Source: a virus | Lineage: Duplodnaviria > Heunggongvirae > Uroviricota > Caudoviricetes | IMG/VR virus record: IMGVR_UViG_2617270997_000026 | DNA: 36,370 bases | Reading direction: 5' to 3' (one strand) | Shown here: piece after piece, positions 1-36,370 of the stretch | Position numbering within the stretch: position 1 is the first letter of the stretch | Layout of the letters: each line of letters starts with the position of its first letter | The notes under the pieces: model-generated | What the model saw: the letters and a program-made list of their open reading frames with translations, nothing else | Databases searched by the model: none | Told to the model about the DNA's origin: nothing | Translations under genes and position numbers: made by a program

Positions 1-465
1 GGTTTGGGAGAAGGTTCTGCGTTGCCTGTTGGCGTACCAGTTCCTTGGCCTTCACCTACGCCGCCGACAGGCTGGCTGAAATGCAACGGGGCTGCTTTTT
101 CGGCTGAAGAATACCCGGAACTGGCAAAGGCTTACCCGACAAATAAATTGCCTGATTTACGCGGTGAATTTATTCGTGGCTGGGATGACGGACGTGGTGT
201 GGATGCCGGGCGACAATTATTATCTTCACAGGGGGATGCAATAAGAAATATTGAGGGATTCGCAGATGGCGGGATCGGCATGTCTTTTGATGCAATCAGA
301 GGGGCTTTTTACGATGCAGGAACACGATCAGCGACAATGGCGAATAACACAACTGCTATAGGCAAAACCGATGACCTTGGATTCGACGCCTCTCGTGTCG
401 TGCCAACAGCTAATGAAAACCGTCCACGTAACATCGCCTTTAATTATATTGTGAGGGCTGCATAA
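1..465 (+). CDS. Alternative tail-fibre C-terminal cassette (S'v-like), silent in this orientation, no own start
   Basis: Open frame from window edge. Codons 1-12 (G-L-G-E) match the LGLGE junction codons of the minus-strand fibre gene, so inversion fuses it in frame. Carries a PWP...GWLxCNG...LPDLRGxFIRGWD fibre-tip motif. Confidence 0.7.
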   Translation, partial: GLGEGSALPVGVPVPWPSPTPPTGWLKCNGAAFSAEEYPELAKAYPTNKLPDLRGEFIRGWDDGRGVDAGRQLLSSQGDAIRNIEGFADGGIGMSFDAIRGAFYDAGTRSATMANNTTAIGKTDDLGFDASRVVPTANENRPRNIAFNYIVRAA

Positions 466-1058
466 TGAAACCTGTTTTTGATGAAAATGGGATGGCTACA
501 GTGCCGGGTGATATGCGTTGTTATTATTATGATGCAGTAACGTCTGAATATACGGGCTGGTCTGATGAATATATTAATACTGGCGTAAGTATGCCCGCCT
601 GTTCCACTGGTATTGACCCGGGCGAATACATTCCGGGGCAAGTGGCAGTATTCACGGGTAAGGGATGGAGCCATGAAGAAGACCATCGCAATGAGACTGT
701 TTACTCAACAGAAAATGGCGCAGCTGTTACAGTGGATTATATCGGTGCCATCAAAGACGGTTATGTCACGCTTTCACCGTTAACGCCATACGATAAATGG
801 GATGGTGAGAAATGGGTGACGGATACCGAGGCACAGCATAGCGCCGCACTAGACGCGGCAGAAGTAAAGCGCCAGTCGCTGATTGATGCTGCAATGGCTT
901 CCATCAGTCTGATTCAGCTGAAATTACAGGCCGGGCGGAAGCTGACGCAGCCAGAAAACACCCGACTTAACGCTGTGCTGGATTACATTGACGCGGTGGC
1001 GGCAACAGATACCAGCACTGCGCCGGATGTCATCTGGCCTGAACTGCCGGAGGCGTAG
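465..1058 (+). CDS. Tail fibre assembly protein (U'-like), partner of the silent fibre cassette
   Basis: 197 aa immediately downstream of the alternative fibre C-terminus (ATGA overlap at 462-467); C-terminal DVIWPELPEA typical of tail-fibre assembly chaperones; convergent with the other copy. Confidence 0.75.
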   Translation: MKPVFDENGMATVPGDMRCYYYDAVTSEYTGWSDEYINTGVSMPACSTGIDPGEYIPGQVAVFTGKGWSHEEDHRNETVYSTENGAAVTVDYIGAIKDGYVTLSPLTPYDKWDGEKWVTDTEAQHSAALDAAEVKRQSLIDAAMASISLIQLKLQAGRKLTQPENTRLNAVLDYIDAVAATDTSTAPDVIWPELPEA

Positions 1059-1449
1059 GCCATTCAATATCTGGCGCACCGGAAGTATCGACCATTTCCA
1101 GTGCGTCCAGATAATCCAGCCACAAATTATATTGCGCCAGTTCCTCACCTTTCAGACGACCAATAGCCGCTTTACCAGGCCATTGTCTGCTGTTCATGTG
1201 CTCGTTGGCTTCATTAATAAGTTTTCCTTTTTTCAACTCTGCCAATGCAATAAGGTTTTCTTTTGATAAAGGTGGTTGCTCTGTCAAAACCGGATATCCC
1301 TCCTGATTGCTGACTATTTTCATGCCATTATCCTGACCATCCAGTAGTGACAGCCATTCATCCGTGGTTATCTCAACAGCATCTGAAGGTGCTTTATTTA
1401 AATCGGTAAAAAAACCATTTTCTTTTTGTGAATAGAAGTATCTGTCCAT
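1030..1449 (-). CDS. Tail fibre assembly protein (U-like), currently expressed partner
   Basis: 139 aa directly downstream of the fibre gene; C-terminal DIEWPTPP motif. Confidence 0.75.
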   Translation of the reverse strand: MDRYFYSQKENGFFTDLNKAPSDAVEITTDEWLSLLDGQDNGMKIVSNQEGYPVLTEQPPLSKENLIALAELKKGKLINEANEHMNSRQWPGKAAIGRLKGEELAQYNLWLDYLDALEMVDTSGAPDIEWPTPPAVQAR

Positions 1450-1452
1450 TTA

Positions 1453-3300
1453 TCAATCTCCAAAAGCAATCCAGTAAGCAAAAGGATTTACTCCTTGCTC
1501 AGTCACAGATGACATCAGGGAAAATTGCGATGGTGAAACAGGTAACGCTGCAAAACTAACCATTGTTGACACACCTGACCGTGCATTATCGTACGATGCA
1601 ACAACACAATAATTGGTATTGCTGAAAGATATCGGCAGGGGGATATTTACAGGTGAGCCTAATGGCCCTGATGCTGATATTCCCATTTGAATGATGGTTC
1701 CATCAGGCAATTTTCTCCAGCGATTAGAACTCGGATCTCTTTTCCAGGCTGACATATCCGGTATCTGATTTTCTCCTGTACCCACATCCCTTTTCGCCGC
1801 TTCTCCCAAACCAAGGTAATTGAGGACTTCTTTTATACTGCCCATAGCGATAATAGCGCGACCAATAGCTGTAAGGGTTGTCAGTGCTGCGCGGTCTGCT
1901 CCGGTAAAATAAGGCAACCGATCTGCTGCAGTGGCAAGTCCTGCCAGAGCAGTGAGCGTGGCATCTGCCGGTTGTTTTCCGTTTGCCAGATCGTATGCAG
2001 CCTTGACCGCTTTCGGTGTGGCGGCCAGTATTTCAGACGTGCTGTTGATGTCACTGCTCAATTGTACGGTGCCTTTTGCCGTCAGCGAGGCAGCAGGCAC
2101 TCCCGTTATCTGACGCCACGGGTGAGTGTGGCTGACGGGCGCCTTGCCGGCTGCAAGGTCGTATGCAGCCTTGACCGCCTTCGGCGTGGCAGCCTCAGTT
2201 TCTGATTGACTGTCCGTGGCGCTGCTCAGTTGTACGGTGCCTTTTGCCGTCAGTGAAGCCGCAGGCACTCCCGTTATCTGACTCCACGGGTGAGTGTGGC
2301 TGGCAGGCGCCTTGCCGGCTGCAAGGTCGTATGCAGCCTTGACCGCCTTCGGCGTGGCAGCCTCAGTTTCTGATTGACTGTCCGTGGCGCTGCTCAGTTG
2401 TACGGTGCCTTTTGCCGTCAGTGAAGCCGCAGGCACTCCCGTTATCTGACTCCACGGGTGAGTGTGGCTGGCAGGCGCCTTGCCGGCTGCAAGGTCGTAT
2501 GCAGCCTTGACCGCCTTCGGCGTGGCAGCCTCAGTTTCTGATTGACTGTCCGTGGCGCTGCTCAGTTGTACGGTGCCTTTTGCCGTCAGCGAGGCAGCAG
2601 GGACTCCCGTTATCTGACTCCACGGGTGAGTGTGGCTGACGGGCGCCTTGCCGGCTGCAAGGTCGTATGCAGCCTTGACCGCCTTCGGCGTGGCAGCCTC
2701 AGTTTCTGATTGACTGTCCGTGGCGCTGCTCAGTTGTACGGTGCCTTTTGCCGTCAGCGAGGCAGCAGGGACTCCCGTTATCTGACTCCACGGGTGAGTG
2801 TGGCTGACGGGCGCCTTGCCGGCTGCAAGGTCGTATGCAGCCTTGACCGCCTTCGGCGTGGCAGCCTCAGTTTCTGATTGACTGTCCGTGGCGCTGCTCA
2901 GTTGTACGGTGCCTTTTGCCGTCAGCGAGGCAGCAGGCACTCCCGTTATCTGACTCCACGGGTGAGTATGGCTGACGGGGGCCTTGCCGGCAGCCAGGTC
3001 ATATGCAGCCTTGACGGCCTTTGGTGTGGCGGCCAGCGTTTCAGAGGTGCTGTTGGTGGCACTGCTCAGTTGGGTGAACCCCTTAGCTGTCAGTGTCGCG
3101 TCCGGGTGGTTACGGGAACGTACGTGTTCAGCCAGTGACTGTGCGGCTTCCTCCGTTTTTTTCTTCAGCCATTTCGTCCTGTTTGCCAGTTGCCGGGGGG
3201 CTCGATTTGATATCCCGTCTGCACCACCCAGAACCGGATCTGATGTCTCCAGTTGATAGATATTTTCTTCCCACTTTTCTGTTTCATTCAGGTTTCCCAT
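1453..3300 (-). CDS. Tail fibre protein (constant N-terminus, repeat region, variable C-terminus)
   Basis: 615 aa from ATG at 3300 (track start 3306 is TTG); TGA of upstream gene 2 nt before. Seven SETxAATPKAVKAAYDLA-type fibre repeats, then conserved DATLTALAGL...RLPYFTG, then variable tip. Confidence 0.85.
   Translation of the reverse strand: MGNLNETEKWEENIYQLETSDPVLGGADGISNRAPRQLANRTKWLKKKTEEAAQSLAEHVRSRNHPDATLTAKGFTQLSSATNSTSETLAATPKAVKAAYDLAAGKAPVSHTHPWSQITGVPAASLTAKGTVQLSSATDSQSETEAATPKAVKAAYDLAAGKAPVSHTHPWSQITGVPAASLTAKGTVQLSSATDSQSETEAATPKAVKAAYDLAAGKAPVSHTHPWSQITGVPAASLTAKGTVQLSSATDSQSETEAATPKAVKAAYDLAAGKAPASHTHPWSQITGVPAASLTAKGTVQLSSATDSQSETEAATPKAVKAAYDLAAGKAPASHTHPWSQITGVPAASLTAKGTVQLSSATDSQSETEAATPKAVKAAYDLAAGKAPVSHTHPWRQITGVPAASLTAKGTVQLSSDINSTSEILAATPKAVKAAYDLANGKQPADATLTALAGLATAADRLPYFTGADRAALTTLTAIGRAIIAMGSIKEVLNYLGLGEAAKRDVGTGENQIPDMSAWKRDPSSNRWRKLPDGTIIQMGISASGPLGSPVNIPLPISFSNTNYCVVASYDNARSGVSTMVSFAALPVSPSQFSLMSSVTEQGVNPFAYWIAFGD
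1801..1826. other. hix/gix-like 26-bp crossover site for a serine DNA invertase, inside the tail fibre gene
   Basis: TTCTCCCAAACCAAGGTAATTGAGGA resembles hixL (TTCTTGAAAACCAAGGTTTTTGATAA) as I recall it, sharing the AAACCAAGGT core. It sits at the constant/variable junction of the fibre ORF; the partner half-site is at window start. Confidence 0.55.
1920..3095 (-). repeat. Seven tandem 168-bp (56-aa) in-frame repeats within the tail fibre gene; five central copies near-identical
   Basis: The string ttgtacggtgcc recurs at 2062, 2230, 2398, 2566 (spacing 168); further copies by period. Protein unit LTAKGTVQLSSATDSQSETEAATPKAVKAAYDLAAGKAPVSHTHPWSQITGVPAAS. Confidence 0.85.
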
Positions 3301-3302
3301 AA

Positions 3303-3881
3303 TCAACTGCTCCCGTGGTTATAACTGCCATCATGGATGGCGGTATTGTTATAGCGAATGGCCACAGACTGATACTCCAGGCTGGCCAGATGGCAGCGGG
3401 CCGGTGCAAATGCAGCCAGCGTCTGACGCAGCATCGCGGCCTGATCGTTAGTAATGGGCTGTTTCAGAATAACGCGATAAACTGCCCAGGCGGCTGCATC
3501 TCCATGAACAAACAGTCCGTTATAGCTGCGATTGCCGTCGTAACTGAGACGACCTGTGCCTTCAATCAGATCCACTTCACCAAAGCCAAAACGGCGGATA
3601 ACTTCCCGGATTGACCACGGCGTCCCTTTATACCGGTGCAGTTCGATGGCTGCTTTTATAAGCATGCGGCGAACATCGTCCGATTCCGCCAGCTCCCAGC
3701 CATCGCCAGACAGTGAGAACTGCTCGCCCAGCCATGGCAGCGCGGAACTGTCGACGATATCGACGAGAAAGACCATCAGTACGCTCAGGTCGATGTTATC
3801 CAGCCGTCCTGCCAGTCTTCCCAGCGTCCTGAGACTGATATCACCCTCAAGCGGTGGCGGGAGTTGTAATGGCTCAGTCAT
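3303..3881 (-). CDS. Baseplate/tail protein (P2 gpI-like, Mu gp48 position)
   Basis: 192 aa; ATG at 3881 verified; position between baseplate J-like gene and tail fibre; overlaps neighbours. Confidence 0.65.
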   Translation of the reverse strand: MTEPLQLPPPLEGDISLRTLGRLAGRLDNIDLSVLMVFLVDIVDSSALPWLGEQFSLSGDGWELAESDDVRRMLIKAAIELHRYKGTPWSIREVIRRFGFGEVDLIEGTGRLSYDGNRSYNGLFVHGDAAAWAVYRVILKQPITNDQAAMLRQTLAAFAPARCHLASLEYQSVAIRYNNTAIHDGSYNHGSS

Positions 3882-4977
3882 CAGACACTCCAGTCATGTT
3901 AAGAGTGATTGCCGTACAGTTTGCCCATTCGTTTTCTGCCACCACCCGCAGTGCCGGTGTCACCAGTTCAACCTGGTACACCCCGGAAACGGACAATGCA
4001 CTGATAATCTGGCTGGGGACAATATCGCGCCCCAGCGTGGCGGCACGTGATGCCACCCAGTTCTGTATGGCGCTGTTAGCGGCATCTTTTACAGACCTGG
4101 CATCCTGATCACGATAGATCGTAATCTTGGCTTCAATGGTGTAATCCACCTTCACTGGTGTTTTAGCCCGCACTGTATCAGTGAGTGGCCTGACTTTCTC
4201 ATCAGAGCAGAAACTCTCTACCAGCGTGAGAACACCGCCGTCCGGCAGACCGGTACTGAGCAGCGGATACAGATCTACGGTCCCGGGAACCGGGGAAAGC
4301 ACAGCAACATCGACAATGTTGGGATGGGCCTGCATGGCATGAAAGCGGTATGCGCCACGGCTTCCGGCATTGGTGAATGACTCCGGGGCCAGCCTGATAC
4401 GCTCCCGGAGCCTGTCATCGTCTTCCTGTTCTGAACCGCCGGAACTGGCCGTCAGATTGCTCACCAGCAGGTCGACGTTATCAATCTCATCGAGTAACTG
4501 ACTGACCTGCGCAGGTTGCCAGCCGTTACCAGCGGTACCGGGTTCGGTACAGGTGGACGTGACATTGACCAGCAGCAATCCGGCCTTCAGTACCACATCT
4601 GTATCGGTGGCAAAAATAACGCTGTCGGAAGCGCTGACGCGGGTGCCTGCCGGGATCAGCACATCAATGGCCAGTGCCTCATCTACGGAGAACTGGAGCG
4701 TGGTAGTGGCAGGCTGCGCGGCAAGACGGTATACACCGACCAGTTCACCGAGGTAATCAATCATCGGCTCACGGGCAAAGGCGACCAGATTCTGCTTTGC
4801 TGCCTCCTGTACCGCAACCCTGACCAGCATTTCGCGATAGGCCCACAGATCAATCAGCAGACGTTCTGCCTGTGCCGGGTACAGCGTTTTGCCGGTATCC
4901 GCTTCATACTTCGCAATCATTTCTGCCGTGATTTTGTCGGCATCGCGTTCAATAAAATCGGGTTCTGTCAGCGCCAT
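3874..4977 (-). CDS. Baseplate J-like protein (Mu gp47 / P2 gpJ position)
   Basis: 367 aa; ATG at 4977 verified; synteny within baseplate block. Confidence 0.7.
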   Translation of the reverse strand: MALTEPDFIERDADKITAEMIAKYEADTGKTLYPAQAERLLIDLWAYREMLVRVAVQEAAKQNLVAFAREPMIDYLGELVGVYRLAAQPATTTLQFSVDEALAIDVLIPAGTRVSASDSVIFATDTDVVLKAGLLLVNVTSTCTEPGTAGNGWQPAQVSQLLDEIDNVDLLVSNLTASSGGSEQEDDDRLRERIRLAPESFTNAGSRGAYRFHAMQAHPNIVDVAVLSPVPGTVDLYPLLSTGLPDGGVLTLVESFCSDEKVRPLTDTVRAKTPVKVDYTIEAKITIYRDQDARSVKDAANSAIQNWVASRAATLGRDIVPSQIISALSVSGVYQVELVTPALRVVAENEWANCTAITLNMTGVSDD

Positions 4978-5315
4978 AGCAGCTCCTGAGTCCGGGTCTG
5001 TCCGTCTGAGCCTTTCCAGCTCACCCGGAGCGTAAGATGTTCGCCGTCGACGGCGGGTTTAACTGACATAAGCTGGCAGCGGGGCTCCCAGCGCCGGATG
5101 GCATCGACGGATTCGCGCACCACATGCGGAATGGCCCGGTCTACAGGCCAGTCGATATAAAGATGCAGATTGCTGCCGAACTCCGGGCGATGCGGGTCGC
5201 TGCCGCGGGGAGTCCGCAGGATAATTTGAATCGCCTGCCGGATATCATCCAGCCCCCGGACAATTTCGCCGGGAGCCTGCAGGGTCGGTTGCCAGAATAC
5301 TGAGGTTGTTTTCAT
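4968..5315 (-). CDS. Baseplate wedge protein (gpW / gp25-like, Mu gp46 position)
   Basis: 115 aa; ATG at 5315 verified; size and position typical of GPW/gp25 family. Confidence 0.65.
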   Translation of the reverse strand: MKTTSVFWQPTLQAPGEIVRGLDDIRQAIQIILRTPRGSDPHRPEFGSNLHLYIDWPVDRAIPHVVRESVDAIRRWEPRCQLMSVKPAVDGEHLTLRVSWKGSDGQTRTQELLWR

Positions 5316-5369
5316 GGGGGCAGTATTGCCCCCGTGCGGGAACGCTGATATTAAAGGCGTTTAAAAAGC

Positions 5370-5966
5370 TCAGTGGGAGTGGTGGCTGGAGTTTTCGCCA
5401 TCAGACAACATACTGCCCGTGGCATGGGCATTCCCTTTAATCTCGATATTGCCATGGATGGTCGCGGTAACACCTTCACCACCAGAACCCGCCATGCCTC
5501 CTTCGTAAATCAGCTTACCCCTGACACGCAGATCTCCGGTAAGTTCGGTTTCCGGTGCGTCAATCGTGGCTTTCTGTGTTTTCAATACCACATCAGCACC
5601 ACACTCAATGACAATATGCTCAATGCCGCCCCGGATGGTCAGAGTGTGCGTCTTCCGGTTGTAGCTGTACTCTGCACCATCAGCAAACCGGGTTCCCCGG
5701 ATATTTTTGTCACTGAACGGTGGTTTATCGACGTCTGAATACACCGCGCCCAGAATAACACCATCCTCGCCGTTGGCATCGAGCAGCACCTCAACCTGCT
5801 CCCCCACGTCAGGGAGCCAGTAATCTTTGTTATCCTGGGTATTGCGCTGCAGCACGTTAAGCCAGTTTGTGCGCAGGTTATCGCATTCAGGCAGACGAAC
5901 GCGGGCCTGAACCCTGTCGGCATCAACGGCACTGACCGTACCGACCTGACGAGTGACACCAGTCAT
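5370..5966 (-). CDS. Baseplate spike/assembly protein (gpV-like, Mu gp45 position)
   Basis: 198 aa; ATG at 5966 verified; Gly-rich C-terminus (GGMAGSGGEG) typical of spike proteins. Confidence 0.7.
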   Translation of the reverse strand: MTGVTRQVGTVSAVDADRVQARVRLPECDNLRTNWLNVLQRNTQDNKDYWLPDVGEQVEVLLDANGEDGVILGAVYSDVDKPPFSDKNIRGTRFADGAEYSYNRKTHTLTIRGGIEHIVIECGADVVLKTQKATIDAPETELTGDLRVRGKLIYEGGMAGSGGEGVTATIHGNIEIKGNAHATGSMLSDGENSSHHSH

Positions 5967-7117
5967 TTTTTCTTCTCCTTAATCACCGTCGATGTACTGC
6001 CATCCGGGTGATAAACCGTGAGTTTCTGAGTTTTTTGTTTTTTCCCTCTTGTGACTGGCCCCCGTGCCACTTCCAGCTCTGTGGTGTAGCCGCTGTTACG
6101 GTCAAACGCATGGCGGGCAGTGGTTATGAGCCATGGCCCGGATAACTGCCCAAAACCCACCAGTTCAATTTTGTTGCCTGCTGTCAGTTGAGGTGTTCCC
6201 GTCAGCGTCAGGGAGCCGTTCTGCTGGTATTCGTTATGTCTGGCCAGTGCTGAATCCGCTTTAATCCGGGCACTGTCCGGGTCGCTGACGCGGCTGTTAA
6301 CTTTAAGTGAGTCAGCGCTGGTAACCTTACCACCTTTGAGCTTTTTGTCGCTTTCACGGGTACCACCATCAGCTTCGTAGACGATCAGTTTTTTACTGCT
6401 GCTTTTCTGGTGTTTTACCTTTGCAGATTTATAGACCCGGTTGATGGTGTCACGCAGGGAAAAGCGGGCCACATCCTGCGGTTTTAACTGCCTGACCGGC
6501 TCCTGACTGCGCAGTGTGGCCAGATGAGAAAAAATCAGCTGGTCACTGACCACTTTCACTGCATAACCATACTCGCTGGCCAGCCGGCGCAGAAAACCCA
6601 CGTCGGTTTCAGCATACTGGGTCACCCGGTCGATTCTGATGGACTCAATGCTGCCCACCAGTTTCAGTCGGTGCTTTCTGGCAATCCGCCCCGCAACAGC
6701 TGCCAGCGTGGTGTTCTCAAAACCACGACTGGTTTTAGTCCGCAGGGCACTGTTAACCGAGGTGGCCACCCCACGGATAGAAACAACGGAAGCGGGCGAA
6801 CTCACTTCGATCTCGTCTATAGAGAACGTACCGCAGGACAGCAGCTTCTCGCCCTGATAGCCCATTTTCAGCGTCAGCGTGTCACCCTTGCCCGGATACC
6901 ATTTATCCAGCCAGCGGCCATCGGTGTCGTCCAGCTCCACCTCAATGGTATCGGACTCATTTTTGATGTTATCGCTCCAGGTCACACGGGTGACATAAGG
7001 CGCGATATCAGAGGTGATGTTTTTCTGCAGATACCACAAAGTGAACACCGGTGTCAGCACATCGCTGACGCCGGTTAACGCTGATGTGACTTGCGCAGTG
7101 CTGTTTATCTCAGCCAT
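5963..7117 (-). CDS. Tail/baseplate hub protein (P2 gpD-like, Mu P/gp44 position)
   Basis: 384 aa; ATG at 7117 verified; synteny between DNA-circulation-like gene and spike. Confidence 0.7.
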   Translation of the reverse strand: MAEINSTAQVTSALTGVSDVLTPVFTLWYLQKNITSDIAPYVTRVTWSDNIKNESDTIEVELDDTDGRWLDKWYPGKGDTLTLKMGYQGEKLLSCGTFSIDEIEVSSPASVVSIRGVATSVNSALRTKTSRGFENTTLAAVAGRIARKHRLKLVGSIESIRIDRVTQYAETDVGFLRRLASEYGYAVKVVSDQLIFSHLATLRSQEPVRQLKPQDVARFSLRDTINRVYKSAKVKHQKSSSKKLIVYEADGGTRESDKKLKGGKVTSADSLKVNSRVSDPDSARIKADSALARHNEYQQNGSLTLTGTPQLTAGNKIELVGFGQLSGPWLITTARHAFDRNSGYTTELEVARGPVTRGKKQKTQKLTVYHPDGSTSTVIKEKKK

Positions 7118-7317
7118 GGGGCAATATCCTCTTCTGTACGGGCTTCTTCAGCCTCAATCACCGGGATCAGTAACAACAGCCCGGAGGGCAGCACCGGCGT
7201 GATGGCCACGTGCGGATTGGCGGCAATAATCCGGGGATAGCCCAGCGGGTCACCGTAGTACTGCCATGCCAGCGAATCCCAGCGCTCTCCGTCACGGGTA
7301 ACATGTTCAAGAAACAT
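7105..7317 (-). CDS. Tail protein X-like small protein
   Basis: About 70 aa from ATG at 7317 (7320 is GTG); motif ERWDSLAWQYYGD...IIAANP resembles P2 gpX-like proteins. Confidence 0.55.
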   Translation of the reverse strand: MFLEHVTRDGERWDSLAWQYYGDPLGYPRIIAANPHVAITPVLPSGLLLLIPVIEAEEARTEEDIAPWLR

Positions 7318-8201
7318 CACACACTCCTCGTCAGTATTCTGGCGGCCATTGCACTTAATCCCGGAGACATGCGGTTGAATGCTGTGCCGGCGGCGTTAAG
7401 CTGCCCGGAAACGGTATCCAGAGCACCTGCAATATTTCTTTTGTCCACACCACTCAGCGCAGACTGTGCCTGCTGTACATACGTGGCTGCTTCGCTGGCT
7501 GTTCTGGCCAGACTGATGGCATCGGGCATGGATTCAGAGAGTGCGTTAAACGCCGGAACACTTTTCCCCAGAGCCCCGGAGATATTACCCAGTCCGCTCA
7601 TCAGCCCCGGCACACGGGTCAGTGCGACAACGGGGTTATCCTTCATTTTCTGTGTCACCCGAACGGCGCTGATAGTGGTCTGGAGTACAGACTGCGCCTG
7701 TTTCGCATAGTTGACGCCGTTGCGGATGAACTGCGCCACCCCTGAAGGTGAAGGTATGGCACCGGAGACCGCCCCGACACCCGGGAGCTTCGTGCGTATT
7801 GCCGGTGGTTGCAGAGGATTTTTCGGGTCACCGGTGTATTCCCGGAGAGACACGGTGGCACTGACAGCCAGCACGTTGCCGGTACTGTCAGTCTGCTCGC
7901 TGGTTGCAGTCACATCGGTAATCACGAACCAGCCGCGATAGTCACCGTTGCCGAAGACCAGCGCCAGTGCCTGATGGGCTTTCATGGCTGTTCGCAGTCT
8001 CGCCAGCTCCACATCGGGTACACAATAATGCTGATGGAAAACCAGAGTTATCTGGATTTCGTCCAGCCTGTCGCCGACGAACTGCAGGCCAGGCTTACCC
8101 CCGATGCGGGCATGCTCCGCATAATCGACGCCGAACGTGGCCTCGAAGCCGTCCCAGTAGGTAATCAGCTCAAACTCAATATCACCCAGTACGGCAAACA
8201 T
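7317..8201 (-). CDS. Tail protein (Mu N / DNA circulation protein-like, gp43 position)
   Basis: 294 aa directly downstream of tape measure; ATGA overlap at 8201. Confidence 0.6.
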   Translation of the reverse strand: MFAVLGDIEFELITYWDGFEATFGVDYAEHARIGGKPGLQFVGDRLDEIQITLVFHQHYCVPDVELARLRTAMKAHQALALVFGNGDYRGWFVITDVTATSEQTDSTGNVLAVSATVSLREYTGDPKNPLQPPAIRTKLPGVGAVSGAIPSPSGVAQFIRNGVNYAKQAQSVLQTTISAVRVTQKMKDNPVVALTRVPGLMSGLGNISGALGKSVPAFNALSESMPDAISLARTASEAATYVQQAQSALSGVDKRNIAGALDTVSGQLNAAGTAFNRMSPGLSAMAARILTRSV

Positions 8202-11200
8202 CAGCGGTACTCCTTACGTTGTTTCTGAGCCAGCAGACGCTCCAGCATTTTTTCCAGCTCATGCAGACTCATATTCAGGGCACCAGTCAGTCCTGCAGGC
8301 GCTGTGGTTTCCCTGCCATTGAGGAAAAACTGAGGATTAAAGCTGACCTGGATACCACCAGACGTTCCACCGCCGGTTGCAGCTGCACCACGGCCTGAAT
8401 ATCCGGCAGCCAGGATTTCAGGCGAGGGGATACGGGGAACATCCGGTGTCATCTCATTTGCCAGACGTTGCCCTGGTAAAATCGATGCCCGGGTGGAGAG
8501 CGGAATAGCGGGCATGGAAGACAAACTATTGATTACGGCTCCGATCGCATTTTTAGCAGACGACATAAACCCATTGATATCGGGCAACGGCATACTGAAG
8601 CGAACACCTGAAGTGTTATCCCGTATTTCTGGCCCCTGGATGCTCACGGGCATTCTGGGGAGCAGTTCACTGGCCATTCGCTGCCCGGCCAGAGCTGCAA
8701 GCGGAGTGGTCCGCTGCAGGCCAATGGCGGCCCCCTGCGCGATATTGTCACCAAAGCCCATAAACACGCGGCTCGGCGAATGAATGCCCAGCTTTTCGCT
8801 GAACCAGCCACTGATGCTGTCACCCATTCCGGTTACACTGGATTTGAGCGACTCCCATTTGTTTTTGATACCGTTAATCAGACCATCGACAAGATGGCCA
8901 CCGAAGTCGGTAAACTTTGCCGGCAGATCAACACCAAGATATTTCAGCGCAGCTGCAAAGGCTTTATAGAGCAGACCTGCCGGCGACCAGTTAATCAGCA
9001 GCTTACCAGTTCCCGCGATACCGCCGTTAAAGGCTTCCTGAATGTCAGCCCAGCACTGTTTAAACCAGCTACTGATGCTGTCACCCATTCCGGTTACACT
9101 GGATTTGAGCGACCCCCATTTGTTTTTGATACCGTTAATCAGACCATCGACAAGATGGCCACCGAAGTCGGTAAACTTTGCCGGCAGATCAACACCAAGA
9201 TATTTCAGCGCAGCTGCAAAGGCTTTATAGAGCAGACCTGCCGGCGACCAGTTAATCAGCAGCTTACCAGTTCCCGCGATACCGCCGTTAAAGGCTTCCT
9301 GAATGTCAGCCCAGCACTGTTTAAACCAGCTACTGATGCTGTCACCCATTCCGGTTACACTGGATTTGAGCGACCCCCATTTGTTTTTGATACCGTTAAT
9401 CAGACCGTCGATAAGATGGCCACCGAAGTCGGTGAACTTTGCCGGCAGAGCAACGCCGAAATATTTCAGCGCAGCCGCAAAGGCTTTATAGAGCAGGCCT
9501 GCCGGCGACCAGTTAATCAGCAACTTACCAGTTCCCACAATGCCGCCGTTAAAGGCTTCCTGAATGTCTGCCCAGCGCTGTTTAAACCAGCCACTGACTG
9601 CCCCCCAGTTGCGGTAGATAAGGTAAGCTGCTGCCGCGACAGCGGTGATAACGAGACCGATGGGATTCATCATCAGCGCACGTCCAATCCAGAGAACAGC
9701 ACGTCCGGCGAGCATAATTCCGCGAACCAGCCCCCCGGAGAGCACGCCACTCAGTGTTCTGGCTCCTCTGGCGACGGCGCTAAATCCGGTCACCAGCCAG
9801 CGGAGCTTACCGCCTTGCCCCAGTGCGAGCGACAGACGAAGCCAGTTGGCCCGAAGTAAAACAGCATTTTTCCAGACACTTACAAAGGGGGAAATAAGGA
9901 GATTCAGCCCCAGTTTGAGACCAACAGTCGCTATCTTAATCGCAAGGAGCGCACTGATGAGCTTAAAAGCCCCACTGACAAATTGCGGGTGAGTCGCTAC
10001 CCAGTGTTTTGCCCCCTGAATGAGTGGAAGCAGTTCCTGAGTCAAAGAAATAAAAGATGGAGCTAATTGATCGCCCAGCGTAATTGCCAGATCGCGACTG
10101 CTGACCATAAGTGTTTTAGTGGCTTCAAGGGGAGATTTCAGCCGCTGATCATAAGCACTGGCAAGCAAATCGTTATCCGCAGCCCTGAGAGCACCGGCAC
10201 GGATCTCTCGATATCTGTCCATGTTGGCCAGCATCGGGCGGATAAATGCCATGACCTGCATATCCGCGAACATATCGCCCAGACCAAAGTTTTTCGCCAG
10301 AGCCTGAAGTGCCTCATCTCTTGCCGTATCATTCTTTATTTTCATGGCTGATTTGAAGCCGGCCAGCGCTTCGGGGCTTTTGGCATTGAGGTAACGTTCT
10401 ATAACACTCAACATCCCTTCAATCGGAGAGATCCCCGCAGCTTTATAACTCGCAATAGATCCCTGCAAATCAATACCCAGATCAGCAAACTGTTTCTGAG
10501 TATCGCGGGCAAAAATTTTGGTAAGAAAGTTTTTAAAATTATTGGCTGCTTCGTCGGTGGAACCTGCACCGATTTTTGCTATCTGGAGACTGGCCCCGAT
10601 TTCAGCAACAGCCTCTTTTCCACTGGCAATACCCGCCATCATTGGGGCCAGGGACTGCATCCACTTGACCTGATCCGGGATTTCAAATGACCCCTGGTCA
10701 CCGGCATAAGCCATAATATTCTGAACGGCACCAAAATCTCTGGCCGCACCTTTCAGGGAGTTTTGCCAGACTGCGGCCACTTTTGCCCAGTCCTGAGCAG
10801 ACGTGCGTGTTGCCGTTGCCGCGCGGGCAATATCCGGCATCAGAAAACCGATATCTGACACATTATCAATATTGTCGCTGATGAGTGAACCCACCGCCTC
10901 CTGCAGCTCATCCTGATACTGATTGTATTTAAGCGCCCAGCCTTTTATCTGTCCGGCAAGTCCATCCCGCGTTTTATTGTCATATTTTGCGGTGATCGAC
11001 ATATCAATCATTTTGTCCTGAAAAGACATGGACTGCTGAACGGCAGGGGAAACCGTATGATAAACAGTCTGTGCCATGCCATACGCTTCAATCCCCTGAC
11101 CATACAGCGCCATGCGGTTAGCTTTCAGCGCATCACTGGTAGCGGATGCCGCTGACAGACGGCGCTGCTGGCGCTCAATTTGCTCCATGGTGCGGCTTAC

Positions 11201-11413
11201 CCGCAGCAGCTCGCTGTTGAGATGCTGCATCCGGGAAGAACCCAGTTGACCATAACGTTCTGTTGCACGGGTTAAAGCGTTCTGACGTTCCTGCAGGCGG
11301 CGTGAGGTATCGCTCAGGGAATCAAGCGCACGGCGGGTACCGCTCATTGCAGAACGGAATGTGCTGCCAATCATCCCGCCGATAACAACGCCGACTGAAA
11401 ACTGTCCCGACAT
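8201..11413 (-). CDS. Tail tape measure protein
   Basis: 1070 aa; ATG at 11413 with GGAGG RBS; alpha-helical Ala/Gln-rich N-terminus, hydrophobic central segments, internal 87-aa tandem repeats; position after tail chaperone. Confidence 0.9.
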   Translation of the reverse strand: MSGQFSVGVVIGGMIGSTFRSAMSGTRRALDSLSDTSRRLQERQNALTRATERYGQLGSSRMQHLNSELLRVSRTMEQIERQQRRLSAASATSDALKANRMALYGQGIEAYGMAQTVYHTVSPAVQQSMSFQDKMIDMSITAKYDNKTRDGLAGQIKGWALKYNQYQDELQEAVGSLISDNIDNVSDIGFLMPDIARAATATRTSAQDWAKVAAVWQNSLKGAARDFGAVQNIMAYAGDQGSFEIPDQVKWMQSLAPMMAGIASGKEAVAEIGASLQIAKIGAGSTDEAANNFKNFLTKIFARDTQKQFADLGIDLQGSIASYKAAGISPIEGMLSVIERYLNAKSPEALAGFKSAMKIKNDTARDEALQALAKNFGLGDMFADMQVMAFIRPMLANMDRYREIRAGALRAADNDLLASAYDQRLKSPLEATKTLMVSSRDLAITLGDQLAPSFISLTQELLPLIQGAKHWVATHPQFVSGAFKLISALLAIKIATVGLKLGLNLLISPFVSVWKNAVLLRANWLRLSLALGQGGKLRWLVTGFSAVARGARTLSGVLSGGLVRGIMLAGRAVLWIGRALMMNPIGLVITAVAAAAYLIYRNWGAVSGWFKQRWADIQEAFNGGIVGTGKLLINWSPAGLLYKAFAAALKYFGVALPAKFTDFGGHLIDGLINGIKNKWGSLKSSVTGMGDSISSWFKQCWADIQEAFNGGIAGTGKLLINWSPAGLLYKAFAAALKYLGVDLPAKFTDFGGHLVDGLINGIKNKWGSLKSSVTGMGDSISSWFKQCWADIQEAFNGGIAGTGKLLINWSPAGLLYKAFAAALKYLGVDLPAKFTDFGGHLVDGLINGIKNKWESLKSSVTGMGDSISGWFSEKLGIHSPSRVFMGFGDNIAQGAAIGLQRTTPLAALAGQRMASELLPRMPVSIQGPEIRDNTSGVRFSMPLPDINGFMSSAKNAIGAVINSLSSMPAIPLSTRASILPGQRLANEMTPDVPRIPSPEILAAGYSGRGAAATGGGTSGGIQVSFNPQFFLNGRETTAPAGLTGALNMSLHELEKMLERLLAQKQRKEYR
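8790..9600 (-). repeat. Three tandem 261-bp (87-aa) in-frame repeats inside the tape measure gene
   Basis: Antisense track ORFs start at 8784, 9042 and 9303 (period 261). Protein unit WFKQCWADIQEAFNGGIAGTGKLLINWSPAGLLYKAFAAALKYLGVDLPAKFTDFGGHLVDGLINGIKNKWGSLKSSVTGMGDSISS occurs three times. Confidence 0.85.
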
Positions 11414-11488
11414 AGTGGTTAACCTCCGGGGAAGGTGAAAAGACGTGAGGGGATAACGCAGAACAGCCGCTACTGGCGGCTGTCTGTA

Positions 11489-11906
11489 CTATGATTTGTC
11501 GCCGTACTCGCTTTTTATTTGCTCTTCAGCCTGCTCCAGCCACATCTCCAGATCGTCAGTATCGAGGGCATCAATCTCCCCCGGCTGAAACCGGAACCAT
11601 CTCGCCAGCAGCCCCTGCGCCTGCGTCAGCGCCCTGGTTGCTCTCACCCATCCCCGTGATGAGCTGAAATCGTTTCTGTAACTGCAGGTAATCAGCCAGA
11701 TCCATATTGTCGAGATCTTCCGGGAGAAGACCAGTACTGCGGGCAATCAGCGGTTCGTCCCAGTCTGCCGGGTTTTTGCTGATTTTGCGCACCTGCTTCA
11801 GGTCTTTTACCGTCAGGCGTTTCAGTTCAACCTGCTCAATTCTGGTGCCTGCAGCAGTGGTGAAGGGATAAGACAATTTAAAAGTATCGGATGGGGTCTG
11901 TGACAT
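11489..11906 (-). CDS. Putative frameshift-extended tail chaperone (E+E'-like); shift near 11574-11585
   Basis: Frame B (11489..11746) is +1 relative to frame A and ends in acidic tail GEIDALDTDDLEMWLEQAEEQIKSEYGDKS. Frame A ends GCC GGG GGA GAT TGA, a G-run compatible with -2 or +1 slippage. Confidence 0.4.
11571..11906 (-). CDS. Tail assembly chaperone (P2 gpE-like), upstream frame
   Basis: 111 aa; ATG at 11906 with AGGAG RBS; between tube-proximal genes and tape measure; overlapped by a second open frame. Confidence 0.6.
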   Translation of the reverse strand: MSQTPSDTFKLSYPFTTAAGTRIEQVELKRLTVKDLKQVRKISKNPADWDEPLIARSTGLLPEDLDNMDLADYLQLQKRFQLITGMGESNQGADAGAGAAGEMVPVSAGGD

Positions 11907-11982
11907 GATTGTGCTCCTGTGTAAGTTCAGGGCAGTATGTCGGGAGAAGCGCGTGACGGATATTAAAGGAGATTAAGAAGAA

Positions 11983-11996
11983 GGGGCCGGAGCCCC
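11983..11996 (-). terminator. Terminator-like hairpin inside tail operon (possible attenuator)
   Basis: Minus-strand GGGGC-uccg-GCCCC followed by UUCUUCUUAAUCUCC, 7 nt after the stop of ORF 12004..12285. Confidence 0.35.
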
Positions 11997-12003
11997 TGTG
12001 ATG

Positions 12004-12285
12004 TCAGCAAGTGCGAAACCCCTTGCAGTTACGCAGGAAAGCGATGAGAAGCGTCTTTCCCTCAGATTTGCCGGTGCCGGAGAACCAGTGGTCGGGAGGC
12101 TCCCATGCTTCAATCAAATCCGCCAGTTTGCGGGCCTTTGAACGTGTGCAGTCAATCGGGTCATTGGTTTTACGGGTATTAAAAAGGGTTTCCACCCCCG
12201 GAATATCAAGGAGGGTAAACCACGTACCATTTGACATGCCCAGTGCCGCACATCGTCTTCCTTTATCCGTCAGTTCAACACTCAT
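12004..12285 (-). CDS. Hypothetical tail-operon protein
   Basis: 93 aa; ATG at 12285 with GGGGG RBS, 2 nt after tube stop (coupled); no recognisable motif. Confidence 0.5.
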   Translation of the reverse strand: MSVELTDKGRRCAALGMSNGTWFTLLDIPGVETLFNTRKTNDPIDCTRSKARKLADLIEAWEPPDHWFSGTGKSEGKTLLIAFLRNCKGFRTC

Positions 12286-12287
12286 CG

Positions 12288-12809
12288 TCAGCCCCCGATA
12301 TTGATACGGTAGTCAGTCAGTTGATCAACACCGCCGACCCGGAAGATGTTGGCCAGATAGTCCAGTTGCAGCAGCTCTTCACCATCCAGTACCTGTCTGA
12401 TATACGTGCAGGTGAAGCTACTGGAGAACTCGGCGTTCTCGTGCTGTTTGAACGTCCCCAGCGGGTTCTTCTTGAACATAATCGTCAGGAAGGTGACCAG
12501 CGGGATTTCGTCAATCAGCCCCTGCGAGCTGTAGCGCTGGACGCTGGAACGACACTGCAGTGCCAGCGACCTGTACGGGTTCGCGGCAGACAGCATCGCA
12601 TCGCGGTAAAAGCTGTTCCATTTGATTTCGCCTTCCAGTTTGTCAAAACCAGCCGGGAGTTCCACCTTACCCACCATCCCCAGCGCCTTGTGTTCCTGCA
12701 TAATCATGGAGACATCGGGGAGTTTAACTTCCTCAGCCCGTCCCAGCAGGTTAGTACCATCCAGATAGATGTTGGCATTCGTGATGCGGTTTATCTCAAT
12801 CTTTGACAT
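12288..12809 (-). CDS. Tail tube protein
   Basis: 173 aa immediately after sheath gene (ATGA overlap at 12809); size and position typical of myovirus tube. Confidence 0.8.
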   Translation of the reverse strand: MSKIEINRITNANIYLDGTNLLGRAEEVKLPDVSMIMQEHKALGMVGKVELPAGFDKLEGEIKWNSFYRDAMLSAANPYRSLALQCRSSVQRYSSQGLIDEIPLVTFLTIMFKKNPLGTFKQHENAEFSSSFTCTYIRQVLDGEELLQLDYLANIFRVGGVDQLTDYRINIGG

Positions 12810-14236
12810 CAGTTGCCCCCTTTCAGGGTTAACAGGTATTCCGAGGTGATCTCAGTCTCAAACGTCAGTCGCTCCAGCGGCGGTGGTGGCGTATATTTGT
12901 AGCTCAGCAACAGGTGCCCGGCGGCCAGCTCCGTCTCCGGATTGCGGGCCGGATCAAACCAGCAACGGAAGCCCAGTACCGCACCATCACCAGTCATTTT
13001 GCGACCGTAGGCGTTGACCGACTCCGTCAGTGCATCAATCAGCGCCTGAGTAATCGGCATGTCGATGTACTGCTGGCTGAAATAACGAATGGACTCGTTG
13101 ATCACATCACCGGTGCGGCGAACGTTCTCAAAGTTACGCATATGGGTGACCGTTGGCCATGCTGCCGTCCGGTTACCCCACAGACGAAGGCCGCTGCCGT
13201 AACTGCTGAATACCGTGGTGATCCCCTGTTCGTTAAGCAGGTTTACCTCACTCTGCGGGTCATCAATCATCGCGGACAGCTGGCGCTCCACGCCGGTGAT
13301 CCCCAGAATCTCCTGATTGGAGGATGACCACCAGTAGCCCTTGTCCAGATCGACTCTGGCACGCAGACCTGCTGCACGCTGGCTGAGCGGCTCCAGACGC
13401 TCTGTGTTTGTCACCGGGTCATATACCTTCACATGCGGATAGCACAGACGGACGCGGTCGGAGCTGGTATTGAAGTTGATGGTGCCTTCCGGGCCACGAC
13501 CTGCCAGAGCCTGTGCAAAGGTGGTACCGACAGGCGCATCAATGTAGGTTACCGCGCCCAGCTTCTCTGCCATGGCGATAAGCTCAACTGCGACACTCTT
13601 CTGGGTGCAGAACACCGGCGCAATCAGAATTTTGGCGAAATAGCCGTACAGGTTGAAGCTGTCGTTAAGCAGCTTCATGCCGGTTCGGTTTCCGGCGCTG
13701 TTCCCCCCGCCGATGATGTCCGCCGCAGTCACCTTCGACGGGTCCGCGTACTCATAGCTCACCTTCACGCTGCCACCGGCCTCAATAGCCTTGCCCAGGT
13801 TCGTGAGCACACCCGCCTGCGCATCAACACGGTAGTCCGTGTTCGCCGTGTGGGTGGTGCTGCCTTCACTGTTTTTCACCACCACATTAGCGACAACCGG
13901 ATGCGCCAGTCTGGCCTGCCCTGTCGATTTGTCAAAGGTAACCACCTCATCCTCGATCGCCGTTTTATGTTTCGCCGGGTCGAGGACGTTAATGACCAGA
14001 ACGGTGCCTGCACCATGGTCATAAATCGCATCCAGCGCCTGCGGAATGGTAAAGCCGGTGAACTGGCTGCCAAATGCCGCTGCGTCTTTCTCAGACAGGC
14101 ACTGTACCAGCGTATTGACATCCCCCATCGGGGCGGTACCAATCAGGCCAATAACGGCAGATTTCACCGTTTTAACCGGGCGGGCTCCGTTTTCCACCTC
14201 AATGGTTTCGGGACCATGCAGATAGTTAGCTGCCAT
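12809..14236 (-). CDS. Contractile tail sheath protein
   Basis: 475 aa; ATG at 14236 verified; size and position upstream of tube. Confidence 0.85.
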   Translation of the reverse strand: MAANYLHGPETIEVENGARPVKTVKSAVIGLIGTAPMGDVNTLVQCLSEKDAAAFGSQFTGFTIPQALDAIYDHGAGTVLVINVLDPAKHKTAIEDEVVTFDKSTGQARLAHPVVANVVVKNSEGSTTHTANTDYRVDAQAGVLTNLGKAIEAGGSVKVSYEYADPSKVTAADIIGGGNSAGNRTGMKLLNDSFNLYGYFAKILIAPVFCTQKSVAVELIAMAEKLGAVTYIDAPVGTTFAQALAGRGPEGTINFNTSSDRVRLCYPHVKVYDPVTNTERLEPLSQRAAGLRARVDLDKGYWWSSSNQEILGITGVERQLSAMIDDPQSEVNLLNEQGITTVFSSYGSGLRLWGNRTAAWPTVTHMRNFENVRRTGDVINESIRYFSQQYIDMPITQALIDALTESVNAYGRKMTGDGAVLGFRCWFDPARNPETELAAGHLLLSYKYTPPPPLERLTFETEITSEYLLTLKGGN

Positions 14237-14477
14237 GGGCGTCCTCCGTTTTCACTTCGCTGTCACTGCTGCTTCTGCGCTTTGGTGACTGCACAGCCGG
14301 TGTGACGGCGGGTTTAGTATCTTCTGGTACCGGCGTCAGATGCTTCAGCGCCACCAGTACCTTCACGTAGTCATGCTCCTCCGGCAGGGAAACCGCCTTC
14401 CCCGGCCAGAGCAGGATTTCGGTTCCGTCCGACAGCGTGACGCCGCTGGCCGGGCCGGAATAGCGGTATGCTTTCAT
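14226..14477 (-). CDS. Hypothetical head-tail joining region protein (Mu gp38 position)
   Basis: About 83 aa from ATG at 14477 (14480 is GTG); coupled to upstream gene. Confidence 0.5.
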   Translation of the reverse strand: MKAYRYSGPASGVTLSDGTEILLWPGKAVSLPEEHDYVKVLVALKHLTPVPEDTKPAVTPAVQSPKRRSSSDSEVKTEDAHGS

Positions 14478-14941
14478 CACTCGCTTTCCTCATAGTTCAC
14501 TTCGGTTAACAGCGGGCCGGACGGTAAATCGCTGTCTTCGATAAAGATGCTTTCAGTCGCGAAGTCGAGGGCGTATTGCCACAGCCCCCTGACTTCACCG
14601 ATAAACACCTCGCGGGTCAGCCAGATACGGCGGCGGCAGCCGGGCGGGGTGTGGCCACCGAGAATGCGGCGGACAGCATCCAGGACATTAATCGCCCCTT
14701 TTTTACCGTTGAGCTGGCGGAAGACCACCGTGACGCAGAGCTGGATAGTCTGAGACTGGATCACCGCACCGGTATCATCCGGCCTGTCAAAGCGCGAACC
14801 GGCATAGCTCAGCAGCAACGCGCCAACCGGATGGTTCAGGCGATATTCAGCCGGTTTCTCCGGGAAGTACTCCACCTGCAGTTGCGGCAGCTTCTCGCGT
14901 AACCGGGCCAGTACCGCATCAAGGACGGGCAGAACGTTCAT
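14477..14941 (-). CDS. Mu gp37-like protein (head-tail connector region)
   Basis: 154 aa; ATG at 14941 verified; synteny. Confidence 0.55.
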   Translation of the reverse strand: MNVLPVLDAVLARLREKLPQLQVEYFPEKPAEYRLNHPVGALLLSYAGSRFDRPDDTGAVIQSQTIQLCVTVVFRQLNGKKGAINVLDAVRRILGGHTPPGCRRRIWLTREVFIGEVRGLWQYALDFATESIFIEDSDLPSGPLLTEVNYEESE

Positions 14942-15387
14942 CAGTATTTCTCCAGTAAACCGTCACGACCGCCGAAAGTGGCCGGGCGACTGCGTACACG
15001 AAACTCGCCAGGCTCAGGCACATCTTTCTGAGTGGACGGCAGCCCCAGCGTGAGCCTGTTATCACGTAACTCCCTGAGTTGCCGCAGCGCTTCTTTGTGG
15101 TCATCCTTCACCGTATCCGGGAGGTCACCTTCCGGGCGGCGGGCGTAGAGCCGGTAACGGACCAGCGTGATGGCAATGTCCCGCAGAACAGTCGGTATCT
15201 CTGCCAGTGGCAGGATATAGCGTCCGCGCAGATGGGCATCAATCAGCTCGTCGGCATAGCGGATACAGCTGTCCACCACACGGGTATTCACTGTTGCAGG
15301 CGAGTCGAAGTCCATCTCTTCACTGGTGAGCTCGATAAGCGTCCGCTCCGGCACCTGCGCAAGCAAATCCTCCAGGGTGCAGTACAT
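14941..15387 (-). CDS. Mu gp36-like protein
   Basis: Start assigned to ATG at 15387 (MYCTLEDL...), 1 nt after stop of upstream gene; track start 15549 would overlap upstream gene by 160 nt. Confidence 0.55.
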   Translation of the reverse strand: MYCTLEDLLAQVPERTLIELTSEEMDFDSPATVNTRVVDSCIRYADELIDAHLRGRYILPLAEIPTVLRDIAITLVRYRLYARRPEGDLPDTVKDDHKEALRQLRELRDNRLTLGLPSTQKDVPEPGEFRVRSRPATFGGRDGLLEKY

Positions 15388-15388
15388 G

Positions 15389-15727
15389 TCACACCCCGCG
15401 CAGGATACGAATGACGTCGCCTTCACCCCCGGCTTCATCAAGTGCAATACCACAGGATTTACCGTCGCCGGACTGCGGCACGGCTCTGGCCTGAGCATCT
15501 GACTGAACAGCCACACCACGGCTGACAGCGGCCCCGGCCTCGACAGCAATAATGCCCAGAACGCTCACCGGCGTGCTGTCGCCGGTAACAGCATCCACTT
15601 CGGCAACCCCGAGCGCTGCGGCACCGGCTTTACAGGGGGTATTATCTGCCCCGACAAAACGCTGCTGTGCCAGTGCTGCCCCTGCCGTTACGGTTGTGAT
15701 CAGAATGACCTGCTGAGTGGTTCCCAT
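15389..15727 (-). CDS. Small Ala/Gly/Val-rich head protein (possible decoration/cement protein)
   Basis: 112 aa directly downstream of major capsid gene; low-complexity composition. Confidence 0.45.
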   Translation of the reverse strand: MGTTQQVILITTVTAGAALAQQRFVGADNTPCKAGAAALGVAEVDAVTGDSTPVSVLGIIAVEAGAAVSRGVAVQSDAQARAVPQSGDGKSCGIALDEAGGEGDVIRILRGV

Positions 15728-15736
15728 AACGCCTCC

Positions 15737-16690
15737 TTATTTACTGATACCGGTAATGAGATACCCGGCATCGCCACCAACCACGGCGACTTTGTAGATA
15801 TCGGTATAACGGCAGTACTTCACCTTGCCACCGGCTCCGTCGTATTTGTCGGCAACAGGCATCCCCTTACGACGCAGGGTGTAGCCGAAGGACGGCTCGT
15901 TCTCGTCCGCGCTGTCCGCCCCCGGCTGCGGTTTGCCGACATAGTGCAGCATCAGATTGTCTCCCCAGATATCCGCCGGCACGCTGTTCTTATCCATTGC
16001 CGCTTTCATGGACGGCAGGGAGACTGGGGCACCGATGACGATCTCTTCGATCTGAAAGAGGTCCTGCAGGATTTCTGTGGTGATGCGCTTGCGTTCGTTG
16101 GCTCCGATGGCGGCCTGAATCGCCGGGTGGAACTTCAGCAGCGCCATCACGCCGGCCCCCATGGTCATCAGGTTAGGACGCAGCCCCGTGGCCGTACGGA
16201 CCGCTTCCATACCGGCTTCAATCACCCCGATGGGGTCCCCCTTACCACCGGCCCAGCGATCACTGGCTGTCAGTTTTTTGACGTGCCCGGTACGGTAGAC
16301 CTTTTCATCCTGAGCCAGACGGGCAGCGATAAGTTCACGGCGCAGGTTCACGCCATTCGTGGCGCGACGGATGGCCTTGCTCTCTTCGTTAAACATGGAC
16401 TCCGCCTGCTCGCGATAGTCCACCGGCGCAGCCAGATCGTGTTCACCCAGCACCAGGTCCAGCGTGCCTGTTTTTTCACGGACCAGAACATTGCTGTCCG
16501 CCCCGACGGCACGCTCGGTGTCATATTCCACAAAGGCGGTTTTCCCGAAGGTCGGTACACGCACGCCTTCCTTGTCCGTCAGCACGACGGGGAAAATACG
16601 TTCGCCGATGAATGCGGCATTTTTATAGCCACGGGCGATACTGGTCAGTACCGGATCAACGACACGTTTACCTTTTAAGTAATCAGACAT
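15737..16690 (-). CDS. Major capsid protein (Mu gpT-like)
   Basis: 317 aa; ATG at 16690 verified; follows protease/scaffold gene as in Mu I-T order. Confidence 0.8.
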   Translation of the reverse strand: MSDYLKGKRVVDPVLTSIARGYKNAAFIGERIFPVVLTDKEGVRVPTFGKTAFVEYDTERAVGADSNVLVREKTGTLDLVLGEHDLAAPVDYREQAESMFNEESKAIRRATNGVNLRRELIAARLAQDEKVYRTGHVKKLTASDRWAGGKGDPIGVIEAGMEAVRTATGLRPNLMTMGAGVMALLKFHPAIQAAIGANERKRITTEILQDLFQIEEIVIGAPVSLPSMKAAMDKNSVPADIWGDNLMLHYVGKPQPGADSADENEPSFGYTLRRKGMPVADKYDGAGGKVKYCRYTDIYKVAVVGGDAGYLITGISK

Positions 16691-16704
16691 GCTCTCTCCT
16701 TAAA

Positions 16705-17820
16705 TTACAGGCAGCGTGCGACAGCAGCCTCATAGCTGATGCCTTCTTTTTTGGACAGGGCCACTGCTTTCTGATGCAGGGCCAGACGCTCAGGATCGGC
16801 TTCCGCAAACTCTGCCACATCCACCTTCACCGTGTCGCCGACACGCTCTTTTGTGGCCTGTTCGGCGAAATTCATCACCGGCTCCCCGTCGGAGAGCAAT
16901 GAACGAAAGGCGGTGGCCAGCGGTGTGCGGCTTTCCCCCTCAGCAAACTCCACCGGCTTGTCGCCACCGGCGACGGCATCCAGCAGGGCAACCACCACGG
17001 AGGAGGCGCGGGGAGCCAGACGGCCCTCTGCGACCAGTTTTTCTGCAAAGGCCACATTGTCCTTATGCAGTTGCTCCTGTCTGACCTGTGCATCACGCGC
17101 ATCGCGATCAGCAGCCTGCTGCTTCAGGCGGCGGTTCTCCTCCTGAAGGGCTTCAATCTCTTCTTTTGTCATCGATGATTCCTCGTTACTTGCGGAAGAC
17201 GGCACCTGGCCTGTCTCACTGAATTGCGCACCTGCTGCATCCTGCGACGGTGTGTCGCGGTACGCCTCTTCGCGCAGATTGTTGAGCTGCCATTCCGGCA
17301 GGACTTTTTCTGCTTCGTCCAGACTGAAGCGGGCGATCAGAAAATCGCGCAGCTTTCCCCACAGGGAGGCATTCGTGATGGCCTGCCAGTCGGCGAACTC
17401 CACCACACCTTCTTCCTGCTCACTGAAGGACACCTGTTTCAGCCCCTTGACGGAAGGTGGCTGTGCCCCGAGAAAGCCCACATGGCGCAGGTAGAGCACG
17501 CCGGGCTTCGGATTGGACGGTGAATCCGGGAGGTAGAAAGAGGCGGACACTTTTTTGAATCGTCCGTCGGTGACCATCTCAGCAAACTGCGGGTCCAGCT
17601 GGGCAGGCTCTGCCATCAGATCGACGCCGCTGAGCGACAGGGCTTTCACCCAGCCCCACGCCGGGTCTTCCGTTCTGGGATGACCAATCACGAGTGGTGC
17701 TTCATGGACGGACGGGTCATAGGCTTTCACGCAGGCGGCAAGATCGTCTGGCGTGAACGGCAGTTTTTTGCCGTGCATATCGGTATGAGTACCGGCTTTA
17801 AAAATGTGAATGGCTGACAT
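16705..17820 (-). CDS. Head protease/scaffold protein (Mu gpI-like)
   Basis: 371 aa; ATG at 17820 verified; N-terminal domain plus charged coiled-coil middle (EEIEALQEENRRLKQQAADRDARD) typical of protease-scaffold fusions. Confidence 0.75.
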   Translation of the reverse strand: MSAIHIFKAGTHTDMHGKKLPFTPDDLAACVKAYDPSVHEAPLVIGHPRTEDPAWGWVKALSLSGVDLMAEPAQLDPQFAEMVTDGRFKKVSASFYLPDSPSNPKPGVLYLRHVGFLGAQPPSVKGLKQVSFSEQEEGVVEFADWQAITNASLWGKLRDFLIARFSLDEAEKVLPEWQLNNLREEAYRDTPSQDAAGAQFSETGQVPSSASNEESSMTKEEIEALQEENRRLKQQAADRDARDAQVRQEQLHKDNVAFAEKLVAEGRLAPRASSVVVALLDAVAGGDKPVEFAEGESRTPLATAFRSLLSDGEPVMNFAEQATKERVGDTVKVDVAEFAEADPERLALHQKAVALSKKEGISYEAAVARCL

Positions 17821-18034
17821 TTTGCTGTCCCGCGTTATGTTGTCGGAGACAGTTTGTGAGAAATGCAGGCCCGGTGATTTTAATCTGCTTTAGAAAACAT
17901 CAGGGGAGAAGGACAGGGAAAGCAATGCGGTGAACCGGAAGCGGTTATAAAACAGAGGCTGTAAAGCCTTTATAAAGGTAATACAGCCCCTCATTCGCTG
18001 GCAATGATAAATCACCCGCCTGAAGAGAGAAAAC
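17821..18034 (-). promoter_or_regulatory. 214-bp non-coding gap inside late arm; candidate internal late promoter (analogous to Mu P_I) with nested palindrome
   Basis: Only sizeable intergenic gap in the head block; contains GGCTGT-N20-ACAGCC inverted repeat enclosing perfect palindrome CCTTTATAAAGG (about 17957-17988). Confidence 0.3.
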
Positions 18035-18493
18035 TCAGCGACGGGCCGCTGATTCAAGATGGCGGACAATGGTATCAAGGATGGGGATTACCACTTCAGG
18101 CTGTAGTTCTCCATCCCCCGTCACCGGCAGGAACGGGCGGGCCGGAAGTTCAACAGACTCATTACGCCCCGTTTTACCCCCGAACTGGTGAATGGCACCG
18201 TAAACAACGTTGGTCCCCACAACAGCCTGCCGGTCGTCATGGTCGGTTGATACTGACCCCATCAGACGCCCGGTATCCTGCAGTGTCTGCCCGTCACGTT
18301 CTTCCGCTGCCAGCGAGGGCATCCACCCCGGACGCCCCTCATCAAGAAAGTTAAACTGTGTTTCCGCCAGCAGGGTTCCGGCGATTTTGCGCATCGCGGG
18401 CTCCAGGTCTGTGGCAGCAAGATCCAGCGCACGGAGGCTCCGGCGCAGGGATTTATCGTTAATGGTGATACTGACCAGGTTATCGGAAGCCAT
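18035..18493 (-). CDS. Virion morphogenesis protein (Mu G-like)
   Basis: 152 aa; ATG at 18493 with GAGAGGA RBS; position between F-like and I-like genes. Confidence 0.7.
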   Translation of the reverse strand: MASDNLVSITINDKSLRRSLRALDLAATDLEPAMRKIAGTLLAETQFNFLDEGRPGWMPSLAAEERDGQTLQDTGRLMGSVSTDHDDRQAVVGTNVVYGAIHQFGGKTGRNESVELPARPFLPVTGDGELQPEVVIPILDTIVRHLESAARR

Positions 18494-18495
18494 TG

Positions 18496-19317
18496 TTATC
18501 CTCTCAGTTCCTGTTGTGCCAGTGGCTGAAGCGTACCCTGATAGCGGGCCAGGTCGGGACGGTATGCTGCCCCCGGTGCATAAGACCAGCCGACGTCGGT
18601 GGTCACCTTCGTGGTGCCGGTATTAAAGGTGGCCACGTTCCGCATTTCGCCGGTTTTCTCTGAGACCAGTTTCAGTTCCTGGCCCATGGCAGAGCCGGAG
18701 CTGATAACCTTCAGGCCACGGGCACGGACATCCGCCGCACTCAGGGCAATCACACTACAGCGGCAGCGCCAGCCGTTCGGCGGGTAAAATGCCTGCCAGA
18801 ACGGGTCATCCCAGCGCAGCACCAGACCATGCAGCGCCAGATGGCTCCTGCGGGTATGGCTGTCGTTGATGCCGGTATACATCCAGTACGGCCTGTCGTC
18901 GACGTTTTCCATCTGCTCCGCCCAACGACCGGCGCTGTAGAGTACGGACATATTGGTGCGAAAGATGGTGTCGAGCCGCCACGGGCTGCCCTGCTGAATG
19001 GTGACCGGCTCACCCGTTACCGGGTCAGTCGTGTCACGTGGTCCCCACCATCCCTTACGCTTCAGCACCGGCTTCAGCTCCTGCCGGAACCAGCGATCGG
19101 TTTTTCCTTCATCGACAGCCTGCTGCAGTGCCCCGCGAATATCTTCCAGAATATCCAGGCGGGTCACTTTAGCGACGGTAAAGGCGCGGGCATGGGCTTC
19201 CTGCCACATTTCTTCCCAGTCCCAGGTAATCTGATACCCTTTGGACTTCAGGTAACTGACTGCCCGCTTCGGGGGAAGCGTCATGCAGTACGCCAGTTCA
19301 GCCGTTGTCACGCTCAT
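18496..19317 (-). CDS. Head morphogenesis protein (Mu F-like, gp30 position)
   Basis: Start set to ATG at 19317 (GGGGG upstream), overlapping portal stop; follows portal as in Mu. Confidence 0.7.
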   Translation of the reverse strand: MSVTTAELAYCMTLPPKRAVSYLKSKGYQITWDWEEMWQEAHARAFTVAKVTRLDILEDIRGALQQAVDEGKTDRWFRQELKPVLKRKGWWGPRDTTDPVTGEPVTIQQGSPWRLDTIFRTNMSVLYSAGRWAEQMENVDDRPYWMYTGINDSHTRRSHLALHGLVLRWDDPFWQAFYPPNGWRCRCSVIALSAADVRARGLKVISSGSAMGQELKLVSEKTGEMRNVATFNTGTTKVTTDVGWSYAPGAAYRPDLARYQGTLQPLAQQELRG

Positions 19318-20794
19318 GCAGACGCCCCCAGATATTTGCCACAAAGAGAATGCGGGCCAGCCGTTCCTGCAGATCGTCCGTGTTCATCTGAGGGTAGAGC
19401 TCCGCCAGTTCGCCCAGCAGCTCAGACGGGTTAACCCCGTTTTCGACCCGCTTAAACAGAGGTGCCAGGACGGGTTCCAGCGTGCCATTTAACACACCTC
19501 CGTTCATCAGAATGTCCAGCGCGTCGTCAAGCTGCTGCTGAGCCTGAATATCGGCATCAATCGCCTCGGCAAATGACAGCGGCAGCATGTTATTCTGGCG
19601 TTCCGACGGTGGTGTCTCGTCAATATCGCCGTCCTGCAGCTGGTACTCACGCTTAAAGTATTGCGGGGTCAGACGCAGACCCGCCCGGGTGAGTTTTTCG
19701 TCGCGGGTGGCGCGGGTGTCATCAATGGTCTCCTGTTCCCACATGGCCCAGACCGGACACGGCACATCGCCGAAGTTCAGGGTGACCACCGTTCTGATAA
19801 CCTGATTCACTGCTGCCTGAATGATGTCCGCATCCGCATCGCGGATATCAGCCGTTACCTCCAGCCCGGCCTGTGCAGAGGCCTTGTTACTGTTCGCTTC
19901 CGTGGTCTGATTCTGACCAAGTAATGCAATGGAGATCTCACTGCGTGACAGTGTGATCAGCTCGCGGAATACCTCGCTGCTGTCCGCCTTACCATCCGCG
20001 GCTTTGAGTTCGATGCTGCTGTCATCGGGGATGGCGGCCACCGCGTCCTCCACCATCTGCTCCATGGAGTCCAGCAGTTTTTCAATCTCTGCATCATTTG
20101 CACCCCTCGGGTGCTTACCGATCACCCACGGGGAGCCAAACTTTTCGGCAAAGCGGAGCCAGAATTTCATCCCGCCTTTCTTGAAGGCGACCGGCCAGAA
20201 GCACATGGACAGGTCCGGGAAACCGTAAGGATTGTCATACGAGGCATCCTGTGCCGGCACCACGAATTTTGACGGTGACAGCAGCTCACCCTCCACACCC
20301 GCATCACGCGCCCGGAAGCGCAGGCAGTTGTCCGTATCAAACTGAAACCACTCAGGCGGTTTGCCGACAATATCCGTCACTGCCCACGCCCTGACCGAAC
20401 GGCCCCACATGATTTCACAGGGCTGATACCCGTAGAGCACGGCATCACTCATCTCACCGATGATGCGGGACAGATCCAGATCGTCGAGCATGTCGCGGAT
20501 GAAACGGAAGACCCGGGCAGAAGCGTGACCGCGCTCCAGTCCACGCTCCAGTGATTTGAGCGCTGCTTTACGTCTGCGGATACAGCCCCCGACCAGCGGG
20601 TCGGTGCGCAGTTCGCGGTAGATACGGATATCCCGTCCCTGAGCCTTGAGAATGGGATCAGGATTGGGCAGATACATGCCCAGTCCGTAAAAGTCGATCG
20701 CGCGGCTGCGGGAGGCAATCTGCGCGGTCAGTGATTTCTGAGGCTCAGAAAAAGCAACAAATTCATCGGGTGAAACCCAGATACCCCTCGCCAT
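19298..20794 (-). CDS. Portal protein (Mu gp29-like)
   Basis: 498 aa; ATGA overlap with large terminase stop at 20794. Confidence 0.8.
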   Translation of the reverse strand: MARGIWVSPDEFVAFSEPQKSLTAQIASRSRAIDFYGLGMYLPNPDPILKAQGRDIRIYRELRTDPLVGGCIRRRKAALKSLERGLERGHASARVFRFIRDMLDDLDLSRIIGEMSDAVLYGYQPCEIMWGRSVRAWAVTDIVGKPPEWFQFDTDNCLRFRARDAGVEGELLSPSKFVVPAQDASYDNPYGFPDLSMCFWPVAFKKGGMKFWLRFAEKFGSPWVIGKHPRGANDAEIEKLLDSMEQMVEDAVAAIPDDSSIELKAADGKADSSEVFRELITLSRSEISIALLGQNQTTEANSNKASAQAGLEVTADIRDADADIIQAAVNQVIRTVVTLNFGDVPCPVWAMWEQETIDDTRATRDEKLTRAGLRLTPQYFKREYQLQDGDIDETPPSERQNNMLPLSFAEAIDADIQAQQQLDDALDILMNGGVLNGTLEPVLAPLFKRVENGVNPSELLGELAELYPQMNTDDLQERLARILFVANIWGRLHERDNG

Positions 20795-22389
20795 CAGAAT
20801 CCCTCCAGCATACGGGCCGCCTGACGACGACGGCGTGAGCTTGCCTTCACCGGCCCTTTGTTAATTTCACGGCTGGCGAAATACGCCAGCGCCAGTGCGA
20901 TGGCTGAATCCCCGTGGCGTTTACCACCGTCAGCCTTTGCTTTTGAGCGTTGCTCCGGTACGCGGGGGACACCGTTCACCACCTGAACGGCCCGCAGGTC
21001 ATCCAGTGTGTCTTCATCCTTTGGTAAGTCCACCAGGTTACCGTCTTCCAGTGCAGCTTTGACCGGAGGCATATGCTCCCGGTACCAGCCTTCGGTTGGC
21101 ATCACCTGCTGAACCCGGCTGGAGCCGTAGCGCTGCATGGCGTATTCAGCCAGATAGGCACCATTACCACGGGCATCAAACGCTGCACCCAGCAGACCGG
21201 GCAGGCCATCCATCAGATACCAGGTGATTTGTTCCTGCTGTCTGAACGGCACGTTACGCAGCTCCAGTACGAATGGCACGCGTCGTACCAGGTTCTTCTC
21301 CTGCAGCAGGGGATAGTCCACCGACAAATCACCGCTACGGCCAAAGTCGCGCCCCAGGAAAGAGCGGGCATCAGTGGGGAGTGCCTCCAGCAAGGGTTTC
21401 AGATACTCATCAAGCCAGTCCTGCGTCTCGCGGAAGCGAACCTCATCAGACAGCAGTTCATAACCTTCCTTGCAGGTCAGACGCAATACCGGCGTATCAG
21501 CGGACATGCGGGACTCTATCAGGGCACGGGACAGCCAGGCACCGCCACCGTTGGCCGGAATACAGTCAAGCTCTTCGGATGCGCCGGCACCGTAGAATTT
21601 GTACACCGATGCCATCCAGGCCTGCTCGGATGCCTCCGACCATTCCTTCCCGGTGCGCAGACAGACGCGCCGGAACAGCCCCTCAGATACGGCTTCCCGG
21701 AAAGTGATGCGATGTATGCTGCCTCCCTGACGTCCGGCACGGATATCCCCGATAAGGGTATTGAACGGATTGTCGTCACCGTTATGGGTGGAGATAACGC
21801 GTACCTTTCCCCCCCAGACAAGCATCGCCAGCGCCGCTTTCAGCAGTTCGTCCAGTTGCTCATGGAACGCCGCTTCGTCGATAACAATAATACCCTGACG
21901 GCCACGCAGGTTAGACGGGCGGCTGGAGAGCGCAACAATACGAAAGCCGGAGTCAGGAAATTTGATGGTGTAAGTCCTGATGTGTTTGTCGTCGTCGTCC
22001 TCTTCCCAGAATCCTTCTTCAATTTCACTGGCCGCATAGTTGAATGCCCGTGCCCACATCGCACACGCCTGAATGTATTCGACGGTCATGTCCTGGTTAT
22101 AAGCGATGTAATACACATTCATCCCGCCTGCTGGCGCAGAAGAGGCGGCGGTCAGTACGTTATCGGATGCCTCAGCCCATGTAATACCGGTACGACGGCT
22201 CTTTTCTATCACCTTAAGCGGAGAGGTGTCTGCCACCCAGCGCTGCTGGTAAGGCAACAGAACGGGAGGGGCATCCAGCGCCGAGGTATCAGGCAAAACG
22301 GGAGCAAGGTTATTCCTCCCGTCCATGGGACTCATCCCTTCGGGGCCGCCGCCAGCGGCGTTTAAAATCACTCCGGATGATTTTGTCAT
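20794..22389 (-). CDS. Terminase large subunit (Mu gp28-like)
   Basis: 531 aa; ATG at 22389 verified; hhhhDE-type motif IIVIDEAAFH; precedes portal. Confidence 0.8.
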   Translation of the reverse strand: MTKSSGVILNAAGGGPEGMSPMDGRNNLAPVLPDTSALDAPPVLLPYQQRWVADTSPLKVIEKSRRTGITWAEASDNVLTAASSAPAGGMNVYYIAYNQDMTVEYIQACAMWARAFNYAASEIEEGFWEEDDDDKHIRTYTIKFPDSGFRIVALSSRPSNLRGRQGIIVIDEAAFHEQLDELLKAALAMLVWGGKVRVISTHNGDDNPFNTLIGDIRAGRQGGSIHRITFREAVSEGLFRRVCLRTGKEWSEASEQAWMASVYKFYGAGASEELDCIPANGGGAWLSRALIESRMSADTPVLRLTCKEGYELLSDEVRFRETQDWLDEYLKPLLEALPTDARSFLGRDFGRSGDLSVDYPLLQEKNLVRRVPFVLELRNVPFRQQEQITWYLMDGLPGLLGAAFDARGNGAYLAEYAMQRYGSSRVQQVMPTEGWYREHMPPVKAALEDGNLVDLPKDEDTLDDLRAVQVVNGVPRVPEQRSKAKADGGKRHGDSAIALALAYFASREINKGPVKASSRRRRQAARMLEGF

Positions 22390-22931
22390 GTGGCAATCCC
22401 CAGAATCTCGCGACGAAGCGCCTGTACTGCGTCGCTTGACAGTCCCCCCTTACGGGCAATTTTCTCGGCGTTGCTGGCTGCCTGCTGCGCTCTGGCCCGT
22501 ACTTCAGACTGGAACTTTTTGAGGTTGACGGACGCGCGGGACAGCGTAGCCACATTCTTCGCCACCTTCGACAGCAGGGCCACGCGTTCTTTAGGATCGA
22601 CTTCGCCTTCTTCCGCCTCCTGCAACTGGACAATACTCTCGAACAGCTCGGTCTGAATAAGGGCTATCACAGCCTCCGAACGCGCATCCTGATCGTCTGC
22701 TGCGCCTTCGGTCAGCATGCGGGCCGCTTCTGTTGCCGCACGGATAGCACCATAGCGGCGCTCAATCTTCTGTCCATAGCGATGGATAGCGGATTTGCTG
22801 ATGACGTACCCCCGCTCACGCAGCAGGGACTCCAGCTCGTTATACCCGCTGAAGCCGGATTCAGTCAGCGCCCGTTCAAGCCAGCGGCGCACGTCTTCCG
22901 GCAGCTTTTCTATTGTGCTGCGTCTGGCCAT
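22386..22931 (-). CDS. Putative terminase small subunit / DNA-binding packaging protein (Mu gp27 position)
   Basis: 181 aa immediately upstream of and overlapping large terminase; charged helical. Confidence 0.55.
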   Translation of the reverse strand: MARRSTIEKLPEDVRRWLERALTESGFSGYNELESLLRERGYVISKSAIHRYGQKIERRYGAIRAATEAARMLTEGAADDQDARSEAVIALIQTELFESIVQLQEAEEGEVDPKERVALLSKVAKNVATLSRASVNLKKFQSEVRARAQQAASNAEKIARKGGLSSDAVQALRREILGIAT

Positions 22932-23242
22932 TATTCACTCCAGTACTTTTCCGGGCGGGCAATACCCGGACCACATTCCACGGTGTATTCCACCAGGTCT
23001 ACGCCGAGGCGGGTCAGGTCAGCAAACCAGTCGCCAGAAGGTTTTTTCTCCAGATCAACCATTTTACGGTCAGCCAGATAATCCAGTTCGCGGCGCAGTT
23101 CCAGCGGTGTGGTGTCCGGGTAGATGGCACGGGACACATCCAGCAGCAGCGTCTCGCTGGCGGTGTAAGGGCGGGTCTTGTTCAGGGCAACCAGCAGACT
23201 CCAGCGCAGGGATTCGCGGCGTACCCGGGTAATATCGACCAT
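22931..23242 (-). CDS. Hypothetical protein (Mu gp26 position)
   Basis: 103 aa; ATG at 23242 verified; coupled to neighbours. Confidence 0.5.
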   Translation of the reverse strand: MVDITRVRRESLRWSLLVALNKTRPYTASETLLLDVSRAIYPDTTPLELRRELDYLADRKMVDLEKKPSGDWFADLTRLGVDLVEYTVECGPGIARPEKYWSE

Positions 23243-23568
23243 TATTGACCTCCGGTATTGCGGTACTGCTGTACCACTTCCAGTTTGTTGTAGAGCGCGT
23301 CCAGTTTGGCCTCGATGACTGTCTGGCCACGGATATAATCCTCGCGACGGACATAATTCAGCGGTAAATCCGCTTTAAATCGCATAAATTCTTTTTCCAG
23401 TTCGCCCCAGTTGGAGGCGGACTGTTGCAGGGCCTGCTCAAGGGAGGCGAATCGTGCCGCCTGGCGTTCTTCTGTTTTACTGAACAACCATTTGGCGAGC
23501 CCTCCCACAAACCCCATGAAGGTGAGCAGAAAACTCACCACCGTCCAGAATTCAACCTGCAGTGTCAT
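23242..23568 (-). CDS. Hypothetical membrane-anchored protein (Mu gp25 position)
   Basis: 108 aa; N-terminal hydrophobic helix FWTVVSFLLTFMGFVGGLAKWLF followed by coiled-coil. Confidence 0.5.
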   Translation of the reverse strand: MTLQVEFWTVVSFLLTFMGFVGGLAKWLFSKTEERQAARFASLEQALQQSASNWGELEKEFMRFKADLPLNYVRREDYIRGQTVIEAKLDALYNKLEVVQQYRNTGGQ

Positions 23569-24215
23569 TTCTGTAATCCTTCCCGTTCATCCAGTAACGC
23601 GTTTATCTGGTTCCGCCAGCGACGACATTGTCCTGCGTTGTCGATGATGTTGGCGAGAACGTCACGCTGGGAGACACCCGAATCGCGTAACCGGGTGTCA
23701 GTGGTTTCAGGTTGCCCGGTCGCTGTGCCAGAGCGGGTGCCAGCGGCGGCAACTGAGTCTGAATGACCGGTGTCGACGGATGCGTTGTCATATCCGAGTG
23801 CGGCGTTGTACTGGCGCACGAAACCGCGAGTAAACACGCACTCAATGGGATGGCTCTTACCTTTTTCATCAATCCAGCGCTGTGTGACATCGTTAATTTG
23901 CCCCTGTAGTTGTTTATTCCGGCTCTCCAGTTGAGCAATCTGCTCAAGATAACCGGCTTCAGCCCGCTGCCCGGCGGCCACCTGCTCCTGATACCGTCTG
24001 GCCCAGGCCCGCAGCGCAGCATTCTCAAGCGTTGCCTGCTCCGTTTTGTACGCGTCAAATGCTGACTGCAACTGACTGAGCGCGGTATCACCGTCACGCT
24101 TTGCAGAGTCATGACCACTTCTGTATCCCATGGCATACAGGCCGACCAGAAAGGCATTGATAAGAATGGCCAGCAGAATGCCGCGCCACGGCAGCTTTTT
24201 AATCAGATGCCACAC
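23565..24215 (-). CDS. Rz-like i-spanin
   Basis: Start assigned to GTG at 24215 with GGGGAGG RBS 10 nt upstream; N-terminal TM WRGILLAILINAFLVGLYAMGY then long coiled-coil; directly after endolysin. Confidence 0.55.
   Translation of the reverse strand: MWHLIKKLPWRGILLAILINAFLVGLYAMGYRSGHDSAKRDGDTALSQLQSAFDAYKTEQATLENAALRAWARRYQEQVAAGQRAEAGYLEQIAQLESRNKQLQGQINDVTQRWIDEKGKSHPIECVFTRGFVRQYNAALGYDNASVDTGHSDSVAAAGTRSGTATGQPETTDTRLRDSGVSQRDVLANIIDNAGQCRRWRNQINALLDEREGLQK
23603..23869 (-). CDS. Rz1-like o-spanin lipoprotein, embedded out of frame in Rz-like gene
   Basis: MKKVRAIPLSACLLAVSC signal peptide with lipobox-like AVSC, then proline-rich mature part; alternative start at 23890. Confidence 0.5.
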   Translation of the reverse strand: MKKVRAIPLSACLLAVSCASTTPHSDMTTHPSTPVIQTQLPPLAPALAQRPGNLKPLTPGYAIRVSPSVTFSPTSSTTQDNVVAGGTR

Positions 24216-24939
24216 AACTGCTGCCTCCCCATGTGAGATATCGCGGTGCCAGTTCGCGCAGGATGCGCTGCGGATAATGGCGGTTCTCCCGCCAGCTGGC
24301 CGCATTGCGTCCGGCATTCACCGTCGCGACATGTCCGAACCAGCGGGTGCTGTCCAGACCTTTCTGTGATGCAAGCCGCCTGTCCCGTTGTACCCAGCCC
24401 AGACCACCGTTATAGCCCGACAGTGTCATGGCCATACGCTCGCAGTCACTGGCGGCGCTGACACGCTGCCACAGCCAGCGGTCATAGCTGACCAGCGCCC
24501 GGATAGCCCATGCCGGATTAAACGGCTCACGACTGCTCAGCATCGGTATCAACTGGCTTATCCAGTCGGCAGTGGCAGGCATGAACTGCGCCAGTCCCTG
24601 AGCGCCAGCCGGCGAGATCGCATCAGGTCGCCAGCCGCTTTCCTGATGCAGTTGCGCGGCGAAATCGGCCACCGGCGCAGACAGTCCCCATTCAAGCCGG
24701 GCATTACGGATCACATCATCGCGATACTGCAGCGCAGCCTGCGGAGGTTGTGCTGCGCATGCCTGGCTGAAAAAGCCGCCACACCAGAGCAACATTGCGA
24801 CAAAGAATACCCATGCCATATGAACCAGAAAGGTCCCGGCGCGGACTGACAGGCGTTCGGTTCTGATGAAGACCCGAAAGGCTTCGAAAGCCAGTTTCAG
24901 GGACATGCATACAATCCAGGTGATCTGCGGCCAGTTCAT
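24199..24939 (-). CDS. Endolysin, lytic transglycosylase (SLT domain) with N-terminal hydrophobic segment
   Basis: SLT signature AQLHQESGWRPDAISPAGAQGLAQFMP; N-terminal hydrophobic stretch MAWVFFVAMLLWCGGFF; ATGA-type coupling to upstream holin-like gene. Confidence 0.8.
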   Translation of the reverse strand: MNWPQITWIVCMSLKLAFEAFRVFIRTERLSVRAGTFLVHMAWVFFVAMLLWCGGFFSQACAAQPPQAALQYRDDVIRNARLEWGLSAPVADFAAQLHQESGWRPDAISPAGAQGLAQFMPATADWISQLIPMLSSREPFNPAWAIRALVSYDRWLWQRVSAASDCERMAMTLSGYNGGLGWVQRDRRLASQKGLDSTRWFGHVATVNAGRNAASWRENRHYPQRILRELAPRYLTWGGSSCVASD

Positions 24940-24941
24940 GA

Positions 24942-25292
24942 TTAAAGCCCCATCGCAACAGCCAGGCAGACCGCTGCAACAATCAGTGCACGGCGGATTA
25001 ACGCAGCAGAAAACACCAGGTGAAGGCCGGTCTGTACCGGGAAACGCCCTTCAGCCATCAGCCTGTCGTCATGTTTCAGGTACTGACCGGGACGGGCTTT
25101 GGGGAAGAGCGAACGGTCAAGCCAGTAACCCAGCACTGCTGCCAGCGTGATGAGTGCCAGCTTGTAGATCACAACAGGCAGCTGCTGTGGTGAGACCAGA
25201 GCGATGGTGCCCAGCAACAGCACTGAGGTCAGCAGCCAGCCGCTGAGGCGAGGTTTTTTAACAGGGGGAATGAATTTTTTCAGGTTTTTCAT
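24942..25292 (-). CDS. Holin-like membrane protein, first gene of late arm
   Basis: 116 aa from ATG at 25292 with GAGGA RBS (track start 25340 is TTG); three predicted TM helices; immediately upstream of endolysin. Confidence 0.55.
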   Translation of the reverse strand: MKNLKKFIPPVKKPRLSGWLLTSVLLLGTIALVSPQQLPVVIYKLALITLAAVLGYWLDRSLFPKARPGQYLKHDDRLMAEGRFPVQTGLHLVFSAALIRRALIVAAVCLAVAMGL

Positions 25293-25422
25293 GTGTGTAT
25301 CCTCGTTTGGTGGAGACAGCATCACAAATACAGGGCGCAAAGGATTTTAAAGCGCGTTAAGAGAGCCGGGGATACGGGATGTGCAGGATAAACGATGAAT
25401 TATTCACAGAGGAGAATACGAT
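25293..25422. promoter_or_regulatory. Divergent promoter region between late arm and P-loop gene
   Basis: 130-bp non-coding spacer between two divergently oriented starts, each with a strong RBS. Confidence 0.35.
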
Positions 25423-25899
25423 ATGACGCACACACTGAATCCGGTCATCACTGTCACTGTGTCCGGTCCTGTGGGCAGCGGTAAAAGTTACGTACTGGCG
25501 CGGATAGAAGAGATGGTGAAACAGGAACTCGGAAACAGCGTCATTGTCGATGCTGCTGACGTGGAGAATGAGCGCCGTATGAATGGCGAAGATCTGACGA
25601 CCTGGCAGAAGCCACGGGGTGGCACAGTGATCAGGCTAGAGGAATACACGGGACAGGGCCTGTTGTCATACGGCGAGGAGCGTATCTGTCGGACGAATGA
25701 GCTGCTGGATGTTATATGCCCCACGGGCCGGCAACCCTGGATACTGCCCGATGCACTGCATGCCACCATTGCGGCACTGATGACAGTTTACGATCAGGAG
25801 CTGCTCATGAAGGAGTTACGTAAACTCACCGGTCAGCCAACAGAATGTTGTTCGTCTCCGAAGTACGGCAAACAGGAAAACGCCCCGGATAATCCTTAA
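25423..25899 (+). CDS. Small P-loop NTPase-fold protein, function unknown (accessory gene)
   Basis: 158 aa; ATG at 25423 after GAGGAGAA RBS; Walker A GPVGSGKS at residues 15-22, Walker B-like VIVD about 20 residues later; transcribed opposite to late arm. Confidence 0.7.
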   Translation: MTHTLNPVITVTVSGPVGSGKSYVLARIEEMVKQELGNSVIVDAADVENERRMNGEDLTTWQKPRGGTVIRLEEYTGQGLLSYGEERICRTNELLDVICPTGRQPWILPDALHATIAALMTVYDQELLMKELRKLTGQPTECCSSPKYGKQENAPDNP

Positions 25900-25918
25900 G
25901 ATACCTCCTGAACAGAAA

Positions 25919-25934
25919 CAGCCCTGAAGGGCTG
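25919..25934 (-). terminator. Intrinsic terminator closing the repressor operon
   Basis: Plus-strand cagccc-tgaa-gggctg hairpin; on minus strand followed by UUUCUGUUCAGG; lies just downstream of stop of 25937..26518 gene. Confidence 0.5.
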
Positions 25935-25936
25935 CA

Positions 25937-26518
25937 CTAAAAAAAGAAGTGTATTATTGCCCAAACAGCTATAACGATGATTCCCAGCCCAAGAGCCGAT
26001 TCTAACTTATCTTTGGCAGTCATTTTTACTGTTGTAGCGGGCGCAGGTAAGTCTTGCTGCTGTGGATTTTCTGTTAGTTGTTTACGAGAAGAAACATCGC
26101 CCCTATTAGTTTGCTTCATGTTGATTACAGATGCGTTATGGGCATTATCAGCAGCAATTGACTGAAGTTTTACAAAAGTTTTTGAATCTGTTTTAGCCAG
26201 AAGTAACCTATTTCCCGTAAACATTGCCTTAAAAGTGATAGTTTTTTTCGTCTTGTCCGCCGCACCAAGCAAACCTCCAATGACCAACCCTGCACCACCA
26301 AAGATTAATCCACCAAGCAAACCTGCGCCTGCCGCCTTACCTATACGGCTTTCCTCTTCACTATCCGCAAGTTCAATCGATAAAAGCTCTTCTTTCAGAT
26401 TTAATACAATATTTTCAGGAAAGCCTTGTTTTGGTTTTTTGGCAAACACGATGGTACCGAACCCCATGCTTGCCCACCCTTTAGGAAAACTTCCTGCGAT
26501 AACCTGAATCCCTGCCAT
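25937..26518 (-). CDS. Glycine-zipper membrane protein with C-terminal tail anchor (accessory, repressor operon)
   Basis: 193 aa from ATG at 26518 (AAGGTG 9 nt upstream); GKAAGAGLLGGLIFGGAGLVIGGLLGAA glycine-zipper segment; C-terminal hydrophobic anchor LGLGIIVIAVWAIIHFFF. Confidence 0.7.
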   Translation of the reverse strand: MAGIQVIAGSFPKGWASMGFGTIVFAKKPKQGFPENIVLNLKEELLSIELADSEEESRIGKAAGAGLLGGLIFGGAGLVIGGLLGAADKTKKTITFKAMFTGNRLLLAKTDSKTFVKLQSIAADNAHNASVINMKQTNRGDVSSRKQLTENPQQQDLPAPATTVKMTAKDKLESALGLGIIVIAVWAIIHFFF

Positions 26519-26608
26519 GTTCATCACCTTTTACATTAAAATTTCAGAACGCAGCATGATGCCGCCTTTGTCTTTTTTCTGATCCCATGGTAATTCAGCT
26601 GTTATTTT

Positions 26609-27595
26609 CTATTTAAGAATAAAACGGTATTTACTGTCAGGAGTGCTTTGCTGATCAAGTAGCAGTGAACGACATGGAGCAGTCAAAACCCGAGCATAAC
26701 TACCATCAGGGCTTATGTTAATGTAACAAACCTTGCCCTTAACACTATAATTTTCGGGGACGGATGCCTTTGCTGATACAGTAAATTTAAGGGTATGCCA
26801 GCCCGTTTTTTGCTTGTAGCTTGAAACCGAATGGAAATCATCTGAGTACTTATTTAACCCTGGAAACATGCTGCGCAGTGCGGGGATGGAATCTTCTATT
26901 ATTTTATCGTTGGTTTTAATGTTAAAAACGCTGGTTTCAGTAGAAGCTACTGCTTTGGCATTTCCCCATTTACCAGCGAACACAATCATTCCCACGAAAA
27001 ATATTGCTACAAGAACTAACACTCCCCCCAACACTACTACATGAGGCTTCCGGCTTCTGGTTGGTACAGTTGCGACTGATTTTGCACCGCTTTCCGATGG
27101 AGGTGATAGAGTTTTACTCTCATCACGAATATTCAGCAGATCATCAAAATAACCAAACACAGCCTGCAACTGCTCTTTGTCTAGGCCTTTAAGATGGGTT
27201 GTACCGAAATGCTTCAGACAGTATCTGTCACGGTCAAGACGATACCCAGGGTCAGTAAGCGCCATTATTTTGCTGACCAGAAGATTACAGTCCTTCATAT
27301 TCTGGATCTGTTGTGCATATCTCTGAAGGATCTCAACCGCACCATGATAATCAGCCGCAGTCATTTCATTAACTGTTTTGGTATTAAGTTTCGTGTGGAT
27401 CGTCATCCATAGCTCGCGCTTACTTTCCCCCAGATCAACCAATTCATCCATCAATCTGTGTAAATCGCGTTTTTGCAGCAACGAAATTGGTTGCTGGGCC
27501 GAAGGAAGTATGTCAGCAGAATAGTTATGAATGGTAACATCACCGCTGACAACGTTACCCACATCCCCGTTAACTGTTTGCTTCTCTTTACTCAT
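26609..27595 (-). CDS. Single-pass membrane protein (accessory, translationally coupled to repressor)
   Basis: 328 aa; ATG at 27595 overlaps repressor TGA (ATGA); one TM helix HVVVLGGVLVLVAIFFVGMIVFAG around residues 183-206; C-terminal about 120-aa extracytoplasmic domain with two Cys. Confidence 0.75.
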   Translation of the reverse strand: MSKEKQTVNGDVGNVVSGDVTIHNYSADILPSAQQPISLLQKRDLHRLMDELVDLGESKRELWMTIHTKLNTKTVNEMTAADYHGAVEILQRYAQQIQNMKDCNLLVSKIMALTDPGYRLDRDRYCLKHFGTTHLKGLDKEQLQAVFGYFDDLLNIRDESKTLSPPSESGAKSVATVPTRSRKPHVVVLGGVLVLVAIFFVGMIVFAGKWGNAKAVASTETSVFNIKTNDKIIEDSIPALRSMFPGLNKYSDDFHSVSSYKQKTGWHTLKFTVSAKASVPENYSVKGKVCYINISPDGSYARVLTAPCRSLLLDQQSTPDSKYRFILK

Positions 27596-28053
27596 CTTCT
27601 CTTGGTATTTTTGTTCATTATTCCACCTGTTCCTATGGTTACGTTACCTTTGATAACATTCCCCAGAACATCTCCATGAATAACCTGTTCCGCCCGTTCT
27701 CTGGAGGAGCCAGTAGTCAAGGCCGACAAAACTGAACCTTTGACCTGTAATGGTGCCTGCCGGTAGTGCTGCAGTAACTCCATTTCATCACGTGATAAAG
27801 TTATACCTGATGACTCCCCGGTAAGAATGAACTGTACATTGGCCCCAATTCTTGCAAAGGCTGCAAGTAACTCACCTCCGGGAACAGCAACCCCTCGTTC
27901 ATATTTCCCCCACATTTCTCTTGAAACGCCACAAAGGGCTGCTACTTCAGCCTGCTTGAGTGATAACCGCGAACGCTCAGCTTTGAACCGCGACGCGCAA
28001 AGAGAATCAAAATTCACATAAACCTCATTGACAATGAGAACAATAGTTCTCAT
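27592..28053 (-). CDS. Immunity repressor (XRE-family HTH, c/cI-like)
   Basis: HTH motif LSLKQAEVAALCGVSREMWGKYERG; divergent from ner-like early operon. ATG at 28053 has no SD (possibly leaderless); alternative GTG at 28017 with GAGG. Confidence 0.8.
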   Translation of the reverse strand: MRTIVLIVNEVYVNFDSLCASRFKAERSRLSLKQAEVAALCGVSREMWGKYERGVAVPGGELLAAFARIGANVQFILTGESSGITLSRDEMELLQHYRQAPLQVKGSVLSALTTGSSRERAEQVIHGDVLGNVIKGNVTIGTGGIMNKNTKRR

Positions 28054-28103
28054 AATCTATCACATATAAAACAAACATCATTGCATCAACAAAGGAGACA
28101 ACA
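28054..28103. promoter_or_regulatory. Immunity switch region (divergent repressor/early promoters, operators expected)
   Basis: 50-bp AT-rich spacer (ctatcacatataaaacaaacatcattgcatcaac) between divergent repressor and ner-like starts. Confidence 0.45.
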
Positions 28104-28292
28104 ATGACTTCCGAACAAGTTAAAAATCTCTTCCGTCAGCGTGGTATCACGTTTACCCGCTGGGCCGAAGAACACGGCTACAGCCGCAATGAGGTCTATC
28201 GTGTTCTCAATGGACAGACCAAAGCTCGTTACGGCAAAGCCCATGAAATTGCCGTAAAACTGGGATTAAAACCCACGTCAAATGCGGCATAA
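28104..28292 (+). CDS. Ner-like small DNA-binding regulator (first early gene)
   Basis: 62 aa; AAGGAG RBS; motif WAEEHGYSRNEVYRVLNG...GKAHEIAVKLGL consistent with Ner/Nlp-type HTH; position as Mu ner. Confidence 0.55.
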   Translation: MTSEQVKNLFRQRGITFTRWAEEHGYSRNEVYRVLNGQTKARYGKAHEIAVKLGLKPTSNAA

Positions 28293-28344
28293 ATTTTCCA
28301 CATATGCAACAGGTTATCACATATTGCAAAAATGGAAATGTGAC

Positions 28345-28653
28345 ATGAGTAAAGTAAATATTTCCAGTTCTGGGACCCGCATCCTACGTGTACTCAAAGC
28401 TCTACGCGGTCATGCTCTGAACGGTGTTTCTAACGGTGAACTGGCATCAGCCCTGGGGGAGTCCCCGGCGAATATCAATCGAGCACTTAATACCCTTATT
28501 GAAGAGGGACTGGCCATGAAATTAGAGAACGGACGTTTCGCACCGGGAATCCAGTTACTACAGATCGCCATGGCTCACAGTCACGAGATGGCGCGTGCAC
28601 AGGATCGTATTAACGAAATCAACCAACGAGTTATTTCAGGTAGTCGTTTGTAA
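28345..28653 (+). CDS. Putative winged-helix DNA-binding protein
   Basis: About 103 aa from ATG 28345 (track start 28282 overlaps ner-like gene); RILRVLKALRGHALNGVSNGELASALGESPANINRALNTLIEEGLA resembles IclR/MarR-type wHTH. Start uncertain. Confidence 0.45.
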   Translation: MSKVNISSSGTRILRVLKALRGHALNGVSNGELASALGESPANINRALNTLIEEGLAMKLENGRFAPGIQLLQIAMAHSHEMARAQDRINEINQRVISGSRL

Positions 28654-28663
28654 GGAGTAATCA

Positions 28664-29578
28664 ATGGGACGCACCAAATCACCCGTTAACACTGAACTGA
28701 ATGTTGAGGTTCCGCTGTCAGATAACATCAATGTCAATTTGAACGCTATGACACAGCATCGCATGGAAATTATGCAGCAGTTTGGTGATGGACTGCCTTA
28801 TGAACGTGATCGCATTGTTCACGAAGCACGTTTTTATATGGCGCAGAGTGCTGAATCTATGCTGGAAGCGGGTAAGCGGCTGATCATCTTAAAAGAAAAT
28901 GAGCCACACGGTGATTTTACAAACATTTTAGAAAATGAACTCGGACTTGCACCACAAGTTGCTCGCCGCATGATGCAAGCCAGTATGAAGTTTTTGGGAG
29001 AAGGTGATGAGCCAACAAAACGCTCAACGTTGAGCGTTTTGGGGAAAGCCAAACTGTACGACCTGATGGTTCTGGATAATGAAGAACTTGATGAATTGGC
29101 CGACGGCGGCACAGTTGCCGGCCTGACGCTTGACGACGTTGATCGCATGTCAGTACGTGAATTGCGTCAGGCCCTGCGCGAAGCGCGCGAAACCAACGCA
29201 GCACAACAGCGCGTACTCGCTGACAAAAATGAAAAAATAGACTCACTCTCCACCAGACTGGAGAAGAAATCCCGTATTCAGTCGCCTGAGCCTGATGAAG
29301 AGGTTAAGAAGCTGCGGGCGGAAGTGACAGCATTAGCGGTTGAGGCGGAATCTGCTATCGCCGTTCGACTGTCCAGCGCTTTTGAGACGCTGTGCGCATA
29401 TTGTGCTGAAAACATGATTGATACCCCCAGAGACTTCATGGCAGGCCTGGTCTGTCAACTGGAAAGCACAGCGCGTAGCCTGCGCTCCACATTTGACCTG
29501 CCGGATGAGCCAACAGGCAATGCCGCGCCTTCATGGCTGACTGAGCCGACGCCACAGATTAACGGGCTGGAGGCATAA
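28664..29578 (+). CDS. Conserved early protein, function unknown (possibly DUF3102-like)
   Basis: 304 aa; AAGGAG RBS; helical and acidic; immediately upstream of transposase. Confidence 0.55.
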   Translation: MGRTKSPVNTELNVEVPLSDNINVNLNAMTQHRMEIMQQFGDGLPYERDRIVHEARFYMAQSAESMLEAGKRLIILKENEPHGDFTNILENELGLAPQVARRMMQASMKFLGEGDEPTKRSTLSVLGKAKLYDLMVLDNEELDELADGGTVAGLTLDDVDRMSVRELRQALREARETNAAQQRVLADKNEKIDSLSTRLEKKSRIQSPEPDEEVKKLRAEVTALAVEAESAIAVRLSSAFETLCAYCAENMIDTPRDFMAGLVCQLESTARSLRSTFDLPDEPTGNAAPSWLTEPTPQINGLEA

Positions 29579-29581
29579 CCA

Positions 29582-31351
29582 ATGAATGCTGCCCTGACTG
29601 AACGACTGGTTTATGTCGCCCGCGCGGCACGTGACGCGGGGCATGGTAAACGCGGTGCAATATACGACGCTGCCTGTGCTGAACTTGGCATGTCCCGCGC
29701 CACTCTGCTGCGCAGGCTGAAGGAGGTCTCTGTGACTGATAAACGCAAAAAACGCGCTGATGCCGGACGCAGCGCCCTGACCCGCGACGAAGCCGCGCTG
29801 ATATCTGCCACACTGCGTGAGGCCACCCGCAAGAACGGTAAACGCCTCTATTCCATCGCAGATGCAGTGGAAACCCTGCGGGCTAACGGCTTTATCACCG
29901 CAGGCAGAACAGATGAAACCACCGGTGAGTTTTTCCCGTTGTCTGAAGATGCCATCAGCCGTGCTCTGCGTAACTATGGCCTGCACCCGGAACAACTGGA
30001 TGCTCCTGCACCGCATACCGAAGTGGCCAGTCTGCACCCCAATCATGTCTGGCAGATTGACGCCTCACTCTGCACGCTTTACTACCTGAGCAATGGACAT
30101 AAAGGGCTGCAGGTGATGGACAGCGCGAAGTTCTACAAGAACAAGCCCGCTAACCTTGCCCGTATCGCCAGTGACCGCGTGTGGAGTTACGAGATTACCG
30201 ACCATGCCAGCGGCTGGATTTACGTTGAGTATGTGACGGGCGCGGAATCAGGTGAGAACCTGTGTTCTGTGCTTATCAACGCCATGCAGGAGCGTGGCGG
30301 CGCAGACGTGCTGCACGGCGTGCCAAAAATACTCTATCTCGACCCCGGCTCGGCAAACACCGCGGGTATGACGAAAAACATGTGCCGCTCACTGGGCATC
30401 GACCTGATAGCGCACAAGCCGCATAACGCCCGCGCCACCGGACAGGTGGAAAAGGCGCGGGACATTATCGAACGCAAGCTGGAGCCGGGTCTGAAGTTCC
30501 GGCCGGTTCACAGTCTGGAAGAACTCAATGCGCTGGCCGCGAAATGGCGCAGCCACTTTAACGCCACGGCTGTTCACAGCCGCCACGGTAAAACCCGCAC
30601 GGATATCTGGCTGAAGATTACTGCTGAGCAGCTGAAAAAAGCGCCTTCCGTTGAGGTATGTCGTGAACTGGCTGTGGCGGCACCAGAACTCCGCAAAGTC
30701 ACGCCAAAACTTCGTGTCTCGTTCCGGGGCACTGAATTTGACGTATCAACGGTACCGGGCGTACTGGTCGGTGAAAAACTGATGATTACCCGTAACCCGT
30801 GGCGCAGCGATGTGGCACAGGTGGTTCTGACCGGTGAGGACGGCCACGAGACGTTCTTCCTGGTCGAAGAAGTCAGAAAGAACGAGTTTGGCTTTGCTGA
30901 AGGCGCGGCGGTATTTGGCGAAAGTTACAAAGCCCTGCCGGAAACCCCGGCGCAGATGGCGGCAAAAGAAACCGAAGCGCTGGTCACCGGTACAGACAAC
31001 GCCGCAGATGCAGCTGCCGCACGCAAGGCGAAGGCGCTGCCGTTCGGCGGGCGGCTTGACCCATATAAACATATTGATGACGCCACACTTCCGGCCTATA
31101 TGCCGAAGCGAGGTCAGGCCTCTGACGTACGCGGGCCGCGCACTGAACAACGTCCCATGACTCATGTGGAGGCCGCGAAAGCCCTGCGCGATAAGTTCAG
31201 CGCCGACGGCCTTACCTGGACGCCGGAACATTACCGCCAGTTAACGGCACAGTATCCGGACGGCGTACCGGAAGCCGCACTGGATGAAGTCATGGCCACG
31301 CTGACCACGCCGGCCCGCAGCAGCGTTATCAGCATTGTTAACGGCAACTGA
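29582..31351 (+). CDS. Transposase, DDE / retroviral-integrase-fold (Mu A functional equivalent)
   Basis: 589 aa; GGAGG RBS; catalytic triad candidates HVWQIDAS, ILYLDPGSANT, TGQVEKARD with typical rve spacing; followed by AAA+ helper gene. Confidence 0.8.
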   Translation: MNAALTERLVYVARAARDAGHGKRGAIYDAACAELGMSRATLLRRLKEVSVTDKRKKRADAGRSALTRDEAALISATLREATRKNGKRLYSIADAVETLRANGFITAGRTDETTGEFFPLSEDAISRALRNYGLHPEQLDAPAPHTEVASLHPNHVWQIDASLCTLYYLSNGHKGLQVMDSAKFYKNKPANLARIASDRVWSYEITDHASGWIYVEYVTGAESGENLCSVLINAMQERGGADVLHGVPKILYLDPGSANTAGMTKNMCRSLGIDLIAHKPHNARATGQVEKARDIIERKLEPGLKFRPVHSLEELNALAAKWRSHFNATAVHSRHGKTRTDIWLKITAEQLKKAPSVEVCRELAVAAPELRKVTPKLRVSFRGTEFDVSTVPGVLVGEKLMITRNPWRSDVAQVVLTGEDGHETFFLVEEVRKNEFGFAEGAAVFGESYKALPETPAQMAAKETEALVTGTDNAADAAAARKAKALPFGGRLDPYKHIDDATLPAYMPKRGQASDVRGPRTEQRPMTHVEAAKALRDKFSADGLTWTPEHYRQLTAQYPDGVPEAALDEVMATLTTPARSSVISIVNGN

Positions 31352-31361
31352 GGAGGGATAC

Positions 31362-32528
31362 ATGCTGGTACTGAAGCAGCAACTGAAAGAGGCCCGTATT
31401 CCACAGGCGGTGGTGGCGAGAGCTGTCGATGTTTCTGAGGCCACGCTGGCCCAGATTGTGAATCATAACGCGTGGCCCCGCACCAGCCCCGGAGAAGTGC
31501 GCCGGCGTCTTGCGTCCTGGCTGGAAAGTCAGGGGATTGATACAACGAAGAGTTTTGATGCTGTACAGGGCGCGGCCACGCCCCGTACAGCGGGTACCAC
31601 AGATAAAACGAGCCTCAGTGAGGAAGAGAATATGTTACTCAAAAAACAGGTGTTATTTCCAGCAACCAAAAAAGCGTTTGGTCTTTTCCGTGACCCGTTC
31701 GCCGACGAAGCCATGCAGGGTTCTGATGATGTGTTCACCACTCCGGACATTCGCTACGTGCGTGAGGCGCTGTACCAGACAGCCCGTCATGGTGGGTTTA
31801 TGGCCGTCATCGGTGAGTCCGGTGCGGGTAAATCCACGCTGCGCCGTGACCTGACTGAACGTATCAACCGCGAGAATGCGCCGGTGATTGTTATCGAGCC
31901 ATACATCATCGCTATGGAAGACAACGATGTGAAAGGGAAAACCCTGAAGGCAGCAGCGATTGCCGAAGCCATTATCAGTACCATCGCACCACTGGAAAGC
32001 ATCAGACGCAGTCAGGACGCCCGCTTTCGCCAGCTGCATCGCGTCCTGAAAGACAGCAGCCAGGCGGGGTTCAGCCACGTTCTGGTGATTGAGGAGGCCC
32101 ACAGTCTGCCCATTCCGACACTGAAACACCTCAAACGCTTTTTTGAGCTGGAGTCCGGTTTCAAAAAACTGCTGTCCATCGTACTGATTGGCCAGCCGGA
32201 ACTGGCGACAAAACTGTCTGAACGCAATATGGAAGTCCGTGAAGTCGTTCAGCGCTGTGAGGTGGTCGAACTTCTGCCTCTGGACAATAACCTTGAAGAG
32301 TTTCTGACGTTCAAACTGCAACGGGCCGGTAAACAACTGACGGACATTATGGACGCCAGCGCAGTGGATGCCATACGTGCCCGCCTGAGCAATCCGGGAA
32401 GTCATCGTAAAAATATGGTCAGCCTGCTGTATCCGCTGGCCGTCAGTAACCTGGTAATAGCCGCCATGAATCTGGCCGCTGAAATCGGGGTTCCACAGGT
32501 CAACGCTGACGTTGTCAAAGGGGTTTAA
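31362..32528 (+). CDS. Transposition helper ATPase (MuB-like AAA+ protein)
   Basis: 388 aa from ATG 31362 after GAGGAGGG; N-terminal HTH-like segment, Walker A GESGAGKST, Walker B VLVIEEAH; directly downstream of transposase. Confidence 0.75.
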   Translation: MLVLKQQLKEARIPQAVVARAVDVSEATLAQIVNHNAWPRTSPGEVRRRLASWLESQGIDTTKSFDAVQGAATPRTAGTTDKTSLSEEENMLLKKQVLFPATKKAFGLFRDPFADEAMQGSDDVFTTPDIRYVREALYQTARHGGFMAVIGESGAGKSTLRRDLTERINRENAPVIVIEPYIIAMEDNDVKGKTLKAAAIAEAIISTIAPLESIRRSQDARFRQLHRVLKDSSQAGFSHVLVIEEAHSLPIPTLKHLKRFFELESGFKKLLSIVLIGQPELATKLSERNMEVREVVQRCEVVELLPLDNNLEEFLTFKLQRAGKQLTDIMDASAVDAIRARLSNPGSHRKNMVSLLYPLAVSNLVIAAMNLAAEIGVPQVNADVVKGV

Positions 32529-32530
32529 TA

Positions 32531-32800
32531 ATGAAATCCACCACAGGTATCAACCAGCAAATCAGCAAAGTGCAGTCAGCCATTATGGCGCTTAAGGCGA
32601 CGAACACGGATGTACAAAGCATCACCATCAGGGGTAACAAACCTGTCATCCGCGTTTCCCGGAGTGCGCATTGCATGCGCATGCTTGAGCAGGGAAAGGC
32701 CTGTTATCTGTATACCGGACATGACCACAGGGGATATTTCCGTCAGGGCGTTTTCGAACTGCACGGCTGTCGCGTCGTGTGGCCGGAATCTTTGTGGTAA
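32531..32800 (+). CDS. Hypothetical early protein (Mu kil position)
   Basis: 89 aa immediately after B-like gene; no recognisable motif. Confidence 0.5.
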   Translation: MKSTTGINQQISKVQSAIMALKATNTDVQSITIRGNKPVIRVSRSAHCMRMLEQGKACYLYTGHDHRGYFRQGVFELHGCRVVWPESLW

Positions 32801-32827
32801 TCAGCACAACTGGAGAAATCATAAAAA

Positions 32828-33358
32828 ATGGCAAAAAGTACAAAAGGTGCAAAACGTATCAAGGCCGCAGCAGCACTCTGGGTGCCGGGGACACGTGAAG
32901 AGGTCATTGAGGGAATCAGACTACTCGGTGACGCACAACGTGAACTGGTCAGGGCTGAAACAGAAATGAATGACGCCATTGGCGATATCACCGCACGTTA
33001 TGCCCCGCTCACCGAGAGCCTGAAAAAACGCATGGCCGAACTGCAGTCCGGTATTCAGACATGGTGTGAGGCACACCGTGATGAACTGACCGGCAACGGG
33101 AAGGTGAAGTTCGCTAACCTCACCACCGGCGAGGTGCAGTGGCGAAACCGTCCGCCATCAGTCAGTATCCGTGGGGCGGATAATGTTATTGAATTACTGA
33201 GACGTCTGGGGCTTGAGCGCTTTATTCGTGTAAAAGAGGAAATAAATAAAGACGCTATCCTGAATGAAAAAGAGGCCGTGAAAAATATTCCCGGTATTTC
33301 CATTAAAAGCGACATTGAGGATTTTTCAATAATTCCTTTTGAGCAGGATGTGCAGTAA
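32828..33358 (+). CDS. gam: Host-nuclease inhibitor Gam (Mu Gam-like, Ku-like DNA end binding)
   Basis: 176 aa; MAKSTKGAKRIKAAAA... N-terminus and C-terminal SIRG..LGLERFIR.KEEINKDAIL...IEDFSIIPFEQ closely match Mu Gam as I remember it. Confidence 0.8.
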   Translation: MAKSTKGAKRIKAAAALWVPGTREEVIEGIRLLGDAQRELVRAETEMNDAIGDITARYAPLTESLKKRMAELQSGIQTWCEAHRDELTGNGKVKFANLTTGEVQWRNRPPSVSIRGADNVIELLRRLGLERFIRVKEEINKDAILNEKEAVKNIPGISIKSDIEDFSIIPFEQDVQ

Positions 33359-33455
33359 ACACACCACGTTAATTATTTAATAAAAACATTTTCTTTTTTA
33401 TTCCGGCGTCAGCGCCGCGGGCTTCTGCACGCCGGAAACAGAGGAGAATTAAATC

Positions 33456-33650
33456 ATGATATTTAAATGTATTCAGTGCGAGAGGGATATAACAGCCCTG
33501 CGTTTTCACAGCGCCATCGCCGTGATGTCCGGTAAATACCACATCCCTGCGGTACGCGTCACCCTGGTCTGCCCGTACTGCAGCCAGCATTTTTCGGCAG
33601 ACGTGCCCGTCATGGAATTCTCCCGCCCTGACAGGGAGGACTCGCAATGA
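33456..33650 (+). CDS. Small zinc-ribbon protein
   Basis: 64 aa; GAGGAGAA RBS; CxxC (CIQC) and CxxC (CPYC) pairs. Confidence 0.5.
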   Translation: MIFKCIQCERDITALRFHSAIAVMSGKYHIPAVRVTLVCPYCSQHFSADVPVMEFSRPDREDSQ

Positions 33651-33919
33651 TTACCCCACAGGAAGCACGACAGCGCACCCGAACCCTTGTTGAACACTAT
33701 GTCAACGAGTGTGAATGCCGCGACCTCACCGATGTGAAGCACGTCCTGACGGCGCTAATCAGCATGACCGCTCAGGCCATTGTGGCGACCAACGGAAAGG
33801 CGGCTGCCCTGCAGGTACTGGTGAACACACTCACCCACACGGCAGAGCATGAGGTGCCGTACCGGATGGAAACCACTGCAGAAGGCGGCCTGCACATCAC
33901 CGTCAGCCGGAAGCACTGA
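33647..33919 (+). CDS. Hypothetical early protein
   Basis: 90 aa; ATGA overlap with upstream gene. Confidence 0.45.
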   Translation: MITPQEARQRTRTLVEHYVNECECRDLTDVKHVLTALISMTAQAIVATNGKAAALQVLVNTLTHTAEHEVPYRMETTAEGGLHITVSRKH

Positions 33920-33928
33920 GGGCGCGGC

Positions 33929-34225
33929 ATGACACGGAACACCATACTCACCCGCACCGCCCTCTACCGTCTGGCCCTGCAGCGTTTCGGGCCGGACGCA
34001 CAGGCCCTGAAACTGACAGAAGAGGCCGCTGAACTGGCGGCCAGTGCTGCCCGCAATCTGAACGGACAGGGCAGCGAAAGTGACCTCGCGGCAGAGCTGG
34101 CAGACGTGGAAATCATGACAGAGCAATTGCGCCTTCAGGGGATGGACCGGCTGATTGACTTCCACAAACAGAAAAAACTGGAACGTCTGGCTGCACGACT
34201 GGGCGTGATTTACACGAACGAGTAA
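33929..34225 (+). CDS. MazG-like all-alpha nucleotide pyrophosphohydrolase family protein (putative)
   Basis: 98 aa; GAGGG RBS; motifs KLTEEAAELAASAAR and AAELADVEIMTEQL match EExxE / ExxD metal-binding helices of small MazG/HisE-type NTP-PPases. Confidence 0.5.
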   Translation: MTRNTILTRTALYRLALQRFGPDAQALKLTEEAAELAASAARNLNGQGSESDLAAELADVEIMTEQLRLQGMDRLIDFHKQKKLERLAARLGVIYTNE

Positions 34226-34239
34226 CCGGGAGGCATTCA

Positions 34240-34455
34240 ATGGCTGACATACTCAGGGAAATCACCGCATGGACACTGATTCTTACTGGCCTGGCGACAT
34301 GCCTCAGTGCGGGGGCAGCCCTGGCTGCCCTGCTGATGCACATAACAACACAGTGGTTATGGGAAAAGCTTAAAGCAGCATACAGCCTGAAAGAGCTGTC
34401 CGACGCTGTCCGGGCATGGAAACGGCAGAAAAATACCGGAGATACAGAACAATGA
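34240..34455 (+). CDS. Small membrane protein
   Basis: 71 aa; GGGAGG RBS; one TM helix ITAWTLILTGLATCLSAGAALAALLM. Confidence 0.45.
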   Translation: MADILREITAWTLILTGLATCLSAGAALAALLMHITTQWLWEKLKAAYSLKELSDAVRAWKRQKNTGDTEQ

Positions 34456-35135
34456 CAGACCAGAATAAACACATTGAGAAACTGAAAAAGTTGCTGGCGC
34501 TGGCCGCATCCGGCAACCCGCACGAGGCCGCTCTGGCACTGCGCCGAGCCCGTAAACTGATGGATGTTCACGGCATCACACATTCCGACATTGCTATGAG
34601 TGATATTGATGAAACCATCAGTCATTACTGGCCGACAGGCAGTCTCCGTCCACCGCGCTACATGCTGGGCCTGATGAACATCATCCGCGAGGCATTTGGT
34701 GTTAACTCCATCATTCACCCCGGCACGCATCCGTCTGTGGGGTTCTACGGTAACCGGGAACGAGCGGCACTGGCTGCGTACACCTGGGAAGTGCTGGTCC
34801 GCCAACTGAAAAAGGCGCGTCAGCAGTATATCAGCGCACAGAACAAAAGAATAAAAAACGCCACCCGTACCAGCCGTGGAAACCAGTTTGCTGAAGGCTG
34901 GGTACTGGCCGTTATCAGTGAAATACAGTCCTTTGCCCTGACCGATGATGAGCGTGAACTGATGCAACAGTGGCTGGAACATAAATACCCGCAAACGCAA
35001 ACCACCAGGGCGCGTAAACCGGGAAGAAGCCGCAATGGCGACGCCTCGCGCTATGCGGGGTTTCGTGAAGGGCAGAACGTCAGACTGCACCGCCCGGTCA
35101 GTGGGCAGGAACAACAGAAACTGGAGGCCAGATGA
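34452..35135 (+). CDS. Hypothetical early protein (DUF2786-like N-terminus)
   Basis: 227 aa from ATG 34452 (ATGA overlap with upstream stop); N-terminal IEKLKKLLALAASGNPHEAALALRRARKLM. Confidence 0.5.
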   Translation: MTDQNKHIEKLKKLLALAASGNPHEAALALRRARKLMDVHGITHSDIAMSDIDETISHYWPTGSLRPPRYMLGLMNIIREAFGVNSIIHPGTHPSVGFYGNRERAALAAYTWEVLVRQLKKARQQYISAQNKRIKNATRTSRGNQFAEGWVLAVISEIQSFALTDDERELMQQWLEHKYPQTQTTRARKPGRSRNGDASRYAGFREGQNVRLHRPVSGQEQQKLEAR

Positions 35136-35362
35136 TTACGCTATCAGGTAACAGCCGGAAATTAAAAGCCTGCCGAATATCTGCCAGATACCTTTTTGCC
35201 CGCGCCTTTTTTAAGAACGTCAGGCCGGGGATCACAATTGGTGTTATTGCCGGACGCGAACAGGTTGAAAAATACATGTCAGGTGCATGGTGGAATAACG
35301 ACCCTGTCATTGCTGCCCGTAATATTCATATCAGTTGGGGGGATATTCAGAATGACGGCTGA
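35132..35362 (+). CDS. Hypothetical small protein
   Basis: 76 aa; ATGA overlap with upstream gene. Confidence 0.4.
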   Translation: MITLSGNSRKLKACRISARYLFARAFFKNVRPGITIGVIAGREQVEKYMSGAWWNNDPVIAARNIHISWGDIQNDG

Positions 35363-35567
35363 ATCTGTTGTATGTGCCCTGTTCTGGTATTGTTTTGTCG
35401 GTTGGTGTACTGCTGAACTGCACCGCCGTTCAGGGTTTTATTCACGTTACAGTGGTGCCGGCTACTGGATTAGCTGGTCGGTGATGTTCCTGTGCTGGCC
35501 TGTGGCGCTTCCTTTATATGTCGATTATATCGGTGGCGCAGGTAAAAGGAGCAACGATGATGACTAA
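35352..35567 (+). CDS. Small two-TM membrane protein
   Basis: 71 aa from ATG 35352 after GGGGGG; hydrophobic segments VVCALFWYCFVGWCTA and YWISWSVMFLCWPVALPLYV. Confidence 0.4.
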   Translation: MTAESVVCALFWYCFVGWCTAELHRRSGFYSRYSGAGYWISWSVMFLCWPVALPLYVDYIGGAGKRSNDDD

Positions 35568-36009
35568 ACAACGTCTTATCCAGCTCATTCATATTGCCCG
35601 TAATGAACTGGGTATGGATGAAGACACCTACCGCCAGATGTTACAGGGGCTGACCGGTAAAGCCTCAACCAAAGGAATGGATACCACACAACTAAACTGC
35701 GTGCTGGAATCCATGAAAAGGAAAGGCTTTCGCGTTAAGCCTGCCGGAAAAGCCAGCTCCGGTTTACCGCTGGATAACCATCCGCAGTCCAGGAAAATCC
35801 GTGCGCTATGGCTTGAAATGGCTGCTGCCGGCATTGTTCGTGACCGTTCAGAAAATGCATTAGCGCGGTGGATCAAGCGGGAAACGGGCATCAGCGCCCT
35901 GCGCTGGCTCAATACTGAACAGGCAAGCAGTGTTATTGAGAAACTGAAGAAGTGGCAGCACAGAGCTGCGGGAGTAAAACATGAGCGACCTGAATCAGTT
36001 TCGAAGTAA
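35557..36009 (+). CDS. GemA-like protein (Mu gp16 family)
   Basis: 150 aa from ATG 35557 after AAGGAG; N-terminus MMTKQRLIQLIHIARNELGMDEDTYRQML typical of GemA-like proteins; directly upstream of Mor-like gene as in Mu. Confidence 0.6.
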   Translation: MMTKQRLIQLIHIARNELGMDEDTYRQMLQGLTGKASTKGMDTTQLNCVLESMKRKGFRVKPAGKASSGLPLDNHPQSRKIRALWLEMAAAGIVRDRSENALARWIKRETGISALRWLNTEQASSVIEKLKKWQHRAAGVKHERPESVSK

Positions 36010-36370
36010 AGGGCCGGAACTCCTGGTGGAACTGGCACAGCATACCTCTGAGACCGTTCGCGAGATTATTGATATTGAGCCCGCAATTGCCGACCAGATT
36101 GGTCAGGCCGTCGCGAACCGCATGATGCAGGTCTGGGGCGGGCAAAACGTTTATTTCCCGATGGGCATGGTATGGAAGGTCAGTCAGCGCGACCGGGAAA
36201 TCTTCAGGGAGTTTAACGGACGTAACCACCATGAACTGGCCCGCAAATTTGGTGTTTCGCTTCAGTGGGTCTACAGCGTGGTTAAGCGGGTAAGAAAAGA
36301 AGAACTGGATCGGATGCAGGGCAAGCTATTTGCTGATGAACCCGATGTAGATACGGAGAAAAAAGAGTAA
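35981..36370 (+). CDS. mor: Mor/C-family transcription activator (middle-operon regulator-like)
   Basis: 129 aa, complete; GGAG RBS; C-terminal HTH-like ELARKFGVSLQWVYSVVKRVRK; size and position match Mu Mor. Confidence 0.7.
   Translation: MSDLNQFRSKGPELLVELAQHTSETVREIIDIEPAIADQIGQAVANRMMQVWGGQNVYFPMGMVWKVSQRDREIFREFNGRNHHELARKFGVSLQWVYSVVKRVRKEELDRMQGKLFADEPDVDTEKKE

Follow-up and report, generated by a model that had tools for sequence, protein, structure and literature searches.

A BcepMu-type transposable myophage prophage of Escherichia coli with divergent early and late arms

Two divergent gene clusters and a non-MuA transposase are the defining traits of the BcepMu-like transposable phages (PMC2771037; PMC2628397), and BcepMu itself has been described as lacking both Gam and a fibre inversion system (PMC2771037). 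In the Mu record, the repressor gene c runs leftward and everything else rightward, as a sequence-only reading of the DNA studied here had stated. That reading took the whole stretch analysed (36,370 nt, hereafter the window) for a mosaic of unusual traits. The traits are real, but the divergent arms and the non-MuA transposase are published hallmarks of BcepMu-like phages (PMC2771037). We are nearly certain that the window represents a single temperate, transposable myophage of BcepMu type, integrated as a prophage in an E. coli chromosome. The element is an already known, ordinary and common E. coli prophage type, and nothing that we found contradicts the BcepMu-type identification.

The proposed BcepMu-like backbone is supported by genome comparison: 36 of the 52 ORFs match BcepMu (NC_005882) in the same order and orientation at 31-76% at the amino-acid level, and only 8 of 52 match Mu. 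The two arms lie where they had been placed, with an early arm of 16 ORFs rightward on the plus strand (28104 to 36370) and a late arm leftward on the minus strand, from the holin start at 25292 down to the tail fibre gene at 1453-3306. Nucleotide similarity to BcepMu is about 21% (blastn: 30% coverage at 68% identity). The ICTV genus threshold is at least 70% nucleotide similarity, so placement in Bcepmuvirus would, judged by sequence, be loose rather than strict. Escherichia phage PhiKM (PQ738613), filed under Bcepmuvirus, has 97.7% nucleotide identity over 90% of a 24-kb query. Such elements are common: a match is present in 643 of 5,426 complete E. coli genomes (~12%, about one in eight), insertion sites vary among strains, and some genomes carry two or three copies.

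The window lacks about 714 bp at the left, holding a Gin-like invertase and the phage end, and 161 bp at the right; the full element spans ~36.65-37 kb and is bracketed by a single pair of ends. In six E. coli genomes, the ends of each full copy read TGATGCGCC…TCTAATCA (TGATG...AATCA). The TG...CA termini sought beyond the window were thereby found, but the 5-bp target duplications expected with them were not; a perfect 6-bp duplication was observed at 6 of 6 unrelated sites (GATAGC, ATGTGC, CCCCAC, CCCCGG, GAAAGT and GTCACG). The insertion loci (ygcP, lom, gpJ, flhA/rayT intergenic, lpdA/DUF3300 and gcd) are each split cleanly, whether within a host gene or an intergenic region, and the phage ends are identical in all. 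Six unrelated sites with identical ends and matched 6-bp duplications mean that one element was inserted by transposition, which bears out the earlier call of a transposable prophage and shows DDE transposition into essentially any site, with a 6-bp target duplication. Each end also carries two copies of the motif G[ACT]GATAWWT, 12 and 35 nt from the tip and at the same positions in BcepMu; these copies make up four of the five occurrences both in this phage's genome and in BcepMu's. With its exact ends, 6-bp duplication and end repeats defined, the prophage can be delimited precisely in the ~12% of complete E. coli genomes that carry it. In RefSeq, the annotation of a truncated host gene extends into the phage end.

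Some copies show decay: the one in E. coli IAI39 has internal stops in three genes (TerS, gpW and a 93-aa gene), and those in CE10 and AR_0013 contain inserted IS3 elements and group II introns. A prophage that is domesticated or defective, vertically inherited and unable to transpose or form particles, would agree with such decay and with a published PHASTER call of such a region as only "questionable" (PMC10955171). We consider this improbable for the present copy. None of the 52 window ORFs that were checked is interrupted, six genomes retain perfect ends and duplications, and the differing sites and multiple copies noted above argue against vertical inheritance. Moreover, the database entry of PhiKM presents it as a phage from a UPEC host, and Bcepmuvirus phages are among induced gut prophages (PMC12629997). 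A transposable temperate prophage of BcepMu type is the reading that we retain, and the transposition genes fit it.

29582..31351, plus strand: transposase, 589 aa, rve-type DD35E (D160, D254, E290); sole Pfam hit rve, E 1e-8
31362..32528, plus strand: AAA+ transposition partner (AAA_22, "ExeA-like"); Pfam AAA_22 3.6e-20; phrog_296 "DNA transposition protein"; 59% aa to BcepMu gp08

D160, D254 and E290 are invariant in 28 transposase homologues, and the protein shows 68.7% aa to BcepMu gp09 and ~57% to transposase A of Pseudomonas phage B3. Against MuA, BLASTP returned E 0.48 and a profile comparison (hhalign) a probability of 0.2%, and the transposase has no MuA-type Pfam domain; the description of a 589-aa protein with an rve-type DDE core, unlike MuA, thus stands. 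Its C-terminal extension is about 300 residues long. Weak model matches to IS481 (1.4e-18) and IS21 (4.5e-11) all lie far under the family cut-offs. An AlphaFold2 model from the 28 homologues was poor (pLDDT 60, catalytic core <50) and was rejected; a Foldseek search with it returned TnsB, IstA and retroviral integrases at TM 0.1-0.2, which may be a weak hint at most. Homologues of the family fall into more than 2,300 clusters, spread over Enterobacterales and Burkholderia. The AAA+ protein is the functional counterpart of MuB. Downstream, the early arm continues into a variable region and ends with two regulators.

32531..35567, plus strand: variable early region with Gam (32828-33358), a DUF2786/DUF7168 protein (34452-35135) and eight small ORFs without BcepMu counterpart (Pfam)
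35560..36370, plus strand: GemA (35560-36009) and Mor-family late activator (35981-36370); Pfam GemA 1.3e-40, Mor 1.3e-43

Gam, GemA and Mor had all been called Mu-like. The three families are present, and Gam (Phage_Mu_Gam 1e-40; 62% aa to Mu Gam; no BcepMu match) fits a Mu-like addition. GemA and Mor, however, are not imported Mu accessories, since BcepMu has both and the present proteins are nearer to BcepMu than to Mu (GemA, 44% aa to gp02 vs 36%; Mor, 54% to gp01 vs 31%). Mor is the only Mor/C-family protein found, and the last base of its stop codon is the last base of the window.

The late arm is likewise collinear with BcepMu and combines three modules with two promoter-like motifs.

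22931..25292, minus strand: lysis cassette and two small conserved genes: holin (24942-25292), SLT transglycosylase (24199-24939), Rz-like (23565-24215), membrane protein and 103-aa ORF; Pfam Holin_2-3 1e-41, SLT 2e-14
14226..22931, minus strand: Mu-type head and packaging: Gp37, Gp36, DUF2190, capsid (15737-16690), protease/scaffold (16705-17820), G, F, portal (19298-20794), TerL (20794-22389) and TerS (Mu Gp27; 22386-22931)
3303..14236, minus strand: P2-type contractile tail and baseplate: gpI, gpJ, gpW, gpV, gpD, gpX, gpU-like, tape measure (8201-11413), assembly chaperone, tube (12288-12809) and sheath (12809-14236)
25312..25350, minus strand: late-promoter-like motif TTAAAATC-N23-CTGTCTCC, upstream of the holin gene at the start of the late arm
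17845..17883, minus strand: the same motif, TTAAAATC-N23-CTGTCTCC, upstream of the protease/scaffold gene, in the same place as the Mu P_I promoter

The lysis-region genes show 32-61% aa to BcepMu gp21-26. The head module (Pfam matches Phage_Mu_Gp27, Portal_Mu, Phage_Mu_F, Phage_Mu_Gp36 and Gp37) shows 44-67% to gp27-37, with TerL at 49% and F at 48% to Mu, and the tail module (Baseplate_J, Phage_GPD, PhageMin_Tail, Phage_tube and Phage_sheath) is collinear with gp39-51 at 31-76%. The late motif has two matches in the window against 0.00 expected, and it is kept at both syntenic sites in PhiKM, KP12_2 and BcepMu; the BcepMu version upstream of the holin gene reads TAAAGCCGATTAAAAGACC. The conserved motif offers a testable target for the single Mor-family activator. 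A possible third late promoter at 5316-5354 has three mismatches and overlaps a GC hairpin, and was judged unconvincing.

At its left end, the window begins within a switchable fibre module.

1..1817, no strand: invertible tail-fibre segment, flipped relative to the copy in strain 025542-1 (L001)
4..1058, plus strand: alternative fibre C-terminal fragment (4-465), silent, and assembly chaperone (465-1058, 197 aa); ORFs severed from the fibre gene in the present orientation
1030..3306, minus strand: expressed tail fibre (1453-3306, 617 aa) with seven Phage_fiber_2 repeats and a Gp53-like C-terminus (Pfam), and assembly chaperone (1030-1449)

Positions 1-1817 are the reverse complement of L001 6343-8159 (99.9%), with collinear flanks. 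The window opens midway through the left crossover site (GGTTTGGGAGAAG), and the right crossover site lies at 1800-1817 (CTTCTCCCAAACCAAGGT); in L001, the corresponding 18-nt inverted repeats (6343-6360 and 8147-8164) match at 17 of 18 positions. The DNA invertase expected to the left of position 1 is present in full copies (L001 5707-6279, outside the window) and is 77% identical to Mu Gin at the amino-acid level. In L001, the opposite orientation of the same DNA yields the expressed fibre end and a "tail fiber assembly protein". The fibre segment inverts, and both orientations occur in nature; inverted repeats, an adjoining Gin homologue, two fibre tips with two chaperones and a flipped copy confirm the invertible module that had been proposed. 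The fibre gene also contains a 168-bp tandem repeat (6.5 copies at 1984-3072), and the N-terminus of its product matches BcepMu gp52.

The Gin-like invertase (77%), Gam (62%), TerL and F (~49%) and the Mu-named families of GemA and Mor could also be expected of a true Mu relative, of the Muvirus lineage, whose late region had been inverted by rearrangement and whose transposase was a shortened MuA. We regard this as very improbable. The transposase lacks MuA similarity by BLASTP (E 0.48), profile comparison (0.2%) and Pfam, and its DD35E spacing contrasts with the MuA catalytic residues D269/D336/E392. The duplication is 6 bp rather than 5 bp, and the match to Mu covers 8 of 52 ORFs against 36 for BcepMu. 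There is also no room for com/mom, since the invertase stop in L001 lies ~80 bp from the tip. The lack of a MuA-type transposase, the late arm on the opposite strand and the 6-bp duplication place the element outside Muvirus. Between the two arms lies the region in which lysogeny would be controlled.

27592..28053, minus strand: lysogeny repressor, 153 aa, HTH_31/HTH_3 (Pfam), 39% aa to BcepMu gp17; leftward like Mu c
28028..28056, plus strand: early promoter candidate TTGACA-17-CATAAT, 11 of 12 consensus positions; overlaps the 5' end of the repressor gene
28104..29578, plus strand: first early genes (Pfam): 62-aa HTH (Ner/Cro position), 102-aa IclR-type winged HTH (28345-28653) and 304-aa DUF3102 protein (28664-29578)
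25918..25935, minus strand: GC-rich hairpin and T-run, putative terminator directly 3' of the 193-aa gene (consensus scan only)

The 62-aa HTH protein shows 45% aa to BcepMu gp16, the winged HTH protein 34% to gp12 and the DUF3102 protein 41% to gp10. The DUF3102 protein was considered as a split-off MuA N-terminal domain and rejected, as it resembles neither MuA nor any solved structure. Repeats of TATCACATAT (28058 and 28315) were likewise set aside as an operator, their count not being above chance. The sequence-only reading had held that a prophage end or host genes within 25.3-28.1 kb would speak against a single element; neither is present in this interval in any copy examined. Two adjacent elements meeting there, with the minus strand holding a P2-like remnant of tail and head genes and the plus strand a Mu-like remnant of the early region, would suit the diverging arms, the fall in GC content to 41-46% at 26-29 kb and the P2-like tail genes beside Mu-named early families, but this has a negligible chance of being correct and is refuted by the junctions, as one pair of ends with matched 6-bp duplications surrounds the whole unit at six loci, the interval is free of ends and host genes, and BcepMu, a free phage, is arranged in exactly the same two arms.

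In the single BcepMu-type element, the stretch between the holin and repressor genes (25.3-27.6 kb) is a swappable cargo slot, whose full content as found in the window occurs in only 96 of 607 matching genomes.

25423..25899, plus strand: truncated P-loop gene, 158 aa, covering the first 157 of 242 positions of phrog_3787; PhiKM has a 243-aa form
25937..26518, minus strand: 193-aa membrane protein with glycine-zipper segment and C-terminal TM helix; cargo; phrog_12025
26609..27595, minus strand: 328-aa single-pass membrane protein; 4-bp overlap with the repressor gene

The slot is a candidate place for exclusion or defence genes. The cargo genes were considered as a known defence system and rejected: there was no meaningful PADLOC hit, and the 328-aa and 193-aa proteins have no Pfam hit. 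On its cytoplasmic side, the 328-aa protein has a helical domain that resembles Flk (E 2.9e-12 with the Flk model, under the cut-off) and possibly ORF6C; a single TM helix connects it to an alpha/beta domain in the periplasm. The predicted structure of the protein is good, with two domains at pLDDT >90; a comparison with the PDB gave no structural match, and the single viral match of the model, an ORF6C-domain protein (E 8.6e-4, TM 0.32), is weak. The C-terminal tail of the repressor (HGDVLGNVIKGNVTI) is echoed in the N-terminus of the 328-aa protein (NGDVGNVVSGDVTI), which is invariant across its family and disordered in the model. The pair also occurs in Serratia and Yersinia relatives, and in PhiKM and KP12_2 both genes are exchanged together. 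There is a slim chance that the two form an undescribed two-part lysogeny switch. If so, the 328-aa protein, as a membrane-anchored partner, could bind the repressor tail or compete with it and so link an envelope signal to induction or immunity. A similar echo in BcepMu gp17/gp18 is visible by eye and not significant by BLASTP, and similarity between the 328-aa protein and gp18 is not significant.

These elements suggest how the phage may work. In a lysogen, the leftward HTH repressor would shut the near-consensus rightward early promoter at 28.03 kb. Because the divergent layout puts the late arm downstream of the repressor, the lysis genes need shielding from repressor-operon transcription, which the hairpin at 25918..25935, as a probable terminator, and a convergent gene would provide. 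Upon induction, the early operon would deliver the Ner-like regulator, the rve transposase and its AAA+ partner for replicative transposition, Gam for end protection, GemA and, lastly, Mor. Mor could then act in trans on the opposite arm at the two motif-sharing promoters, upstream of the holin and protease/scaffold genes, which would switch on lysis, the Mu-type genes for the head and headful packaging, and the P2-type contractile tail. The Gin-type invertase at the far left end would flip the 1.8-kb segment, swapping fibre tip and chaperone.

Like the Gin/Hin/Pin/Cin fibre switches, the element has a serine invertase beside a segment with inverted crossover sites, alternative fibre ends and chaperones. 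With the rve transposases (IS481, IS21 IstA, Tn552 and Tn7/CAST TnsB) it shares a DD35E core, an adjacent AAA+ ATPase and the 6-bp duplication, which is typical of IS481/Tn552-type elements; however, it is a 37-kb phage and not an insertion sequence. Pseudomonas phage B3 and B3-like phages (JBD25, H72 and others) have the same transposase family (~57% aa), and the Gam gene of H72 gives an 83% nucleotide match over 100 nt, but B3 is a siphovirus (PMC2771037), whereas the present phage encodes a sheath, tube and P2-type baseplate. Mu (NC_000929), also a transposable temperate myophage, likewise has TG...CA ends, a repressor transcribed leftward and an early operon transcribed rightward; Gam/GemA/Mor, the Mu-type packaging and head genes and a fibre segment inverted by Gin are shared as well. 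It differs in that MuA and MuB are unrelated in sequence, its late genes follow the early ones on one strand, and it duplicates 5 bp of target, encodes com/mom and a separate C activator, and has a Mu-specific tail in place of a P2-type one.

BcepMu shares two divergent clusters with the lysogeny switch between them, an rve transposase (Tn552/IS1604-like type) with ExeA-like AAA+ protein, GemA/Mor at the tip of the early arm, a holin/SLT endolysin/Rz cassette, Mu-type TerS, TerL, portal, F and G, a P2-type tail, TG...CA ends with paired G[ACT]GATAWWT at 12 and 35, and the late motif at the same two places. Its right end has an acyltransferase instead of the inversion system, and it carries its own variable early genes (HU, SSB-like and DUF3164) and another gene after the repressor. 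PhiKM differs by a Dam methylase and a full-length P-loop gene between holin and repressor, and in its record a host-like "ABC transporter permease" fragment separates the Mor end from the fibre gene, which may hint at the random host DNA that flanks packaged virion genomes of BcepMu-like phages. PhiKM and the RefSeq prophages (E. coli IAI39, CE10, SF-173 and others) vary in copy number of the fibre and tape-measure repeats and in the orientation and content of the invertible segment, but they share the genes, ends and layout of the present element, stretches of which are 100% identical in several complete genomes.

Both phage–host junctions were located in six genomes; in all six the phage starts with TGATGCGCCGCG and ends with TCTAATCA, and the six bases flanking it are exactly duplicated.

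Insertion sites and target duplications
025542-1: in ygcP; GATAGC
IAI39: in lom of a lambdoid prophage; ATGTGC
SF-173: in gpJ of a lambdoid prophage; CCCCAC
FDAARGOS_1077: between flhA and rayT; CCCCGG
TUM1586: between lpdA and a DUF3300 gene; GAAAGT
EBJ003: in gcd; GTCACG

The window is one element, inserted by transposition. A reading from the sequence alone had proposed a single prophage with divergent arms, and in the copies examined the interval at 25.3-28.1 kb holds neither a phage end nor a host gene, as befits one element rather than two. The ends in the six genomes are of the TG...CA type that reading had named, but the target duplication is 6 bp, not the anticipated 5 bp that is found in Mu. 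TG...CA termini are a hallmark of BcepMu-related elements with an Rve core (KS10 paper, PMC2628397), and BcepMu has CA dinucleotides at its termini (Lavigne et al., PMC2771037). The motif G[ACT]GATAWWT lies at positions 12 and 35 from the tip at both phage ends and at the same four end positions in BcepMu; in each of the two phages, these are four of its five genome-wide occurrences. Three of the six mapped insertions are within other prophages or beside mobile genes. In L001, the locus with the full phage copy of strain 025542-1, RefSeq treats the truncated host ygcP (5125-5676; ‘glycerol-3-phosphate responsive antiterminator’) as a complete CDS; its start codon falls within the phage, 48 bp in from the left end (L001 5629-5676), which makes the product as annotated a phage–host chimera.

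Compared with L001, the window lacks the leftmost 714 bp of the phage, which comprise the left phage end, the gene of a 190-aa serine invertase and the left half of a crossover site; the right phage end lies 161 bp beyond the window. Position 1 is the midpoint of the left crossover site for inversion, and position 36370 is the last base of the Mor stop codon. Positions 1-1817 are the reverse complement of L001 6343-8159 (99.9%), all sequence to their right being collinear, and 18-nt inverted repeats delimit the invertible segment. An invertase gene had been expected left of position 1; it is there, adjoining the segment, and its product is 77% identical to Mu Gin. The exact arrangement of the window's first 4 kb occurs in no complete E. 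coli genome of the collection, and the left limit of the window looks like an assembly break due to a mixed-orientation invertible segment. In the window's orientation the fibre tip is Gp53-like, with a 139-aa chaperone, and an alternative tip with a 197-aa chaperone is silent on the plus strand. The same fibre module, with other contents, is present in the Klebsiella relative KP12_2, IAI39 and SF-173. Repeats in two tail genes, a 261-bp tandem repeat in three copies in the tape-measure gene (8802-9597) and a 168-bp repeat in 6.5 copies in the fibre gene (1984-3072), vary in copy number between strains. The tape measure has 1070 aa in the window and SF-173; that of 025542-1 and IAI39, at 983 aa, is shorter by exactly one unit, and unequal tail lengths are therefore predicted.

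The divergent arms themselves were borne out, with early genes on the plus strand behind a candidate promoter and the late arm on the minus strand.

28028-28056, plus: candidate early promoter, near-consensus TTGACA-17-CATAAT (consensus scan)
Early arm, plus, in order: 62-aa HTH protein, IclR-type winged HTH protein, DUF3102 protein, 589-aa transposase, 388-aa AAA_22 ATPase, small ORF, Gam, small ORFs around a DUF2786/DUF7168 protein, GemA, Mor
27592-28053, minus: repressor, then 328-aa and 193-aa membrane proteins, also minus
25423-25899, plus: truncated P-loop gene between the arms
From 25292, minus: late arm, beginning with the lysis genes (holin, SLT endolysin, Rz-like protein)
Late arm, minus, packaging and head: Mu-type TerS, TerL, portal, F and G, then protease/scaffold and capsid
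Late arm, minus, tail: Gp36, Gp37, sheath, tube, tape measure, P2-type baseplate, fibre

Rve is the sole Pfam domain of the 589-aa transposase, and NCBIfam gives weak, sub-threshold transposase matches to IS481 and IS21. D160, D254 and E290 are the same in all 28 homologues compared and align with the catalytic residues of retroviral integrase, in a DD35E spacing with residue 160 as the first Asp. The catalytic triad of MuA is D269/D336/E392, so the region before the first Asp is ~110 residues shorter here. The earlier description of a transposase without the long N-terminal region of MuA thus stands as regards size; as regards homology it does not, since no relationship to MuA was detected by BLASTP (E 0.48) or profile comparison (probability 0.2%) and two proteins that cannot be aligned can only be compared in length. 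Pseudomonas phage B3 and its relatives have the same type of transposase (~57% aa), and that of BcepMu has been described as unrelated to MuA and a distant relative of Tn552-IS1604 (Lavigne et al., PMC2771037).

Between the arms, the interval 25293-27591 has a low GC content, and of 607 matching genomes only 96 have all of it. In this cargo slot, a Dam-type methylase is encoded in Escherichia phage PhiKM, in KP12_2 and in the relatives from Serratia and Yersinia, and the P-loop gene looks like a remnant of cargo replacement. Its 158-aa product, labelled ‘ABC transporter ATPase’ in RefSeq, spans positions 1-157 of the 242-position phrog_3787; the PhiKM version has 243 aa. The C-terminal tail of the repressor, RAEQVIHGDVLGNVIKGNVTI, resembles the N-terminus of the 328-aa protein, KQTVNGDVGNVVSGDVTI (BLASTP E 3e-4), whose gene overlaps that of the repressor. 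GxxGNVVSGxVxIxxY is invariant in 18 members of the 328-aa protein family, and the region is disordered in an otherwise confident predicted model. The pair of proteins, with the same tail, recurs in the Serratia and Yersinia relatives.

Repressor and 328-aa protein pair
Window: 26609-28053, minus
L014, further locus with the pair: 2582-3981
L015, further locus with the pair: 2519-3984

The 328-aa protein belongs to a small family of 24 clusters, all from Enterobacterales. Residues 19-147 match the NCBI model for Flk, a flagella biosynthesis regulator, far below its cut-off (E 2.9e-12), and a KP12_2 lipoprotein encoded at the same place shares homology with the periplasmic C-domain (E 5e-17). 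The model had no fold match in the PDB; its top viral fold match was an ORF6C-domain protein (E 8.6e-4, TM 0.32).

In both of the late arm's two largest gaps, the late strand carries TTAAAATC-N23-CTGTCTCC (two matches, 0.00 expected).

25312-25350, minus: copy 1, upstream of the holin gene
17845-17883, minus: copy 2, upstream of the protease/scaffold gene

The place of copy 2 is that of the P_I promoter in Mu. The motif is kept in PhiKM and KP12_2 amid variable flanking sequence, and BcepMu has TAAAGCCGATTAAAAGACC at both syntenic places, the only two at which TTAAAA occurs on its late strand. No second Mor/C-family protein was found among the ORFs scanned, and the simplest reading is that Mor, the last product of the early arm, would directly activate the opposite, late arm. 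Repressor transcription is directed toward the lysis genes; a hairpin and T-run at 25918-25935 (consensus scan), together with the convergent P-loop gene, probably prevent it from running on into these genes in lysogens.

PhiKM, filed under Bcepmuvirus, shares 97.7% nucleotide identity with the window, and the right 12 kb has matches in 643 of the 5,426 complete E. coli genomes, at 100% identity in several. Enteric-bacterial relatives have been reported as SalMu (PMC3417384), and a 36.8-kb region with BcepMu as its top PHASTER match is listed in papers on E. coli genomes (PMC10955171). Some copies are decaying or colonised by other elements: the IAI39 copy has internal stops in its TerS, gpW and 93-aa genes, and within the right 12 kb the CE10 copy carries an IS3 element and the AR_0013 copy a group II intron.

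When 52 window ORFs were compared with BcepMu and Mu by tblastn, 36 matched BcepMu, in identical order and relative orientation (31-76% aa identity), and only eight matched Mu.

Amino acid identity to BcepMu and to Mu
Transposase: 69%; none
AAA+ partner: 59%; none
Mor: 54%; 31%
GemA: 44%; 36%
Gam: absent from BcepMu; 62%
TerL: 63%; 49%
F: 62%; 48%
Portal: 58%; 29%
G: 45%; 29%

The eighth Mu match is a 35-aa fibre stretch. GemA and Mor have higher identities to BcepMu than to Mu and are therefore part of the BcepMu backbone; from these comparisons, Gam looks like the sole Mu-type addition. Within gam, 101 nt (33062-33162) have 83% DNA identity to gam of the B3-like Pseudomonas phage H72, the only nucleotide match outside enterobacterial relatives. 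The mosaic proposed in the sequence-only reading thus holds for the BcepMu-like backbone, the invertible fibre module and, among the Mu-like early accessory genes, Gam, but not for GemA and Mor. Its observation is confirmed and its interpretation supported, with two corrections, to the origin of GemA and Mor and to the duplication length. With a nucleotide similarity to BcepMu of ~21%, the phage would fall outside the strict genus threshold of 70% nucleotide similarity (ICTV criterion), which is a taxonomic detail and not new biology. The element is an ordinary representative of a phage group that has been well described; many sequenced E. coli genomes contain it, and it had been deposited as a phage before. 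Its chief difference from BcepMu, which is without a fibre inversion system (PMC2771037), is the fibre inversion module.

Follow-up and report, generated by a model that had tools for sequence, protein, structure and literature searches.

The left end of the window, as we call the whole 36,370-bp stretch of DNA analysed here, is occupied by a tail-fibre gene and by two sets of fibre-tip and chaperone genes (Table 1). The fibre gene runs on the minus strand (1453-3300) and is annotated in the source record with an ATG at 3300 and a product of 615 aa; this ATG, rather than the TTG at 3306, is most likely the true start. The constant N-terminal part of the fibre, Sc, is transcribed together with the baseplate genes upstream and carries a shaft of 56-aa repeats, which lies outside the switch discussed below and sets the length of the fibre, relatives varying by multiples of 56 aa. 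The expressed tip, Sv, comprises 115 aa (plus stop) after the residues GLGE, or 119 aa if the four residues encoded by a recombination half-site are counted. Convergent with Sv and its chaperone gene U, a second fibre C-terminal cassette and assembly gene lie on the opposite strand, as the first-pass annotation had proposed: a silent Collar-domain tip, Sv', and its chaperone gene U', which overlaps U by 29 bp. Sv' lacks its own start codon ahead of the site; its length is exactly 150 aa, rising to 154 aa if the half-site-coded GLGE is counted, and it is complete because the cassette begins at the site. The domain content of the segment, a pair of fibre tips and a pair of Caudo_TAP chaperones in convergent arrangement, is that of the segments of Mu, P1 and e14. 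Rfam and tRNA scans across the window gave no matches.

Table 1. Features of the tail-fibre locus, with the predicted left flank and the junction sequences of both orientations (positions refer to the window)
Feature	Position	Strand	Evidence or detail
Sv', silent alternative tip, phage tail Collar domain	1..465	+	PF07484, E 1.9e-15; phrog_523 tail collar fiber
U', tail-fibre assembly chaperone paired with Sv', 197 aa	465..1058	+	PF02413, E 5e-26
U, tail-fibre assembly chaperone paired with expressed tip, 139 aa	1030..1449	-	PF02413, E 1e-25
Sv, expressed variable tip, gp53-like C-terminal domain	1453..1812	-	PF21882
Sc, constant N-terminal part of tail fibre, 496 aa	1813..3300	-	seven Phage_fiber_2 repeats
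Tandem repeat of fibre shaft, 168 bp (56 aa), 6.5 copies	1984..3072	-	
Fibre-proximal crossover site	1801..1826		strand-exchange dinucleotide 1813-1814; repeat search, site comparison, homology breaks
Inner half-site GGTTTGGGAGAA of invertase-proximal crossover site	1..12		outer half-site and central TT left of window
Predicted left flank			transposon end ...GCGGCGCATCA, 573-bp invertase gene, then ...GAGAGATAAACGTT
Junction 40-mer Sc|Sv			tcctcaattaccTTGGTTTGGGAGAAgcggcg
Junction 40-mer Sc|Sv'			tcctcaattaccTTGGTTTGGGAGAAggttct
Junction 40-mer invertase|Sv'			gagagataaacgTTGGTTTGGGAGAAggttct
Junction 40-mer invertase|Sv			gagagataaacgTTGGTTTGGGAGAAgcggcg

The boundary between Sc and Sv coincides with a 26-bp sequence, TTCTCCCAAACC AA GGTAATTGAGGA, which has the 12 + 2 + 12 bp organization of a serine-invertase crossover site and lies inside the minus-strand fibre reading frame, where it codes for ...LNYLGLGE. 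That the fibre frame crosses a site of the Hin/Gin/Cin kind had been noted from the letters of the sequence, and the comparison with the sites in the e14 (NC_000913), P1 (NC_005856, annotated cixL and cixR) and Mu (NC_000929) records bears this out for pix, cix and gix: the 14 nt made up of the inner half-site and the core, TTCTCCCAAACCAA, recur unchanged in both pix sites of e14, differ at 2 positions from both cixL and cixR, and align with gix of Mu. The inner half-site itself, GGTTTGGGAGAA, is found just twice in the window when up to 1 mismatch is allowed, at 1801-1812 on the minus strand and, as an exact copy in the inverted orientation previously described, at 1-12 on the plus strand; the exact inverted repeat extends to 13 nt (1-13 versus 1800-1812). 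A chance origin of the repeat was rejected, since shuffled sequence contained on average 0.09 matches to the 12-mer and the position, strand and reading frame of the copies all fit. Only the inner half of the left site falls within the window. Inspection of the source to the left of position 1, as suggested by the first-pass annotation, supplied the central TT; the source contig, JOND01000217.1 (assembly GCA_000711595.1), ends there, 2 bp left of the window and inside the crossover core, before the outer half-site is reached. In relatives carrying an identical segment the full left site reads GAGAGATAAACG TT GGTTTGGGAGAA, so that two inverted sites with imperfect 12-bp half-sites share the same core dinucleotide.

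A shufflon, in which the tyrosine recombinase Rci acts on several 19-bp sfx repeats to shuffle the pilus-tip exons of pilV, was considered and set aside. The core has only two copies in the window, the cassettes encode phage fibre tips and not pilV, and the recombinase next to the segment in relatives belongs to the serine resolvase family. A multi-segment arrangement based on extra sites was likewise dropped: with as many as 3 mismatches allowed, the 14-mer had 5 matches, a number at chance level (3.15 expected), and they lay at senseless positions.

Turning the segment over in silico produced an uninterrupted fibre of 650 aa, the C-terminus of which is identical to that of the annotated fibre of E. 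coli CP035832. The in-frame exchange of tips that had been predicted is thus confirmed, whereas the sizes given for them, 116 aa and at least 155 aa, have to be corrected to 115/119 and 150/154 aa. To an annotator, the 'orphan' Collar-domain ORF at the left end and the second chaperone gene are the unexpressed half of a fibre gene that has two states.

Both states occur in nature. Among related prophages the same segment, 99.9% identical, was found in both orientations, and comparison of 14 loci showed the four junction types to be exact reciprocals of one another at the 14-bp core; the loci in which Sc continues into Sv' are L002 and L004-L012. The clearest case is a pair of assemblies, L012 and L013, which share the same insertion site and have flanks that are 100% identical over 1,283 and 4,092 bp, and in which an interior of 1,786 bp is 100% identical yet inverted. 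The exact Sc-Sv junction of the window was absent from all 5,426 complete E. coli genomes when a match was required to cover 80% or more of a 240-bp probe, so the expressed combination is uncommon, and it recurs in the draft assembly L013. The corresponding probe for the flipped junction matched 602 complete E. coli genomes, mostly at 80-90% identity, that is, in other phages. The idea of an orientation bias was abandoned, as the exact silent Sv' gene, in the orientation of the window, was present in 40 blocks and many backbones. Looking up the 100-aa silent Sv ORF by its exact sequence gave no match, for which a single-nucleotide difference between the segment of the window and that of the relatives is a likely reason.

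The invertase gene had been placed just left of the window. Within the window itself, the right part of which encodes Mu-like early genes, no ORF of the resolvase type was seen, and the source contig stops short of the place. In related, nearly identical E. coli prophages, however, the prediction holds in 11 of the 11 loci inspected (L001, L002/L005, L004 and L006-L013): an intact gene for a serine invertase of 190 aa lies directly beyond the distal site. The protein has a Resolvase domain (PF00239) and an HTH_7 domain (PF02796), possesses Ser9, is a match (E about 1e-93) for two structures of Gin, 3UJ3 and 4M6F, and shows 72.6% identity to Gin, 75.5% to PinE and 71.5% to Cin. In the relatives the end of the prophage follows 77 nt past the invertase stop codon, and the prophage of the window is expected to run about 0.75 kb past the contig end, through the remainder of the site, the invertase gene and the transposon end. 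In systems of this class a Fis-bound recombinational enhancer acts in cis, usually from the 5' part of the gene for the invertase. Over the length of the enhancer annotated in P1 cin, the relatives' gene agrees with cin at 54 of 72 nt, and at 54-57 of 72 nt when cin, gin and pinE are all compared, a similarity that is confounded by conservation of the coding sequence. Two 15-mers of the form G-N13-C keep their positions among L002, gin and pinE, and cin has just the second one in the same place. Inversion here may likewise depend on Fis and an enhancer.

Among the closest known systems is the switch formed by the P segment and PinE of e14, a cryptic prophage of E. coli K-12. The inner half-site and core are the same (TTCTCCCAAACC AA), within a common 16-mer TTGGTTTGGGAGAAGG, and the invertase-side site likewise has CGTTTAT at the start of its outer half, although the outer half-sites otherwise differ. 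The layout (Sc, then Sv-tfa, a convergent tfa-Sv' and pin) and the 29-bp overlap of the chaperone genes are shared as well, and the stfE/tfaE DNA of e14 is 85% identical to window positions 1-241 and 89% identical to 777-1197. In contrast to e14, which is a defective lambdoid element with a short StfP, the element described here is complete, a transposable prophage of the BcepMu-like kind that has a contractile tail of P2 type and an Sc of 496 aa with 6.5 copies of the 56-aa repeat. With the G segment and Gin of Mu it has in common that a transposable phage has the invertase gene close to the very end of its genome, beside the fibre genes, and the same Sc/Sv-U/U'-Sv' logic. The gix sites of Mu, however, form a 34-bp inverted repeat with a GA/TC core and other half-site bases (TTCCTGTAAACC GA GGTTTTGGATAA), the inverting segment of Mu measures 3 kb compared with 1.8 kb here, com and mom follow gin whereas the relatives of the present element end shortly after the invertase, and the early region has the opposite orientation to that of Mu. 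The C segment and Cin of P1 provide sites of 12 + 2 + 12 bp with an AA/TT core, and cixR (TTCTCTTAAACC AA GGTATTGGATAA) resembles the fibre-side site of the window, including the GGTA at the start of the outer half. P1 differs in being a plasmid prophage with a 4.2-kb C segment and far larger tips, and the two positions that separate its inner half-site from the one described here are CC in P1 and TT in the window.

A further comparison is offered by the Mu-like prophage of EPEC strain E2348/69 (locus 2749478-2751398, NC_011601.1; Goldberg et al. 2014, PMC4272514), in which the coexistence of both orientations has been measured experimentally from sequence reads, 60 +/- 8% of the segments in clonal cultures being in the forward orientation (Table S1 of PMC4272514). 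Its inverted repeat (AAACCTTGGTTTGGGAGAA) has the same core and invertase-side outer half, the layout likewise combines a gp53-like with a Collar tip, and the U' gene is 94% identical to that of the window. This prophage differs in having a true Mu-type tail module and a much shorter constant part of the fibre, and the invertase gene adjoining its segment is a remnant of 93 nt. Pin-family invertases thus act in trans, and because the E2348/69 segment flips with a mere remnant beside it, the lack of an adjacent invertase would not by itself refute a switch.

Taken together, we put the probability at about 90% that window positions 1-1826 serve a BcepMu-like transposable E. coli prophage as its invertible tail-fibre segment, operated by a serine invertase of the Gin/Cin/Pin/Hin class. 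The switch is of the ordinary textbook type represented by Mu Gin, P1 Cin and e14 Pin and, as such, already known. A serine invertase of ~190 aa, encoded about 70 bp past the left site and just beyond the contig, would pair the two inverted 26-bp sites and cut both at the central AA/TT dinucleotide, and rotation and religation would then turn the ~1.8-kb segment over. The sole promoter and start codon are expected to be those belonging to Sc (3300 down to 1813), the segment itself being presumably devoid of an internal promoter, so that just the cassette joined to Sc would be made. The present orientation would yield the 615-aa Sc-Sv fibre with the gp53-like tip together with chaperone U, and the inverted one the 650-aa Sc-Sv' fibre with the Collar-domain tip, accompanied by U'. 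Induction from one state or the other would then give virions with different receptor-binding tips, and inversion may change the host range.

This account presumes that the invertase is present and active in the source strain, which is probably the case. It could alternatively be that the locus is a frozen relic, in which the adjacent invertase has been lost or broken by deletion, IS insertion or truncation and the fibre is locked as Sc-Sv. The source contig ends inside the site, and decay does occur in relatives: CP025856 (L007, L021) has an IS66 within the segment that disrupts U, and E2348/69 has retained the mere remnant mentioned above. We nevertheless regard a relic as improbable, given that the invertase is intact in every one of the 11 loci carrying this segment, that the half-sites lying within the window are both perfect and that both cassettes are intact ORFs. 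Moreover, since invertases act in trans and E. coli often has several such loci (a median of 2 places per genome match the region), loss of the neighbouring gene need not lock the fibre.

A quite different possibility is that the GLGE-coding 14-mer is merely a mosaic boundary, a joint for homologous or illegitimate exchange of modules, with the copy at position 1 as a by-product. Homology to hundreds of E. coli genomes does stop exactly at 1800/1801 or 1814/1817, and the Sv'-U' cassette is found with the same protein sequence in unrelated prophage backbones. However, module exchange at the site is also expected of an invertase site and compatible with one, while a mere joint leaves unexplained the exact reciprocal inversion between isogenic loci, the invariably adjacent invertase and the flipping measured within cultures at the same core; we consider this explanation highly improbable. 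An identical Sv'-U' cassette adjoins an invertase gene in prophage backbones of several kinds, BcepMu-like, Mu-gp48-type and P2-type among them; from this and from the breaks in homology one might tentatively propose that the 1.8-kb segment is a portable module that uses its own crossover site as a joint for transfer between unrelated phages, although we think this less likely than not. Invertase-mediated exchange between co-resident prophages, and not homologous recombination, could then be what spreads the tips. Exchange of fibre modules at such joints is an old idea, and the portable-module reading, if true, would be an incremental result.

For genome annotation, the locus implies that short-read assemblies may break or misjoin here. 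The end of the source contig is the leftmost base common to two junction types, and its position may record heterogeneity of orientation in the sequenced culture. Beyond annotation the importance of the finding is small: it adds, for the BcepMu-like phages of E. coli, one more documented case of the classical bet-hedging host-range switch.

The tail-fibre gene is the last of a minus-strand contractile-tail module (tape measure, gpU, gpX, gpD, gpV, gpW, gpJ, gpI), and inside its frame sits a 26-bp site, TTCTCCCAAACC AA GGTAATTGAGGA, at 1801-1826, coding for ...LNYLGLGE. The reverse complement of 1801-1812, the 12-mer GGTTTGGGAGAA, has its sole other copy in the 36 kb on the plus strand at 1-12, against a mean of 0.09 matches in shuffled sequence; the exact part of the inverted repeat is 13 nt. 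The first-pass annotation, which had placed an inverted inner half-site at 1-12 and had the fibre cross 1801-1826, was therefore correct on this point. Four genes lie between both site copies in a classical convergent layout. When the constant N-terminal part of the fibre, Sc (3300 down to 1813), was fused in silico to 1-465, an unbroken 650-aa fibre resulted, bearing out the proposed in-frame tip swap. The second tip is thus in frame as claimed, but the lengths given for the tips (116 and at least 155 aa) do not hold. The tips measure 115/119 and 150/154 aa, with a second cassette that is complete.

Features of the fibre switch and of the transposition module
Feature	Coordinates	Strand	Description
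Tail-fibre gene	1453-3300	minus	615 aa, counted from the ATG start of the source record
Sv, tip joined to fibre	within 1453-3300	minus	115 aa after GLGE; gp53-like C-terminal domain
U, chaperone of Sv	1030-1449	minus	Caudo_TAP
Sv', second tip	1-465	plus	begins exactly at half-site; 150 aa after GLGE; Collar domain
U', chaperone of Sv'	465-1058	plus	Caudo_TAP
rve-type transposase	29582-31351
AAA+ partner	31335-32528

U and U' converge with a 29-bp overlap (1030-1058), and the identical overlap occurs in e14 and E2348/69. An imperfect 23-nt inverted repeat (977-999 versus 1098-1120, 78% complementary) arises because the homologous C-termini of the chaperones are encoded on opposite strands. The fibre shaft (1984-3072, in the minus-strand gene) is a 168-bp (56-aa) tandem repeat of 6.5 copies with 94% matches. 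Fibres of otherwise near-identical prophages measure 615 and 503 aa in the Sv orientation and 538, 482 and 426 aa in the Sv' orientation, differing within each orientation by whole multiples of 56 aa; either the repeat copy number varies or short-read assemblies collapse the repeats.

A megablast search of 5,426 complete E. coli genomes shows homology breaking off exactly at the site: matches to the backbone begin at 1800/1801, and those to the segment stop at 1814/1817. CP035832 carries, within the same prophage backbone, a segment 99.9% identical to that of the window but in the opposite orientation, with the order fibre Sc-Sv' (538 aa), then U'. Past its silent Sv lie a site, TTCTCCCAAACC AA CGTTTATCTCTC, and then a 190-aa 'recombinase family protein' that combines a Resolvase domain with HTH_7, has serine as residue 9 and gives E-values of about 1e-93 against the Gin crystal structures 3UJ3 and 4M6F. 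The invertase of the relatives shows 72.6% identity with Gin, 75.5% with PinE and 71.5% with Cin. An exact look-up of the U' protein retrieved ten loci (L004-L013), all with the invertase on the far side. U' points the same way as the fibre and baseplate genes in nine of them (L004-L012), and L013 has the window orientation; the Sc|Sv' junction is found throughout the nine except in L007 (CP025856), a multi-cassette variant in which the copy of Sv' stands as a gene of its own, preceded by another site-like junction. All core copies extracted sort into four kinds of junction, namely Sc|Sv, Sc|Sv', invertase|Sv' and Sv|invertase, whose reciprocity is exact across TT/AA and the 12-mer. In the draft assemblies L012 and L013 the prophage occupies the same insertion site, with flanks 100% identical over 1,283 and 4,092 bp and an interior of 1,786 bp that is 100% identical yet inverted. 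Since a shared insertion site of a transposable phage implies common descent, the inversion occurred in place. The finding is real, and its original interpretation as an invertible segment was right.

More complex arrangements were also seen. CP025856 (L007/L021, 5520-10050) has an IS66 element within its U gene and, ahead of an additional Collar cassette, a third site-like junction, cataaaaacgTTGGTTTGGGAGAA; cS51a (L001, 4000-5550) has two Collar-type cassettes in tandem and lacks a chaperone gene after the expressed fibre. These segments may represent multi-inversion or scrambled states. In L019-L027, an identical 153-aa silent Sv' gene and 197-aa U' adjoin 182-187-aa invertases in unrelated prophage backbones with Mu gp48-type, P2 gpI-type or Phage_Wedge1-type baseplates, some with tyrosine integrases, which indicates that the cassette moves between phage types.

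The source contig, JOND01000217.1 (GCA_000711595.1), to which the fibre was assigned by exact protein match, starts TTGGTTTGGGAGAA, window position 1 being contig position 3. It reaches no further than the dinucleotide in the middle of the left site (TT plus inner half-site; L003, 9289-9302), so that the outer half-site and everything beyond are missing from the available sequence. The window opens with the first in-frame codon and closes, at 36370, with the stop codon of a gene of the Mor family, so the window limits look like gene-based boundaries of a provirus call. The contig end is the exact base where both junction types start sharing sequence. This break could reflect a culture of mixed orientation, but a repeat-induced assembly break (e.g. 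at a repeated invertase gene) explains it equally well, and it is therefore not counted as evidence.

The prophage in the window is transposable and BcepMu-like. Besides the transposase and its partner, the region 27592-36370 codes for GemA and Mor, and the early region diverges from the late genes. A stretch of the window also matches the Gam gene annotated in Pseudomonas phage H72. Escherichia phage PhiKM (classified Bcepmuvirus) aligns to 90% of the query stretch 11400-36370 with 97.7% identity. The end of the element in relatives, ...GCGGCGCATCA (...CATCA), lies 77 nt beyond the stop codon of the invertase, with two CATTTATCGC repeats near it, which places the switch at the extreme end of the element, much like gin in Mu. 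At least six different host sequences flank that end (L001-L013, beyond the invertase gene), which fits transposition.

Sites for comparison were taken directly from database records (e14 from NC_000913). On the fibre side e14 has TTCTCCCAAACC AA GGTTTTCGAGAG, and towards pinE it has TTCTCCCAAACC AA CGTTTATGAAAA; the window site has its entire inner half and core in common with both. The annotated P1 sites, cixR (TTCTCTTAAACC AA GGTATTGGATAA) and cixL (TTCTCTTAAACC AA GGTTTAGGATTG), differ from the window site at two positions of the inner half; gix of Mu is TTCCTGTAAACC GA GGTTTTGGATAA. In the invertase gene of the relatives, the stretch annotated as Cin enhancer in the P1 record is identical to cin, gin and pinE at 54-57 of 72 nt, a likeness that is only suggestive because the same region codes for the conserved catalytic N-terminus.

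The sites, frames, cassette identities, invertase of the relatives and reciprocal natural junctions observed here are best explained by a working Pin/Gin-type switch, to which we assign a probability of about 0.9. The main alternative, a locus frozen in the source strain by loss of the invertase, is improbable, given that the gene is intact in 11 of 11 relatives and that action in trans is documented. At the EPEC E2348/69 'Mu' prophage locus, with inverted repeat AAACCTTGGTTTGGGAGAA, 60 +/- 8% forward orientation was reported in clonal cultures (Goldberg et al. 2014, PMC4272514, Table S1). This locus (L018, NC_011601.1) has the same core as the window, cassettes of the same kind and a U' gene 94% identical, so inversion at the same core sequence has already been measured experimentally. 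Beside its segment lies only a 93-nt invertase remnant (L018, 8461-8553), which implies that inversion there is driven in trans by an invertase of another prophage. Such sites can thus be served in trans, and the refutation proposed in the first-pass annotation, absence of an adjacent invertase, is weakened. That the site is purely a mosaic joint is more improbable still, as this would leave the inversion between isogenic loci unexplained.

Such a switch is a textbook system, already known, and many genomes and phage records carry it as an annotated feature. In ST131 isolates, a phiE255/BcepMu-like prophage with an invertase and rearranged fibre genes is described in a 2026 preprint (10.1101/2022.05.07.487787). 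The invertase, presumably present and active in the source strain and putatively dependent on Fis and an enhancer, would synapse both sites and exchange strands at the AA/TT core. Inversion of the segment, which is predicted to lack a promoter of its own, would join Sv-U and Sv'-U' in turn to the one constant part that is expressed, yielding virions with two receptor-binding tips and, presumably, affecting host range.

Follow-up and report, generated by a model that had tools for sequence, protein, structure and literature searches.

Deletions and duplications of lambda gpH showed that the length of the tape measure protein (TMP) sets how long the phage tail is (Katsura and Hendrix 1984, cited in PMC3271669), and TMP size is tied to tail length in siphoviruses and myoviruses alike (PMC13585406). 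In phage TP901-1, deletions in the repeat region and in the hydrophobic region of the TMP shorten the tail proportionally, and the 118-nm tail corresponds to about 810 length-determining residues, or about 0.146 nm per residue; the authors of that study propose that the repeats facilitate duplication and deletion (PMC5099701). In mycobacteriophages, TMP length has evolved as internal units were duplicated and lost (Belcaid et al. 2011, PMC3271669). Such change within tape measure genes is already known (PMC3271669, PMC5099701, PMC13585406), and the array that we describe here is an ordinary, unusually clean and well-resolved case of it.

The window, by which we mean the whole 36,370-nucleotide stretch of viral DNA that was analysed (IMG/VR record IMGVR_UViG_2617270997_000026), carries a set of tail genes together with genes of transposition. 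The features that identify the element are as follows.

29582..31351: transposase with an rve domain (DDE), by Pfam
31335..32528: AAA+ ATPase (AAA_22), adjacent to the transposase, by Pfam
19298..20794: Mu-type portal (Pfam Portal_Mu, E 3e-90)
12809..14236, minus strand: tail sheath gene (Pfam Phage_sheath_1/1C)
12288..12809, minus strand: tail tube gene (Pfam Phage_tube)
11571..11906, minus strand: tail assembly chaperone, gpE-like, directly upstream of the TMP gene (Pfam Phage_TAC_7, E 3.5e-22)
8201..11413, minus strand: tail tape measure protein gene, 1070 aa (ORF; Pfam PF10145; annotation of relatives)
7317..8201, minus strand: gpU-like tail protein, directly downstream of the TMP gene (Pfam Phage_P2_GpU, E 7e-39)
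5963..7117: GpD, downstream of the TMP gene (Pfam)

The TMP is encoded by the longest ORF found in the window and has conspicuous hydrophobic stretches at about aa 470-610. Its aa 159-340 match Pfam PhageMin_Tail PF10145 with a score of 73.9 bits, the cutoff being 33.2 (E 2e-20), and 'phage tail tape measure protein, TP901 family' is the name given to its close homologues. The gene order runs sheath, tube, TAC_7 chaperone, TMP and then gpU/X/D, identical to that of Escherichia phage PhiKM. This position between a gpE-type chaperone and gpU/X/D, downstream of sheath and tube, together with the above-cutoff Pfam match, upholds the original prediction that the gene is the tape measure. A further ORF at 11489-11746 on the minus strand overlaps the chaperone gene, and two relatives (L009, L010) have an overlapping 'GpE family' CDS.

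The nearest phage record is PhiKM itself (PQ738613, Bcepmuvirus), at 98.7% identity over 84% of the window's first 25 kb. Because of this similarity, the PF10145 match, the tail neighbours and the rve, AAA+ and Portal_Mu genes, we assign the TMP gene to a Mu-like, contractile-tailed prophage: the element is a BcepMu/Mu-like transposable E. coli prophage with a P2-type contractile tail. Insertion takes place at many chromosomal sites: related prophages adjoin different genes, namely aroA (L021, L024), otsB (L020) and argG (L022).

Within the TMP gene, Tandem Repeats Finder reported an array at 8802-9597 with a period of 261, 3.0 copies, 96% matches, 0% indels and a score of 1466. A second, independent repeat search returned copies at 8802-9062, 9063-9323 and 9324-9584, the second copy being 99% and the third 93% identical to the first. 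A repeat so long and exact cannot be of chance origin. The period of 261 nt equals 3 x 87, which keeps the array in frame with the TMP; its units occupy aa 610-696, 697-783 and 784-870 of the protein, and the array therefore lies in the C-terminal half of the 1070 residues. As it is bounded by a 13-nt direct repeat, its length is 3 x 261 + 13 nt. Variable sites were tabulated from an alignment of the units of the window and of 16 relatives from RefSeq complete-genome-level assemblies, which separated two unit types, A, always first, and B, always last. In the window these differ at 17/261 nt (about 6.5%). The parts of the array, in protein order, are listed below.

9585..9597, minus strand: 13-nt direct repeat TCAGTGGCTGGTT, upstream copy, array boundary, encoding S-G-W-F
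9325..9585, minus strand: unit 1, type A, about aa 610-696
9064..9324, minus strand: unit 2, chimera of B (unit positions 1-179) and A (211-261), about aa 697-783
9115..9145, minus strand: 31-nt tract identical in all three units, the probable exchange or slippage point behind unit 2
8803..9063, minus strand: unit 3, type B, about aa 784-870
8802..8814, minus strand: 13-nt direct repeat TCAGTGGCTGGTT, downstream copy, array boundary

The two internal unit junctions read TCAGTAGCTGGTT. Unit positions 180-210 and 212-254 are among the identical tracts. The array had been placed at 8790-9600, which is correct to about 10 nt, and had been described as three near-identical, in-frame 87-aa units. 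Their number and frame were borne out, whereas uniform near-identity was not: units 2 and 3 differ by 2 nt, and unit 1 differs from unit 2 by 15 nt and from unit 3 by 17 nt.

We then evaluated copy number among natural alleles. We found the TMP gene in 634-636 of the 5426 complete genomes of E. coli, the count varying with the query. Using positions 8500-9900 as query, we sampled 60 records at even steps down the ranking of 634 genomes. Two units were the commonest form (40/60, about 67%; matched span 1140 bp). Three units were seen in 13/60 records (about 22%; 1401 bp) and one unit in 6/60 (about 10%; span 879 bp or about 715 bp), the last record (1/60) being partial. Annotated TMP gene lengths of 3213, 2952 and 2691 nt agree with these spans, with 2466 nt in a more distant lineage, and the one-, two- and three-unit alleles encode 896, 983 and 1070 aa. 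The reading frame was open in all one-, two- and three-unit genes examined except that of ABU 83972, whose gene is frameshifted at a place outside the array. No four-unit (1157-aa) allele was found among the best 120 close homologues or in the 60-genome sample. Odd lengths have other causes, namely small rearrangements at the place of the array: a 1084-aa homologue, P0001, has a different, 101-aa duplication, and another, P0085, has a duplication of 12 aa.

The variable sites show how unit 2 of the window is composed. As far as unit position 179 it agrees with B at each of the 15 A/B-diagnostic sites; at 211 and 255, its sole differences from unit 3, it agrees with A, and it is without any private change. 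In the two-unit allele L005, from strain MEI3O-23, the last unit is identical to window unit 3 and the first is 2 nt from window unit 1. In the flanking TMP sequence the window is nearest to two-unit (1 aa) and one-unit (3 aa) alleles, and not to other three-unit alleles.

Other alleles are put together in a comparable manner. In the three-unit allele L002, which AR_0015 shares with many others, the middle unit has its break between positions 55 and 63, and in five further three-unit alleles (L003, L004, L013, L014 and L015) the middle unit is A throughout, which places the breakpoint before position 9. The one-unit alleles L007 and L008 are reciprocal A-left/B-right chimeras, with breaks between 89 and 110 and between 9 and 44, respectively. 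Three alleles are of a different kind: in L011 and L012 the middle unit is of type B save at position 9, and the ST131 two-unit allele L006 begins with a unit that is an A-B-A mosaic. The outgroup one-unit genes L009 and L010 have mixed A and B states, from which it follows that one unit is ancestral and that A and B split after the first duplication. In one-unit alleles the single unit is flanked by the same 13-mer, TCAGTGGCTGGTT, the repeat being imperfect in outgroup L009, and this direct repeat plausibly served as the microhomology for the first duplication.

These patterns bear on a reading in which the array arose by a single recent triplication, or consists of three old copies homogenised by gene conversion (concerted evolution). 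The distance of only 2/261 nt between units 2 and 3 speaks for it, and conversion does occur in the array, the middle unit of L011 and L012 having seemingly been converted by unit 3. However, unit 1 stands 15-17 nt from the other two units, and at the two sites where unit 2 departs from unit 3 it has the state of unit 1; these sites are both at the 3' end, a block pattern and not homogenisation. Moreover, there are two-unit A-B alleles whose units are identical or nearly so, and they are the commonest form; one unit is the ancestral state. We consider this reading highly improbable. The original prediction of a recent triplication consequently holds in part: one recent event is supported, but a single triplication is contradicted by the older duplication, the 17/261 nt between A and B and the chimeric nature of unit 2.

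The third unit of the window might instead be an assembly artefact, the strain being truly two-unit A-B and the repeat loop having been traversed once too often. Records of the exact 1070-aa window protein come from a single draft contig, the one that holds the window (JOND01000217.1, NCBI draft assembly GCA_000711595.1), and the exact window array was not found in E. coli complete genomes, the best match being 98.8%. Unit 2 has no private mutation and its junction falls where A and B share a tract, as a false join at k <=31 would give; the TMP flanks are 1 aa from two-unit alleles; and the array is known to defeat assemblies, the PhiKM record having a gap inside it. Against this, three-unit genes are present in dozens of complete genomes from many unrelated strains and independent laboratories, ABU 83972 among them, and SCU-101, which was assembled twice, has three units each time. 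Three-unit alleles of complete genomes also have analogous chimeric middle units, assemblers usually collapse or break at such repeats and seldom expand them, and the 31-nt shared tract is shorter than the final-stage k-mers of most assemblers. An artefact in this contig is in our judgement unlikely. The long-read check on copy number that had been proposed is answered by the many complete genomes with three-unit alleles: since the strains are many and unrelated and the two SCU-101 assemblies concordant, the refuting outcome, a single copy that misassembly had multiplied, is excluded for three-unit alleles in general, an exclusion that does not cover this contig.

Taken together, these observations very probably reflect a length-variable segment of the TMP with an old A/B duplication and recurrent misaligned exchange, the window allele being the product of one recent event. 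Under this model, a single 87-aa unit flanked by the 13-nt microhomology would have undergone one duplication, old enough that its copies A and B came to differ by about 6.5% in DNA. From that time on, A would repeatedly have paired out of register with B, and a unit would have been gained or lost, either through unequal exchange of the RecA type or through slippage during replication; the two give the same product and cannot be distinguished from sequence. The window allele would derive from a two-unit A-B allele by one recent event in which B of one copy paired with A of another and the switch fell inside the 31-nt identical tract (9115-9145), giving A, (B-left/A-right), B.

The exchange model makes two predictions, B-then-A middle units with varied breakpoints and reciprocal A-then-B one-unit alleles, and both hold. 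As other alleles break elsewhere and the one-unit alleles are reciprocal chimeras, copy number must have changed recurrently, and prophages carry one, two or three units because the units keep recombining. We also considered whether a single exchange could explain every allele, and rejected this: it fails for L011, L012 and the mosaic first unit of L006, and gene conversion or two steps are therefore needed in addition. The complete-genome DNA evidence is the firm part of the case for repeated change. At the protein level, 66 full-length close homologues display many different mosaic signatures, and parsimony on a tree of 795 non-repeat residues from these 66 alleles gives at least 18 copy-number changes, a count that is only indicative because many of the proteins come from short-read assemblies in which copy number may be collapsed.

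To place the unit in a wider family, the 87-aa sequence was searched against 1.84 billion representative proteins in clusters at 50% identity. The unit proved to be widespread as a TMP module, with matches to 640 clusters at E <= 1e-3 and, at E <= 1e-10, to 337. Among the best 150 of the 640 clusters, 95 representatives reach 700 aa or more; a recount of units in these gave one unit in 60/95, two in 27/95, three in 6/95 and four in 2/95. Repeat periods of 42, 76, 87 and 113 aa occur in this set, where the median TMP length for one, two, three and four units is 868, 929, 1056 and 1236 aa. As unit numbers and periods differ across the representatives, the module just upstream of a conserved G-I-H-S-P-S motif is, on sequence evidence, a recurrent site of independent internal duplication in the TMP.

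The repetition has consequences for annotation and assembly. It lengthens one ORF on the opposite strand.

8780..9859, plus strand: spurious antisense ORF, 359 aa, lengthened by repetition

The original prediction had regarded such long antisense ORFs as spurious, and we likewise rejected this one as a real gene on its substitution pattern, on stops in relatives and on its Pfam matches. A-versus-B codon changes are 9 synonymous and 7 non-synonymous in the TMP frame, against 4 synonymous and 12 non-synonymous in the antisense frame. Stops break the antisense frame in L005, L007 and L009, and the Pfam matches of the ORF are the sum of three weak repeats, with 0 stretches passing alone. The risk to assembly, likewise foreseen, is real. 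In the PhiKM record a gap of 100 N coincides with the array, and one of its TMP CDS is annotated 'coding region disrupted by sequencing gap'. The NCBI annotation pipeline marks intact three-unit genes as pseudogenes, L002 in two pieces and L013 as one truncated piece; the L002 ORF was checked and is uninterrupted. The array thus breaks assemblies and misleads annotation, and unit copy number from short-read data is untrustworthy.

A 168-bp array in the tail fibre gene is also polymorphic. We considered whether the length of the tail fibre goes with the number of TMP units and rejected this, as fibre copies are not linked to TMP units: alleles with three TMP units have 6.5 or 2.6 fibre copies, those with two have 2.5-2.6 and those with one have 2.5 or 4.5.

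What the unit might contribute to the virion was approached through its predicted structure. A single-sequence AlphaFold model of aa 596-890 is about 79% helix, with 71-72/87 residues of each unit helical and two short loops; at a pLDDT of 39, only the helix content of this low-confidence model is usable, and weakly. With the TMP serving as ruler within the tail tube, each mostly helical 87-aa unit would add about 13 nm of tail, a value that we infer by analogy at 0.146-0.15 nm per residue. The ring rise in such tails is about 4 nm by our own estimate, and about 13 nm per unit would equal about three rings of tube and sheath hexamers. The TMP would be expected to set the number of tube and sheath products per virion, and the 896-, 983- and 1070-aa alleles would specify three tail lengths. 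A literature search found no paper on PhiKM and no EM tail lengths for this phage group.

The units could also be real and variable without being ruler length, acting for instance as helical hairpins that fold back or as a membrane or channel module after ejection, in which case copy number would alter something other than tail length, or nothing; we think this reading improbable. The predicted fold of the unit (helix, loop, helix, loop, long helix), its several Gly-rich loops and the position of the array directly after strongly hydrophobic TMP segments are compatible with such a role. In TP901-1, however, deletions of repeat and of hydrophobic regions both shortened the tail in proportion (PMC5099701). 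Within the family, the median TMP length rises with unit number, a measure of added protein length and not of tail length, and the one-, two- and three-unit genes examined, ABU 83972 with its frameshift elsewhere excepted, all keep an open frame.

A further possibility, which we regard as doubtful, is that the 87-aa unit and its 13-nt microhomology form a selected length-switch cassette, with frequent and reversible gain and loss of units. If this were true, the cassette would keep virions with short, medium and long tails side by side in a prophage population, in the manner of variation at a contingency locus and tuned to how thick the host envelope or capsule is, and the same module would have been duplicated independently across hundreds of TMP lineages. 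The locus also has practical value. Alleles of 896, 983 and 1070 aa, which are 1-3 aa apart outside the array, are already present in collected E. coli strains, with one unit in FCI23 and AVS0947, two in MEI3O-23 and three in SCU-105, strain 736 and AR_0015. This natural allelic series makes the ruler rule, and the nm per residue, testable in a contractile-tailed Mu-like phage without engineering. The mapped reciprocal chimeras show the route and speed by which TMP gene length changes, and the wider search identifies the module as a duplication hotspot across the TMP family.

Comparison with the described systems places the locus more precisely. PhiKM has the same TMP gene but differs in that its TMP is split into two CDS by the 100-N gap and in that its tail fibre array has 2.5 copies, not 6.5. 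In lambda, a siphovirus, the gpH evidence comes from laboratory constructs; in the window phage the ruler role is a predicted one. TP901-1 resembles the window in that its TMP, which contains hydrophobic segments as well, carries tandem helical repeats in its C-terminal part. Its repeats are 11 or 18 aa long, degenerate and marked by aromatics, and the phage is a siphovirus in which the variation was engineered (PMC5099701). By inspection, the 87-aa unit lacks Trp/Phe at every 11 or 18 residues (the type of Mahony 2016 and Belcaid 2011); its aromatics, at positions 1, 5, 12, 26, 33, 36, 42, 51, 54, 70 and 87, are irregularly spaced. In contrast to TP901-1, the window has an 87-aa unit at 93-99% DNA identity in a contractile-tailed transposable phage, with natural variation and mapped exchange points. 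The mycobacteriophage events are old, lie among diverged phages and were reconstructed by algorithm (Belcaid et al. 2011, PMC3271669), whereas here near-isogenic alleles within one bacterial species differ by whole units and include the reciprocal chimeras.

Three-unit tape measure protein (TMP) genes in two related prophages are labelled 'incomplete' pseudogenes by the NCBI pipeline. In L002 (1702-4914) the annotation consists of two fragments, and in L013 (2149-4914) of one truncated fragment. On checking, the 3213-nt TMP ORF of L002 was uninterrupted. These pseudogene calls look like an annotation artefact caused by the repeats. A further three-unit gene, from E. coli ABU 83972, is annotated as two products, a shortened TMP and a hypothetical protein:

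L004 (NC_017631.1), 1702-4916: three-unit TMP gene, 3215 nt.

This gene carries a 2-nt insertion and a frameshift close to the N-terminus, a change that either genuinely inactivates it or stems from a mistake in an old assembly.

Smaller duplications were observed in the same TMP region as the unit array in two close TMP homologues. P0001 (1084 aa) has a 101-aa duplication running from the last hydrophobic segment into the start of the unit, and P0085 (995 aa) has a 12-aa duplication at a junction between units; each could be genuine or an artefact of assembly.

Upstream of the TMP gene, two reading frames overlap at the gpE-like chaperone gene:

11489-11746, minus strand: 85-aa ORF that overlaps, in a different frame, the 3' portion of the gene for the chaperone (11571-11906, minus strand).

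An overlapping 'GpE family' CDS is also present in the one-unit outgroups L009 and L010. The overlap lies where a programmed frameshift producing the E/E' pair would be expected.

The window holds a second tandem array besides that of the TMP, located in the tail fibre gene, whose 617-aa product comprises seven Pfam Phage_fiber_2 matches and a gp53-like C-terminus:

1984-3072, minus strand: tandem array within the tail fibre ORF 1453-3306, with a 168-bp unit present in 6.5 copies (94% matches).

Copy number of this array varies among relatives, with 2.5-2.6 copies in Escherichia phage PhiKM and five prophage loci (L019, L021, L022, L023 and L024) and 4.5 in L020, and across E. coli genomes the length differences of the array span are multiples of 168 bp. 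Coupling of fibre-array copies to TMP unit number was considered and rejected, as none was found among the relatives compared. In strain 736 (L023), this gene has an extra array at 3059-3882, in which a 300-bp unit is present in 2.7 copies (98% matches); the window lacks this array.

The host genes adjoining these prophages differ, being aroA (L021, L024), otsB (L020) and argG (L022), as expected of a transposable phage inserting at many sites. Beside the fibre gene, L019-L024 carry tail-fibre-assembly and gp53-like C-terminal genes in opposite orientations, together with a 'recombinase family protein'. The left end of the window (region 1-1449) contains three ORFs:

4-465, plus strand: ORF.
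465-1058, plus strand: ORF.
1030-1449, minus strand: ORF.

The gene arrangement beside the fibre gene in L019-L024 is reminiscent of Mu's invertible G segment. The window appears to start within this segment, with the recombinase gene beyond its left end.

Follow-up and report, generated by a model that had tools for sequence, protein, structure and literature searches.

[quoted passage not shown]

The tail assembly chaperone gene analyzed here, carried on a 36,370-nt stretch of tailed-phage DNA (the window), overlaps a second, +1-frame ORF, and comparison of related loci indicates that this ORF is translated from upstream of the G-run beside the chaperone stop codon. Approximately 150 relatives most likely place the slip ~85 nt upstream of that run, at CGA_UUU_C, a motif whose conservation at synonymous positions is evident from the alignments. 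Over this region, the window matches Escherichia phage PhiKM (genus Bcepmuvirus) at 99.5% identity and Klebsiella phage KP12 at 89%. Programmed frameshifting in tail assembly chaperones is textbook knowledge for tailed phages, the shift being −1 in lambda and P2 and −2 in Mu, with +1 cases elsewhere (PMC5009743, PMC2628397), and the window case is an unannotated member of this known kind.

Of 5,426 complete E. coli genomes, 641 contain the BcepMu-like prophage segment (window 11400–12000) with at least 80% identity and 584 with at least 99%; some have up to three copies. In E. coli, RefSeq lists the 111-aa chaperone alone; the E′ ORF and the frameshift are unannotated there and are also missing from the PhiKM and KP12 records. 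The literature searched yielded no report of +1 frameshifting in gpE-like or BcepMu-like chaperones, and one may still exist.

Chaperone gene and its +1-frame extension

The chaperone gene lies in a contractile-tail module ordered along the minus strand as sheath (14236–12809), tube (12809–12288), a 93-aa ORF taken from the ORF list (12285–12004), chaperone (11906–11571) and tape measure (11413–8201; PF10145, E = 2.1e-20), with the sheath and tube genes identified by tube/sheath Pfam matches (PF04985, PF04984 and PF17482). This location between the tube and tape measure genes is the one expected for a frameshifted tail chaperone pair. The frame-0 chaperone ORF, a gpE-like short form of 111 aa (~12.0 kDa), matches PF10109 Phage_TAC_7 (chaperones E, 41 or 14) across residues 8–81 (E = 3.5e-22, 78.7 bits), passing the gathering cut-off of 25 bits, and carries the RefSeq product name 'phage tail assembly protein'. 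Its 3′ end reads GCC GGG GGA GAT TGA (11585–11571, minus strand), as the initial annotation had given it.

The second ORF, also described correctly in that annotation, reads without a stop from 11746 in the +1 (equivalently −2) frame and closes with TAG (11491–11489, minus strand) after an acidic C-terminal tail (EIDALDTDDLEMWLEQAEEQIKSEYGDKS). The frame geometry prevents a single −1 shift from connecting the two ORFs, bearing out the earlier exclusion of a standard −1 event. In the predicted long form, the +1-frame coding segment (11668–11489, minus strand, including the stop codon) would contribute an E′-like extension of 58 aa after F80. Its conserved core, AQGLLARWFRFQPGEIDALDTDDLEMWLEQAEEQ (11620–11519, minus strand), aligned with the E′ part of P2 gpE+E′ when a profile of six E′ sequences was compared with hhalign (probability 95%, E = 3e-8), with the window peptide AQGLLARWFRFQPGEID... 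paired with P2 E′. PF06528 Phage_P2_GpE scored 18.3 bits for the fusion and 14.7 bits for the bare ORF, below its gathering cut-off of 23. The profile alignment, along with this weak match, identifies the extension as a distant relative of P2 E′ lying outside formal Pfam PF06528 membership.

Using HMMs built for the chaperone and for E′, we scanned 337 related loci. E′ occupies the +1 frame relative to the chaperone in 328 of them, the −1 frame in four and the chaperone frame in five, a prevalence that puts the two-ORF +1 geometry far beyond chance. The four −1-frame loci, Pasteurella phage AFS-2018a and three relatives, carry a canonical G_GGA_AAG heptamer just before the stop. The five in-frame loci have one-base deletions at or beside the G-run, one of them together with an earlier indel, and are probably errors or decayed prophages.

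Selection on the +1 frame extends upstream of the G-run. Purifying selection clearly acts on the +1-frame peptide preceding the run (..QAQGLLARWFRFQP..), which can be aligned with P2 E′. From ~11615 to 11586, each +1-frame column retains one or two amino acids across two to seven codon variants, including an Arg written as CGG, AGG, AGA and CGC, while in frame 0 the amino acids are as numerous as the codons, and stops occur. Base changes across 11620–11586 are synonymous in the +1 frame and radical or nonsense in frame 0. W86 and the ..LLARWFRFQP.. stretch of the +1 frame are kept through synonymous changes in 89 aligned relatives, and in all 328 +1 loci, spanning Enterobacterales to Burkholderia, the ORF is open and under purifying selection.

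Several other features accompany the module. The 93-aa ORF, a 'hypothetical protein' in the PhiKM, KP12 and E. coli RefSeq records, has a sub-threshold DUF7739 match (24.9 bits vs. a cut-off of 27) and is not found at the equivalent position in P2, Mu or a Salmonella relative (L095). Between it and the chaperone gene, within the tail operon, lies a terminator-like hairpin (11997–11982, minus strand; AGGGGCTCCGGCCCCT followed by TCTTCTT) that is also kept in KP12. A GC-rich hairpin (CAGCCGC-CAGTA-GCGGCTG, 11482–11464, minus strand) directly follows the E′ stop and precedes the tape measure gene. Relatives carry hairpins of other sequence at the same place, some followed by a T-tract (e.g., GCAGCCGG-ATAA-TGGCTGC TTTCTTTCTT and GCAGCC-GGTAAC-GGCTGC TTTCTT), and the element may be an attenuator or an mRNA-stabilizing structure. 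Within the tape measure gene, 8802–9597 comprises three tandem copies of a 261-bp (87-aa) unit, 96% identical. The protein measures 1,070 aa in the window vs. 821 aa in KP12, and a sequencing gap interrupts the PhiKM record at the repeats; repeat copy number may set tail length and break assemblies.

Limits on the shift and a candidate slip motif

Stop codons in relatives delimit the shift. In 89 enteric relatives, aligned gap-free here, the last +1-frame stop lies 15 nt before the CGA of CGA TTT CAG, no +1-frame stop occurs from 12 nt before this CGA onward, and the first frame-0 stop follows 30 nt after it. Ralstonia phage YO107_2 and the Pseudomonas phage Komp_PAO1_1 group carry a +1-frame TGA three to four codons before the equivalent TTT and an invariant +1-frame Trp one to six codons after it. 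These limits confine the shift to ~35 nt, about 11677–11643, and a real shift into the +1 frame within this interval is very probable. Between F80 and W86, the +1 frame encodes five unconserved residues, so that the protein-level data fit a shift anywhere from F80 to W86.

Codon conservation singles out CGA_UUU_CAG (R79 F80 Q81; 11672–11664, minus strand), CGA_UUU_CAR in relatives, as the proposed recoding motif. Among 109 unique +1-type relatives, the F80 codon is TTT in 106, TTG in three and TTC in none, the following base is C in every one, and the preceding Arg codon is CGA in 96 and CGG in one. Two Phe codons in E′ divide between TTT and TTC at 64/28 and 83/9, and one Arg codon of E′ varies among AGA, CGC, CGG and AGG. 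On a UPGMA tree, F80 has undergone no synonymous change vs. four to seven at control Phe codons, and R79 one vs. 13–14 at control Arg codons. CGA makes up ~5% of Arg codons in the long ORFs of the window, a count that includes spurious ORFs, and TTT is kept in high-GC relatives that otherwise prefer TTC. In frame 0, F80 is itself conserved as part of the chaperone domain.

Within the bounded interval, UUU_C (11669–11666) is the sole conserved slip-prone tetranucleotide, and in the Pseudomonas phage group it contains the only homopolymeric codon of the entire overlap. The motif is also seen in Salmonella, Ralstonia, Pseudomonas and BcepMu relatives, reading UCC_UUU_CGC in BcepMu. In the record of the type phage BcepMu (AY539836; our locus L340, 24602–25363), gp42/gp43 are labeled as counterparts of lambda G/T that slippage joins; our alignments suggest that the pair is rather gp41 (PF10109-like) with gp42 (E′-like, +1 frame), and that UCC_UUU_CGC is their site.

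A wider scan including high-GC relatives gave 148 unique sequences, 120 of them counted as CGA_UUU_C. The remaining 28, all of Pseudomonas type (L267–L270 and L359–L411), have TTG, CTG or TTC in place of TTT, and in 28/28 the next codons are CGG GAA ATG, a string following the codon in only 3/16 TTT-type sequences of the same clade. The co-variation of TTT loss with a fixed CGG GAA ATG supports this neighborhood as the place of the shift but shows that part of the family lacks the UUU_C site. Where UUU_C is lost, another slip site, perhaps C_GGG_AAA_U, may take over, with a tRNA re-pairing that is not obvious.

We infer from this conservation that F80 is the slip codon and that the direction is +1 rather than −2; a +1 slip of tRNA-Phe at UUU_C is the exact site we favor, with better than even confidence. 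Most ribosomes would remain in frame 0 to TGA (11573–11571), yielding the 111-aa short form, and a presumed minority would slip +1 some 85 nt before that point. When UUU (F80, 11669–11667) occupies the P site, tRNA-Phe (anticodon GAA) would re-pair with the overlapping UUC (11668–11666), and decoding would resume in the +1 frame at AGC UCA UCA CGG GGA UGG ..., continuing to TAG (11491–11489). The long product would be a 138-aa gpE+E′-like protein of ~15.9 kDa (...LQKRF/SSSRGWVRATRALTQAQGLLARWFRFQPGEIDALD..., slash at the junction), with the predicted junction ...LQKRF/SSSRGWVR... and predicted peptides FSSSR and GWVR. The rare CGA 5′ of UUU, which would occupy the E site and be read by I:A wobble, probably helps the slip. 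If lambda G/GT and P2 E/E+E′ are a guide, both forms would bind the tape measure protein and the extension would recruit tube subunits.

At classical +1 sites, the codon in the A site is decoded slowly, for instance a stop or a rare Arg codon. The 0-frame A-site codon is CAG/CAA in the window clade, CAG not being rare in E. coli, and CGN appears there only in the BcepMu and Pseudomonas clades. A search for stimulatory RNA structure downstream found none (window fold z = −1.09; consensus of 11 relatives −3 kcal/mol, no compensatory pairs), and the site matched no Rfam family. A Shine-Dalgarno-like GGAG 13 nt upstream, judged by eye, occurs in some relatives and is missing from the window. AAA_C before CGA was rejected as a slip site, its codon being replaced by CGT, GAC, GAG or ACC in relatives, as was a −2 event at the F80 UUU, for which re-pairing with GAU would be implausible.

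The G-run and other alternative readings

The initial annotation proposed a frameshift other than −1 in the tail chaperone, located at the very end of the upstream ORF in the G-run GCC GGG GGA GAT TGA (11585–11571, minus strand), with tRNA-Gly slipping on GGG_GGA or a +1 slip next to the stop. The kind and frame of this event hold (+1/−2, no conserved start of its own), but its place and mechanism do not, the run not being the conserved shift site. Frame 0 of KP12 already ends at GTT TAG, 15 nt before CCGGGGGAG, and the four differences between KP12 and the window from this codon to the G-run are all synonymous in the +1 frame (ARWFRFQ). An early TAG is found in most of 93 loci (PhiKM, KP12 and 91 others gathered in the first two collection scans). 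In a 99%-identical E. coli variant, codon 91 changes from CAG to TAG, a synonymous ACC-to-ACT change in the +1 frame; the resulting 90-aa protein is present on 914 contigs, with frame 0 ending 20 codons before the G-run. The run itself is broken or absent in many related phages, reading CCG GGT GAA, CCT GGG GAG, CCG AGT GAG or CCC AGT GAA, changes that are synonymous or conservative in the +1 frame. GGGGGA is no more frequent in the window than chance predicts (20 occurrences vs. 19.6 expected from shuffled sequence).

A shift within GGG_GGA_GAU_UGA (11582–11571), through −2 slippage of tRNA-Gly or stop-stimulated +1 slippage, is one of several readings to be weighed against UUU_C, and we consider it very improbable. 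By Mu-type −2 criteria, the run (11582–11577) permits perfect re-pairing (GGA to GGG) in the window lineage and adjoins the stop codon, but it is unconserved and lies downstream of the frame-0 stop in most relatives. The +1 frame is selected upstream of it, and a product shifted there would lack the first 13 of the 34 residues (about a third) of the P2-aligned E′ core. In-frame fusions through one-base deletions at or next to the run in several assemblies could speak for it, but their junctions are scattered, as expected of homopolymer errors or decay; overall, the comparisons indicate that the run is without significance for the shift. A shift five codons beyond F80, at ACG_GGG_A (11657–11651, minus strand; G85), either +1 (GGG to GGA) or −2 (GGG to CGG), is unlikely rather than remote. 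This secondary candidate of the window lineage falls within the bounded interval, resembles the verified −2 site of Mu (CGG_GGG_CGA), which likewise shortly precedes a +1-frame Trp, and places GGG_A directly before the invariant +1-frame TGG; the third position of its +1-frame GGN codon varies freely and is synonymous. It is ranked second because it is missing in many relatives, which read ACT GGG C, ACA GGC C (L079), AGC ATG G (Salmonella, BcepMu) or GAA TTC G (Ralstonia). The G85 column includes six codons for four amino acids, and −2 re-pairing of GGG with CGG would be poor. Rated just below it, and also unlikely, is a shift inside the interval by another mechanism, e.g., out-of-frame A-site decoding without P-site re-pairing, or on a different tetranucleotide. 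The TTG/CTG/TTC clade (28/148 unique sequences), which shifts without UUU_C, and the failure to find a stimulator are compatible with such a mechanism, but it leaves the strict synonymous-site conservation of CGA_UUU_C in the window clade unexplained.

Two further readings dispense with ribosomal frameshifting. Separate translation of the +1 ORF from an internal start, as a small GpE-like protein, is less probable still than a shift at the G-run. The automatic annotation of Pseudomonas phage Komp_PAO1_1 includes a 38-aa ORF from an internal ATG, and the window +1 ORF contains TTG at 11746 and GTG at 11647. The initial annotation had itself raised an independent start for the downstream frame, and the comparison of relatives found no conserved one: the KP12-group ATG is ACG in the window, and the window GTG is GCA in others. 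Pseudomonas and Ralstonia relatives have no ATG, GTG or TTG between the upstream +1-frame stop and the conserved Trp, which excludes independent initiation in those relatives. P2 E′ is made only as a fusion, according to its record note and to PMC3931495 citing Christie 2002. Transcriptional slippage as the source of the long form, or a +1 ORF that is a non-functional relic, is the least probable reading of all, there being no A or T run longer than T3 to set against an ORF that purifying selection keeps open.

One-base deletions recur in or beside the G5 run (equivalent to window 11582–11578) in loci L090, L081 and L076/L293 and in proteins P0003–P0005 and P0007. In several independent assemblies, some nanopore-based, the result is a fusion of frame 0 with the C-terminal half of E′; the deletions are sequencing errors at a homopolymer or else mark a mutational hot spot in prophages undergoing decay. 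Natural 138-aa single-ORF fusions were tried and discarded as a guide to the junction. Their junctions (ESNQ/ALTQ, KSDK/TLMQ, LITG/WVRAT and VSAG/EIDAL) are scattered, often with second frameshifts, and they look like assembly errors or decay.

Comparison with known frameshift systems

A +1 slip at CGA_UUU_C would have consequences for annotation and for frameshift prediction. Once the slip site is fixed, the correct annotation would include the 138-aa product instead of the 111-aa protein only. Choosing the homopolymer next to a stop codon can misplace a slip site by tens of codons, and stop-codon bounds combined with synonymous-site conservation across relatives locate it far better. If CGA_UUU_C works as proposed, it would constitute a minimal +1 signal, easily tested in E. 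coli. In the PRFect actinobacteriophage training set, 350 of the 2,718 slippery sites counted as positive are forward (+1), and no general motif for forward frameshifts was identified (PMC10274946). The window family offers a clean, well-conserved bacterial +1 example for training such predictors.

More tentatively, the enteric +1 signal CGA_UUU_CAR might be a previously undescribed bacterial motif, with stimulation coming from an inosine-read E-site CGA rather than from RNA structure, a Shine-Dalgarno element or a slow A-site codon. The recoding signal would then have moved and changed direction several times within the chaperone family, being −1 on T6G in P2, −1 on G_GGA_AAG in the Pasteurella type, +1 on UUU_C in BcepMu and enteric phages, and +1 at a second site in C_GGG_AAA_U in the Pseudomonas clade. 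This extended proposal is possible but less likely than not.

P2 is the closest characterized homologue, and the direction of the shift in the window family differs from it. P2 gpE/gpE+E′ arises by a programmed −1 frameshift at T6G, experimentally shown in work by Christie et al. (2002; cited in PMC3931495 and GenBank AF063097). Both systems combine a PF10109 chaperone with an E′-like extension (57 aa in P2, 58 aa in the window), and they share the gene order FI, FII, E, E′, T. The −1 site GGT TTT TTG lies at the same chaperone-domain end, within ~4 residues in alignments, at or near a Phe codon. P2 shifts −1 on G_TTT_TTT_G, whereas the window has E′ in the +1 frame, no heptamer and a candidate P-site +1 slip on UUU_C.

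In Mu gp41/Mu_56, Xu, Hendrix and Duda reportedly described in 2004 a −2 frameshift at CGG_GGG_CGA (PMID 15469818). The Mu record notes 'verified −2', and both CGG_GGG_CGA and the +1-frame ...GGEW... can be read from the Mu sequence. Mu shares with the window a tail chaperone upstream of the tape measure gene, an extension in the +1/−2 frame, a CGA in the site and an early Trp in the new frame. In Mu, the slip goes two bases back on a run of five Gs while CGA occupies the A site, whereas the G-runs of the window are unconserved and its CGA lies 5′ of the slip codon; the earlier −2 model for the window copies Mu but fails the comparative test across relatives. Lambda G/GT, the conserved tail-assembly-chaperone frameshift of tailed phages (reviewed in PMC5009743), likewise yields two N-terminally identical products, as predicted for the window, from overlapping ORFs directly upstream of the tape measure gene, but the window pair has no sequence similarity to lambda G/T.

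The proposed UUU-to-UUC re-pairing of tRNA-Phe has counterparts among +1 sites elsewhere. Influenza A PA-X shifts +1 at UCC_UUU_CGU, with re-pairing from UUU to UUC accepted as the mechanism (PMC3498833), FseA, the activator of the rhizobial integrative element ICEMlSymR7A, shifts +1 from UUU to UUC with 4–13% shifting, also detected in E. coli (PMC4755241), and amalgaviruses use UUU_CGN (PMC5052127). The window resembles these sites in the proposed re-pairing and in having a conserved 5′ codon, and UUU_CGN itself is matched by the relatives BcepMu (UCC_UUU_CGC) and Pseudomonas (GUG_UUU_CGG). Unlike them, the window is a bacterial system with an unrelated gene, the next codon in its clade is CAG/CAA and not a rare Arg codon, and the conserved neighbor is the 5′ CGA.

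Follow-up and report, generated by a model that had tools for sequence, protein, structure and literature searches.

Small P-loop kinases and NTPases, including the cytidylate, shikimate and uridine kinases, UreG, the ABC ATPases and members of the Pfam families AAA_18, AAA_30, ABC_tran and Zeta_toxin, share with the phage protein family described here a strand, the motif GxxGxGK[ST], a helix and a second strand. The likeness ends after ~30–45 residues, and the phage family lacks an ABC signature, a lid and a substrate domain. To our knowledge, the smallest natural NTPases comprise at least 150 residues, versus a conserved unit of ~75 residues here. In size and in its β-(P-loop)-α-β layout, the family resembles the engineered phosphate-loop prototypes and designed P-loop ATPases (PDB 6c2u; 9jix, PL2x4_2), which are laboratory constructs, whereas the phage family is natural and has additional conserved residues (I28, E50, W61 and E74), and binding is in its case predicted. 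A further likeness is with the polyvalent or modular conflict proteins of phages, reportedly described by Iyer, Aravind and colleagues, as small modules are combined in one ORF and also occur as separate proteins; the present family is much smaller (86–370 residues) and none of its modules has a recognised function.

In bacteriophage Mu, the C protein binds a dyad centred at −43.5, and the late promoters have a −10 element and no −35 element (PMC2582627). The locus analysed here is like the Mu late promoters, including Pmom of the com-mom operon, in having a dyad box at about −42 to −43.5 and a −10 element without a −35 element, and like Mu in combining several morphogenetic promoters and one accessory gene with a Mor-family activator at the end of the early arm. 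It differs from Mu Pmom in that the gene is unrelated in sequence to Com or Mom and that one box appears to serve two divergent promoters.

A literature search returned nothing on the gene or on its family, PHROG 3787. We describe below a 158-residue phage protein that is best described, as judged from its sequence, as carrying a P-loop-type module far below the usual size and as occupying a putatively Mor-controlled modular slot. We know of no characterised P-loop NTPase whose size is not well above that of the ~70-residue N-terminal domain of this protein.

The gene and its prophage

The window, which is the whole stretch of 36,370 nucleotides that was analysed, is a BcepMu-like (Mu-like) transposable E. 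coli prophage. The region is identical in E. coli IAI39, the gene there encoding WP_000149906.1, and the closest isolated phage is PhiKM, classed in Bcepmuvirus. The gene and the elements that frame it are:

25423–25899, + strand: coding sequence of 158 residues with an ATG start, RefSeq product name 'ABC transporter ATPase' (WP_000149906.1)
25409–25414, + strand: Shine-Dalgarno sequence GAGGAG, 8 nt 5' of the ATG, kept in relatives
25918–25935, − strand: GC-rich hairpin with a T-run after it, which is found on the − strand only
27592–28053, − strand: repressor gene, adjoining the cargo segment
35981–36370, + strand: Mor-family transcription activator gene (PF08765, E = 1.3e-43)

The late arm occupies the − strand, with a PF13272 holin and an SLT endolysin followed by Mu-type head and tail genes. 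On the + strand, the early arm starts at 28104 and comprises a Ner-like HTH protein, an IclR-type HTH protein, DUF3102, an rve transposase, Gam and GemA, with the Mor-family gene last. The 158-residue gene points away from the holin/SLT late arm and converges on the genes for a 196-residue protein, a 328-residue protein and the repressor; both this orientation and the ribosome-binding site had been correctly called in the original prediction, as had a regulation of its own, separate from that of the repressor operon. The hairpin at 25918–25935 has a terminator score on the − strand only, the + strand having only an A-run after it, and it is therefore the terminator of the convergent repressor operon and the 3' boundary of the 158-residue gene. 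The GC content of the gene (55–57%) matches that of the late arm and phage backbone and falls to 39–45% exactly at its stop codon, in the segment with the membrane genes and the repressor. An Rfam scan of 24800–28400 detected no RNA family.

The gene is carried by 571 of the 5426 complete E. coli genomes (567 at ≥80% coverage), that is by about one in ten, and by many Salmonella genomes. The protein matches PHROG 3787, for which there is no annotation, over profile positions 1–157 of 242 (E = 2.1e-107, 359 bits). E. coli alleles of 247 residues match the whole profile, and the window allele lacks the last ~85 positions (tail module). The family is already in databases but unnamed or misnamed. 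The label 'orphan' formerly given to the gene thus holds as regards function and fails otherwise, since there is a PHROG 3787 family and a fixed syntenic position. The profile and structure searches proposed along with that label gave the PHROG 3787 match, but no Pfam, NCBIfam or PADLOC match above threshold and no fold match.

Pairwise dN/dS values against alleles diverged by 4–25% are 0.17–0.35, and the 158-residue ORF is a genuine gene under purifying selection. Overlapping DNA signals as the source of the N-terminal conservation were considered and rejected, given dN/dS below 1 and homologues in unrelated genomic contexts. Several allele pairs have a dS of 0.18–0.27 in the N-terminal half and of ~0 (identical sequences) in the C-terminal half; this combination within the same pairs indicates intragenic recombination.

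A predicted mini P-loop domain

The N-terminal part of the protein contains the following elements:

25423–25647, + strand: N-terminal mini P-loop domain, residues 1–75, the sole part conserved family-wide
25465–25488, + strand: Walker A sequence motif GPVGSGKS, residues 15–22
25642–25644, + strand: invariant E74 at the end of predicted β3, from the family alignment

The domain is predicted to fold in the order β1, Walker A, α1, β2, a short helix with E50/R51, W61 and a β3 that ends at E74, and its AF2 model has a pLDDT of ~90 over residues ~8–72. The Walker A motif, present exactly as first reported, has the form GxxxxGK[ST] and follows a β-strand, as in the P-loop NTPase fold. Across 44 diverse members, G20, K21, I28 and E74 are invariant and G15, S22 and E50 are conserved in at least 90%. 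Both the presence of the motif and its degree of conservation favour the binding of phosphate or a nucleotide. The VIVD sequence proposed as Walker B-like is found at residues 40–43, but its D43 is confined to the enterobacterial members, others having A, S or V at this position, and VIVD is thus no Walker B of the family as a whole; the invariant acid is E74, which closes the amphipathic predicted β3 strand (h-x-L-x-E).

The proteins retrieved in a first search were all close relatives from E. coli, with lengths of 141, 158, 182, 242 and 247 residues and with residues 1–150 in common. An exhaustive HMMER scan of 1.84 billion representatives returned 66 matches, nearly all to just profile positions 1–75, in stand-alone proteins of 70–90 residues or in proteins of up to 370 residues with an unrelated remainder. 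As 5 of the 25 aligned minimal-domain sequences stop exactly at the invariant glutamate, the domain is complete at ~70 residues. The conserved unit of ~75 residues, with at most three predicted strands, falls short of a complete α/β core (at least five strands, ~150 residues), and no conserved strand, lid or substrate-binding region follows residue 75 or β3 in the family. A canonical NTPase core is excluded by size.

The P-loop module is not always kept intact, as seen from two groups of alleles. The 182-residue E. coli alleles P0028, P0030 and P0032 (one cluster holds 58 sequences) lack residues 51–86 and 96–124, and therefore W61 and β3 of the N-domain, and P0036, P0058 and P0060 have GKN in place of GKS (S22N).

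Comparison with known NTPases and kinases

When the protein, its long relatives and its neighbours were scanned against Pfam, NCBIfam and PADLOC, only sub-threshold matches to the Walker A motif were obtained. PF00005 scored 13.6 bits against a cut-off of 25, over residues 4–49 only, and the NCBIfam ABC models gave E ≥ 0.005, far below their cut-offs in score. The RefSeq designation as an ABC transporter ATPase finds no support here, PF00005 being below its cut-off and the ABC signature being absent. Scores were 12.6 for Zeta_toxin (cut-off 22.3), 14.6 for KAP_NTPase (20) and 17.9 for AAA_30 (27), in each case over the Walker A region only. Neither a zeta toxin nor a KAP NTPase nor an AAA+ ATPase is retained, as no HMM exceeded its gathering score and no full-length domain was matched. 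The RefSeq names 'ABC transporter ATPase' and 'KAP family NTPase' are thus unsupported by these tests, and the original prediction was right that the protein is too small for a zeta toxin, an AAA+ ATPase or a terminase, with such Pfam matches below threshold and restricted to Walker A. The best match among the PADLOC defence-protein HMMs (E = 0.007) likewise covered the Walker A region only.

A profile search against the PDB matched only β1-Walker A-α1(-β2) of kinases, ABC proteins and UreG, and the engineered P-loop prototypes (6c2u, 9jix) were matched at the same level as natural NTPases (E = 1.7e-4 to 7e-4). No structural match to solved P-loop proteins was found. A nucleoside or nucleotide kinase is not supported, as homology stops at the Walker A region, PDB kinase matches spanning at most 30–45 residues; in hhalign, the family profile aligned to E. 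coli AroK at columns 10–38 only, that is 29 columns.

These comparisons bear on the idea of a small P-loop enzyme with catalytic activity, be it a kinase of nucleotides or small molecules or a zeta-like NTPase toxin, a possibility that we regard as very unlikely. The canonical Walker A motif with its invariant K21 would fit such an enzyme, as would the weak, sub-threshold matches to AAA_18, zeta toxin and uridine, guanylate and thymidylate kinases. So would the 82-residue stand-alone member of the lytic, 130-kb Vibrio phage 1.101.O (NVP1101O_043; 3989–4237 of locus L045), which is flanked by thymidylate synthase and DHFR and gives a hint of a connection with nucleotide metabolism. However, all matches lie below curated cut-offs and cover ~30–45 residues around Walker A, the AroK alignment is as short as noted, nothing is conserved past residue 75, stand-alone proteins have only 70 residues, and the gene has no antitoxin-like partner and variable neighbours. 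The earlier assignment to the small P-loop kinases or NTPases is not upheld, given the ~75-residue unit, the lack of conservation after β3 and the 29-column AroK alignment. If a unit of 70–75 residues truly binds nucleotides, it would be the smallest natural P-loop protein and would bear on the origin of the most abundant enzyme fold.

C-terminal modules

A third search gave 208 cluster representatives, mostly from Salmonella, of 86–370 residues. Based on ten seed modules, the number of distinct architectures is at least 40. The N-domain is invariably in front, with ordered subsets of the other modules behind it: M9 or M3, next M4, next one of C, M7, M8 or M6, and finally B. The window protein consists of N and C, without the tail module B of the 242/247-residue alleles:

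25672–25836, + strand: C-module, residues 84–138, three predicted helices, WxLPDAxHAxIAAL..YDQxL..ELRK

The C-module HMM matches 77 of the 208 collected proteins, at varying positions, and also P0067 and P0069, which have no N-domain. The modules also occur as separate PHROGs, each a family of unknown function. The C-terminal parts are independent modules shuffled by recombination. Alleles devoid of the N-domain are found in the same slot, in KP12 (M8 only) and in P0067 (C-module only).

In Klebsiella phage KP12 (OM835952.1, locus L053), an unannotated ORF at ~4007–4330 on the + strand follows a box, 23 nt and CAGAAT; it encodes only M8 (41% identity to the P0041 C-terminus), without the P-loop domain. 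The presence of an M8-only ORF behind the same promoter indicates that the promoter slot is conserved even where the gene content has been exchanged.

The commoner E. coli alleles have 242–247 residues, the 158-residue form lacks their tail module of ~90 residues, and homology to other alleles stops near codon 152, all of which might be expected of a decaying remnant, a functionless 3'-truncated copy of the 242/247-residue gene. We hold this to be highly improbable, as the N-domain and C-module are intact, an N + C architecture that ends after the C-module is common in Salmonella, 158-residue alleles of 83–97% identity are maintained beside two or more kinds of cargo, dN/dS values are clearly below 1, and the promoter and ribosome-binding site are intact.

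A putative Mor-dependent late promoter

No sigma-70-type promoter was found for the 158-residue gene. The region between it and the holin gene contains instead a candidate activator box and −10-like hexamers on both sides, the former with counterparts elsewhere in the late arm:

25347–25360, no strand assigned: 14-bp imperfect dyad TTAAAGCGCGTTAA, candidate Mor-family activator box, common to both divergent promoters
25384–25389, + strand: −10-like hexamer CAGGAT, exactly 23 nt from the box and 33 nt before the ATG
25318–25323, − strand: −10-like hexamer GATGCT of Plys, the divergent lysis/late promoter, 23 nt from the same box
25347–25360, 17880–17893, 11963–11976 and 5351–5364, − strand: leftward boxes, TTAA-N6-TTAA, 23 nt, [GCA]A[TA][GA]CT

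The putative −10 element of Plys lies downstream of TTG 25340, the first codon of the longest holin ORF, and the real holin start is therefore ATG 25292 (RefSeq, 116 residues; GAGGAT 5' of it), which makes the intergenic region between the holin and the 158-residue gene 130 bp long rather than 82 bp.

The box, exactly 23 nt and a hexamer precede the − strand operons that start at 25292, ~17820, 11906 and 5315, the leftward hexamers being GATGCT, CAAACT, CATACT and AATACT, respectively. The composite motif (at most one mismatch in TTAA..TTAA, 23 nt, xAxxxT) has six matches in the window, versus 1.21 in shuffled sequences (maximum 4), and four of the six precede leftward late operons. It occurs once on the + strand, where it yields CAGGAT at 25384–25389. 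Two of the leftward boxes are followed by GTCTCC (those ending at 25360 and 17893). The four leftward promoters look like a Mor-box regulon of the prophage, and a late-promoter motif is now defined for enterobacterial BcepMu-like phages. These promoters are absent from the annotation of the RefSeq (IAI39) and GenBank (PhiKM, KP12) records.

At the putative promoter of the 158-residue gene there is no −35 element (GAGAGC at 25361–25366), and CAGGAT, which matches TATAAT at three of six positions, would be a weak −10 element. If the hexamer occupies positions −12 to −7, the dyad is centred at about −42.5, a geometry of the Mu late-promoter type. The 23-nt spacing and CAGGAT or CAGAAT are kept in five related loci (L004, L025, L027, L028 and L011) and in KP12, while the spacer sequence diverges. 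From this conserved arrangement of box, 23 nt and hexamer and its Mu C-type geometry, we infer that the gene is activated by a Mor-family protein along with the late genes, from a box shared with Plys, the activator encoded at 35981–36370 being the probable trans-acting factor for the dyad box. As the two RNA polymerase sites would overlap, competition between Plys and the promoter of the gene is possible.

Nucleotide homology with KP12 and with Phi06_2974 B spans the holin gene and stops at the dyad box (~25360), so that the box marks a recombination boundary between the conserved late arm and a variable region.

Neighbourhood and variable cargo

The gene stands first among those divergent from the holin-SLT operon in all BcepMu-like loci retrieved, a set that takes in E. 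coli variants as well as relatives with as little as 32% identity. What lies downstream varies: two membrane genes, a convergent gene for a 134-residue protein with a Dam methylase, or other combinations. An operon with the Dam methylase was rejected, a convergent gene lying between the two in loci L018 and L014, and a toxin-antitoxin pair was rejected for want of a conserved partner.

The cargo of the window (25937–27595, − strand) is of low GC content (39–45%), co-directional with the repressor gene and situated just downstream of it. It encodes a membrane-anchored protein of 328 residues, the N-terminal 130 residues of which show a likeness to the flagellar regulator Flk (NF007987, E = 2.9e-12, with a score well under the cut-off), and a membrane protein of 196 residues that belongs to no family. 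The segment may be a module for lysogenic conversion or exclusion.

The two membrane genes are present in only one prophage variant, and the same 158-residue allele type lies beside entirely different cargo in loci L043 and L044, homology between these contexts ending ~20 bp past the stop codon. With at least two cargos beside the allele and homology that ends at this point, the membrane proteins are not partners of the 158-residue protein; the suggestion that the gene is their counterpart accordingly fails, the two being low-GC cargo of one variant and other alleles lying beside a Dam methylase or other genes.

The same data weigh against a lysogeny-expressed moron or defence gene working with the two neighbouring membrane proteins. 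The gene does adjoin the repressor operon and the variable cargo region, and its C-terminal parts are variable, which would suit such a role; but the membrane genes are confined to one variant as low-GC cargo, the 158-residue allele is also found with other cargo, there is a late-type promoter geometry and no sigma-70-type promoter, and no PADLOC model is matched, so that we judge this reading to be very improbable. The placement of the gene in an accessory region, made at the outset, is right in that the gene adjoins such a region, but the promoter geometry is of the activator-dependent late type rather than that of a lysogeny-expressed gene.

Elsewhere, stand-alone members lie between or beside HNH and small terminase subunit genes in prophages of Acinetobacter, Yersinia and other, unrelated prophages. 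In a Yersinia prophage, the gene overlaps the end of the preceding LysC gene by one base, at the end of the lysis cassette, and another stand-alone member adjoins an integrase.

Such positions would be compatible with an accessory role in late morphogenesis, in the packaging of DNA or in the timing of lysis, in which a small regulator that binds ATP would act with the terminase and HNH proteins or with the lysis cassette rather than in conflict between genomes. The inferred late expression and the location next to the lysis operon in all BcepMu-like loci favour it, as do the stand-alone members between HNH and the small terminase subunit and the Yersinia gene abutting LysC. Core factors, however, are not normally rebuilt from shuffled modules, here in at least 40 architectures, nor replaced by alleles that lack the N-domain, and the junctions of HNH with terminase genes and of lysis with terminase genes serve as general hot spots for cargo as well. 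In addition, a tblastn search with three family members against 50,697 phage records matched only PhiKM and one Vibrio phage, which indicates that the family is dispensable for most relatives. A packaging or lysis factor is on balance unlikely.

Mini P-loop genes were also seen in the vicinity of genes for Acb2/Tad1-hairpin proteins, which are cyclic-nucleotide sponges, at a distance of two genes in one locus (L050, 7001–7893) and of 4.4 kb in another (L048, 1180–6270). In the former, the gene lies in an accessory region upstream of an HNH gene; in the latter, it lies in an accessory region upstream of a DNA ligase gene.

Proposed role

The reading that we prefer, while tentative, is that of a late accessory protein built of separable modules, the first being a minimal domain for the binding of phosphate or nucleotide, which probably works in oligomeric form or as a ligand-binding handle; its likely role is in conflict of phage with host or of phage with phage. 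The gene, part of the BcepMu-like backbone, encodes a soluble two-module protein, a mini P-loop domain of ~75 residues joined to the three-helix module. A Mor-family activator would switch it on together with the late genes from the shared palindromic box at about −42, and the gene would fill the same regulatory niche as the accessory late operon of Mu (Pmom).

The N-domain may bind nucleotide or phosphate through its Walker A motif (K21, S22) and the acids E50 and E74. Its size falls short of a complete NTPase core, and it would more probably work in oligomeric form, or as a handle for ligand binding or regulation, than as an enzyme by itself. The modules joined to it would be separable effectors, since they are also found without the N-domain in the same promoter slot.

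The extreme shuffling of modules within a single host species points to an accessory, conflict-related role, which could be counter-defence or host takeover in late development rather than a core enzymatic function, and an anti-defence role is possible. The location of stand-alone members in late or accessory hot spots, beside HNH-terminase genes and near Acb2/Tad1-type genes, agrees with this reading. Against conflict, no family member matches any PADLOC defence model, and anti-defence proteins would not normally be expected so late unless the virion carries them; the weak −10 hexamer and the alleles with GKN or with deletions inside the N-domain also count against the preferred reading. The 'late accessory slot' opposite the lysis promoter, in which modular genes are exchanged, is a place to seek counter-defence or host-takeover functions.

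A bolder proposal, which we consider rather improbable, is that the ~70-residue N-domain is a natural, self-sufficient minimal P-loop protein, a nucleotide-binding oligomer that would sequester or sense nucleotides or nucleotide-derived immune signals late in infection. It would do so by itself or while serving as handle to a polyvalent protein, in which every shuffled module would neutralise a host factor of its own. If this were true, the domain would be a living counterpart of the β-(P-loop)-α prototypes so far known only from protein engineering.

Other features of the window

An antisense ORF (25488–25769, − strand) of 93 residues, rich in Ser, Pro and Arg, lies wholly within the 158-residue gene and is most likely a chance ORF. 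At the left end of the window (4–1449), two ORFs, one with a tail-collar domain and one for tail-fibre assembly, occupy the + strand, against the direction of the rest of the late arm, and adjoin a − strand ORF at 1030–1449; this part of the window may be a tail-fibre segment capable of inversion, as is the G segment of Mu.

Follow-up and report, generated by a model that had tools for sequence, protein, structure and literature searches.

The window analyzed here, a 36,370-nucleotide stretch of viral DNA, belongs to a Mu-like prophage of E. coli, and the segment under study has exact counterparts (100% identity) in E. coli CE10 and IAI39, in which all three of its genes are annotated. These genes lie on the minus strand and encode a repressor (27592-28053; 153-aa open reading frame), ORF328 (26609-27595), a bitopic inner-membrane protein of the BcepMu gp18 family, and ORF193 (25937-26518), a probable member of the PH_gly_zipper family. 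The TGA of the repressor gene and the ATG of ORF328 overlap as ATGA (27592-27595), an arrangement of translational coupling, and a 90-bp spacer (26519-26608) separates ORF328 from ORF193, which is preceded by AAGGTGA and has the same 193-aa start in the RefSeq annotation. Homologues sharing 44-82% identity with ORF328 (Salmonella, Yersinia, Serratia, Morganella) and 66-72% with ORF193, together with the CE10 and IAI39 annotation, indicate that both are real genes.

A terminator-like hairpin (25918-25935, minus strand; 7-bp stem with five GC pairs, GCAGCCC-TTCA-GGGCTGT followed by a TTCTGTT tail) stands between ORF193 and a convergent gene coding for a 158-aa P-loop protein. It is the sole such site in positions 25300-28400; the scan of this interval found no terminator between the three genes, and promoter-like matches inside ORF328 did not exceed chance level. 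Since the two genes behind the repressor are co-oriented with it and a single hairpin lies at the end, expression in lysogens is plausible, and co-transcription of all three genes is plausible as well on this layout. The repressor, the 328-aa single-pass protein, the overlap, the spacer, the 193-aa protein and the hairpin were all correctly placed in a preliminary description of this DNA. We considered that the P-loop gene might be a truncated copy of a 242-aa PhiKM gene, which we rejected because the same 158-aa form is seen elsewhere.

The repressor gene is divergent from a ner-like gene/transposase operon and from an early Pe-like promoter detected by sequence scan (TTGACA-17-CATAAT; 28028-28056, plus strand). 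An operator-like palindrome, ATGAGAAC-N4-GTTCTCAT (28034-28053), is located between the hexamers of this promoter. The true start of the repressor may be a GTG at 28017 instead of the annotated 153-aa start. The GC content of the cassette region is 41-47%, compared to about 57% elsewhere, and the site 3′ of the repressor is a variable cargo position across relatives.

Architecture of the repressor and ORF328

The repressor consists of an N-terminal XRE-type helix-turn-helix (HTH) domain (Pfam HTH_31 and HTH_3), a conserved middle helix (LSRDEMELLQHYRQAPLQVK), a C-terminal motif (VIHGDVLGNVIKGNVTIG; aa 124-141, 27631-27684, minus strand) and a basic tail, NKNTKRR. The best NCBIfam match of its HTH is the RstR family, with 28.4 bits against a cut-off of 80. 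Repressors of this class are 125-165 aa long and lack a LexA-like cleavage domain. The C-terminal motif is kept in all 13 enterobacterial loci, even when the HTH domain differs, and one tail type was found joined to different HTH domains.

ORF328 begins with a motif of about 16 residues (VNGDVGNVVSGDVTIH; aa 8-23, 27527-27574, minus strand), the most conserved stretch of the family, in which columns G10-I22 are nearly invariant (alignment A1) and which falls in a region (aa 1-29) that is disordered in the AF2 monomer model (pLDDT <50). It is followed by a cytoplasmic helical domain (aa 19-147, 27155-27541, minus strand; AF2 pLDDT >90) that matches NCBIfam NF007987 (Flk) with an E value of 2.9e-12; at 46.6 bits against a cut-off of 353 this is no full-length Flk match, and the likeness is confined to the N-terminal domain. 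The domain is 25% identical to E. coli K-12 Flk over 133 aa (BLASTP), and PF27202 (Flk_N) is the precomputed Pfam tag on ORF328 homologues. The flagellar secretion switch is inhibited by Flk, a tail-anchored cytoplasmic protein whose binding to the cytoplasmic domain of FlhA has been tested (PMC13344023). Flk (also Fluke or RflH) of Salmonella and E. coli and ORF328 have homologous helical domains at the N-terminus, each followed by a membrane anchor, but Flk lacks the N-terminal motif as well as a periplasmic domain and a repressor gene next to it. The Flk_N-like domain and the motif that ORF328 has in common with the repressor tail had both escaped the preliminary description.

A single transmembrane helix is predicted by hydropathy at about aa 186-208 (26972-27040, minus strand), with a peak of 3.05 at aa 186-204 and a helix at 190-205 in the AF2 model. 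Unlike tail-anchored Flk, ORF328 extends about 120 aa into the periplasm beyond this helix, where it forms an alpha/beta domain (aa ~225-328, 26612-26923, minus strand) with two conserved cysteines and pLDDT >90. Short relatives such as P0022 and P0196 end in a tail anchor with nothing past the membrane. Stand-alone lipoprotein homologues of the periplasmic domain, including those of Pseudomonas relatives, occur in L012, L033, L035 and KP12_2; of 43 unfused loci, 13 have a neighbouring gene that encodes it as a lipoprotein of its own, and in KP12_2 it is found alone behind a motif-less repressor. The domain may act by itself as an exclusion-type lipoprotein and not as a sensor, and it may have been fused into ORF328 only incidentally.

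When the ORF328 model was searched with Foldseek, neither PDB nor BFVD gave a match at E ≤ 0.001, leaving the periplasmic domain without an assignable fold, and a sequence search of PDB gave no match. Pfam and NCBIfam revealed no anti-sigma or anti-regulator binding domain, the likeness to such proteins being one of architecture alone, and neither Pfam nor the fold searches detected similarity to Bell or HeLo domains in the ORF328 module. As the preliminary description noted, neither membrane protein can be assigned to a known defence family: PADLOC, Pfam and NCBIfam gave nothing relevant, with a hit at noise level (E = 0.014) at most for ORF328 in PADLOC and none for ORF193.

A terminal motif common to the repressor and ORF328

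The repressor tail HGDVLGNVIKGNVTIG resembles the N-terminus of ORF328, NGDVGNVVSGDVTIH. Their local alignment score of 60 (z = 7.8) was reached by none of 1000 shuffles, and 10 of 13 aligned residues match. Different codons are used at six of the 10 identical residues, which indicates that the likeness is kept at the protein level and led us to reject a recent gene conversion or duplication as its source.

In BcepMu-like and P2-like prophages, whose hosts are Enterobacteria, Pseudomonas and Burkholderia, repressor and partner change jointly through about ten variants of the motif. Written as repressor/partner, these variants include GDVLGNVIKGNVTIG/GDVGNVVSGDVTI in enterobacteria, FQSVGQYIHGSVNQSGLTLNVG/FQGGVGQAAEGDINNYGINISL and FHGAVGQAVAGNITNKSGVTFNVG/FHGEVGQAAGGDINNYGVNISLV in Pseudomonas, NNRIAGRDYNE/NNRVAGRDFHE in P2-like prophages, and GGVAARDIIN/GGVAGRDIVN, GQFAGNQIIN/GQFSSRDIIN and GQVAGRNIIN/GQVAGRDINN. 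In three loci (L037, L046, L075) the repressor has no motif and the N-terminus of the partner is remodelled too. Poorly matching pairs are found in L100 and L102 (z about 3) and in L104 (z of −0.4). Many of the loci are near-identical prophages, so that the independent evidence amounts to some ten motif variants rather than 100 loci, and co-inheritance of linked genes inflates the apparent co-variation.

Adjacency of the two genes was surveyed from both sides. The stop/start overlap with a motif-bearing repressor is present in 13 of 13 enterobacterial loci. When loci were collected by the partner, a motif-bearing repressor was directly upstream in 40 of 48, from a 4-bp overlap to 10 bp apart, a motif-less repressor in three, and no assignment was obtained for the remaining five. 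When they were collected by the repressor, a downstream open reading frame was found in 79 of 80 IMG/VR loci, and 36 of 39 unique pairs had a motif match with z ≥ 4.3. A narrow-query search of genome contigs returned seven loci. About 460 E. coli genomes contain relatives with a 118-aa repressor and no partner, which indicates that the partner is dispensable for this phage type in general.

A close precedent is BcepMu, whose gp17 is 39% identical to the window repressor (E = 5e-20). Its gp18 aligns with profile A3 of the ORF328 family, of which the N-terminal half of ORF328 is a part (hhalign probability of 96.6%, E = 6e-10). The gp17/gp18 pair occupies the same place between a ner-like early operon and the lysis genes, with the same 4-bp overlap, and has a shared motif (FHGSVGQAV/FNKPVGQAI) of modest strength (z of 3.7). 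gp18 is 260 aa long, has a different short periplasmic tail and has no recorded function, so this comparison speaks to ancestry and not to mechanism. The preliminary description had taken the cassette for an insertion on the condition that BcepMu-type phages place their lysis genes directly after the repressor/ner block. The actual order is gp17, gp18, gp19, gp20 and then the holin. ORF328 is no insertion and belongs to the gp18 family, which travels with this repressor class.

ORF193 and the variable site

Hydropathy confirms the glycine zipper (aa 62-87) and the C-terminal tail anchor (aa 175-193) noted earlier in ORF193. The precomputed tag PF27000 (PH_gly_zipper) is borne by homologues that are 97% (P0026, P0027) and 72% identical (P0032, where it is marked weak). 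The order of strands and helices agrees with a PH fold split by the insertion of a glycine zipper, in a model that is poor (pLDDT 36). ORF193 would then face the cytoplasm, anchored by its tail, as a PH-like protein whose glycine zipper dips into the membrane. A tblastn search against cultured phages found no match.

Comparison with related prophages separates the two membrane proteins: ORF328 and the repressor recur together, but the third gene varies. The position after ORF328 homologues is empty or is taken by one of at least five genes unrelated to each other, with product sizes that include 89, 175-177, 203 and 249 aa, and in L009-L011 homologues of ORF193 sit directly behind an unrelated CI-type repressor without ORF328. 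Judged from these distributions, ORF193 is an unrelated, swappable cargo of the variable site that is independent of ORF328, and it is probably expressed in lysogens for an accessory role, for instance in exclusion or abortive infection. Its invariant N-terminus, MAGIQVIAG, was considered as a possible member of the motif network and rejected, as it is kept behind a motif-less repressor.

Possible roles of the repressor-ORF328 pair

What we observed directly, namely the arrangement of the genes, their homologies and conserved neighbourhood, and motifs that match and co-vary, leads us to propose that the repressor and ORF328 constitute a conserved two-protein module in which contact through the motifs regulates the repressor, ORF193 being separate cargo; we give this proposal roughly even chances. 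Both the physical contact and its regulatory consequence are what we infer from these observations. ORF328 would reside in the inner membrane with its motif and Flk_N-like domain in the cytoplasm and its small alpha/beta domain in the periplasm, and its N-terminal motif would pair with the C-terminal motif of the repressor, strand against strand. Such pairing could tether, sequester or co-assemble the repressor at the membrane, with control running in either direction, and the activity of the repressor, in lysogeny maintenance or induction, would depend on the state of its membrane partner. A bolder and rather unlikely version holds that each motif supplies one rung of a cross-beta (amyloid- or solenoid-like) assembly, in which the repressor tail is templated by the partner into a polymer without activity, or vice versa. 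The RstC antirepressor of Vibrio RS1 is a precedent for the shut-off of a repressor via aggregation, but it is a small soluble protein, encoded elsewhere, with no known shared terminal motif.

By analogy, this module resembles amyloid-signalling gene pairs and sigma/anti-sigma operons. Envelope-stress operons of the rpoE-rseA-rseB type encode a regulator, a translationally coupled single-pass protein with a cytoplasmic N-terminal binding region and a periplasmic protein. The counterpart of the periplasmic protein is separate in Pseudomonas loci and fused in ORF328; the regulator of the envelope-stress operons is a sigma factor, compared to a repressor in the present module, where the contact would be made by a short terminal motif. 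In BASS-type pairs (BASS with Bell/NLR, and Bab/Agp of E. coli prophages), adjacent or overlapping genes encode two products that carry short G/N/Q/V-rich motifs matched within the pair, the upstream product at its C-terminus and the downstream one at its N-terminus (bioRxiv 10.1101/2020.01.06.895854, 10.1101/2024.11.07.622273). In the corresponding comparison of paired motifs, the window pair has a z of 7.8 and 36 of 39 unique pairs have z ≥ 4.3. The G-phi-Q-phi-G signature is limited to some Pseudomonas variants and is not found in this window, and the BASS partners are a Bell executioner and an NLR/TPR sensor, as opposed to an HTH repressor and a bitopic or tail-anchored Flk_N-like protein.

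The same geometry, in which the upstream gene ends with the motif, the downstream gene begins with it and the two overlap by 4 bp, would also fit an exclusion or abortive-infection device gated by the repressor tail. By analogy with Bab/Agp, the repressor would serve as sensor or guard, and the motif-bearing membrane proteins would be effectors that motif templating switches on upon attack or displacement of the repressor. This alternative gains from a second family of small membrane proteins (127-137 aa, two helices), in which the N-terminal motif recurs; the family was found in at least 11 Pseudomonas loci, and one of its proteins is the sole partner in L117 and L131. We nevertheless consider it unlikely, given that a single anchor with a helical Flk_N-like domain is unlike a pore former, that similarity to Bell or HeLo is lacking and that the repressor is not a known sensor type. 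Still less probable is a role of the motif as a tag borne by both proteins, which a third factor such as a host protease, chaperone or phage antirepressor would recognise for their joint degradation or regulation. The Mu repressor is controlled via its C-terminus by ClpXP, and the motif here is terminal on both proteins, with a basic tail after that of the repressor. However, motif types A, B and C coexist in the single genus Pseudomonas and always match within a locus, which points to partner-specific recognition and not to a host factor.

We regard as very improbable that ORF328 and ORF193 form a lysogen-expressed exclusion or abortive-infection pair like RexA/RexB, riding on the repressor transcript, as the preliminary description suggested. 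Its co-oriented downstream genes, single end hairpin and pair of membrane proteins stand, and are joined by the variable cargo site and by the low GC content of the region; in lambda cI-rexA-rexB, the accessory genes are likewise downstream of the repressor on the lysogenic transcript. The reading is partly supported at most because ORF328 and ORF193 are not a co-inherited pair and occur apart from each other. Moreover, the ORF328 family stays with a single class of repressor from genus to genus and shares a co-varying motif with it, and there is no homology to the lambda proteins, nor any PADLOC or Pfam tie to Rex or another defence family; the window pair differs from Rex in not being obligate and in having one gene tied to the repressor by the motif. 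Least probable of all is that ORF328 is an Flk mimic acting on the flagellar type III export gate and altering motility or flagellum-dependent phage resistance: its homology to the N-terminal domain of Flk is genuine, but the similarity is low (46.6 bits against 353), Flk has no such motif and the obligatory link to a motif-bearing repressor would go unexplained.

Returning to the proposed repressor-ORF328 module, our searches of the literature on repressor-membrane partners, BcepMu immunity, glycine-zipper prophage proteins and repressor amyloids found nothing relevant, and the matched pair suggests that a phage repressor is linked directly to the cell membrane, in a way that has not been described before. 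It bears on the question of how transposable and P2-like prophages sense when to leave their host, for which a membrane partner with a co-evolving terminal motif is a candidate link between the envelope and these repressors. If true, paired-motif logic, so far associated with cell-death effectors, would extend to the control of a DNA-binding protein. Were the cross-beta version to hold, the prophage switch would be flipped by a conformational envelope signal that propagates itself, in place of RecA-type cleavage or a soluble antirepressor, and amyloid signalling, acting here on a transcription factor, would be widespread in BcepMu-like and P2-like phages. The uncharacterised gp18 family gains a context, and the module suggests a possible origin for the host flagellar regulator Flk. 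The motif pair also provides a simple sequence signature for finding immunity modules, and the site behind it is a place to seek lysogen-expressed cargo such as ORF193.

Organization of the immunity region

The window is a transposable E. coli prophage of the BcepMu type. Its 25300-28400 region matches the chromosomes of CE10, IAI39 and others at 100% identity and is present in its entirety in 99 of 5426 complete genomes. GC content is 41-47% at about 25.5-29 kb versus ~57% in the remaining window. From 28104, the plus strand carries, in order, a ner-like gene, an IclR-type HTH gene, DUF3102, an rve transposase and an AAA protein, while the minus strand carries, from 28053, the immunity repressor (27592-28053, 153 aa as annotated), the membrane protein ORF328 (26609-27595, 328 aa) and ORF193 (25937-26518, 193 aa). 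Holin, SLT transglycosylase and late genes lie beyond a convergent gene coding for a 158-aa P-loop protein (25423-25899, plus strand; GPVGSGKS; phrog_3787; RefSeq name ‘ABC transporter ATPase’), of which phage PhiKM has a 242-aa version. DNA identity with PhiKM stops at ~25887, beside the hairpin; this point is where the immunity region has its left mosaic boundary.

The features reported in the preliminary description were all recovered at the positions it gave: the ATGA overlap, the 90-bp spacer, the single membrane helix of ORF328, the glycine zipper and tail anchor of ORF193, and one terminator-like hairpin, the only such site, at 25918-25935. A ribosome-binding site precedes the 193-aa start of ORF193. 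Since ORF328 and ORF193 each have conserved homologues in several genera, both are real genes; co-transcription with the repressor is likely.

A perfect palindrome, ATGAGAAC-N4-GTTCTCAT (core 28034-28053), sits precisely between the −35 and −10 elements of a Pe-like promoter (28028-28056), and three of the window's four copies of CAATGAGR fall within 172 bp (28023-28194). These sites are likely repressor operators. Because they lie inside the repressor gene as annotated, at its 5′ end, translation probably starts at GTG 28017, giving 141 aa, in line with the start called in the Salmonella homologue.

An ancestral companion and a cargo site

ORF328 and ORF193 had been proposed to form a linked cassette, which would be an insertion if lysis genes directly follow the repressor/ner block in BcepMu-type phages. 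For ORF328 this does not hold, because in BcepMu itself the repressor gp17 (39% identity with the repressor studied here) overlaps the membrane protein gp18, which matches the ORF328-family profile with a probability of 96.6%, and gp18, gp19 and gp20 all precede the holin. An ORF328 homologue overlaps the repressor stop codon in 13 of 13 loci from Salmonella, Yersinia, Serratia and IMG/VR relatives. The linkage with ORF193 was not borne out either: the third gene is ORF193-like, codes for 89, 249 or 175-177 aa, is a 203-aa gene plus DUF2441, or is missing, and the common ORF193 homologue P0032 directly follows a repressor of another, CI type, where ORF328 is absent. From the locus comparisons and the gp17/gp18 pair, ORF328 is therefore an ancestral companion of this repressor class rather than an insertion, and ORF193 is cargo. 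The site behind the pair exchanges its cargo, since in E. coli 504211 (L029, 1040-2636, minus strand) a 203-aa gene unrelated to ORF193 and a DUF2441 gene replace it behind the same pair. Most E. coli relatives (~460 genomes, and PhiKM) have a different immunity region, with a lone 118-aa repressor and a Dam methylase gene on the opposite strand.

Close homologues of ORF193 are tagged PH_gly_zipper (Pfam), and its strand and helix order fits a PH-like fold split by the glycine zipper and followed by a linker and the tail anchor, in a model of poor quality. ORF193 matched no defence family and no cultured phage. Both its location and its mobility are consistent with an accessory gene expressed in lysogens, for which exclusion, abortive infection or toxin-like membrane action is a reasonable guess, at somewhat less than even odds.

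ORF328 shares homology with Flk, a flagellar regulator, between its residues 19-147 and the Flk N-terminal domain (NCBIfam, E = 2.9e-12; 25% identity with K-12 Flk), and its homologues are tagged Flk_N (Pfam). In the AlphaFold model the N-terminus (aa 1-29) is disordered and aa 30-160 form a helical domain with high confidence; a linker and one membrane helix then lead to a periplasmic alpha/beta domain (aa 225-328), also confidently modelled, in which two cysteines are conserved. Fold searches returned no significant match. In Pseudomonas relatives and one other locus (L012), the periplasmic domain is encoded separately, as a product with a lipoprotein signal peptide whose gene lies immediately 3′ of a short Flk_N-plus-anchor gene, an arrangement found in 13 of 43 unfused loci. 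This domain is an autonomous module, because in the KP12_2 prophage it stands alone behind an unrelated repressor. That locus (Klebsiella phage KP12 clone KP12_2, OM835952, 2540-3519; filed under Vequintavirinae) has a BcepMu-type gene order of transposase, IclR-type HTH, Dam methylase and holin, with the lipoprotein gene directly 3′ of a motif-less coiled-coil repressor. When the phage family is set beside E. coli K-12 flk (b2321; L008), the Flk_N domain is seen to be widespread among the tail-anchored proteins that prophages of Pseudomonas, Burkholderia and Enterobacteria encode; host Flk might therefore have descended from such a phage gene after losing the N-terminal motif.

A motif matched between repressor and partner

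The repressor ends in ...QVIHGDVLGNVIKGNVTIGTGGIMNKNTKRR and ORF328 starts with MSKEKQTVNGDVGNVVSGDVTIHNY, its best-conserved part. The two share ten of 13 aligned residues, six of them with different codons, so the likeness is kept by protein-level selection. Searched with a profile, 1.84 billion proteins yielded 112 relatives, which fall into N-domain proteins (for the most part tail-anchored and 185-270 aa long) and C-domain proteins (130-200 aa); a related N-terminal motif is present in most N-domain relatives aligning from their first residues. Loci were gathered from two sides. Starting from the partner (48 loci), a motif-bearing repressor lies directly upstream in 40, three combine a motif-less repressor with a remodelled partner N-terminus, and five are unassigned. 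Starting from the repressor, 80 loci gave 39 unique pairs, 36 of which match at z >= 4.3 relative to shuffles. There are about ten motif variants, each present on both partners of its locus. BcepMu-like prophages from Enterobacteria, Pseudomonas and Burkholderia carry them, as do ~45 P2-like prophages, and the same repressor tail is joined to different HTH domains.

In the cultured P2-like Escherichia phage 520873 (L084, NC_049344; 2453-3530, minus strand), the repressor ends in ...GGNNRIAGRDYNETKGR and an unannotated downstream partner gene, starting with MAVNSNGSNNRVAGRDFHE, is split by a frameshift (2898-3065 and 2453-2800); the partner is intact (216 aa) in ~45 IMG/VR relatives. A further family with two membrane helices, of 127-137 aa in Pseudomonas and 118-137 aa across all its listed loci (L035:4517-4900, L042:3804-4196, nine other Pseudomonas loci, and L117 and L131), has at its N-terminus the motif shared by the repressor tail and the Flk_N partner, for example MTIHGSVGQVAYGDIHNHG. 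This family, the sole partner in L117 and L131, is the motif network's third member and a candidate effector.

Possible membrane control of the repressor

Because matching persists through many motif changes, the simplest explanation is that the two segments pair directly and specifically. We give even chances to the proposal that ORF328 would hold the repressor at the membrane, or co-assemble with it there, and thereby modulate it. This proposal draws on two analogies. Amyloid-signalling pairs (BASS pairs; E. coli Bab/Agp) share the geometry of an upstream C-terminal and a downstream N-terminal motif, often with the 4-bp overlap also seen for the repressor and ORF328, and sigma/anti-sigma operons have a similar order of regulator, single-pass membrane protein with a cytoplasmic N-terminus, and periplasmic protein. 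In the searchable literature we came across no account of the motif pair, of what gp18 does, or of any membrane protein that partners such repressors. Taken separately, the elements resemble known kinds, namely paired signalling motifs and membrane anti-regulators; their combination with a phage repressor appears to be new.

Follow-up and report, generated by a model that had tools for sequence, protein, structure and literature searches.

A short motif shared by the tail of a putative phage repressor and the N-terminus of its membrane-protein neighbor co-varies between phages

Why does a short peptide in the C-terminal tail of a phage repressor recur at the N-terminus of a membrane protein that is the product of the adjacent gene? 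This question is raised by a 36,370-nt stretch of phage DNA (the window), for which an earlier reading of the sequence (the original prediction) had claimed a motif common to both proteins and proposed a shared interaction or oligomerization element joining them. The prophage in the window is Mu-like and its host is E. coli.

The gene with the C-terminal motif (27592..28053, minus strand) encodes an XRE/Cro-CI immunity-type repressor of 153 aa as annotated. Its homologs begin at MNFDSL, and hence translation probably starts at the GTG at 28017, giving a product of 141 aa. The helix-turn-helix (HTH) DNA-binding domain (aa 15-78; 27820..28011, minus strand) is helical in the AF2 model (pLDDT ~90) and matches Pfam HTH_31 over aa 22-68 with 30.5 bits against a gathering cutoff of 27. 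The closest solved structure is the N-domain of the P22 C2 repressor (E=1.7e-9). The gene is divergent from a Ner-like gene (28104..28292), which agrees with the IAI39 annotation, and a sigma-70-like early promoter, TTGACA-17-CATAAT, faces the Ner-like gene (28028..28056, plus strand; 11/12 consensus positions, supported by the consensus match only). Thus, an HTH_3/HTH_31 domain and divergence from an early ner/cro-like operon, the criteria for a Cro/CI (XRE) immunity repressor, are both met. Furthermore, the relatives gp17 of BcepMu and gp17 of Ps59 bear a repressor annotation. The identity as phage immunity repressor is inferred from the HTH domain, gene order and these annotated relatives, and repressor activity itself is likewise an inference.

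Two conserved helices follow the HTH domain (aa 88-115; 27709..27792, minus strand; AF2 helices 88-99 and 102-115, pLDDT ~86). The pattern ...YRxAPLxVKAAxLAALT is kept here in the repressor alignment, and this part might serve as a dimerization region. The tail motif QVIHGDVLGNVIKGNVTI (aa 123-140; 27634..27687, minus strand), delimited by its alignment to the partner, lies inside a tail that is disordered in the AF2 monomer model (aa 119-153, pLDDT <50). The tail ends in the polybasic stretch NKNTKRR (27595..27615, minus strand), and most motif-bearing repressor homologs have a comparable basic end (KKK, KRK or RKR). A Pfam scan of the window repressor found no S24 peptidase (PF00717), so that it does not qualify as a LexA/CI-type SOS-inducible repressor. 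In some homologs (P0068, P0069, P0078), an S24 peptidase domain replaces the tail. Hence, the tail occupies the position that the inactivation module takes in SOS-inducible repressors.

The partner (26609..27595, minus strand; phrog_10002, E=8e-228; 24 homologs) is a single-pass membrane protein of 328 aa that consists of four parts. The N-terminal motif QTVNGDVGNVVSGDVTIHNY (aa 6-25; 27521..27580, minus strand) lies in a segment that is disordered in the AF2 monomer model (aa 1-29, pLDDT ~40). It is the most invariant stretch of the protein among homologs at 44-82% identity, with Q6, G10, G13, N14, V15, V16, S17, G18, V20, I22, and Y25 invariant in 19 of them. Next comes a helical Flk_N-like domain, placed in the cytoplasm (aa 31-161; 27113..27505, minus strand; AF2 pLDDT >90). 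The partner qualifies as an Flk_N protein, as the precomputed annotation of P0108, a protein with 100% identity to it, and of relatives includes PF27202. Partner residues 19-147 match the N-terminal region of Flk (NCBIfam NF007987, residues 14-143; E=2.9e-12). That the partner is Flk itself was rejected, since it reaches 46.6 bits against an equivalog cutoff of 353. A transmembrane segment is predicted at aa 182-205 (26981..27052, minus strand; hydrophobicity window 182-200, AF2 helix 191-205), and the basic RSRKPH preceding it implies an N-in topology by the positive-inside rule. The C-terminal alpha/beta domain (aa 222-328; 26612..26932, minus strand; AF2 pLDDT >90, conserved pair C290 and C308) is predicted to be periplasmic and is also found alone in other proteins. 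Like the flagella biosynthesis regulator Flk, the partner is membrane-anchored and faces the cytoplasm. In contrast, Flk proteins lack the N-terminal G/N/V motif and do not adjoin a repressor, and the window protein carries the periplasmic domain in addition.

The two genes overlap by 4 nt in an ATGA (27592..27595, minus strand) that joins repressor stop and partner start and implies translational coupling. The same overlap is found in BcepMu gp17/gp18 and several other loci. A third gene (25937..26527, minus strand; phrog_12025) encodes a glycine-zipper membrane protein of 196/193 aa without the motif, and a terminator-like hairpin recognized in the sequence closes the repressor operon (25918..25935, minus strand). 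The third gene is not conserved at other loci, and its membership in the module is doubtful. PADLOC models searched against the 328-aa and 196-aa proteins gave only a fragment match (E=0.014), so neither qualifies as a known anti-phage defense protein.

Is the match between the two peptides more than chance? Repressor residues 120-140 (RAEQVIHGDVLGNVIKGNVTI) align with partner residues 3-22 (KEKQTVNGDV-GNVVSGDVTI) with a local score of 55 (BLOSUM62) and one single-residue gap, the partner core (aa 6-22; 27530-27580) being QTVNGDVGNVVSGDVTI. Shuffled partner proteins score 30.0±4.5, and 1/5000 reaches 55. Elsewhere in the 36-kb window, no reading frame encodes anything similar to one or the other peptide (next best score 35). 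A third motif-bearing ORF was also considered as a separate anti-repressor, and the window holds none. The motif is internally repetitive, with three G-[DN]-V units, which raises the chance of fortuitous similarity somewhat; the comparative evidence given below removes this concern. The claim of a motif common to the repressor tail and the N-terminus of the adjacent protein thus held, confirmed by alignment and shuffles, and the interval given for it, 27540-27690, covers both motifs almost fully.

At the DNA level, the aligned stretch of the window pair is 60% identical and uses the same codon in 4/11 identical residues; the original prediction was correct in remarking that the DNA differs at many codon positions. 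Across 27 non-redundant high-scoring pairs, 44% of 280 identical residues share their codon and nucleotide identity is 58%. This excludes gene conversion, speaks against an RNA- or DNA-level repeat as explanation, and upholds the claim that no recent duplication is involved. The claim that the peptide is conserved in both proteins held as well, given the invariance in partner homologs and an excess of synonymous change in the repressor tail. Between E. coli and Serratia, 13 synonymous and 3 non-synonymous differences fall in the tail, compared with 42 and 37 in the repressor body. The tail is thus the most constrained part of the repressor and under stronger purifying selection than the body.

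The evidence that carries most weight comes from the comparison of phages. A set of 63 non-redundant pairs of a repressor and its downstream gene was drawn from viral contigs and genomes. In this set, the motif varies from phage to phage, but the two members of a pair match. Cognate tails and N-termini score 36.2 on average vs 22.2 for non-cognate combinations, the cognate partner is the top scorer in 18 of the 63 pairs, and none of 20,000 permutations reaches the observed score sum. Variants include GDVxGNV, NRVAGRDY and FHGxVGQVxxGD, and very different classes match within their pairs (GDVLGNVIKGNVT/GDVGNVVSGDVT, VSGQGNRVAGRDYNEN/VSGRENRTAGRDFHEN, QVFHGDISGGVAGNNVIN/QIFHGTINGGVALGNVVN and HGDIGQNIYGNI/SGDVGQNVFGNI). 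Even among repressor relatives at 59-64% identity, the partner motifs are shifted correspondingly. A motif that varies between phages while both partners always change together is the expected signature of a homotypic contact. Several classes occur within one host genus or species, as in Serratia (L002 and L011), Pectobacterium (L003 and L014), and E. coli (P0001 vs P0026/P0027), which places specificity in the pair and not in the host. The same arrangement is present in BcepMu gp17/gp18, Pseudomonas phage Ps59 gp17/gp18, and the P2-like phage AP3 gp39/gp38. Absence of the motif from homologs had been named in advance as a refutation, and it is met only trivially: many repressor homologs lack this exact sequence but carry another variant that matches their own neighbor.

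Presence and absence of the motif are coupled as well. Both proteins have it in 20 cases and neither in 29, against 10 with the tail only and 3 with the N-terminus only (Fisher p=3.6e-6); the composition score behind these counts was derived from the matched pairs themselves, which makes the test partly circular. Tail-less repressors adjoin homologs of Ps59 gp18 that are missing exactly the N-terminal motif. About a third of motif-like tails (tail only, 10/30) have no matching neighbor in the DNA examined, among them those at L023, L026, L028, L105, and L106. In a search from the partner side, two of three Flk_N proteins proved to be encoded downstream of an HTH repressor whose tail matches, and the third (L123) had no repressor nearby.

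Across the 27 high-scoring pairs, intergenic gaps range from -4 to about +90 nt and 21 pairs align without a gap. Their motifs are enriched in N (3.9x), G (2.3x), V (1.8x), Q (1.5x), and I (1.3x) and depleted in L (0.15x), P (0.3x), and K (0.7x). Across loci, the partners measure 118-330 aa and comprise Flk_N proteins, zinc-ribbon proteins, and small multi-TM membrane proteins; most are membrane proteins and some are soluble (group 5). Pfam and PADLOC scans of ten diverse partners returned nothing significant, with only a sub-threshold ORF6C match. No natural fusions of an HTH with a partner domain were found, and all Flk_N matches begin no more than ~60 residues from the N-terminus. L035, L086, and L112 contain long ORFs that were rejected as fusions, being due to masked sequence or over-extended start codons. 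Concatenated motif peptides searched against a collection of 5.8 billion proteins retrieved only two fragments, from the same two families.

The anatomy of the pair resembles amyloid signaling pairs such as BASS1-10 with Bell/NLR proteins (Dyrka et al. 2020, bioRxiv 10.1101/2020.01.06.895854), BASS11 in E. coli Bab/Agp (Ibarlosa et al. 2024, bioRxiv 10.1101/2024.11.07.622273), and HET-S/NWD2. In these systems, the products of collinear, often overlapping genes share a motif of ~20 residues, which is located C-terminally in the upstream product and N-terminally in the downstream one, and the criterion of a 15-25 aa motif common to the C- and N-termini of adjacent collinear products is met here. 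The composition, rich in G, N, Q, V, and I and poor in L and P as reported for BASS motifs, also fulfills the amyloid-pair criterion (G, N, Q, V, and I up; K, P, and L down). Further likenesses are the position of the motif in an otherwise disordered end, several motif families on interchangeable globular domains, and the location in prophages. However, the C-terminal motif is placed on an XRE HTH repressor instead of a Bell/HeLo/TIR/CHAT effector, so that the effector criterion is not met. The N-terminal motif is located on small membrane-anchored Flk_N-type proteins and not on NLR/STAND or TPR-GreA/B-C-PIN sensors; no NTPase domains (NB-ARC, NACHT) were found in the partners, which therefore do not qualify as NLR/STAND or TGP-type sensors. 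A further difference is that the repressor/partner hosts are unicellular Proteobacteria and temperate phages. As the partners are neither NLRs nor cell-death effectors, only anatomy and composition support the amyloid analogy.

The gene order is also reminiscent of ECF sigma factors and their membrane anti-sigma factors, in which the gene of a DNA-targeting regulator precedes that of a single-pass membrane protein, often with overlapping codons. There, too, a cytoplasmic N-terminal binding part is joined to a periplasmic C-terminal part and the regulator is controlled by membrane sequestration. There is no sequence or fold relationship, and a short mirrored peptide takes the place of the anti-sigma domain. 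Moreover, the regulator here is a repressor, and sequestration must therefore depend on a signal. The motif tail takes the same C-terminal position as the inactivation modules of other repressors (S24 in lambda CI and P22 C2, the ClpXP-sensitive tail of Mu Rep), but the window pair lacks S24 and shows no homology to known anti-repressors such as P22 Ant, 186 Tum, and Gifsy GfoA (PMC3121763). In contrast to these, the putative anti-repressor would be membrane-anchored, co-transcribed with the repressor, and recognized via a mirrored peptide.

We propose that the motif pair is a co-evolving homotypic pairing module through which the repressor is linked to an anti-repressor or sensor anchored in the membrane, a reading that we consider as likely to be right as wrong. 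The disordered C-tail of the repressor and the disordered cytoplasmic N-terminus of the partner would stack as matching beta-segments, most simply parallel and in register as in amyloid-signaling motif pairs, and this contact would physically couple the lysogeny repressor to the membrane protein. The original proposal of a common interaction element is supported by co-variation, while the contact itself and its beta or amyloid nature are inferred without direct interaction data. The one-residue gap in the window pair is awkward for strict in-register stacking. The signal would most likely run from the membrane protein to the repressor. In the lysogen, the two proteins are expressed together, and the partner has variable C-terminal or periplasmic parts. 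In this view, the membrane protein acts as a signal-dependent anti-repressor: once activated or oligomerized, its N-terminal motif might capture or template repressor tails and remove the repressor from its operators, which would tune or trigger induction. Such a route may serve phages whose repressor is without a RecA-sensitive S24 domain. Direction and output are pure inference.

Several other explanations have to be weighed against this one. The strongest, and a possible one, is a constitutive non-amyloid complex, formed by simple beta-strand augmentation or as a small hetero-oligomer, which would keep a fraction of the repressor at the inner membrane. Such a complex could buffer the concentration of free repressor or localize the prophage or repressor, without templating or a switch. 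Co-variation and coupled presence and absence require contact but not amyloid, translational coupling favors stoichiometric complexes, and the gap in the window pair points the same way. On the other hand, identical residues at aligned positions, G/N/Q/V ladders, and gapless alignment in 21/27 pairs are expected of parallel in-register stacking, such ladders of identical residues are rare in hetero-complementary interfaces, and a permanently sequestered repressor makes little sense without regulation. A reversed direction appears unlikely. Here, the repressor would act as trigger, and the membrane protein would respond as an effector of exclusion or abortive infection; a repressor attacked or aggregated, e.g., by the anti-repressor of a superinfecting phage, would template the partner N-terminus through its tail. 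In favor of this, the module belongs to a lysogenically expressed operon, the typical site of exclusion genes such as rexAB and sieB, amyloid signaling in Bab/Agp drives a membrane-targeting Abi effector in E. coli, and most partners are membrane proteins. However, in all described pairs the sensor bears the N-terminal motif and the effector the C-terminal one, and here it is the repressor that carries the C-terminal one. Furthermore, there is no PADLOC match and no pore-forming or Bell-like domain, the globular part of the partner is Flk_N-like, and the group 5 partners are soluble.

Explanations without mutual contact fare worse. That both ends serve a common third factor (protease, adaptor, chaperone; a shared degron) or separate self-association is very unlikely, although the tails are disordered and end in basic residues, and the C-terminal tail of the Mu repressor is a ClpXP-controlled degron. 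A host factor cannot explain very different motif classes that stay pair-matched within one host genus or species. A phage-encoded factor would have to co-vary too; no third motif-bearing or conserved gene was found, and third genes differ between loci. The degron raised as an alternative in the original prediction, which falls under this rival, is neither supported nor excluded directly. Similarity without function, i.e., a chance low-complexity G/N/V match or the relic of an old duplication, has in its favor that the G-[DN]-V repeat is triple and that short low-complexity peptides match easily. It is all but excluded by the shuffle test, the permutation and ranking over 63 pairs, and purifying selection, partner-homolog invariance, and synonymous divergence.

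Returning to the homotypic pairing module, a bolder form of it is conceivable as a whole. Temperate phages of Proteobacteria (BcepMu-, B3-, and P2-like) might control the lysogeny switch by prion-like templating: the N-terminal motif of the membrane sensor would nucleate a cross-beta fold, convert the repressor tail and inactivate the repressor cooperatively, and motif diversification would keep co-resident prophages orthogonal. If true, induction could proceed by a route independent of SOS, and amyloid signaling would for the first time be found to act on a transcription factor. No prior description of repressor-linked amyloid or mirrored motifs was found in the literature searched, which did not cover subscription journals (e.g., Summer et al. 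2004 on BcepMu).

Should the pairing prove real, it would constitute a regulatory link that had gone unnoticed in the immunity regions of many temperate phages, among them the type phage BcepMu, Pseudomonas Mu-like phages, P2-like Burkholderia and Ralstonia phages, and E. coli prophages. It would provide a concrete mechanism for inactivating repressors without a RecA-sensitive domain, extend amyloid-type motif signaling from cell-death effectors to a DNA-binding switch, and give a first functional handle on the Flk_N domain family. The motif might then be a second specificity determinant of heteroimmunity beside operator recognition. Being short, swappable, and apparently orthogonal, the motif pairs might also be used as connectors in synthetic biology. 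In E. coli, 97 of 5426 complete genomes, about 2%, carry such prophages.

In the BcepMu-like transposable prophage of E. coli that forms the window, the C-terminal tail of the XRE repressor (27592..28053, minus strand) and the N-terminus of the adjacent 328-aa membrane protein, its partner (26609..27595, minus strand), carry a mirrored peptide. The original prediction had noticed the shared peptide, and both copies are confirmed at the positions it gave. Repressor residues 120-140 (RAEQVIHGDVLGNVIKGNVTI) align to partner residues 3-22 (KEKQTVNGDV-GNVVSGDVTI) with a score of 55, with the limitation that a one-residue gap is required; shuffled partner sequences (n=5000) score 30.0±4.5 and only 1/5000 reaches 55. 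No similarity to either peptide occurs in the other frames of the window. The DNA of the aligned stretch is 60% identical, with the same codon used in 4/11 identical residues. Overlapping reading frames are excluded as the source of the match because the motifs lie on separate DNA segments.

The key result is that tail and partner N-terminus co-vary: the motif differs greatly between phages and matches inside each pair. At each of 38 genomic and 80 viral-contig loci surrounding repressor homologues, we took the tail of the repressor and the N-terminus encoded by the following same-strand gene (together, the cognate pair), with downstream start codons picked mechanically. The loci were seeded by repressor searches and the sample is thus not independent of phylogeny. 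Tail / N-terminus pairs include those of Enterobacter (VSGQGNRVAGRDYNEN / VSGRENRTAGRDFHEN), Gilliamella (QIFNGNIDGQVSAENIYNIG / QHFNHTVGQVAANNIYNIY) and the loci L097 (QVFHGDISGGVAGNNVIN / QIFHGTINGGVALGNVVN), L092 (HGDIGQNIYGNI / SGDVGQNVFGNI) and L066 (GKGHRFALGDYHEN / GQEHRIALGDYYEH). Among 63 non-redundant pairs (tails <60% identical), cognate combinations have a mean score of 36.2 and non-cognate ones a mean of 22.2 (sd 7.2), for 18 tails no other N-terminus scores as high as the cognate one, and the observed cognate score sum was equalled in 0/20,000 permutations. For repressors only 59-64% identical to that of the window, the partner motifs are shifted correspondingly (QIFHGSVGQVIKGD / QSFHGDTGVVAGGD and QVIHGNVMGNVIEGG / QDVNGDVSGHVVGGD). 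Presence and absence of the motif are also coupled (both 20, neither 29, tail only 10, N-terminus only 3; Fisher p=3.6e-6), in a table whose composition score came from the matched pairs themselves. About one third of motif-like tails have no matching neighbour in the fetched DNA. Isolated phages carry the pair as well, namely BcepMu gp17/gp18 (QVFHGSVGQAVKVEGN / QEFNKPVGQAIQAGEAN), Pseudomonas phage Ps59 gp17/gp18 and the P2-like Burkholderia phage AP3 gp39/gp38.

In 27 non-redundant matching pairs, nucleotide identity is 58% and the same codon is used in only 44% of 280 identical residues. This low codon sharing indicates that the match is kept at the protein level, and gene conversion as its cause is rejected on these data. 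Across 19 partner homologues (44-82% identity), no stretch is as invariant as the N-terminal peptide, in which Q6, G10, G13, N14, V15, V16, S17, G18, V20, I22 and Y25 are the same throughout. Close repressor homologues have the same tail as the window's repressor; a comparison of the E. coli and Serratia genes gives 13 synonymous to 3 non-synonymous differences over the 33 tail codons and 42 to 37 over the preceding 106. Tails of distant homologues differ (e.g., ...VSGxGNRVAGRDYxExKK, ...QVFHGxVSGQxAGNxIxN, ...FHGSVGQ...) and most finish in a run of basic residues.

The aligned segments span 12-30 residues and are gapless in 21/27 pairs. In them, N (3.9x), H (2.9x), G (2.3x), V (1.8x) and Q (1.5x) are over-represented, L (0.15x), P (0.3x) and M are under-represented, and identities between partners fall chiefly on G, V, N and Q positions. 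AF2 monomer models predict disorder for repressor residues 119-153 and partner residues 1-29 (pLDDT <50 each). Some partners contain 2-3 successive G/N-rich pseudo-repeats past the mirrored motif: BcepMu gp18 (L120, 2860-3642; e.g., ...VGQAIQAGEANIADRSVNIRAGSIGSVAGRDIVNVNHG), Ps59 gp18 (L121, 2914-3510) and the proteins at loci L005 and L078. HET-s-type motifs likewise have pseudo-repeats; the phage partners differ in carrying them on the side of the N-terminal motif.

Instead of the tail, the repressors at Lonsdalea and Pseudomonas loci have a helical C-domain. The downstream protein is a Ps59 gp18 homologue starting at residue ~27 of Ps59 gp18, and hence exactly the N-terminal motif is missing. 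A different coupling module possibly replaces the mirrored motif here. The helical domain of these tail-less repressors (L006-L010, L017, L019, L021, L024) comprises ~60 aa and ends ...RVLKLVVNR, and the downstream proteins have an amphipathic helix at their start and, after it, an internal G/N-rich segment (..ELIVKIKGDYGNINLGTQ..).

The AF2 model of the partner shows two confidently predicted domains, a helical one (residues 31-161) and an alpha/beta one (222-328) that contains a conserved cysteine pair. The linker and transmembrane segment between them (the latter at ~182-205, with basic residues ahead of it) are modelled with low confidence. The helical domain (27113-27505) is Flk_N (PF27202, precomputed; NCBIfam Flk N-terminal region, E=2.9e-12), while the match to the NCBIfam Flk equivalog is far below cutoff. 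The tail-anchored cytoplasmic protein Flk regulates the flagellar secretion switch (PMC13344023). Flk_N is thus common to the host regulator Flk/Fluke and a small prophage membrane-protein family, and this shared domain hints that flk and the phage genes might have a common origin. Among 1.84 billion representatives, a profile search detected only 114 relatives. Almost all that contain the helical domain start with a G/N/V-rich motif of some class; bona fide Flk proteins are without it. In a search from the partner side, 2/3 Flk_N proteins had an HTH repressor encoded upstream whose tail matches theirs; for the third (locus L123), no repressor was found within 2.5 kb. A conserved 88-90-aa ORF (MEHRYISEERP...) lies directly upstream of the Flk_N gene in two P2-like contexts (L123, 2232-2504; L124, 2095-2361), and in L124 it separates the repressor from the motif partner. 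Other downstream partners have a zinc ribbon and two TM segments, are small multi-TM proteins or are soluble (~140 aa). The mirrored motif is present nonetheless and therefore behaves as a portable adaptor.

We propose that the two disordered termini would stack as parallel, in-register beta segments, because this is the simplest account of identical-residue co-variation between disordered termini. By analogy with amyloid-signaling pairs, the role of sensor would fall to the membrane protein, with the repressor as its target, making the partner a putative signal-dependent, membrane-anchored anti-repressor. Contact, beta/amyloid character, direction and output are all inferred. A constitutive, non-amyloid tether between repressor and partner remains possible as a rival, and so does the reverse direction, in which the membrane protein would be an exclusion or Abi effector. 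A third-party recognition signal common to both motifs cannot be excluded but is unlikely: a single host genus or species (Serratia, Pectobacterium, E. coli) can contain several motif classes, which disfavors a common host factor reading both peptides. Some repressor homologues have an S24 peptidase domain in place of the tail, which fits the anti-repressor reading. Mu and P2, paradigm members of the phage groups bearing the module, are not known to be SOS-inducible, and its occurrence in these groups fits the same reading.

Amyloid-signaling motif pairs are known in fungi and bacteria, including BASS1-10 with Bell/NLR and BASS11 of the E. coli Bab/Agp abortive-infection system; the N-terminal-motif protein is the sensor and the C-terminal-motif protein the executor. 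The phage module resembles them in gene order, position, length and composition, but has neither an NLR/STAND or TGP sensor nor a cell-death effector. As these two defining features fail, we do not file it as a family member, although it may work like one. ECF sigma/anti-sigma pairs follow a similar logic without homology. Full-text searches and targeted checks of the literature, a 2026 review among them, returned no description of a phage repressor linked to its neighbor by a mirrored or amyloid-type motif; subscription journals were outside their scope. The module occurs widely, has solid statistical support and can be tested directly.

Chromosomal segments of E. coli strains IAI39 and CE10 are 100% identical to the window, and ≥80% of a 2.4-kb test segment is found in 97/5426 complete E. 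coli genomes. The immunity region is flanked by the leftward late genes on one side and the rightward early operon on the other; the early operon codes for Ner-like, IclR-type HTH, DUF3102, transposase and ExeA-type ATPase proteins. Its leftward operon has three genes: the repressor, whose function rests on homology and gene position alone, the partner, in ATGA overlap with it, and a 196-aa glycine-zipper membrane protein (25937..26527, minus strand), followed by a terminator-like hairpin (25918-25935). The third product combines a glycine-zipper segment (GAGLLGGLIFGGAGLVIGGLLGA) with a C-terminal hydrophobic anchor; it lacks the motif and has no family assignment beyond phrog_12025. In BcepMu and Ps59, the third gene is different. 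The repressor is annotated from the ATG at 28053 (153 aa), which is probably too far upstream; we prefer the GTG at 28017 (141 aa), because homologues begin MNFDSL, corresponding to that codon. With this start, a near-consensus sigma-70 promoter facing the Ner-like gene (TTGACA-17-CATAAT, 28028-28056, plus strand) is intergenic and outside the repressor ORF. On the opposite strand, a gene for a 158-aa P-loop protein (GPVGSGKS; 25423-25899, plus strand), annotated as 'ABC transporter ATPase', separates the lysis cassette from the immunity operon. PADLOC gives only weak matches for it (HerA, SngB; E around 0.01), and by its appearance the gene could be a moron.

Follow-up and report, generated by a model that had tools for sequence, protein, structure and literature searches.

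Most of the small MazG-like enzymes that have been characterized biochemically sanitize or rebalance (d)NTPs, and iMazG, DCTPP1, and DR2231 also act on dNTPs. Stand-alone MazG proteins of ~100 residues are represented by SSO3215 of Sulfolobus solfataricus (1vmg), Bacillus MazG (5ie9), iMazG from a Vibrio integron (2q5z and 2q73), and Bacillus subtilis YpjD (2gta). Escherichia coli MazG (PF03819; 3cra) is a 263-aa tandem-domain protein encoded beside mazEF-relA. Phage-encoded members of the superfamily with known substrates include cyanophage S-PM2 MazG, which acts on dGTP/dCTP (PMC6850273), and S-2L MazZ, a homotetramer acting on (d)GTP (PMC8342488). The Mg2+ ligands of the superfamily form an ExxE...ExxD quartet, which consists of E119/E122/E138/D141 in Mtb MazG and of E46/E49/E74/D77 in the Campylobacter jejuni dUTPase, where Lys/Arg residues act on the phosphates (PMC10014863). 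In MazZ, too, four acidic residues are conserved, together with an Arg (R83) (PMC8342488).

The gene analyzed here (the target gene; Table 1) lies near the right end of the window, by which we mean the whole stretch of 36,370 nucleotides that was analyzed (IMG/VR record IMGVR_UViG_2617270997_000026, Caudoviricetes). Escherichia phage PhiKM, a Bcepmuvirus member, shares 98% identity with the right third of the window, and the source element can be assigned to the BcepMu-like (Mu-like) transposable E. coli prophages. In size and domain number, the predicted product resembles the small stand-alone MazG proteins and differs from the tandem-domain E. coli enzyme, being a single domain of 98 aa. Its similarity to the small MazG structures is marginal, however (E values of 0.008 to 0.34, with Foldseek matches that were not significant), and its branch has features of its own: Y13, an aromatic residue and Gly at positions 20 and 21, Q25, D-V-E-I-M-x-E-Q, and K83-x-x-R86-L87. 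The branch is also phage borne and is covered by no Pfam model. Relative to HisE (PF01503 and TIGR03188; 1yvw, 6j22, and 7bgm), the protein scored below the curated cutoffs and is encoded in a phage early operon without histidine-biosynthesis context. It shares its superfamily with S-PM2 MazG and S-2L MazZ, but the three-gene Z-cluster that contains MazZ is absent around the target gene, and MazZ (7ody) ranked only 37th in the Foldseek search (E = 2.6).

We conclude that the target protein is a divergent phage-borne branch of the all-alpha NTP pyrophosphohydrolase (MazG/HisE) superfamily and that its nearest neighbors are the ~100-residue stand-alone MazG/HisE-type proteins. The superfamily label is not new, as PHROGs already carries it, and the branch is large. 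The gene is a real, conserved, and fairly ordinary phage accessory gene that very probably encodes an NTP-cleaving enzyme of the MazG/HisE type. More specifically, we put at roughly 60% the probability that it encodes a small Mg2+-dependent NTP/dNTP pyrophosphohydrolase that sanitizes or rebalances (d)NTPs during transposition. Literature searches turned up no work on this family, nor any on MazG-like genes of Mu-like phages.

Table 1. Features of the target gene and of the early region that surrounds it.
Feature	Position (nt)	Strand	Basis and remarks
Candidate early promoter, sigma-70-like TTGACA-17-CATAAT	28028-28056	+	Consensus scan, 11/12
Early-type gene array, co-directional and tightly packed, holding the target	28282-36370	+	ORFs, Pfam/PHROG, PhiKM annotation, synteny in 80 viral loci
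Transposase	29582-31351	+	Early array
B-like ATPase	31335-32528	+	Early array
89-aa ORF	Between B-like ATPase and Gam	+	Early array
Gam	32828-33358	+	Pfam Phage_Mu_Gam, E = 1e-40
64-aa zinc-ribbon ORF (CxxC...CxxC)	33456-33650	+	PHROG 3401, E = 1.6e-40; conserved in related loci
90-aa ORF	33647-33919	+	Directly upstream of target
Shine-Dalgarno-like GAGG	33918-33921	+	7 nt before target ATG; sequence read directly, putative function
Target ORF, 98 aa, ATG start	33929-34225	+	Read from sequence; small stand-alone all-alpha NTP pyrophosphohydrolase-like, PHROG 2245 family
EExxE metal-binding motif, codons E31-E32-A-A-E35, helix 1	34019-34033	+	Sequence, conservation, alignment to 5ie9
ExxD metal-binding motif, codons E56-L-A-D59, helix 2	34094-34105	+	Sequence, conservation, alignment to 5ie9
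K83-L-E-R86 basic pair near C terminus, candidate phosphate-binding residues	34175-34186	+	Conservation; role by analogy
71-aa predicted membrane protein	34240-34455	+	PHROG 3958; closest relatives only; directly downstream of target
DUF2786/DUF7168 protein	34452-35135	+	PHROG 421, function unknown; in many, not all, related Mu-like loci
GemA	35518-36009	+	Early array
Mor/C-like activator ORF	35981-36370	+	Early array

Family membership, acidic motifs, and predicted fold

Among the profile libraries, PHROGs provided the clearest assignment. PHROG 2245 ("nucleoside triphosphate pyrophosphohydrolase") matched the target protein with an E value of 2.8e-34 (119.8 bits), and residues 1 to 97 were aligned to positions 113 to 211 of the 218 positions of the profile. 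Pfam MazG (PF03819) produced no match at an E value of ≤1. The match to Pfam PRA-PH (HisE, PF01503) was below the threshold (E = 0.047; 14.5 versus 21.3 bits), as was that to the NCBIfam HisE model TIGR03188 (14.3 versus 42.7 bits), which covered the same residues. By these scores, the protein falls outside Pfam MazG and PRA-PH as they are now defined. The sequence-only reading had called the product a MazG-like enzyme on account of paired EExxE...ExxD helices. This assignment holds at the superfamily level, where a profile match to an NTP-PPase family (PHROG 2245), the motifs, and the fold agree, but it fails at the thresholds of Pfam MazG and PRA-PH.

A word-indexed homology search retrieved enterobacterial relatives only, all of which were labeled "hypothetical" except for one JGI entry, "NTP pyrophosphatase (non-canonical NTP hydrolase)." Across 1.84 billion cluster representatives, an exhaustive search with the profile recovered 10,837 proteins at an E value of ≤1e-3 and 2,143 at ≤1e-10, mostly stand-alone proteins of 85 to 110 aa; the family comprises >10,000 clusters at 50% identity. 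A second profile search yielded 6,282 relatives, and none of the best 120 of these had a precomputed Pfam domain. From the relatives, we assembled an alignment of 72 diverse members (alignment A3) with 31 to 70% identity to the target protein. Twenty of its members matched Pfam MazG at an E value of ≤0.01 (best, 2.2e-5), four matched PRA-PH, and three matched MazG-like.

Some relatives were longer. In one (P0036), the upstream zinc-ribbon ORF was joined to the MazG-like domain; two others (P0012 and P0031; 169 aa) had C-terminal extensions of ~70 residues, and N-terminal extensions of 40 to 150 residues were seen in many distant relatives. A Pfam scan of ten longer relatives with N- or C-terminal extensions detected no fused domain hinting at function.

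The acidic residues of the sequence-only reading are present as E31-E32-x-x-E35 and E56-x-x-D59, and 97 to 100% of the 72 relatives retain them. L29-T precedes E31, 20 residues separate E35 from E56, and the ExxD motif is followed by a conserved V-E-I-M-x-E-Q (V-E-I-M-T-E-Q in the target). E31, D59, Q66, and L87 were invariant (72/72); E35, E56, G21, and Q25 were each found in 71/72 members, as was an aromatic residue at position 20, and E32 was found in 70/72. K83 was present in 70/72 (Arg in the other two) and R86 in 71/72 (Lys in the remaining one); these two residues may be likened to R83 of MazZ and to the Lys/Arg of the dUTPase. By itself, the pattern EExxE-x(12-28)-ExxD is no more than moderately rare: of the 245 stop-to-stop segments of the window, 2 contain it (the target and Gam), and it arises in 0.2% of shuffles of the target protein. 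The instance in Gam (EEVIEGIRLLGDAQRELVRAETEMND) is a chance one, so the bare pattern is not diagnostic without conservation; in the target, it is more than chance because it is conserved across the 72 relatives.

These frequencies also bear on whether the protein is an enzyme at all. It might instead be a noncatalytic helical protein that binds a host or phage protein and uses the acidic motifs for structure or ligand sensing. Models for such a role would be the dimeric phage dUTPases, as derepressors or regulators, and Aqs1 of DMS3, a small helical-hairpin inhibitor. However, the five acidic positions and K83/R86 stay nearly constant in sequences that are otherwise highly divergent, which is the signature of a catalytic site, and Aqs1 is only 11% identical to the target, compared with 20 to 26% for the MazG/HisE matches. 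A noncatalytic role is therefore very unlikely.

A link to MazG/HisE structures was also found at the level of profiles. When the A3 profile was searched against all PDB sequences, five of the 16 matches at an E value of ≤10 were small MazG-superfamily structures, namely, Bacillus MazG 5ie9 (E = 0.0079), iMazG 2q73 and 2q5z, YpjD 2gta, and SSO3215 1vmg. In the alignment to 5ie9, EExxEL of the target fell on LTEEMGEL and ExxADV fell on EELGDV. The individual E values are weak because two unrelated helical proteins scored marginally above the MazG structures; it is the enrichment and the register of the motifs that count. Searches of the PDB with the single sequence or with a narrow profile (A2) returned spurious helical proteins only and were set aside. 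An hhalign comparison with a PF03819 alignment of E. coli MazG relatives covered the motif core only (E = 0.024; probability, 2%), and in this profile-profile alignment the target motifs were in register with those of E. coli MazG. Comparisons of the family with single sequences (BcepMu gp06, an Atd1 candidate, and E. coli MazG) by hhalign had no power.

With A3 as the input, AlphaFold2 produced a model with a pLDDT of 95.8 and a pTM of 0.80, whereas an earlier model from a shallow alignment was mediocre (pLDDT of 80). The predicted structure is an all-alpha fold in which two long helices (residues 9 to 44 and 50 to 91) form a central antiparallel pair bearing both acidic motifs. For both models, DCTPP1, HISN2, 5ie9, and 1vmg ranked first in Foldseek searches of the PDB, although no E value was significant (≥0.25; TM of ~0.5).

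Early-region setting and distribution of the family

The ORF was delimited exactly by the sequence-only reading, in both its coordinates and its length. Its Shine-Dalgarno-like GAGG overlaps the TGA stop codon (33917-33919) of the upstream 90-aa ORF, and the downstream ORF begins 14 nt past the target stop codon, with GGGAGG ahead of its start; such tight packing is as expected of an operon. The dN/dS ratio was 0.07 to 0.15 against homologs of 60 to 75% amino acid identity, a range indicative of purifying selection. We found the gene in 621 of 5,426 complete E. coli genomes (~11%), where all copies were chromosomal and all were labeled "hypothetical protein" in RefSeq. This uniform label, together with the lack of a covering Pfam model, might suggest a chance ORF or a decaying prophage remnant with no functional gene. 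Against this stand the low dN/dS ratio, the thousands of homologs, the kept synteny, the ribosome-binding site, and the tight operon packing, and the conservation data effectively refute it. Long antisense ORFs that overlap the target matched no family in a PHROG search and were rejected as real genes.

Every convincing gene to the right of ~28.3 kb is read rightward. The array starts with regulators, ahead of the transposase, and the target is the only nucleotide-metabolism enzyme recognized within the early region analyzed. By analogy with annotated Mu and BcepMu maps, its place would correspond to the accessory (semi-essential) early region of Mu. An early-operon setting had been proposed from the sequence, and the gene does lie inside a rightward early array with operon-like packing. 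Two details of that proposal required correction. The gene is not next to Gam, since small ORFs of 64 aa and 90 aa intervene; nor is it expected to act before replication, because it is downstream of the transposase genes and co-directional with them and would be expressed at the same time as the replication functions. The sigma-70-like site in Table 1 precedes the first rightward ORF (28282) by ~225 nt and is no more than a candidate, as the total number of such sites was no higher than in shuffles. Terminator-like sites also showed no excess over shuffles.

The placement of the gene is conserved among related viruses. In 80 IMG/VR loci with relatives, it was on the same strand as a GemA homolog and upstream of it; Mor was usually present, and the gene often came shortly after Gam. 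Placement between Gam and GemA held at 40 to 50% protein identity (loci L048 to L070), and ~10 more distant loci had no Mu markers. The zinc-ribbon, 90-aa, 71-aa transmembrane, and DUF2786 neighbors varied between related loci while the target gene stayed. Three distant members in assemblies were found in early/replication modules of unrelated temperate phages. In a Hathewaya prophage, the gene order was Gam, ERF, replisome organizer, PAPS-reductase-like gene, family member, SSB, N6/N4 methyltransferase, and RusA.

This Hathewaya histolytica locus (LR590481, 2896-7593) is a Firmicutes prophage in which the family member is 91 aa long and a Mu-type Gam gene is nearby. A second contig (L085) shows the same pairing with a PAPS-reductase-like gene; the 91-aa protein encoded there is identical, so both contigs may come from a single phage and would then not count as independent.

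Gene neighborhoods of this kind bear on another possible function, that of an enzyme dedicated to providing or removing a single (d)NTP for a pathway that modifies DNA or skews the nucleotide pool. S-2L MazZ, for instance, makes dGMP for PurZ (PMC8342488), and narrow (d)NTP preferences are found in two phage MazG-like enzymes, MazZ and cyanophage MazG. The Firmicutes member, flanked by a PAPS-reductase-like gene and SSB and close to a DNA methyltransferase gene, would fit such a function. However, the genes around the target in the window and those of the annotated early region of PhiKM included no PurZ/DatZ-like or other nucleotide-modifying enzyme, and the free turnover of the target's neighbors among related phages argues against an obligatory partner. 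We consider a dedicated function of this type quite unlikely.

An HMM search detected no family members in Mu, BcepMu, or PcCB7V. BcepMu, the type phage of its genus, nevertheless encodes another MazG-superfamily protein, gp06 ("pyrophosphatase"; YP_024679.1; PHROG 5658; 145 aa; NC_005882, 2668-3105, minus strand), which, like the target, occupies the early slot between the B-like ATPase and GemA. A profile built from 33 relatives of gp06 matched MazZ 7ody (E = 4.7e-4) and DCTPP1 (E = 0.02). Unlike the target, gp06 belongs to a different family (hhalign E = 0.15) that occurs mostly in non-Mu phages; we rejected divergent orthology on these grounds, and gp06 is apparently a non-orthologous occupant of the target's slot. 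The occurrence of two superfamily branches in Bcepmuvirus-like early regions is weak circumstantial evidence that the activity itself is selected. Taken with the fixed place of the target gene in distant Mu-like phages, the MazG-like enzyme in the BcepMu slot suggests that nucleotide-pool control matters to these phages.

Proposed reaction and biological role

For the favored role in (d)NTP sanitization or rebalancing, the reaction would be hydrolysis of the alpha-beta phosphoanhydride bond, converting NTP/dNTP to NMP/dNMP and PPi. Each chain would form a helical hairpin in which E32/E35 (with E31) and E56/D59 build the metal site, and K83/R86 probably hold the phosphates. By analogy with other ~100-residue members, a homodimer or homotetramer with active sites at the subunit interfaces is most likely. 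The gene is apparently cotranscribed with those for the transposase, the B-like ATPase, and Gam; the enzyme would thus act on the host nucleotide pool during replicative transposition by the host replisome, on which the phage is expected to depend by analogy with Mu. Removal of noncanonical or unwanted dNTPs is the most likely role. We favor a dNTP-pool role because the characterized small members mostly act on dNTPs and because the family travels with replication genes.

The sequence-only reading had instead suggested a host-takeover or antidefense factor that might blunt alarmone or nucleotide-based host responses. In a fuller version of this idea, hydrolysis of (p)ppGpp or of another nucleotide alarmone or immune signal early after induction would blunt host suicide dependent on the stringent response or on nucleotide signals. 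The only experimental precedent that we found for the alarmone idea is Atd1 of Pectobacterium phage PcCB7V, which hydrolyzes ppGpp (Km of ~50 μM) and protects against TIR-STING/retron-TIR (bioRxiv 10.1101/2022.06.09.495361). Atd1, like the target, is a small phage MazG-superfamily protein with twin acidic motifs, and these shared catalytic motifs, the small size, and the early-operon position of the target are all consistent with an alarmone substrate. The PcCB7V genome (MW367417) contains two MazG-superfamily genes. QQG33500.1 (86 aa; PHROG 6408; PRA-PH, 19.6 bits) is located two genes from a nucleotidyltransferase, and QQG33552.1 (120 aa) matches Pfam MazG above the threshold (35.4 bits). 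The Atd1 paper does not assign the name to either of these genes, and we compared both with the target. Neither showed family-level likeness: the E values were 0.14 with hhalign, 0.23 with BLASTP, and ≥0.6 with the A3 HMM, and the PHROG was different.

Other observations also count against an alarmone substrate. Purified cyanophage MazG neither binds nor hydrolyzes (p)ppGpp (PMC6850273). PADLOC-DB contained no defense model that matched the target or four of its neighbors at an E value of ≤1, and no antidefense neighborhood was seen. The substrate itself is not readable from the sequence. The target may have an antidefense or alarmone role, but this is unsupported, and we regard the suicide-blunting version as unlikely. 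In a broader form of the idea, Mu-like phages would keep an early NTP pyrophosphatase to destroy a nucleotide that triggers or executes immunity, and the two branches in the slot would reflect counterdefense selection. Candidate nucleotides would be (p)ppGpp, dITP, and the chain-terminating viperin-type ddhNTPs. The enzyme that counters Kongming dITP signaling is a dNMP phosphatase and not of the MazG type. The broader form also appears improbable. If the substrate were an alarmone or an immune nucleotide, the target would be a widespread counterdefense gene; if the protein is a housecleaning dNTPase, as the favored reading holds, it would be an ordinary accessory function.

In either case, a "hypothetical" gene of ~11% of complete E. 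coli genomes gains a defensible functional class. Many phage genes would gain an annotation from a curated model, since the family is large and Pfam does not cover it.

A minor annotation problem was also noted beside Gam. In the PhiKM GenBank record, the interval from Gam to the following plus-strand gene holds a hypothetical CDS on the minus strand (6870-7091, corresponding to ~33369-33590 in the window). The minus-strand ORF at 33369-33647, which lies opposite the zinc-ribbon ORF, had no PHROG match, and the PhiKM CDS was probably assigned to the wrong strand in GenBank.
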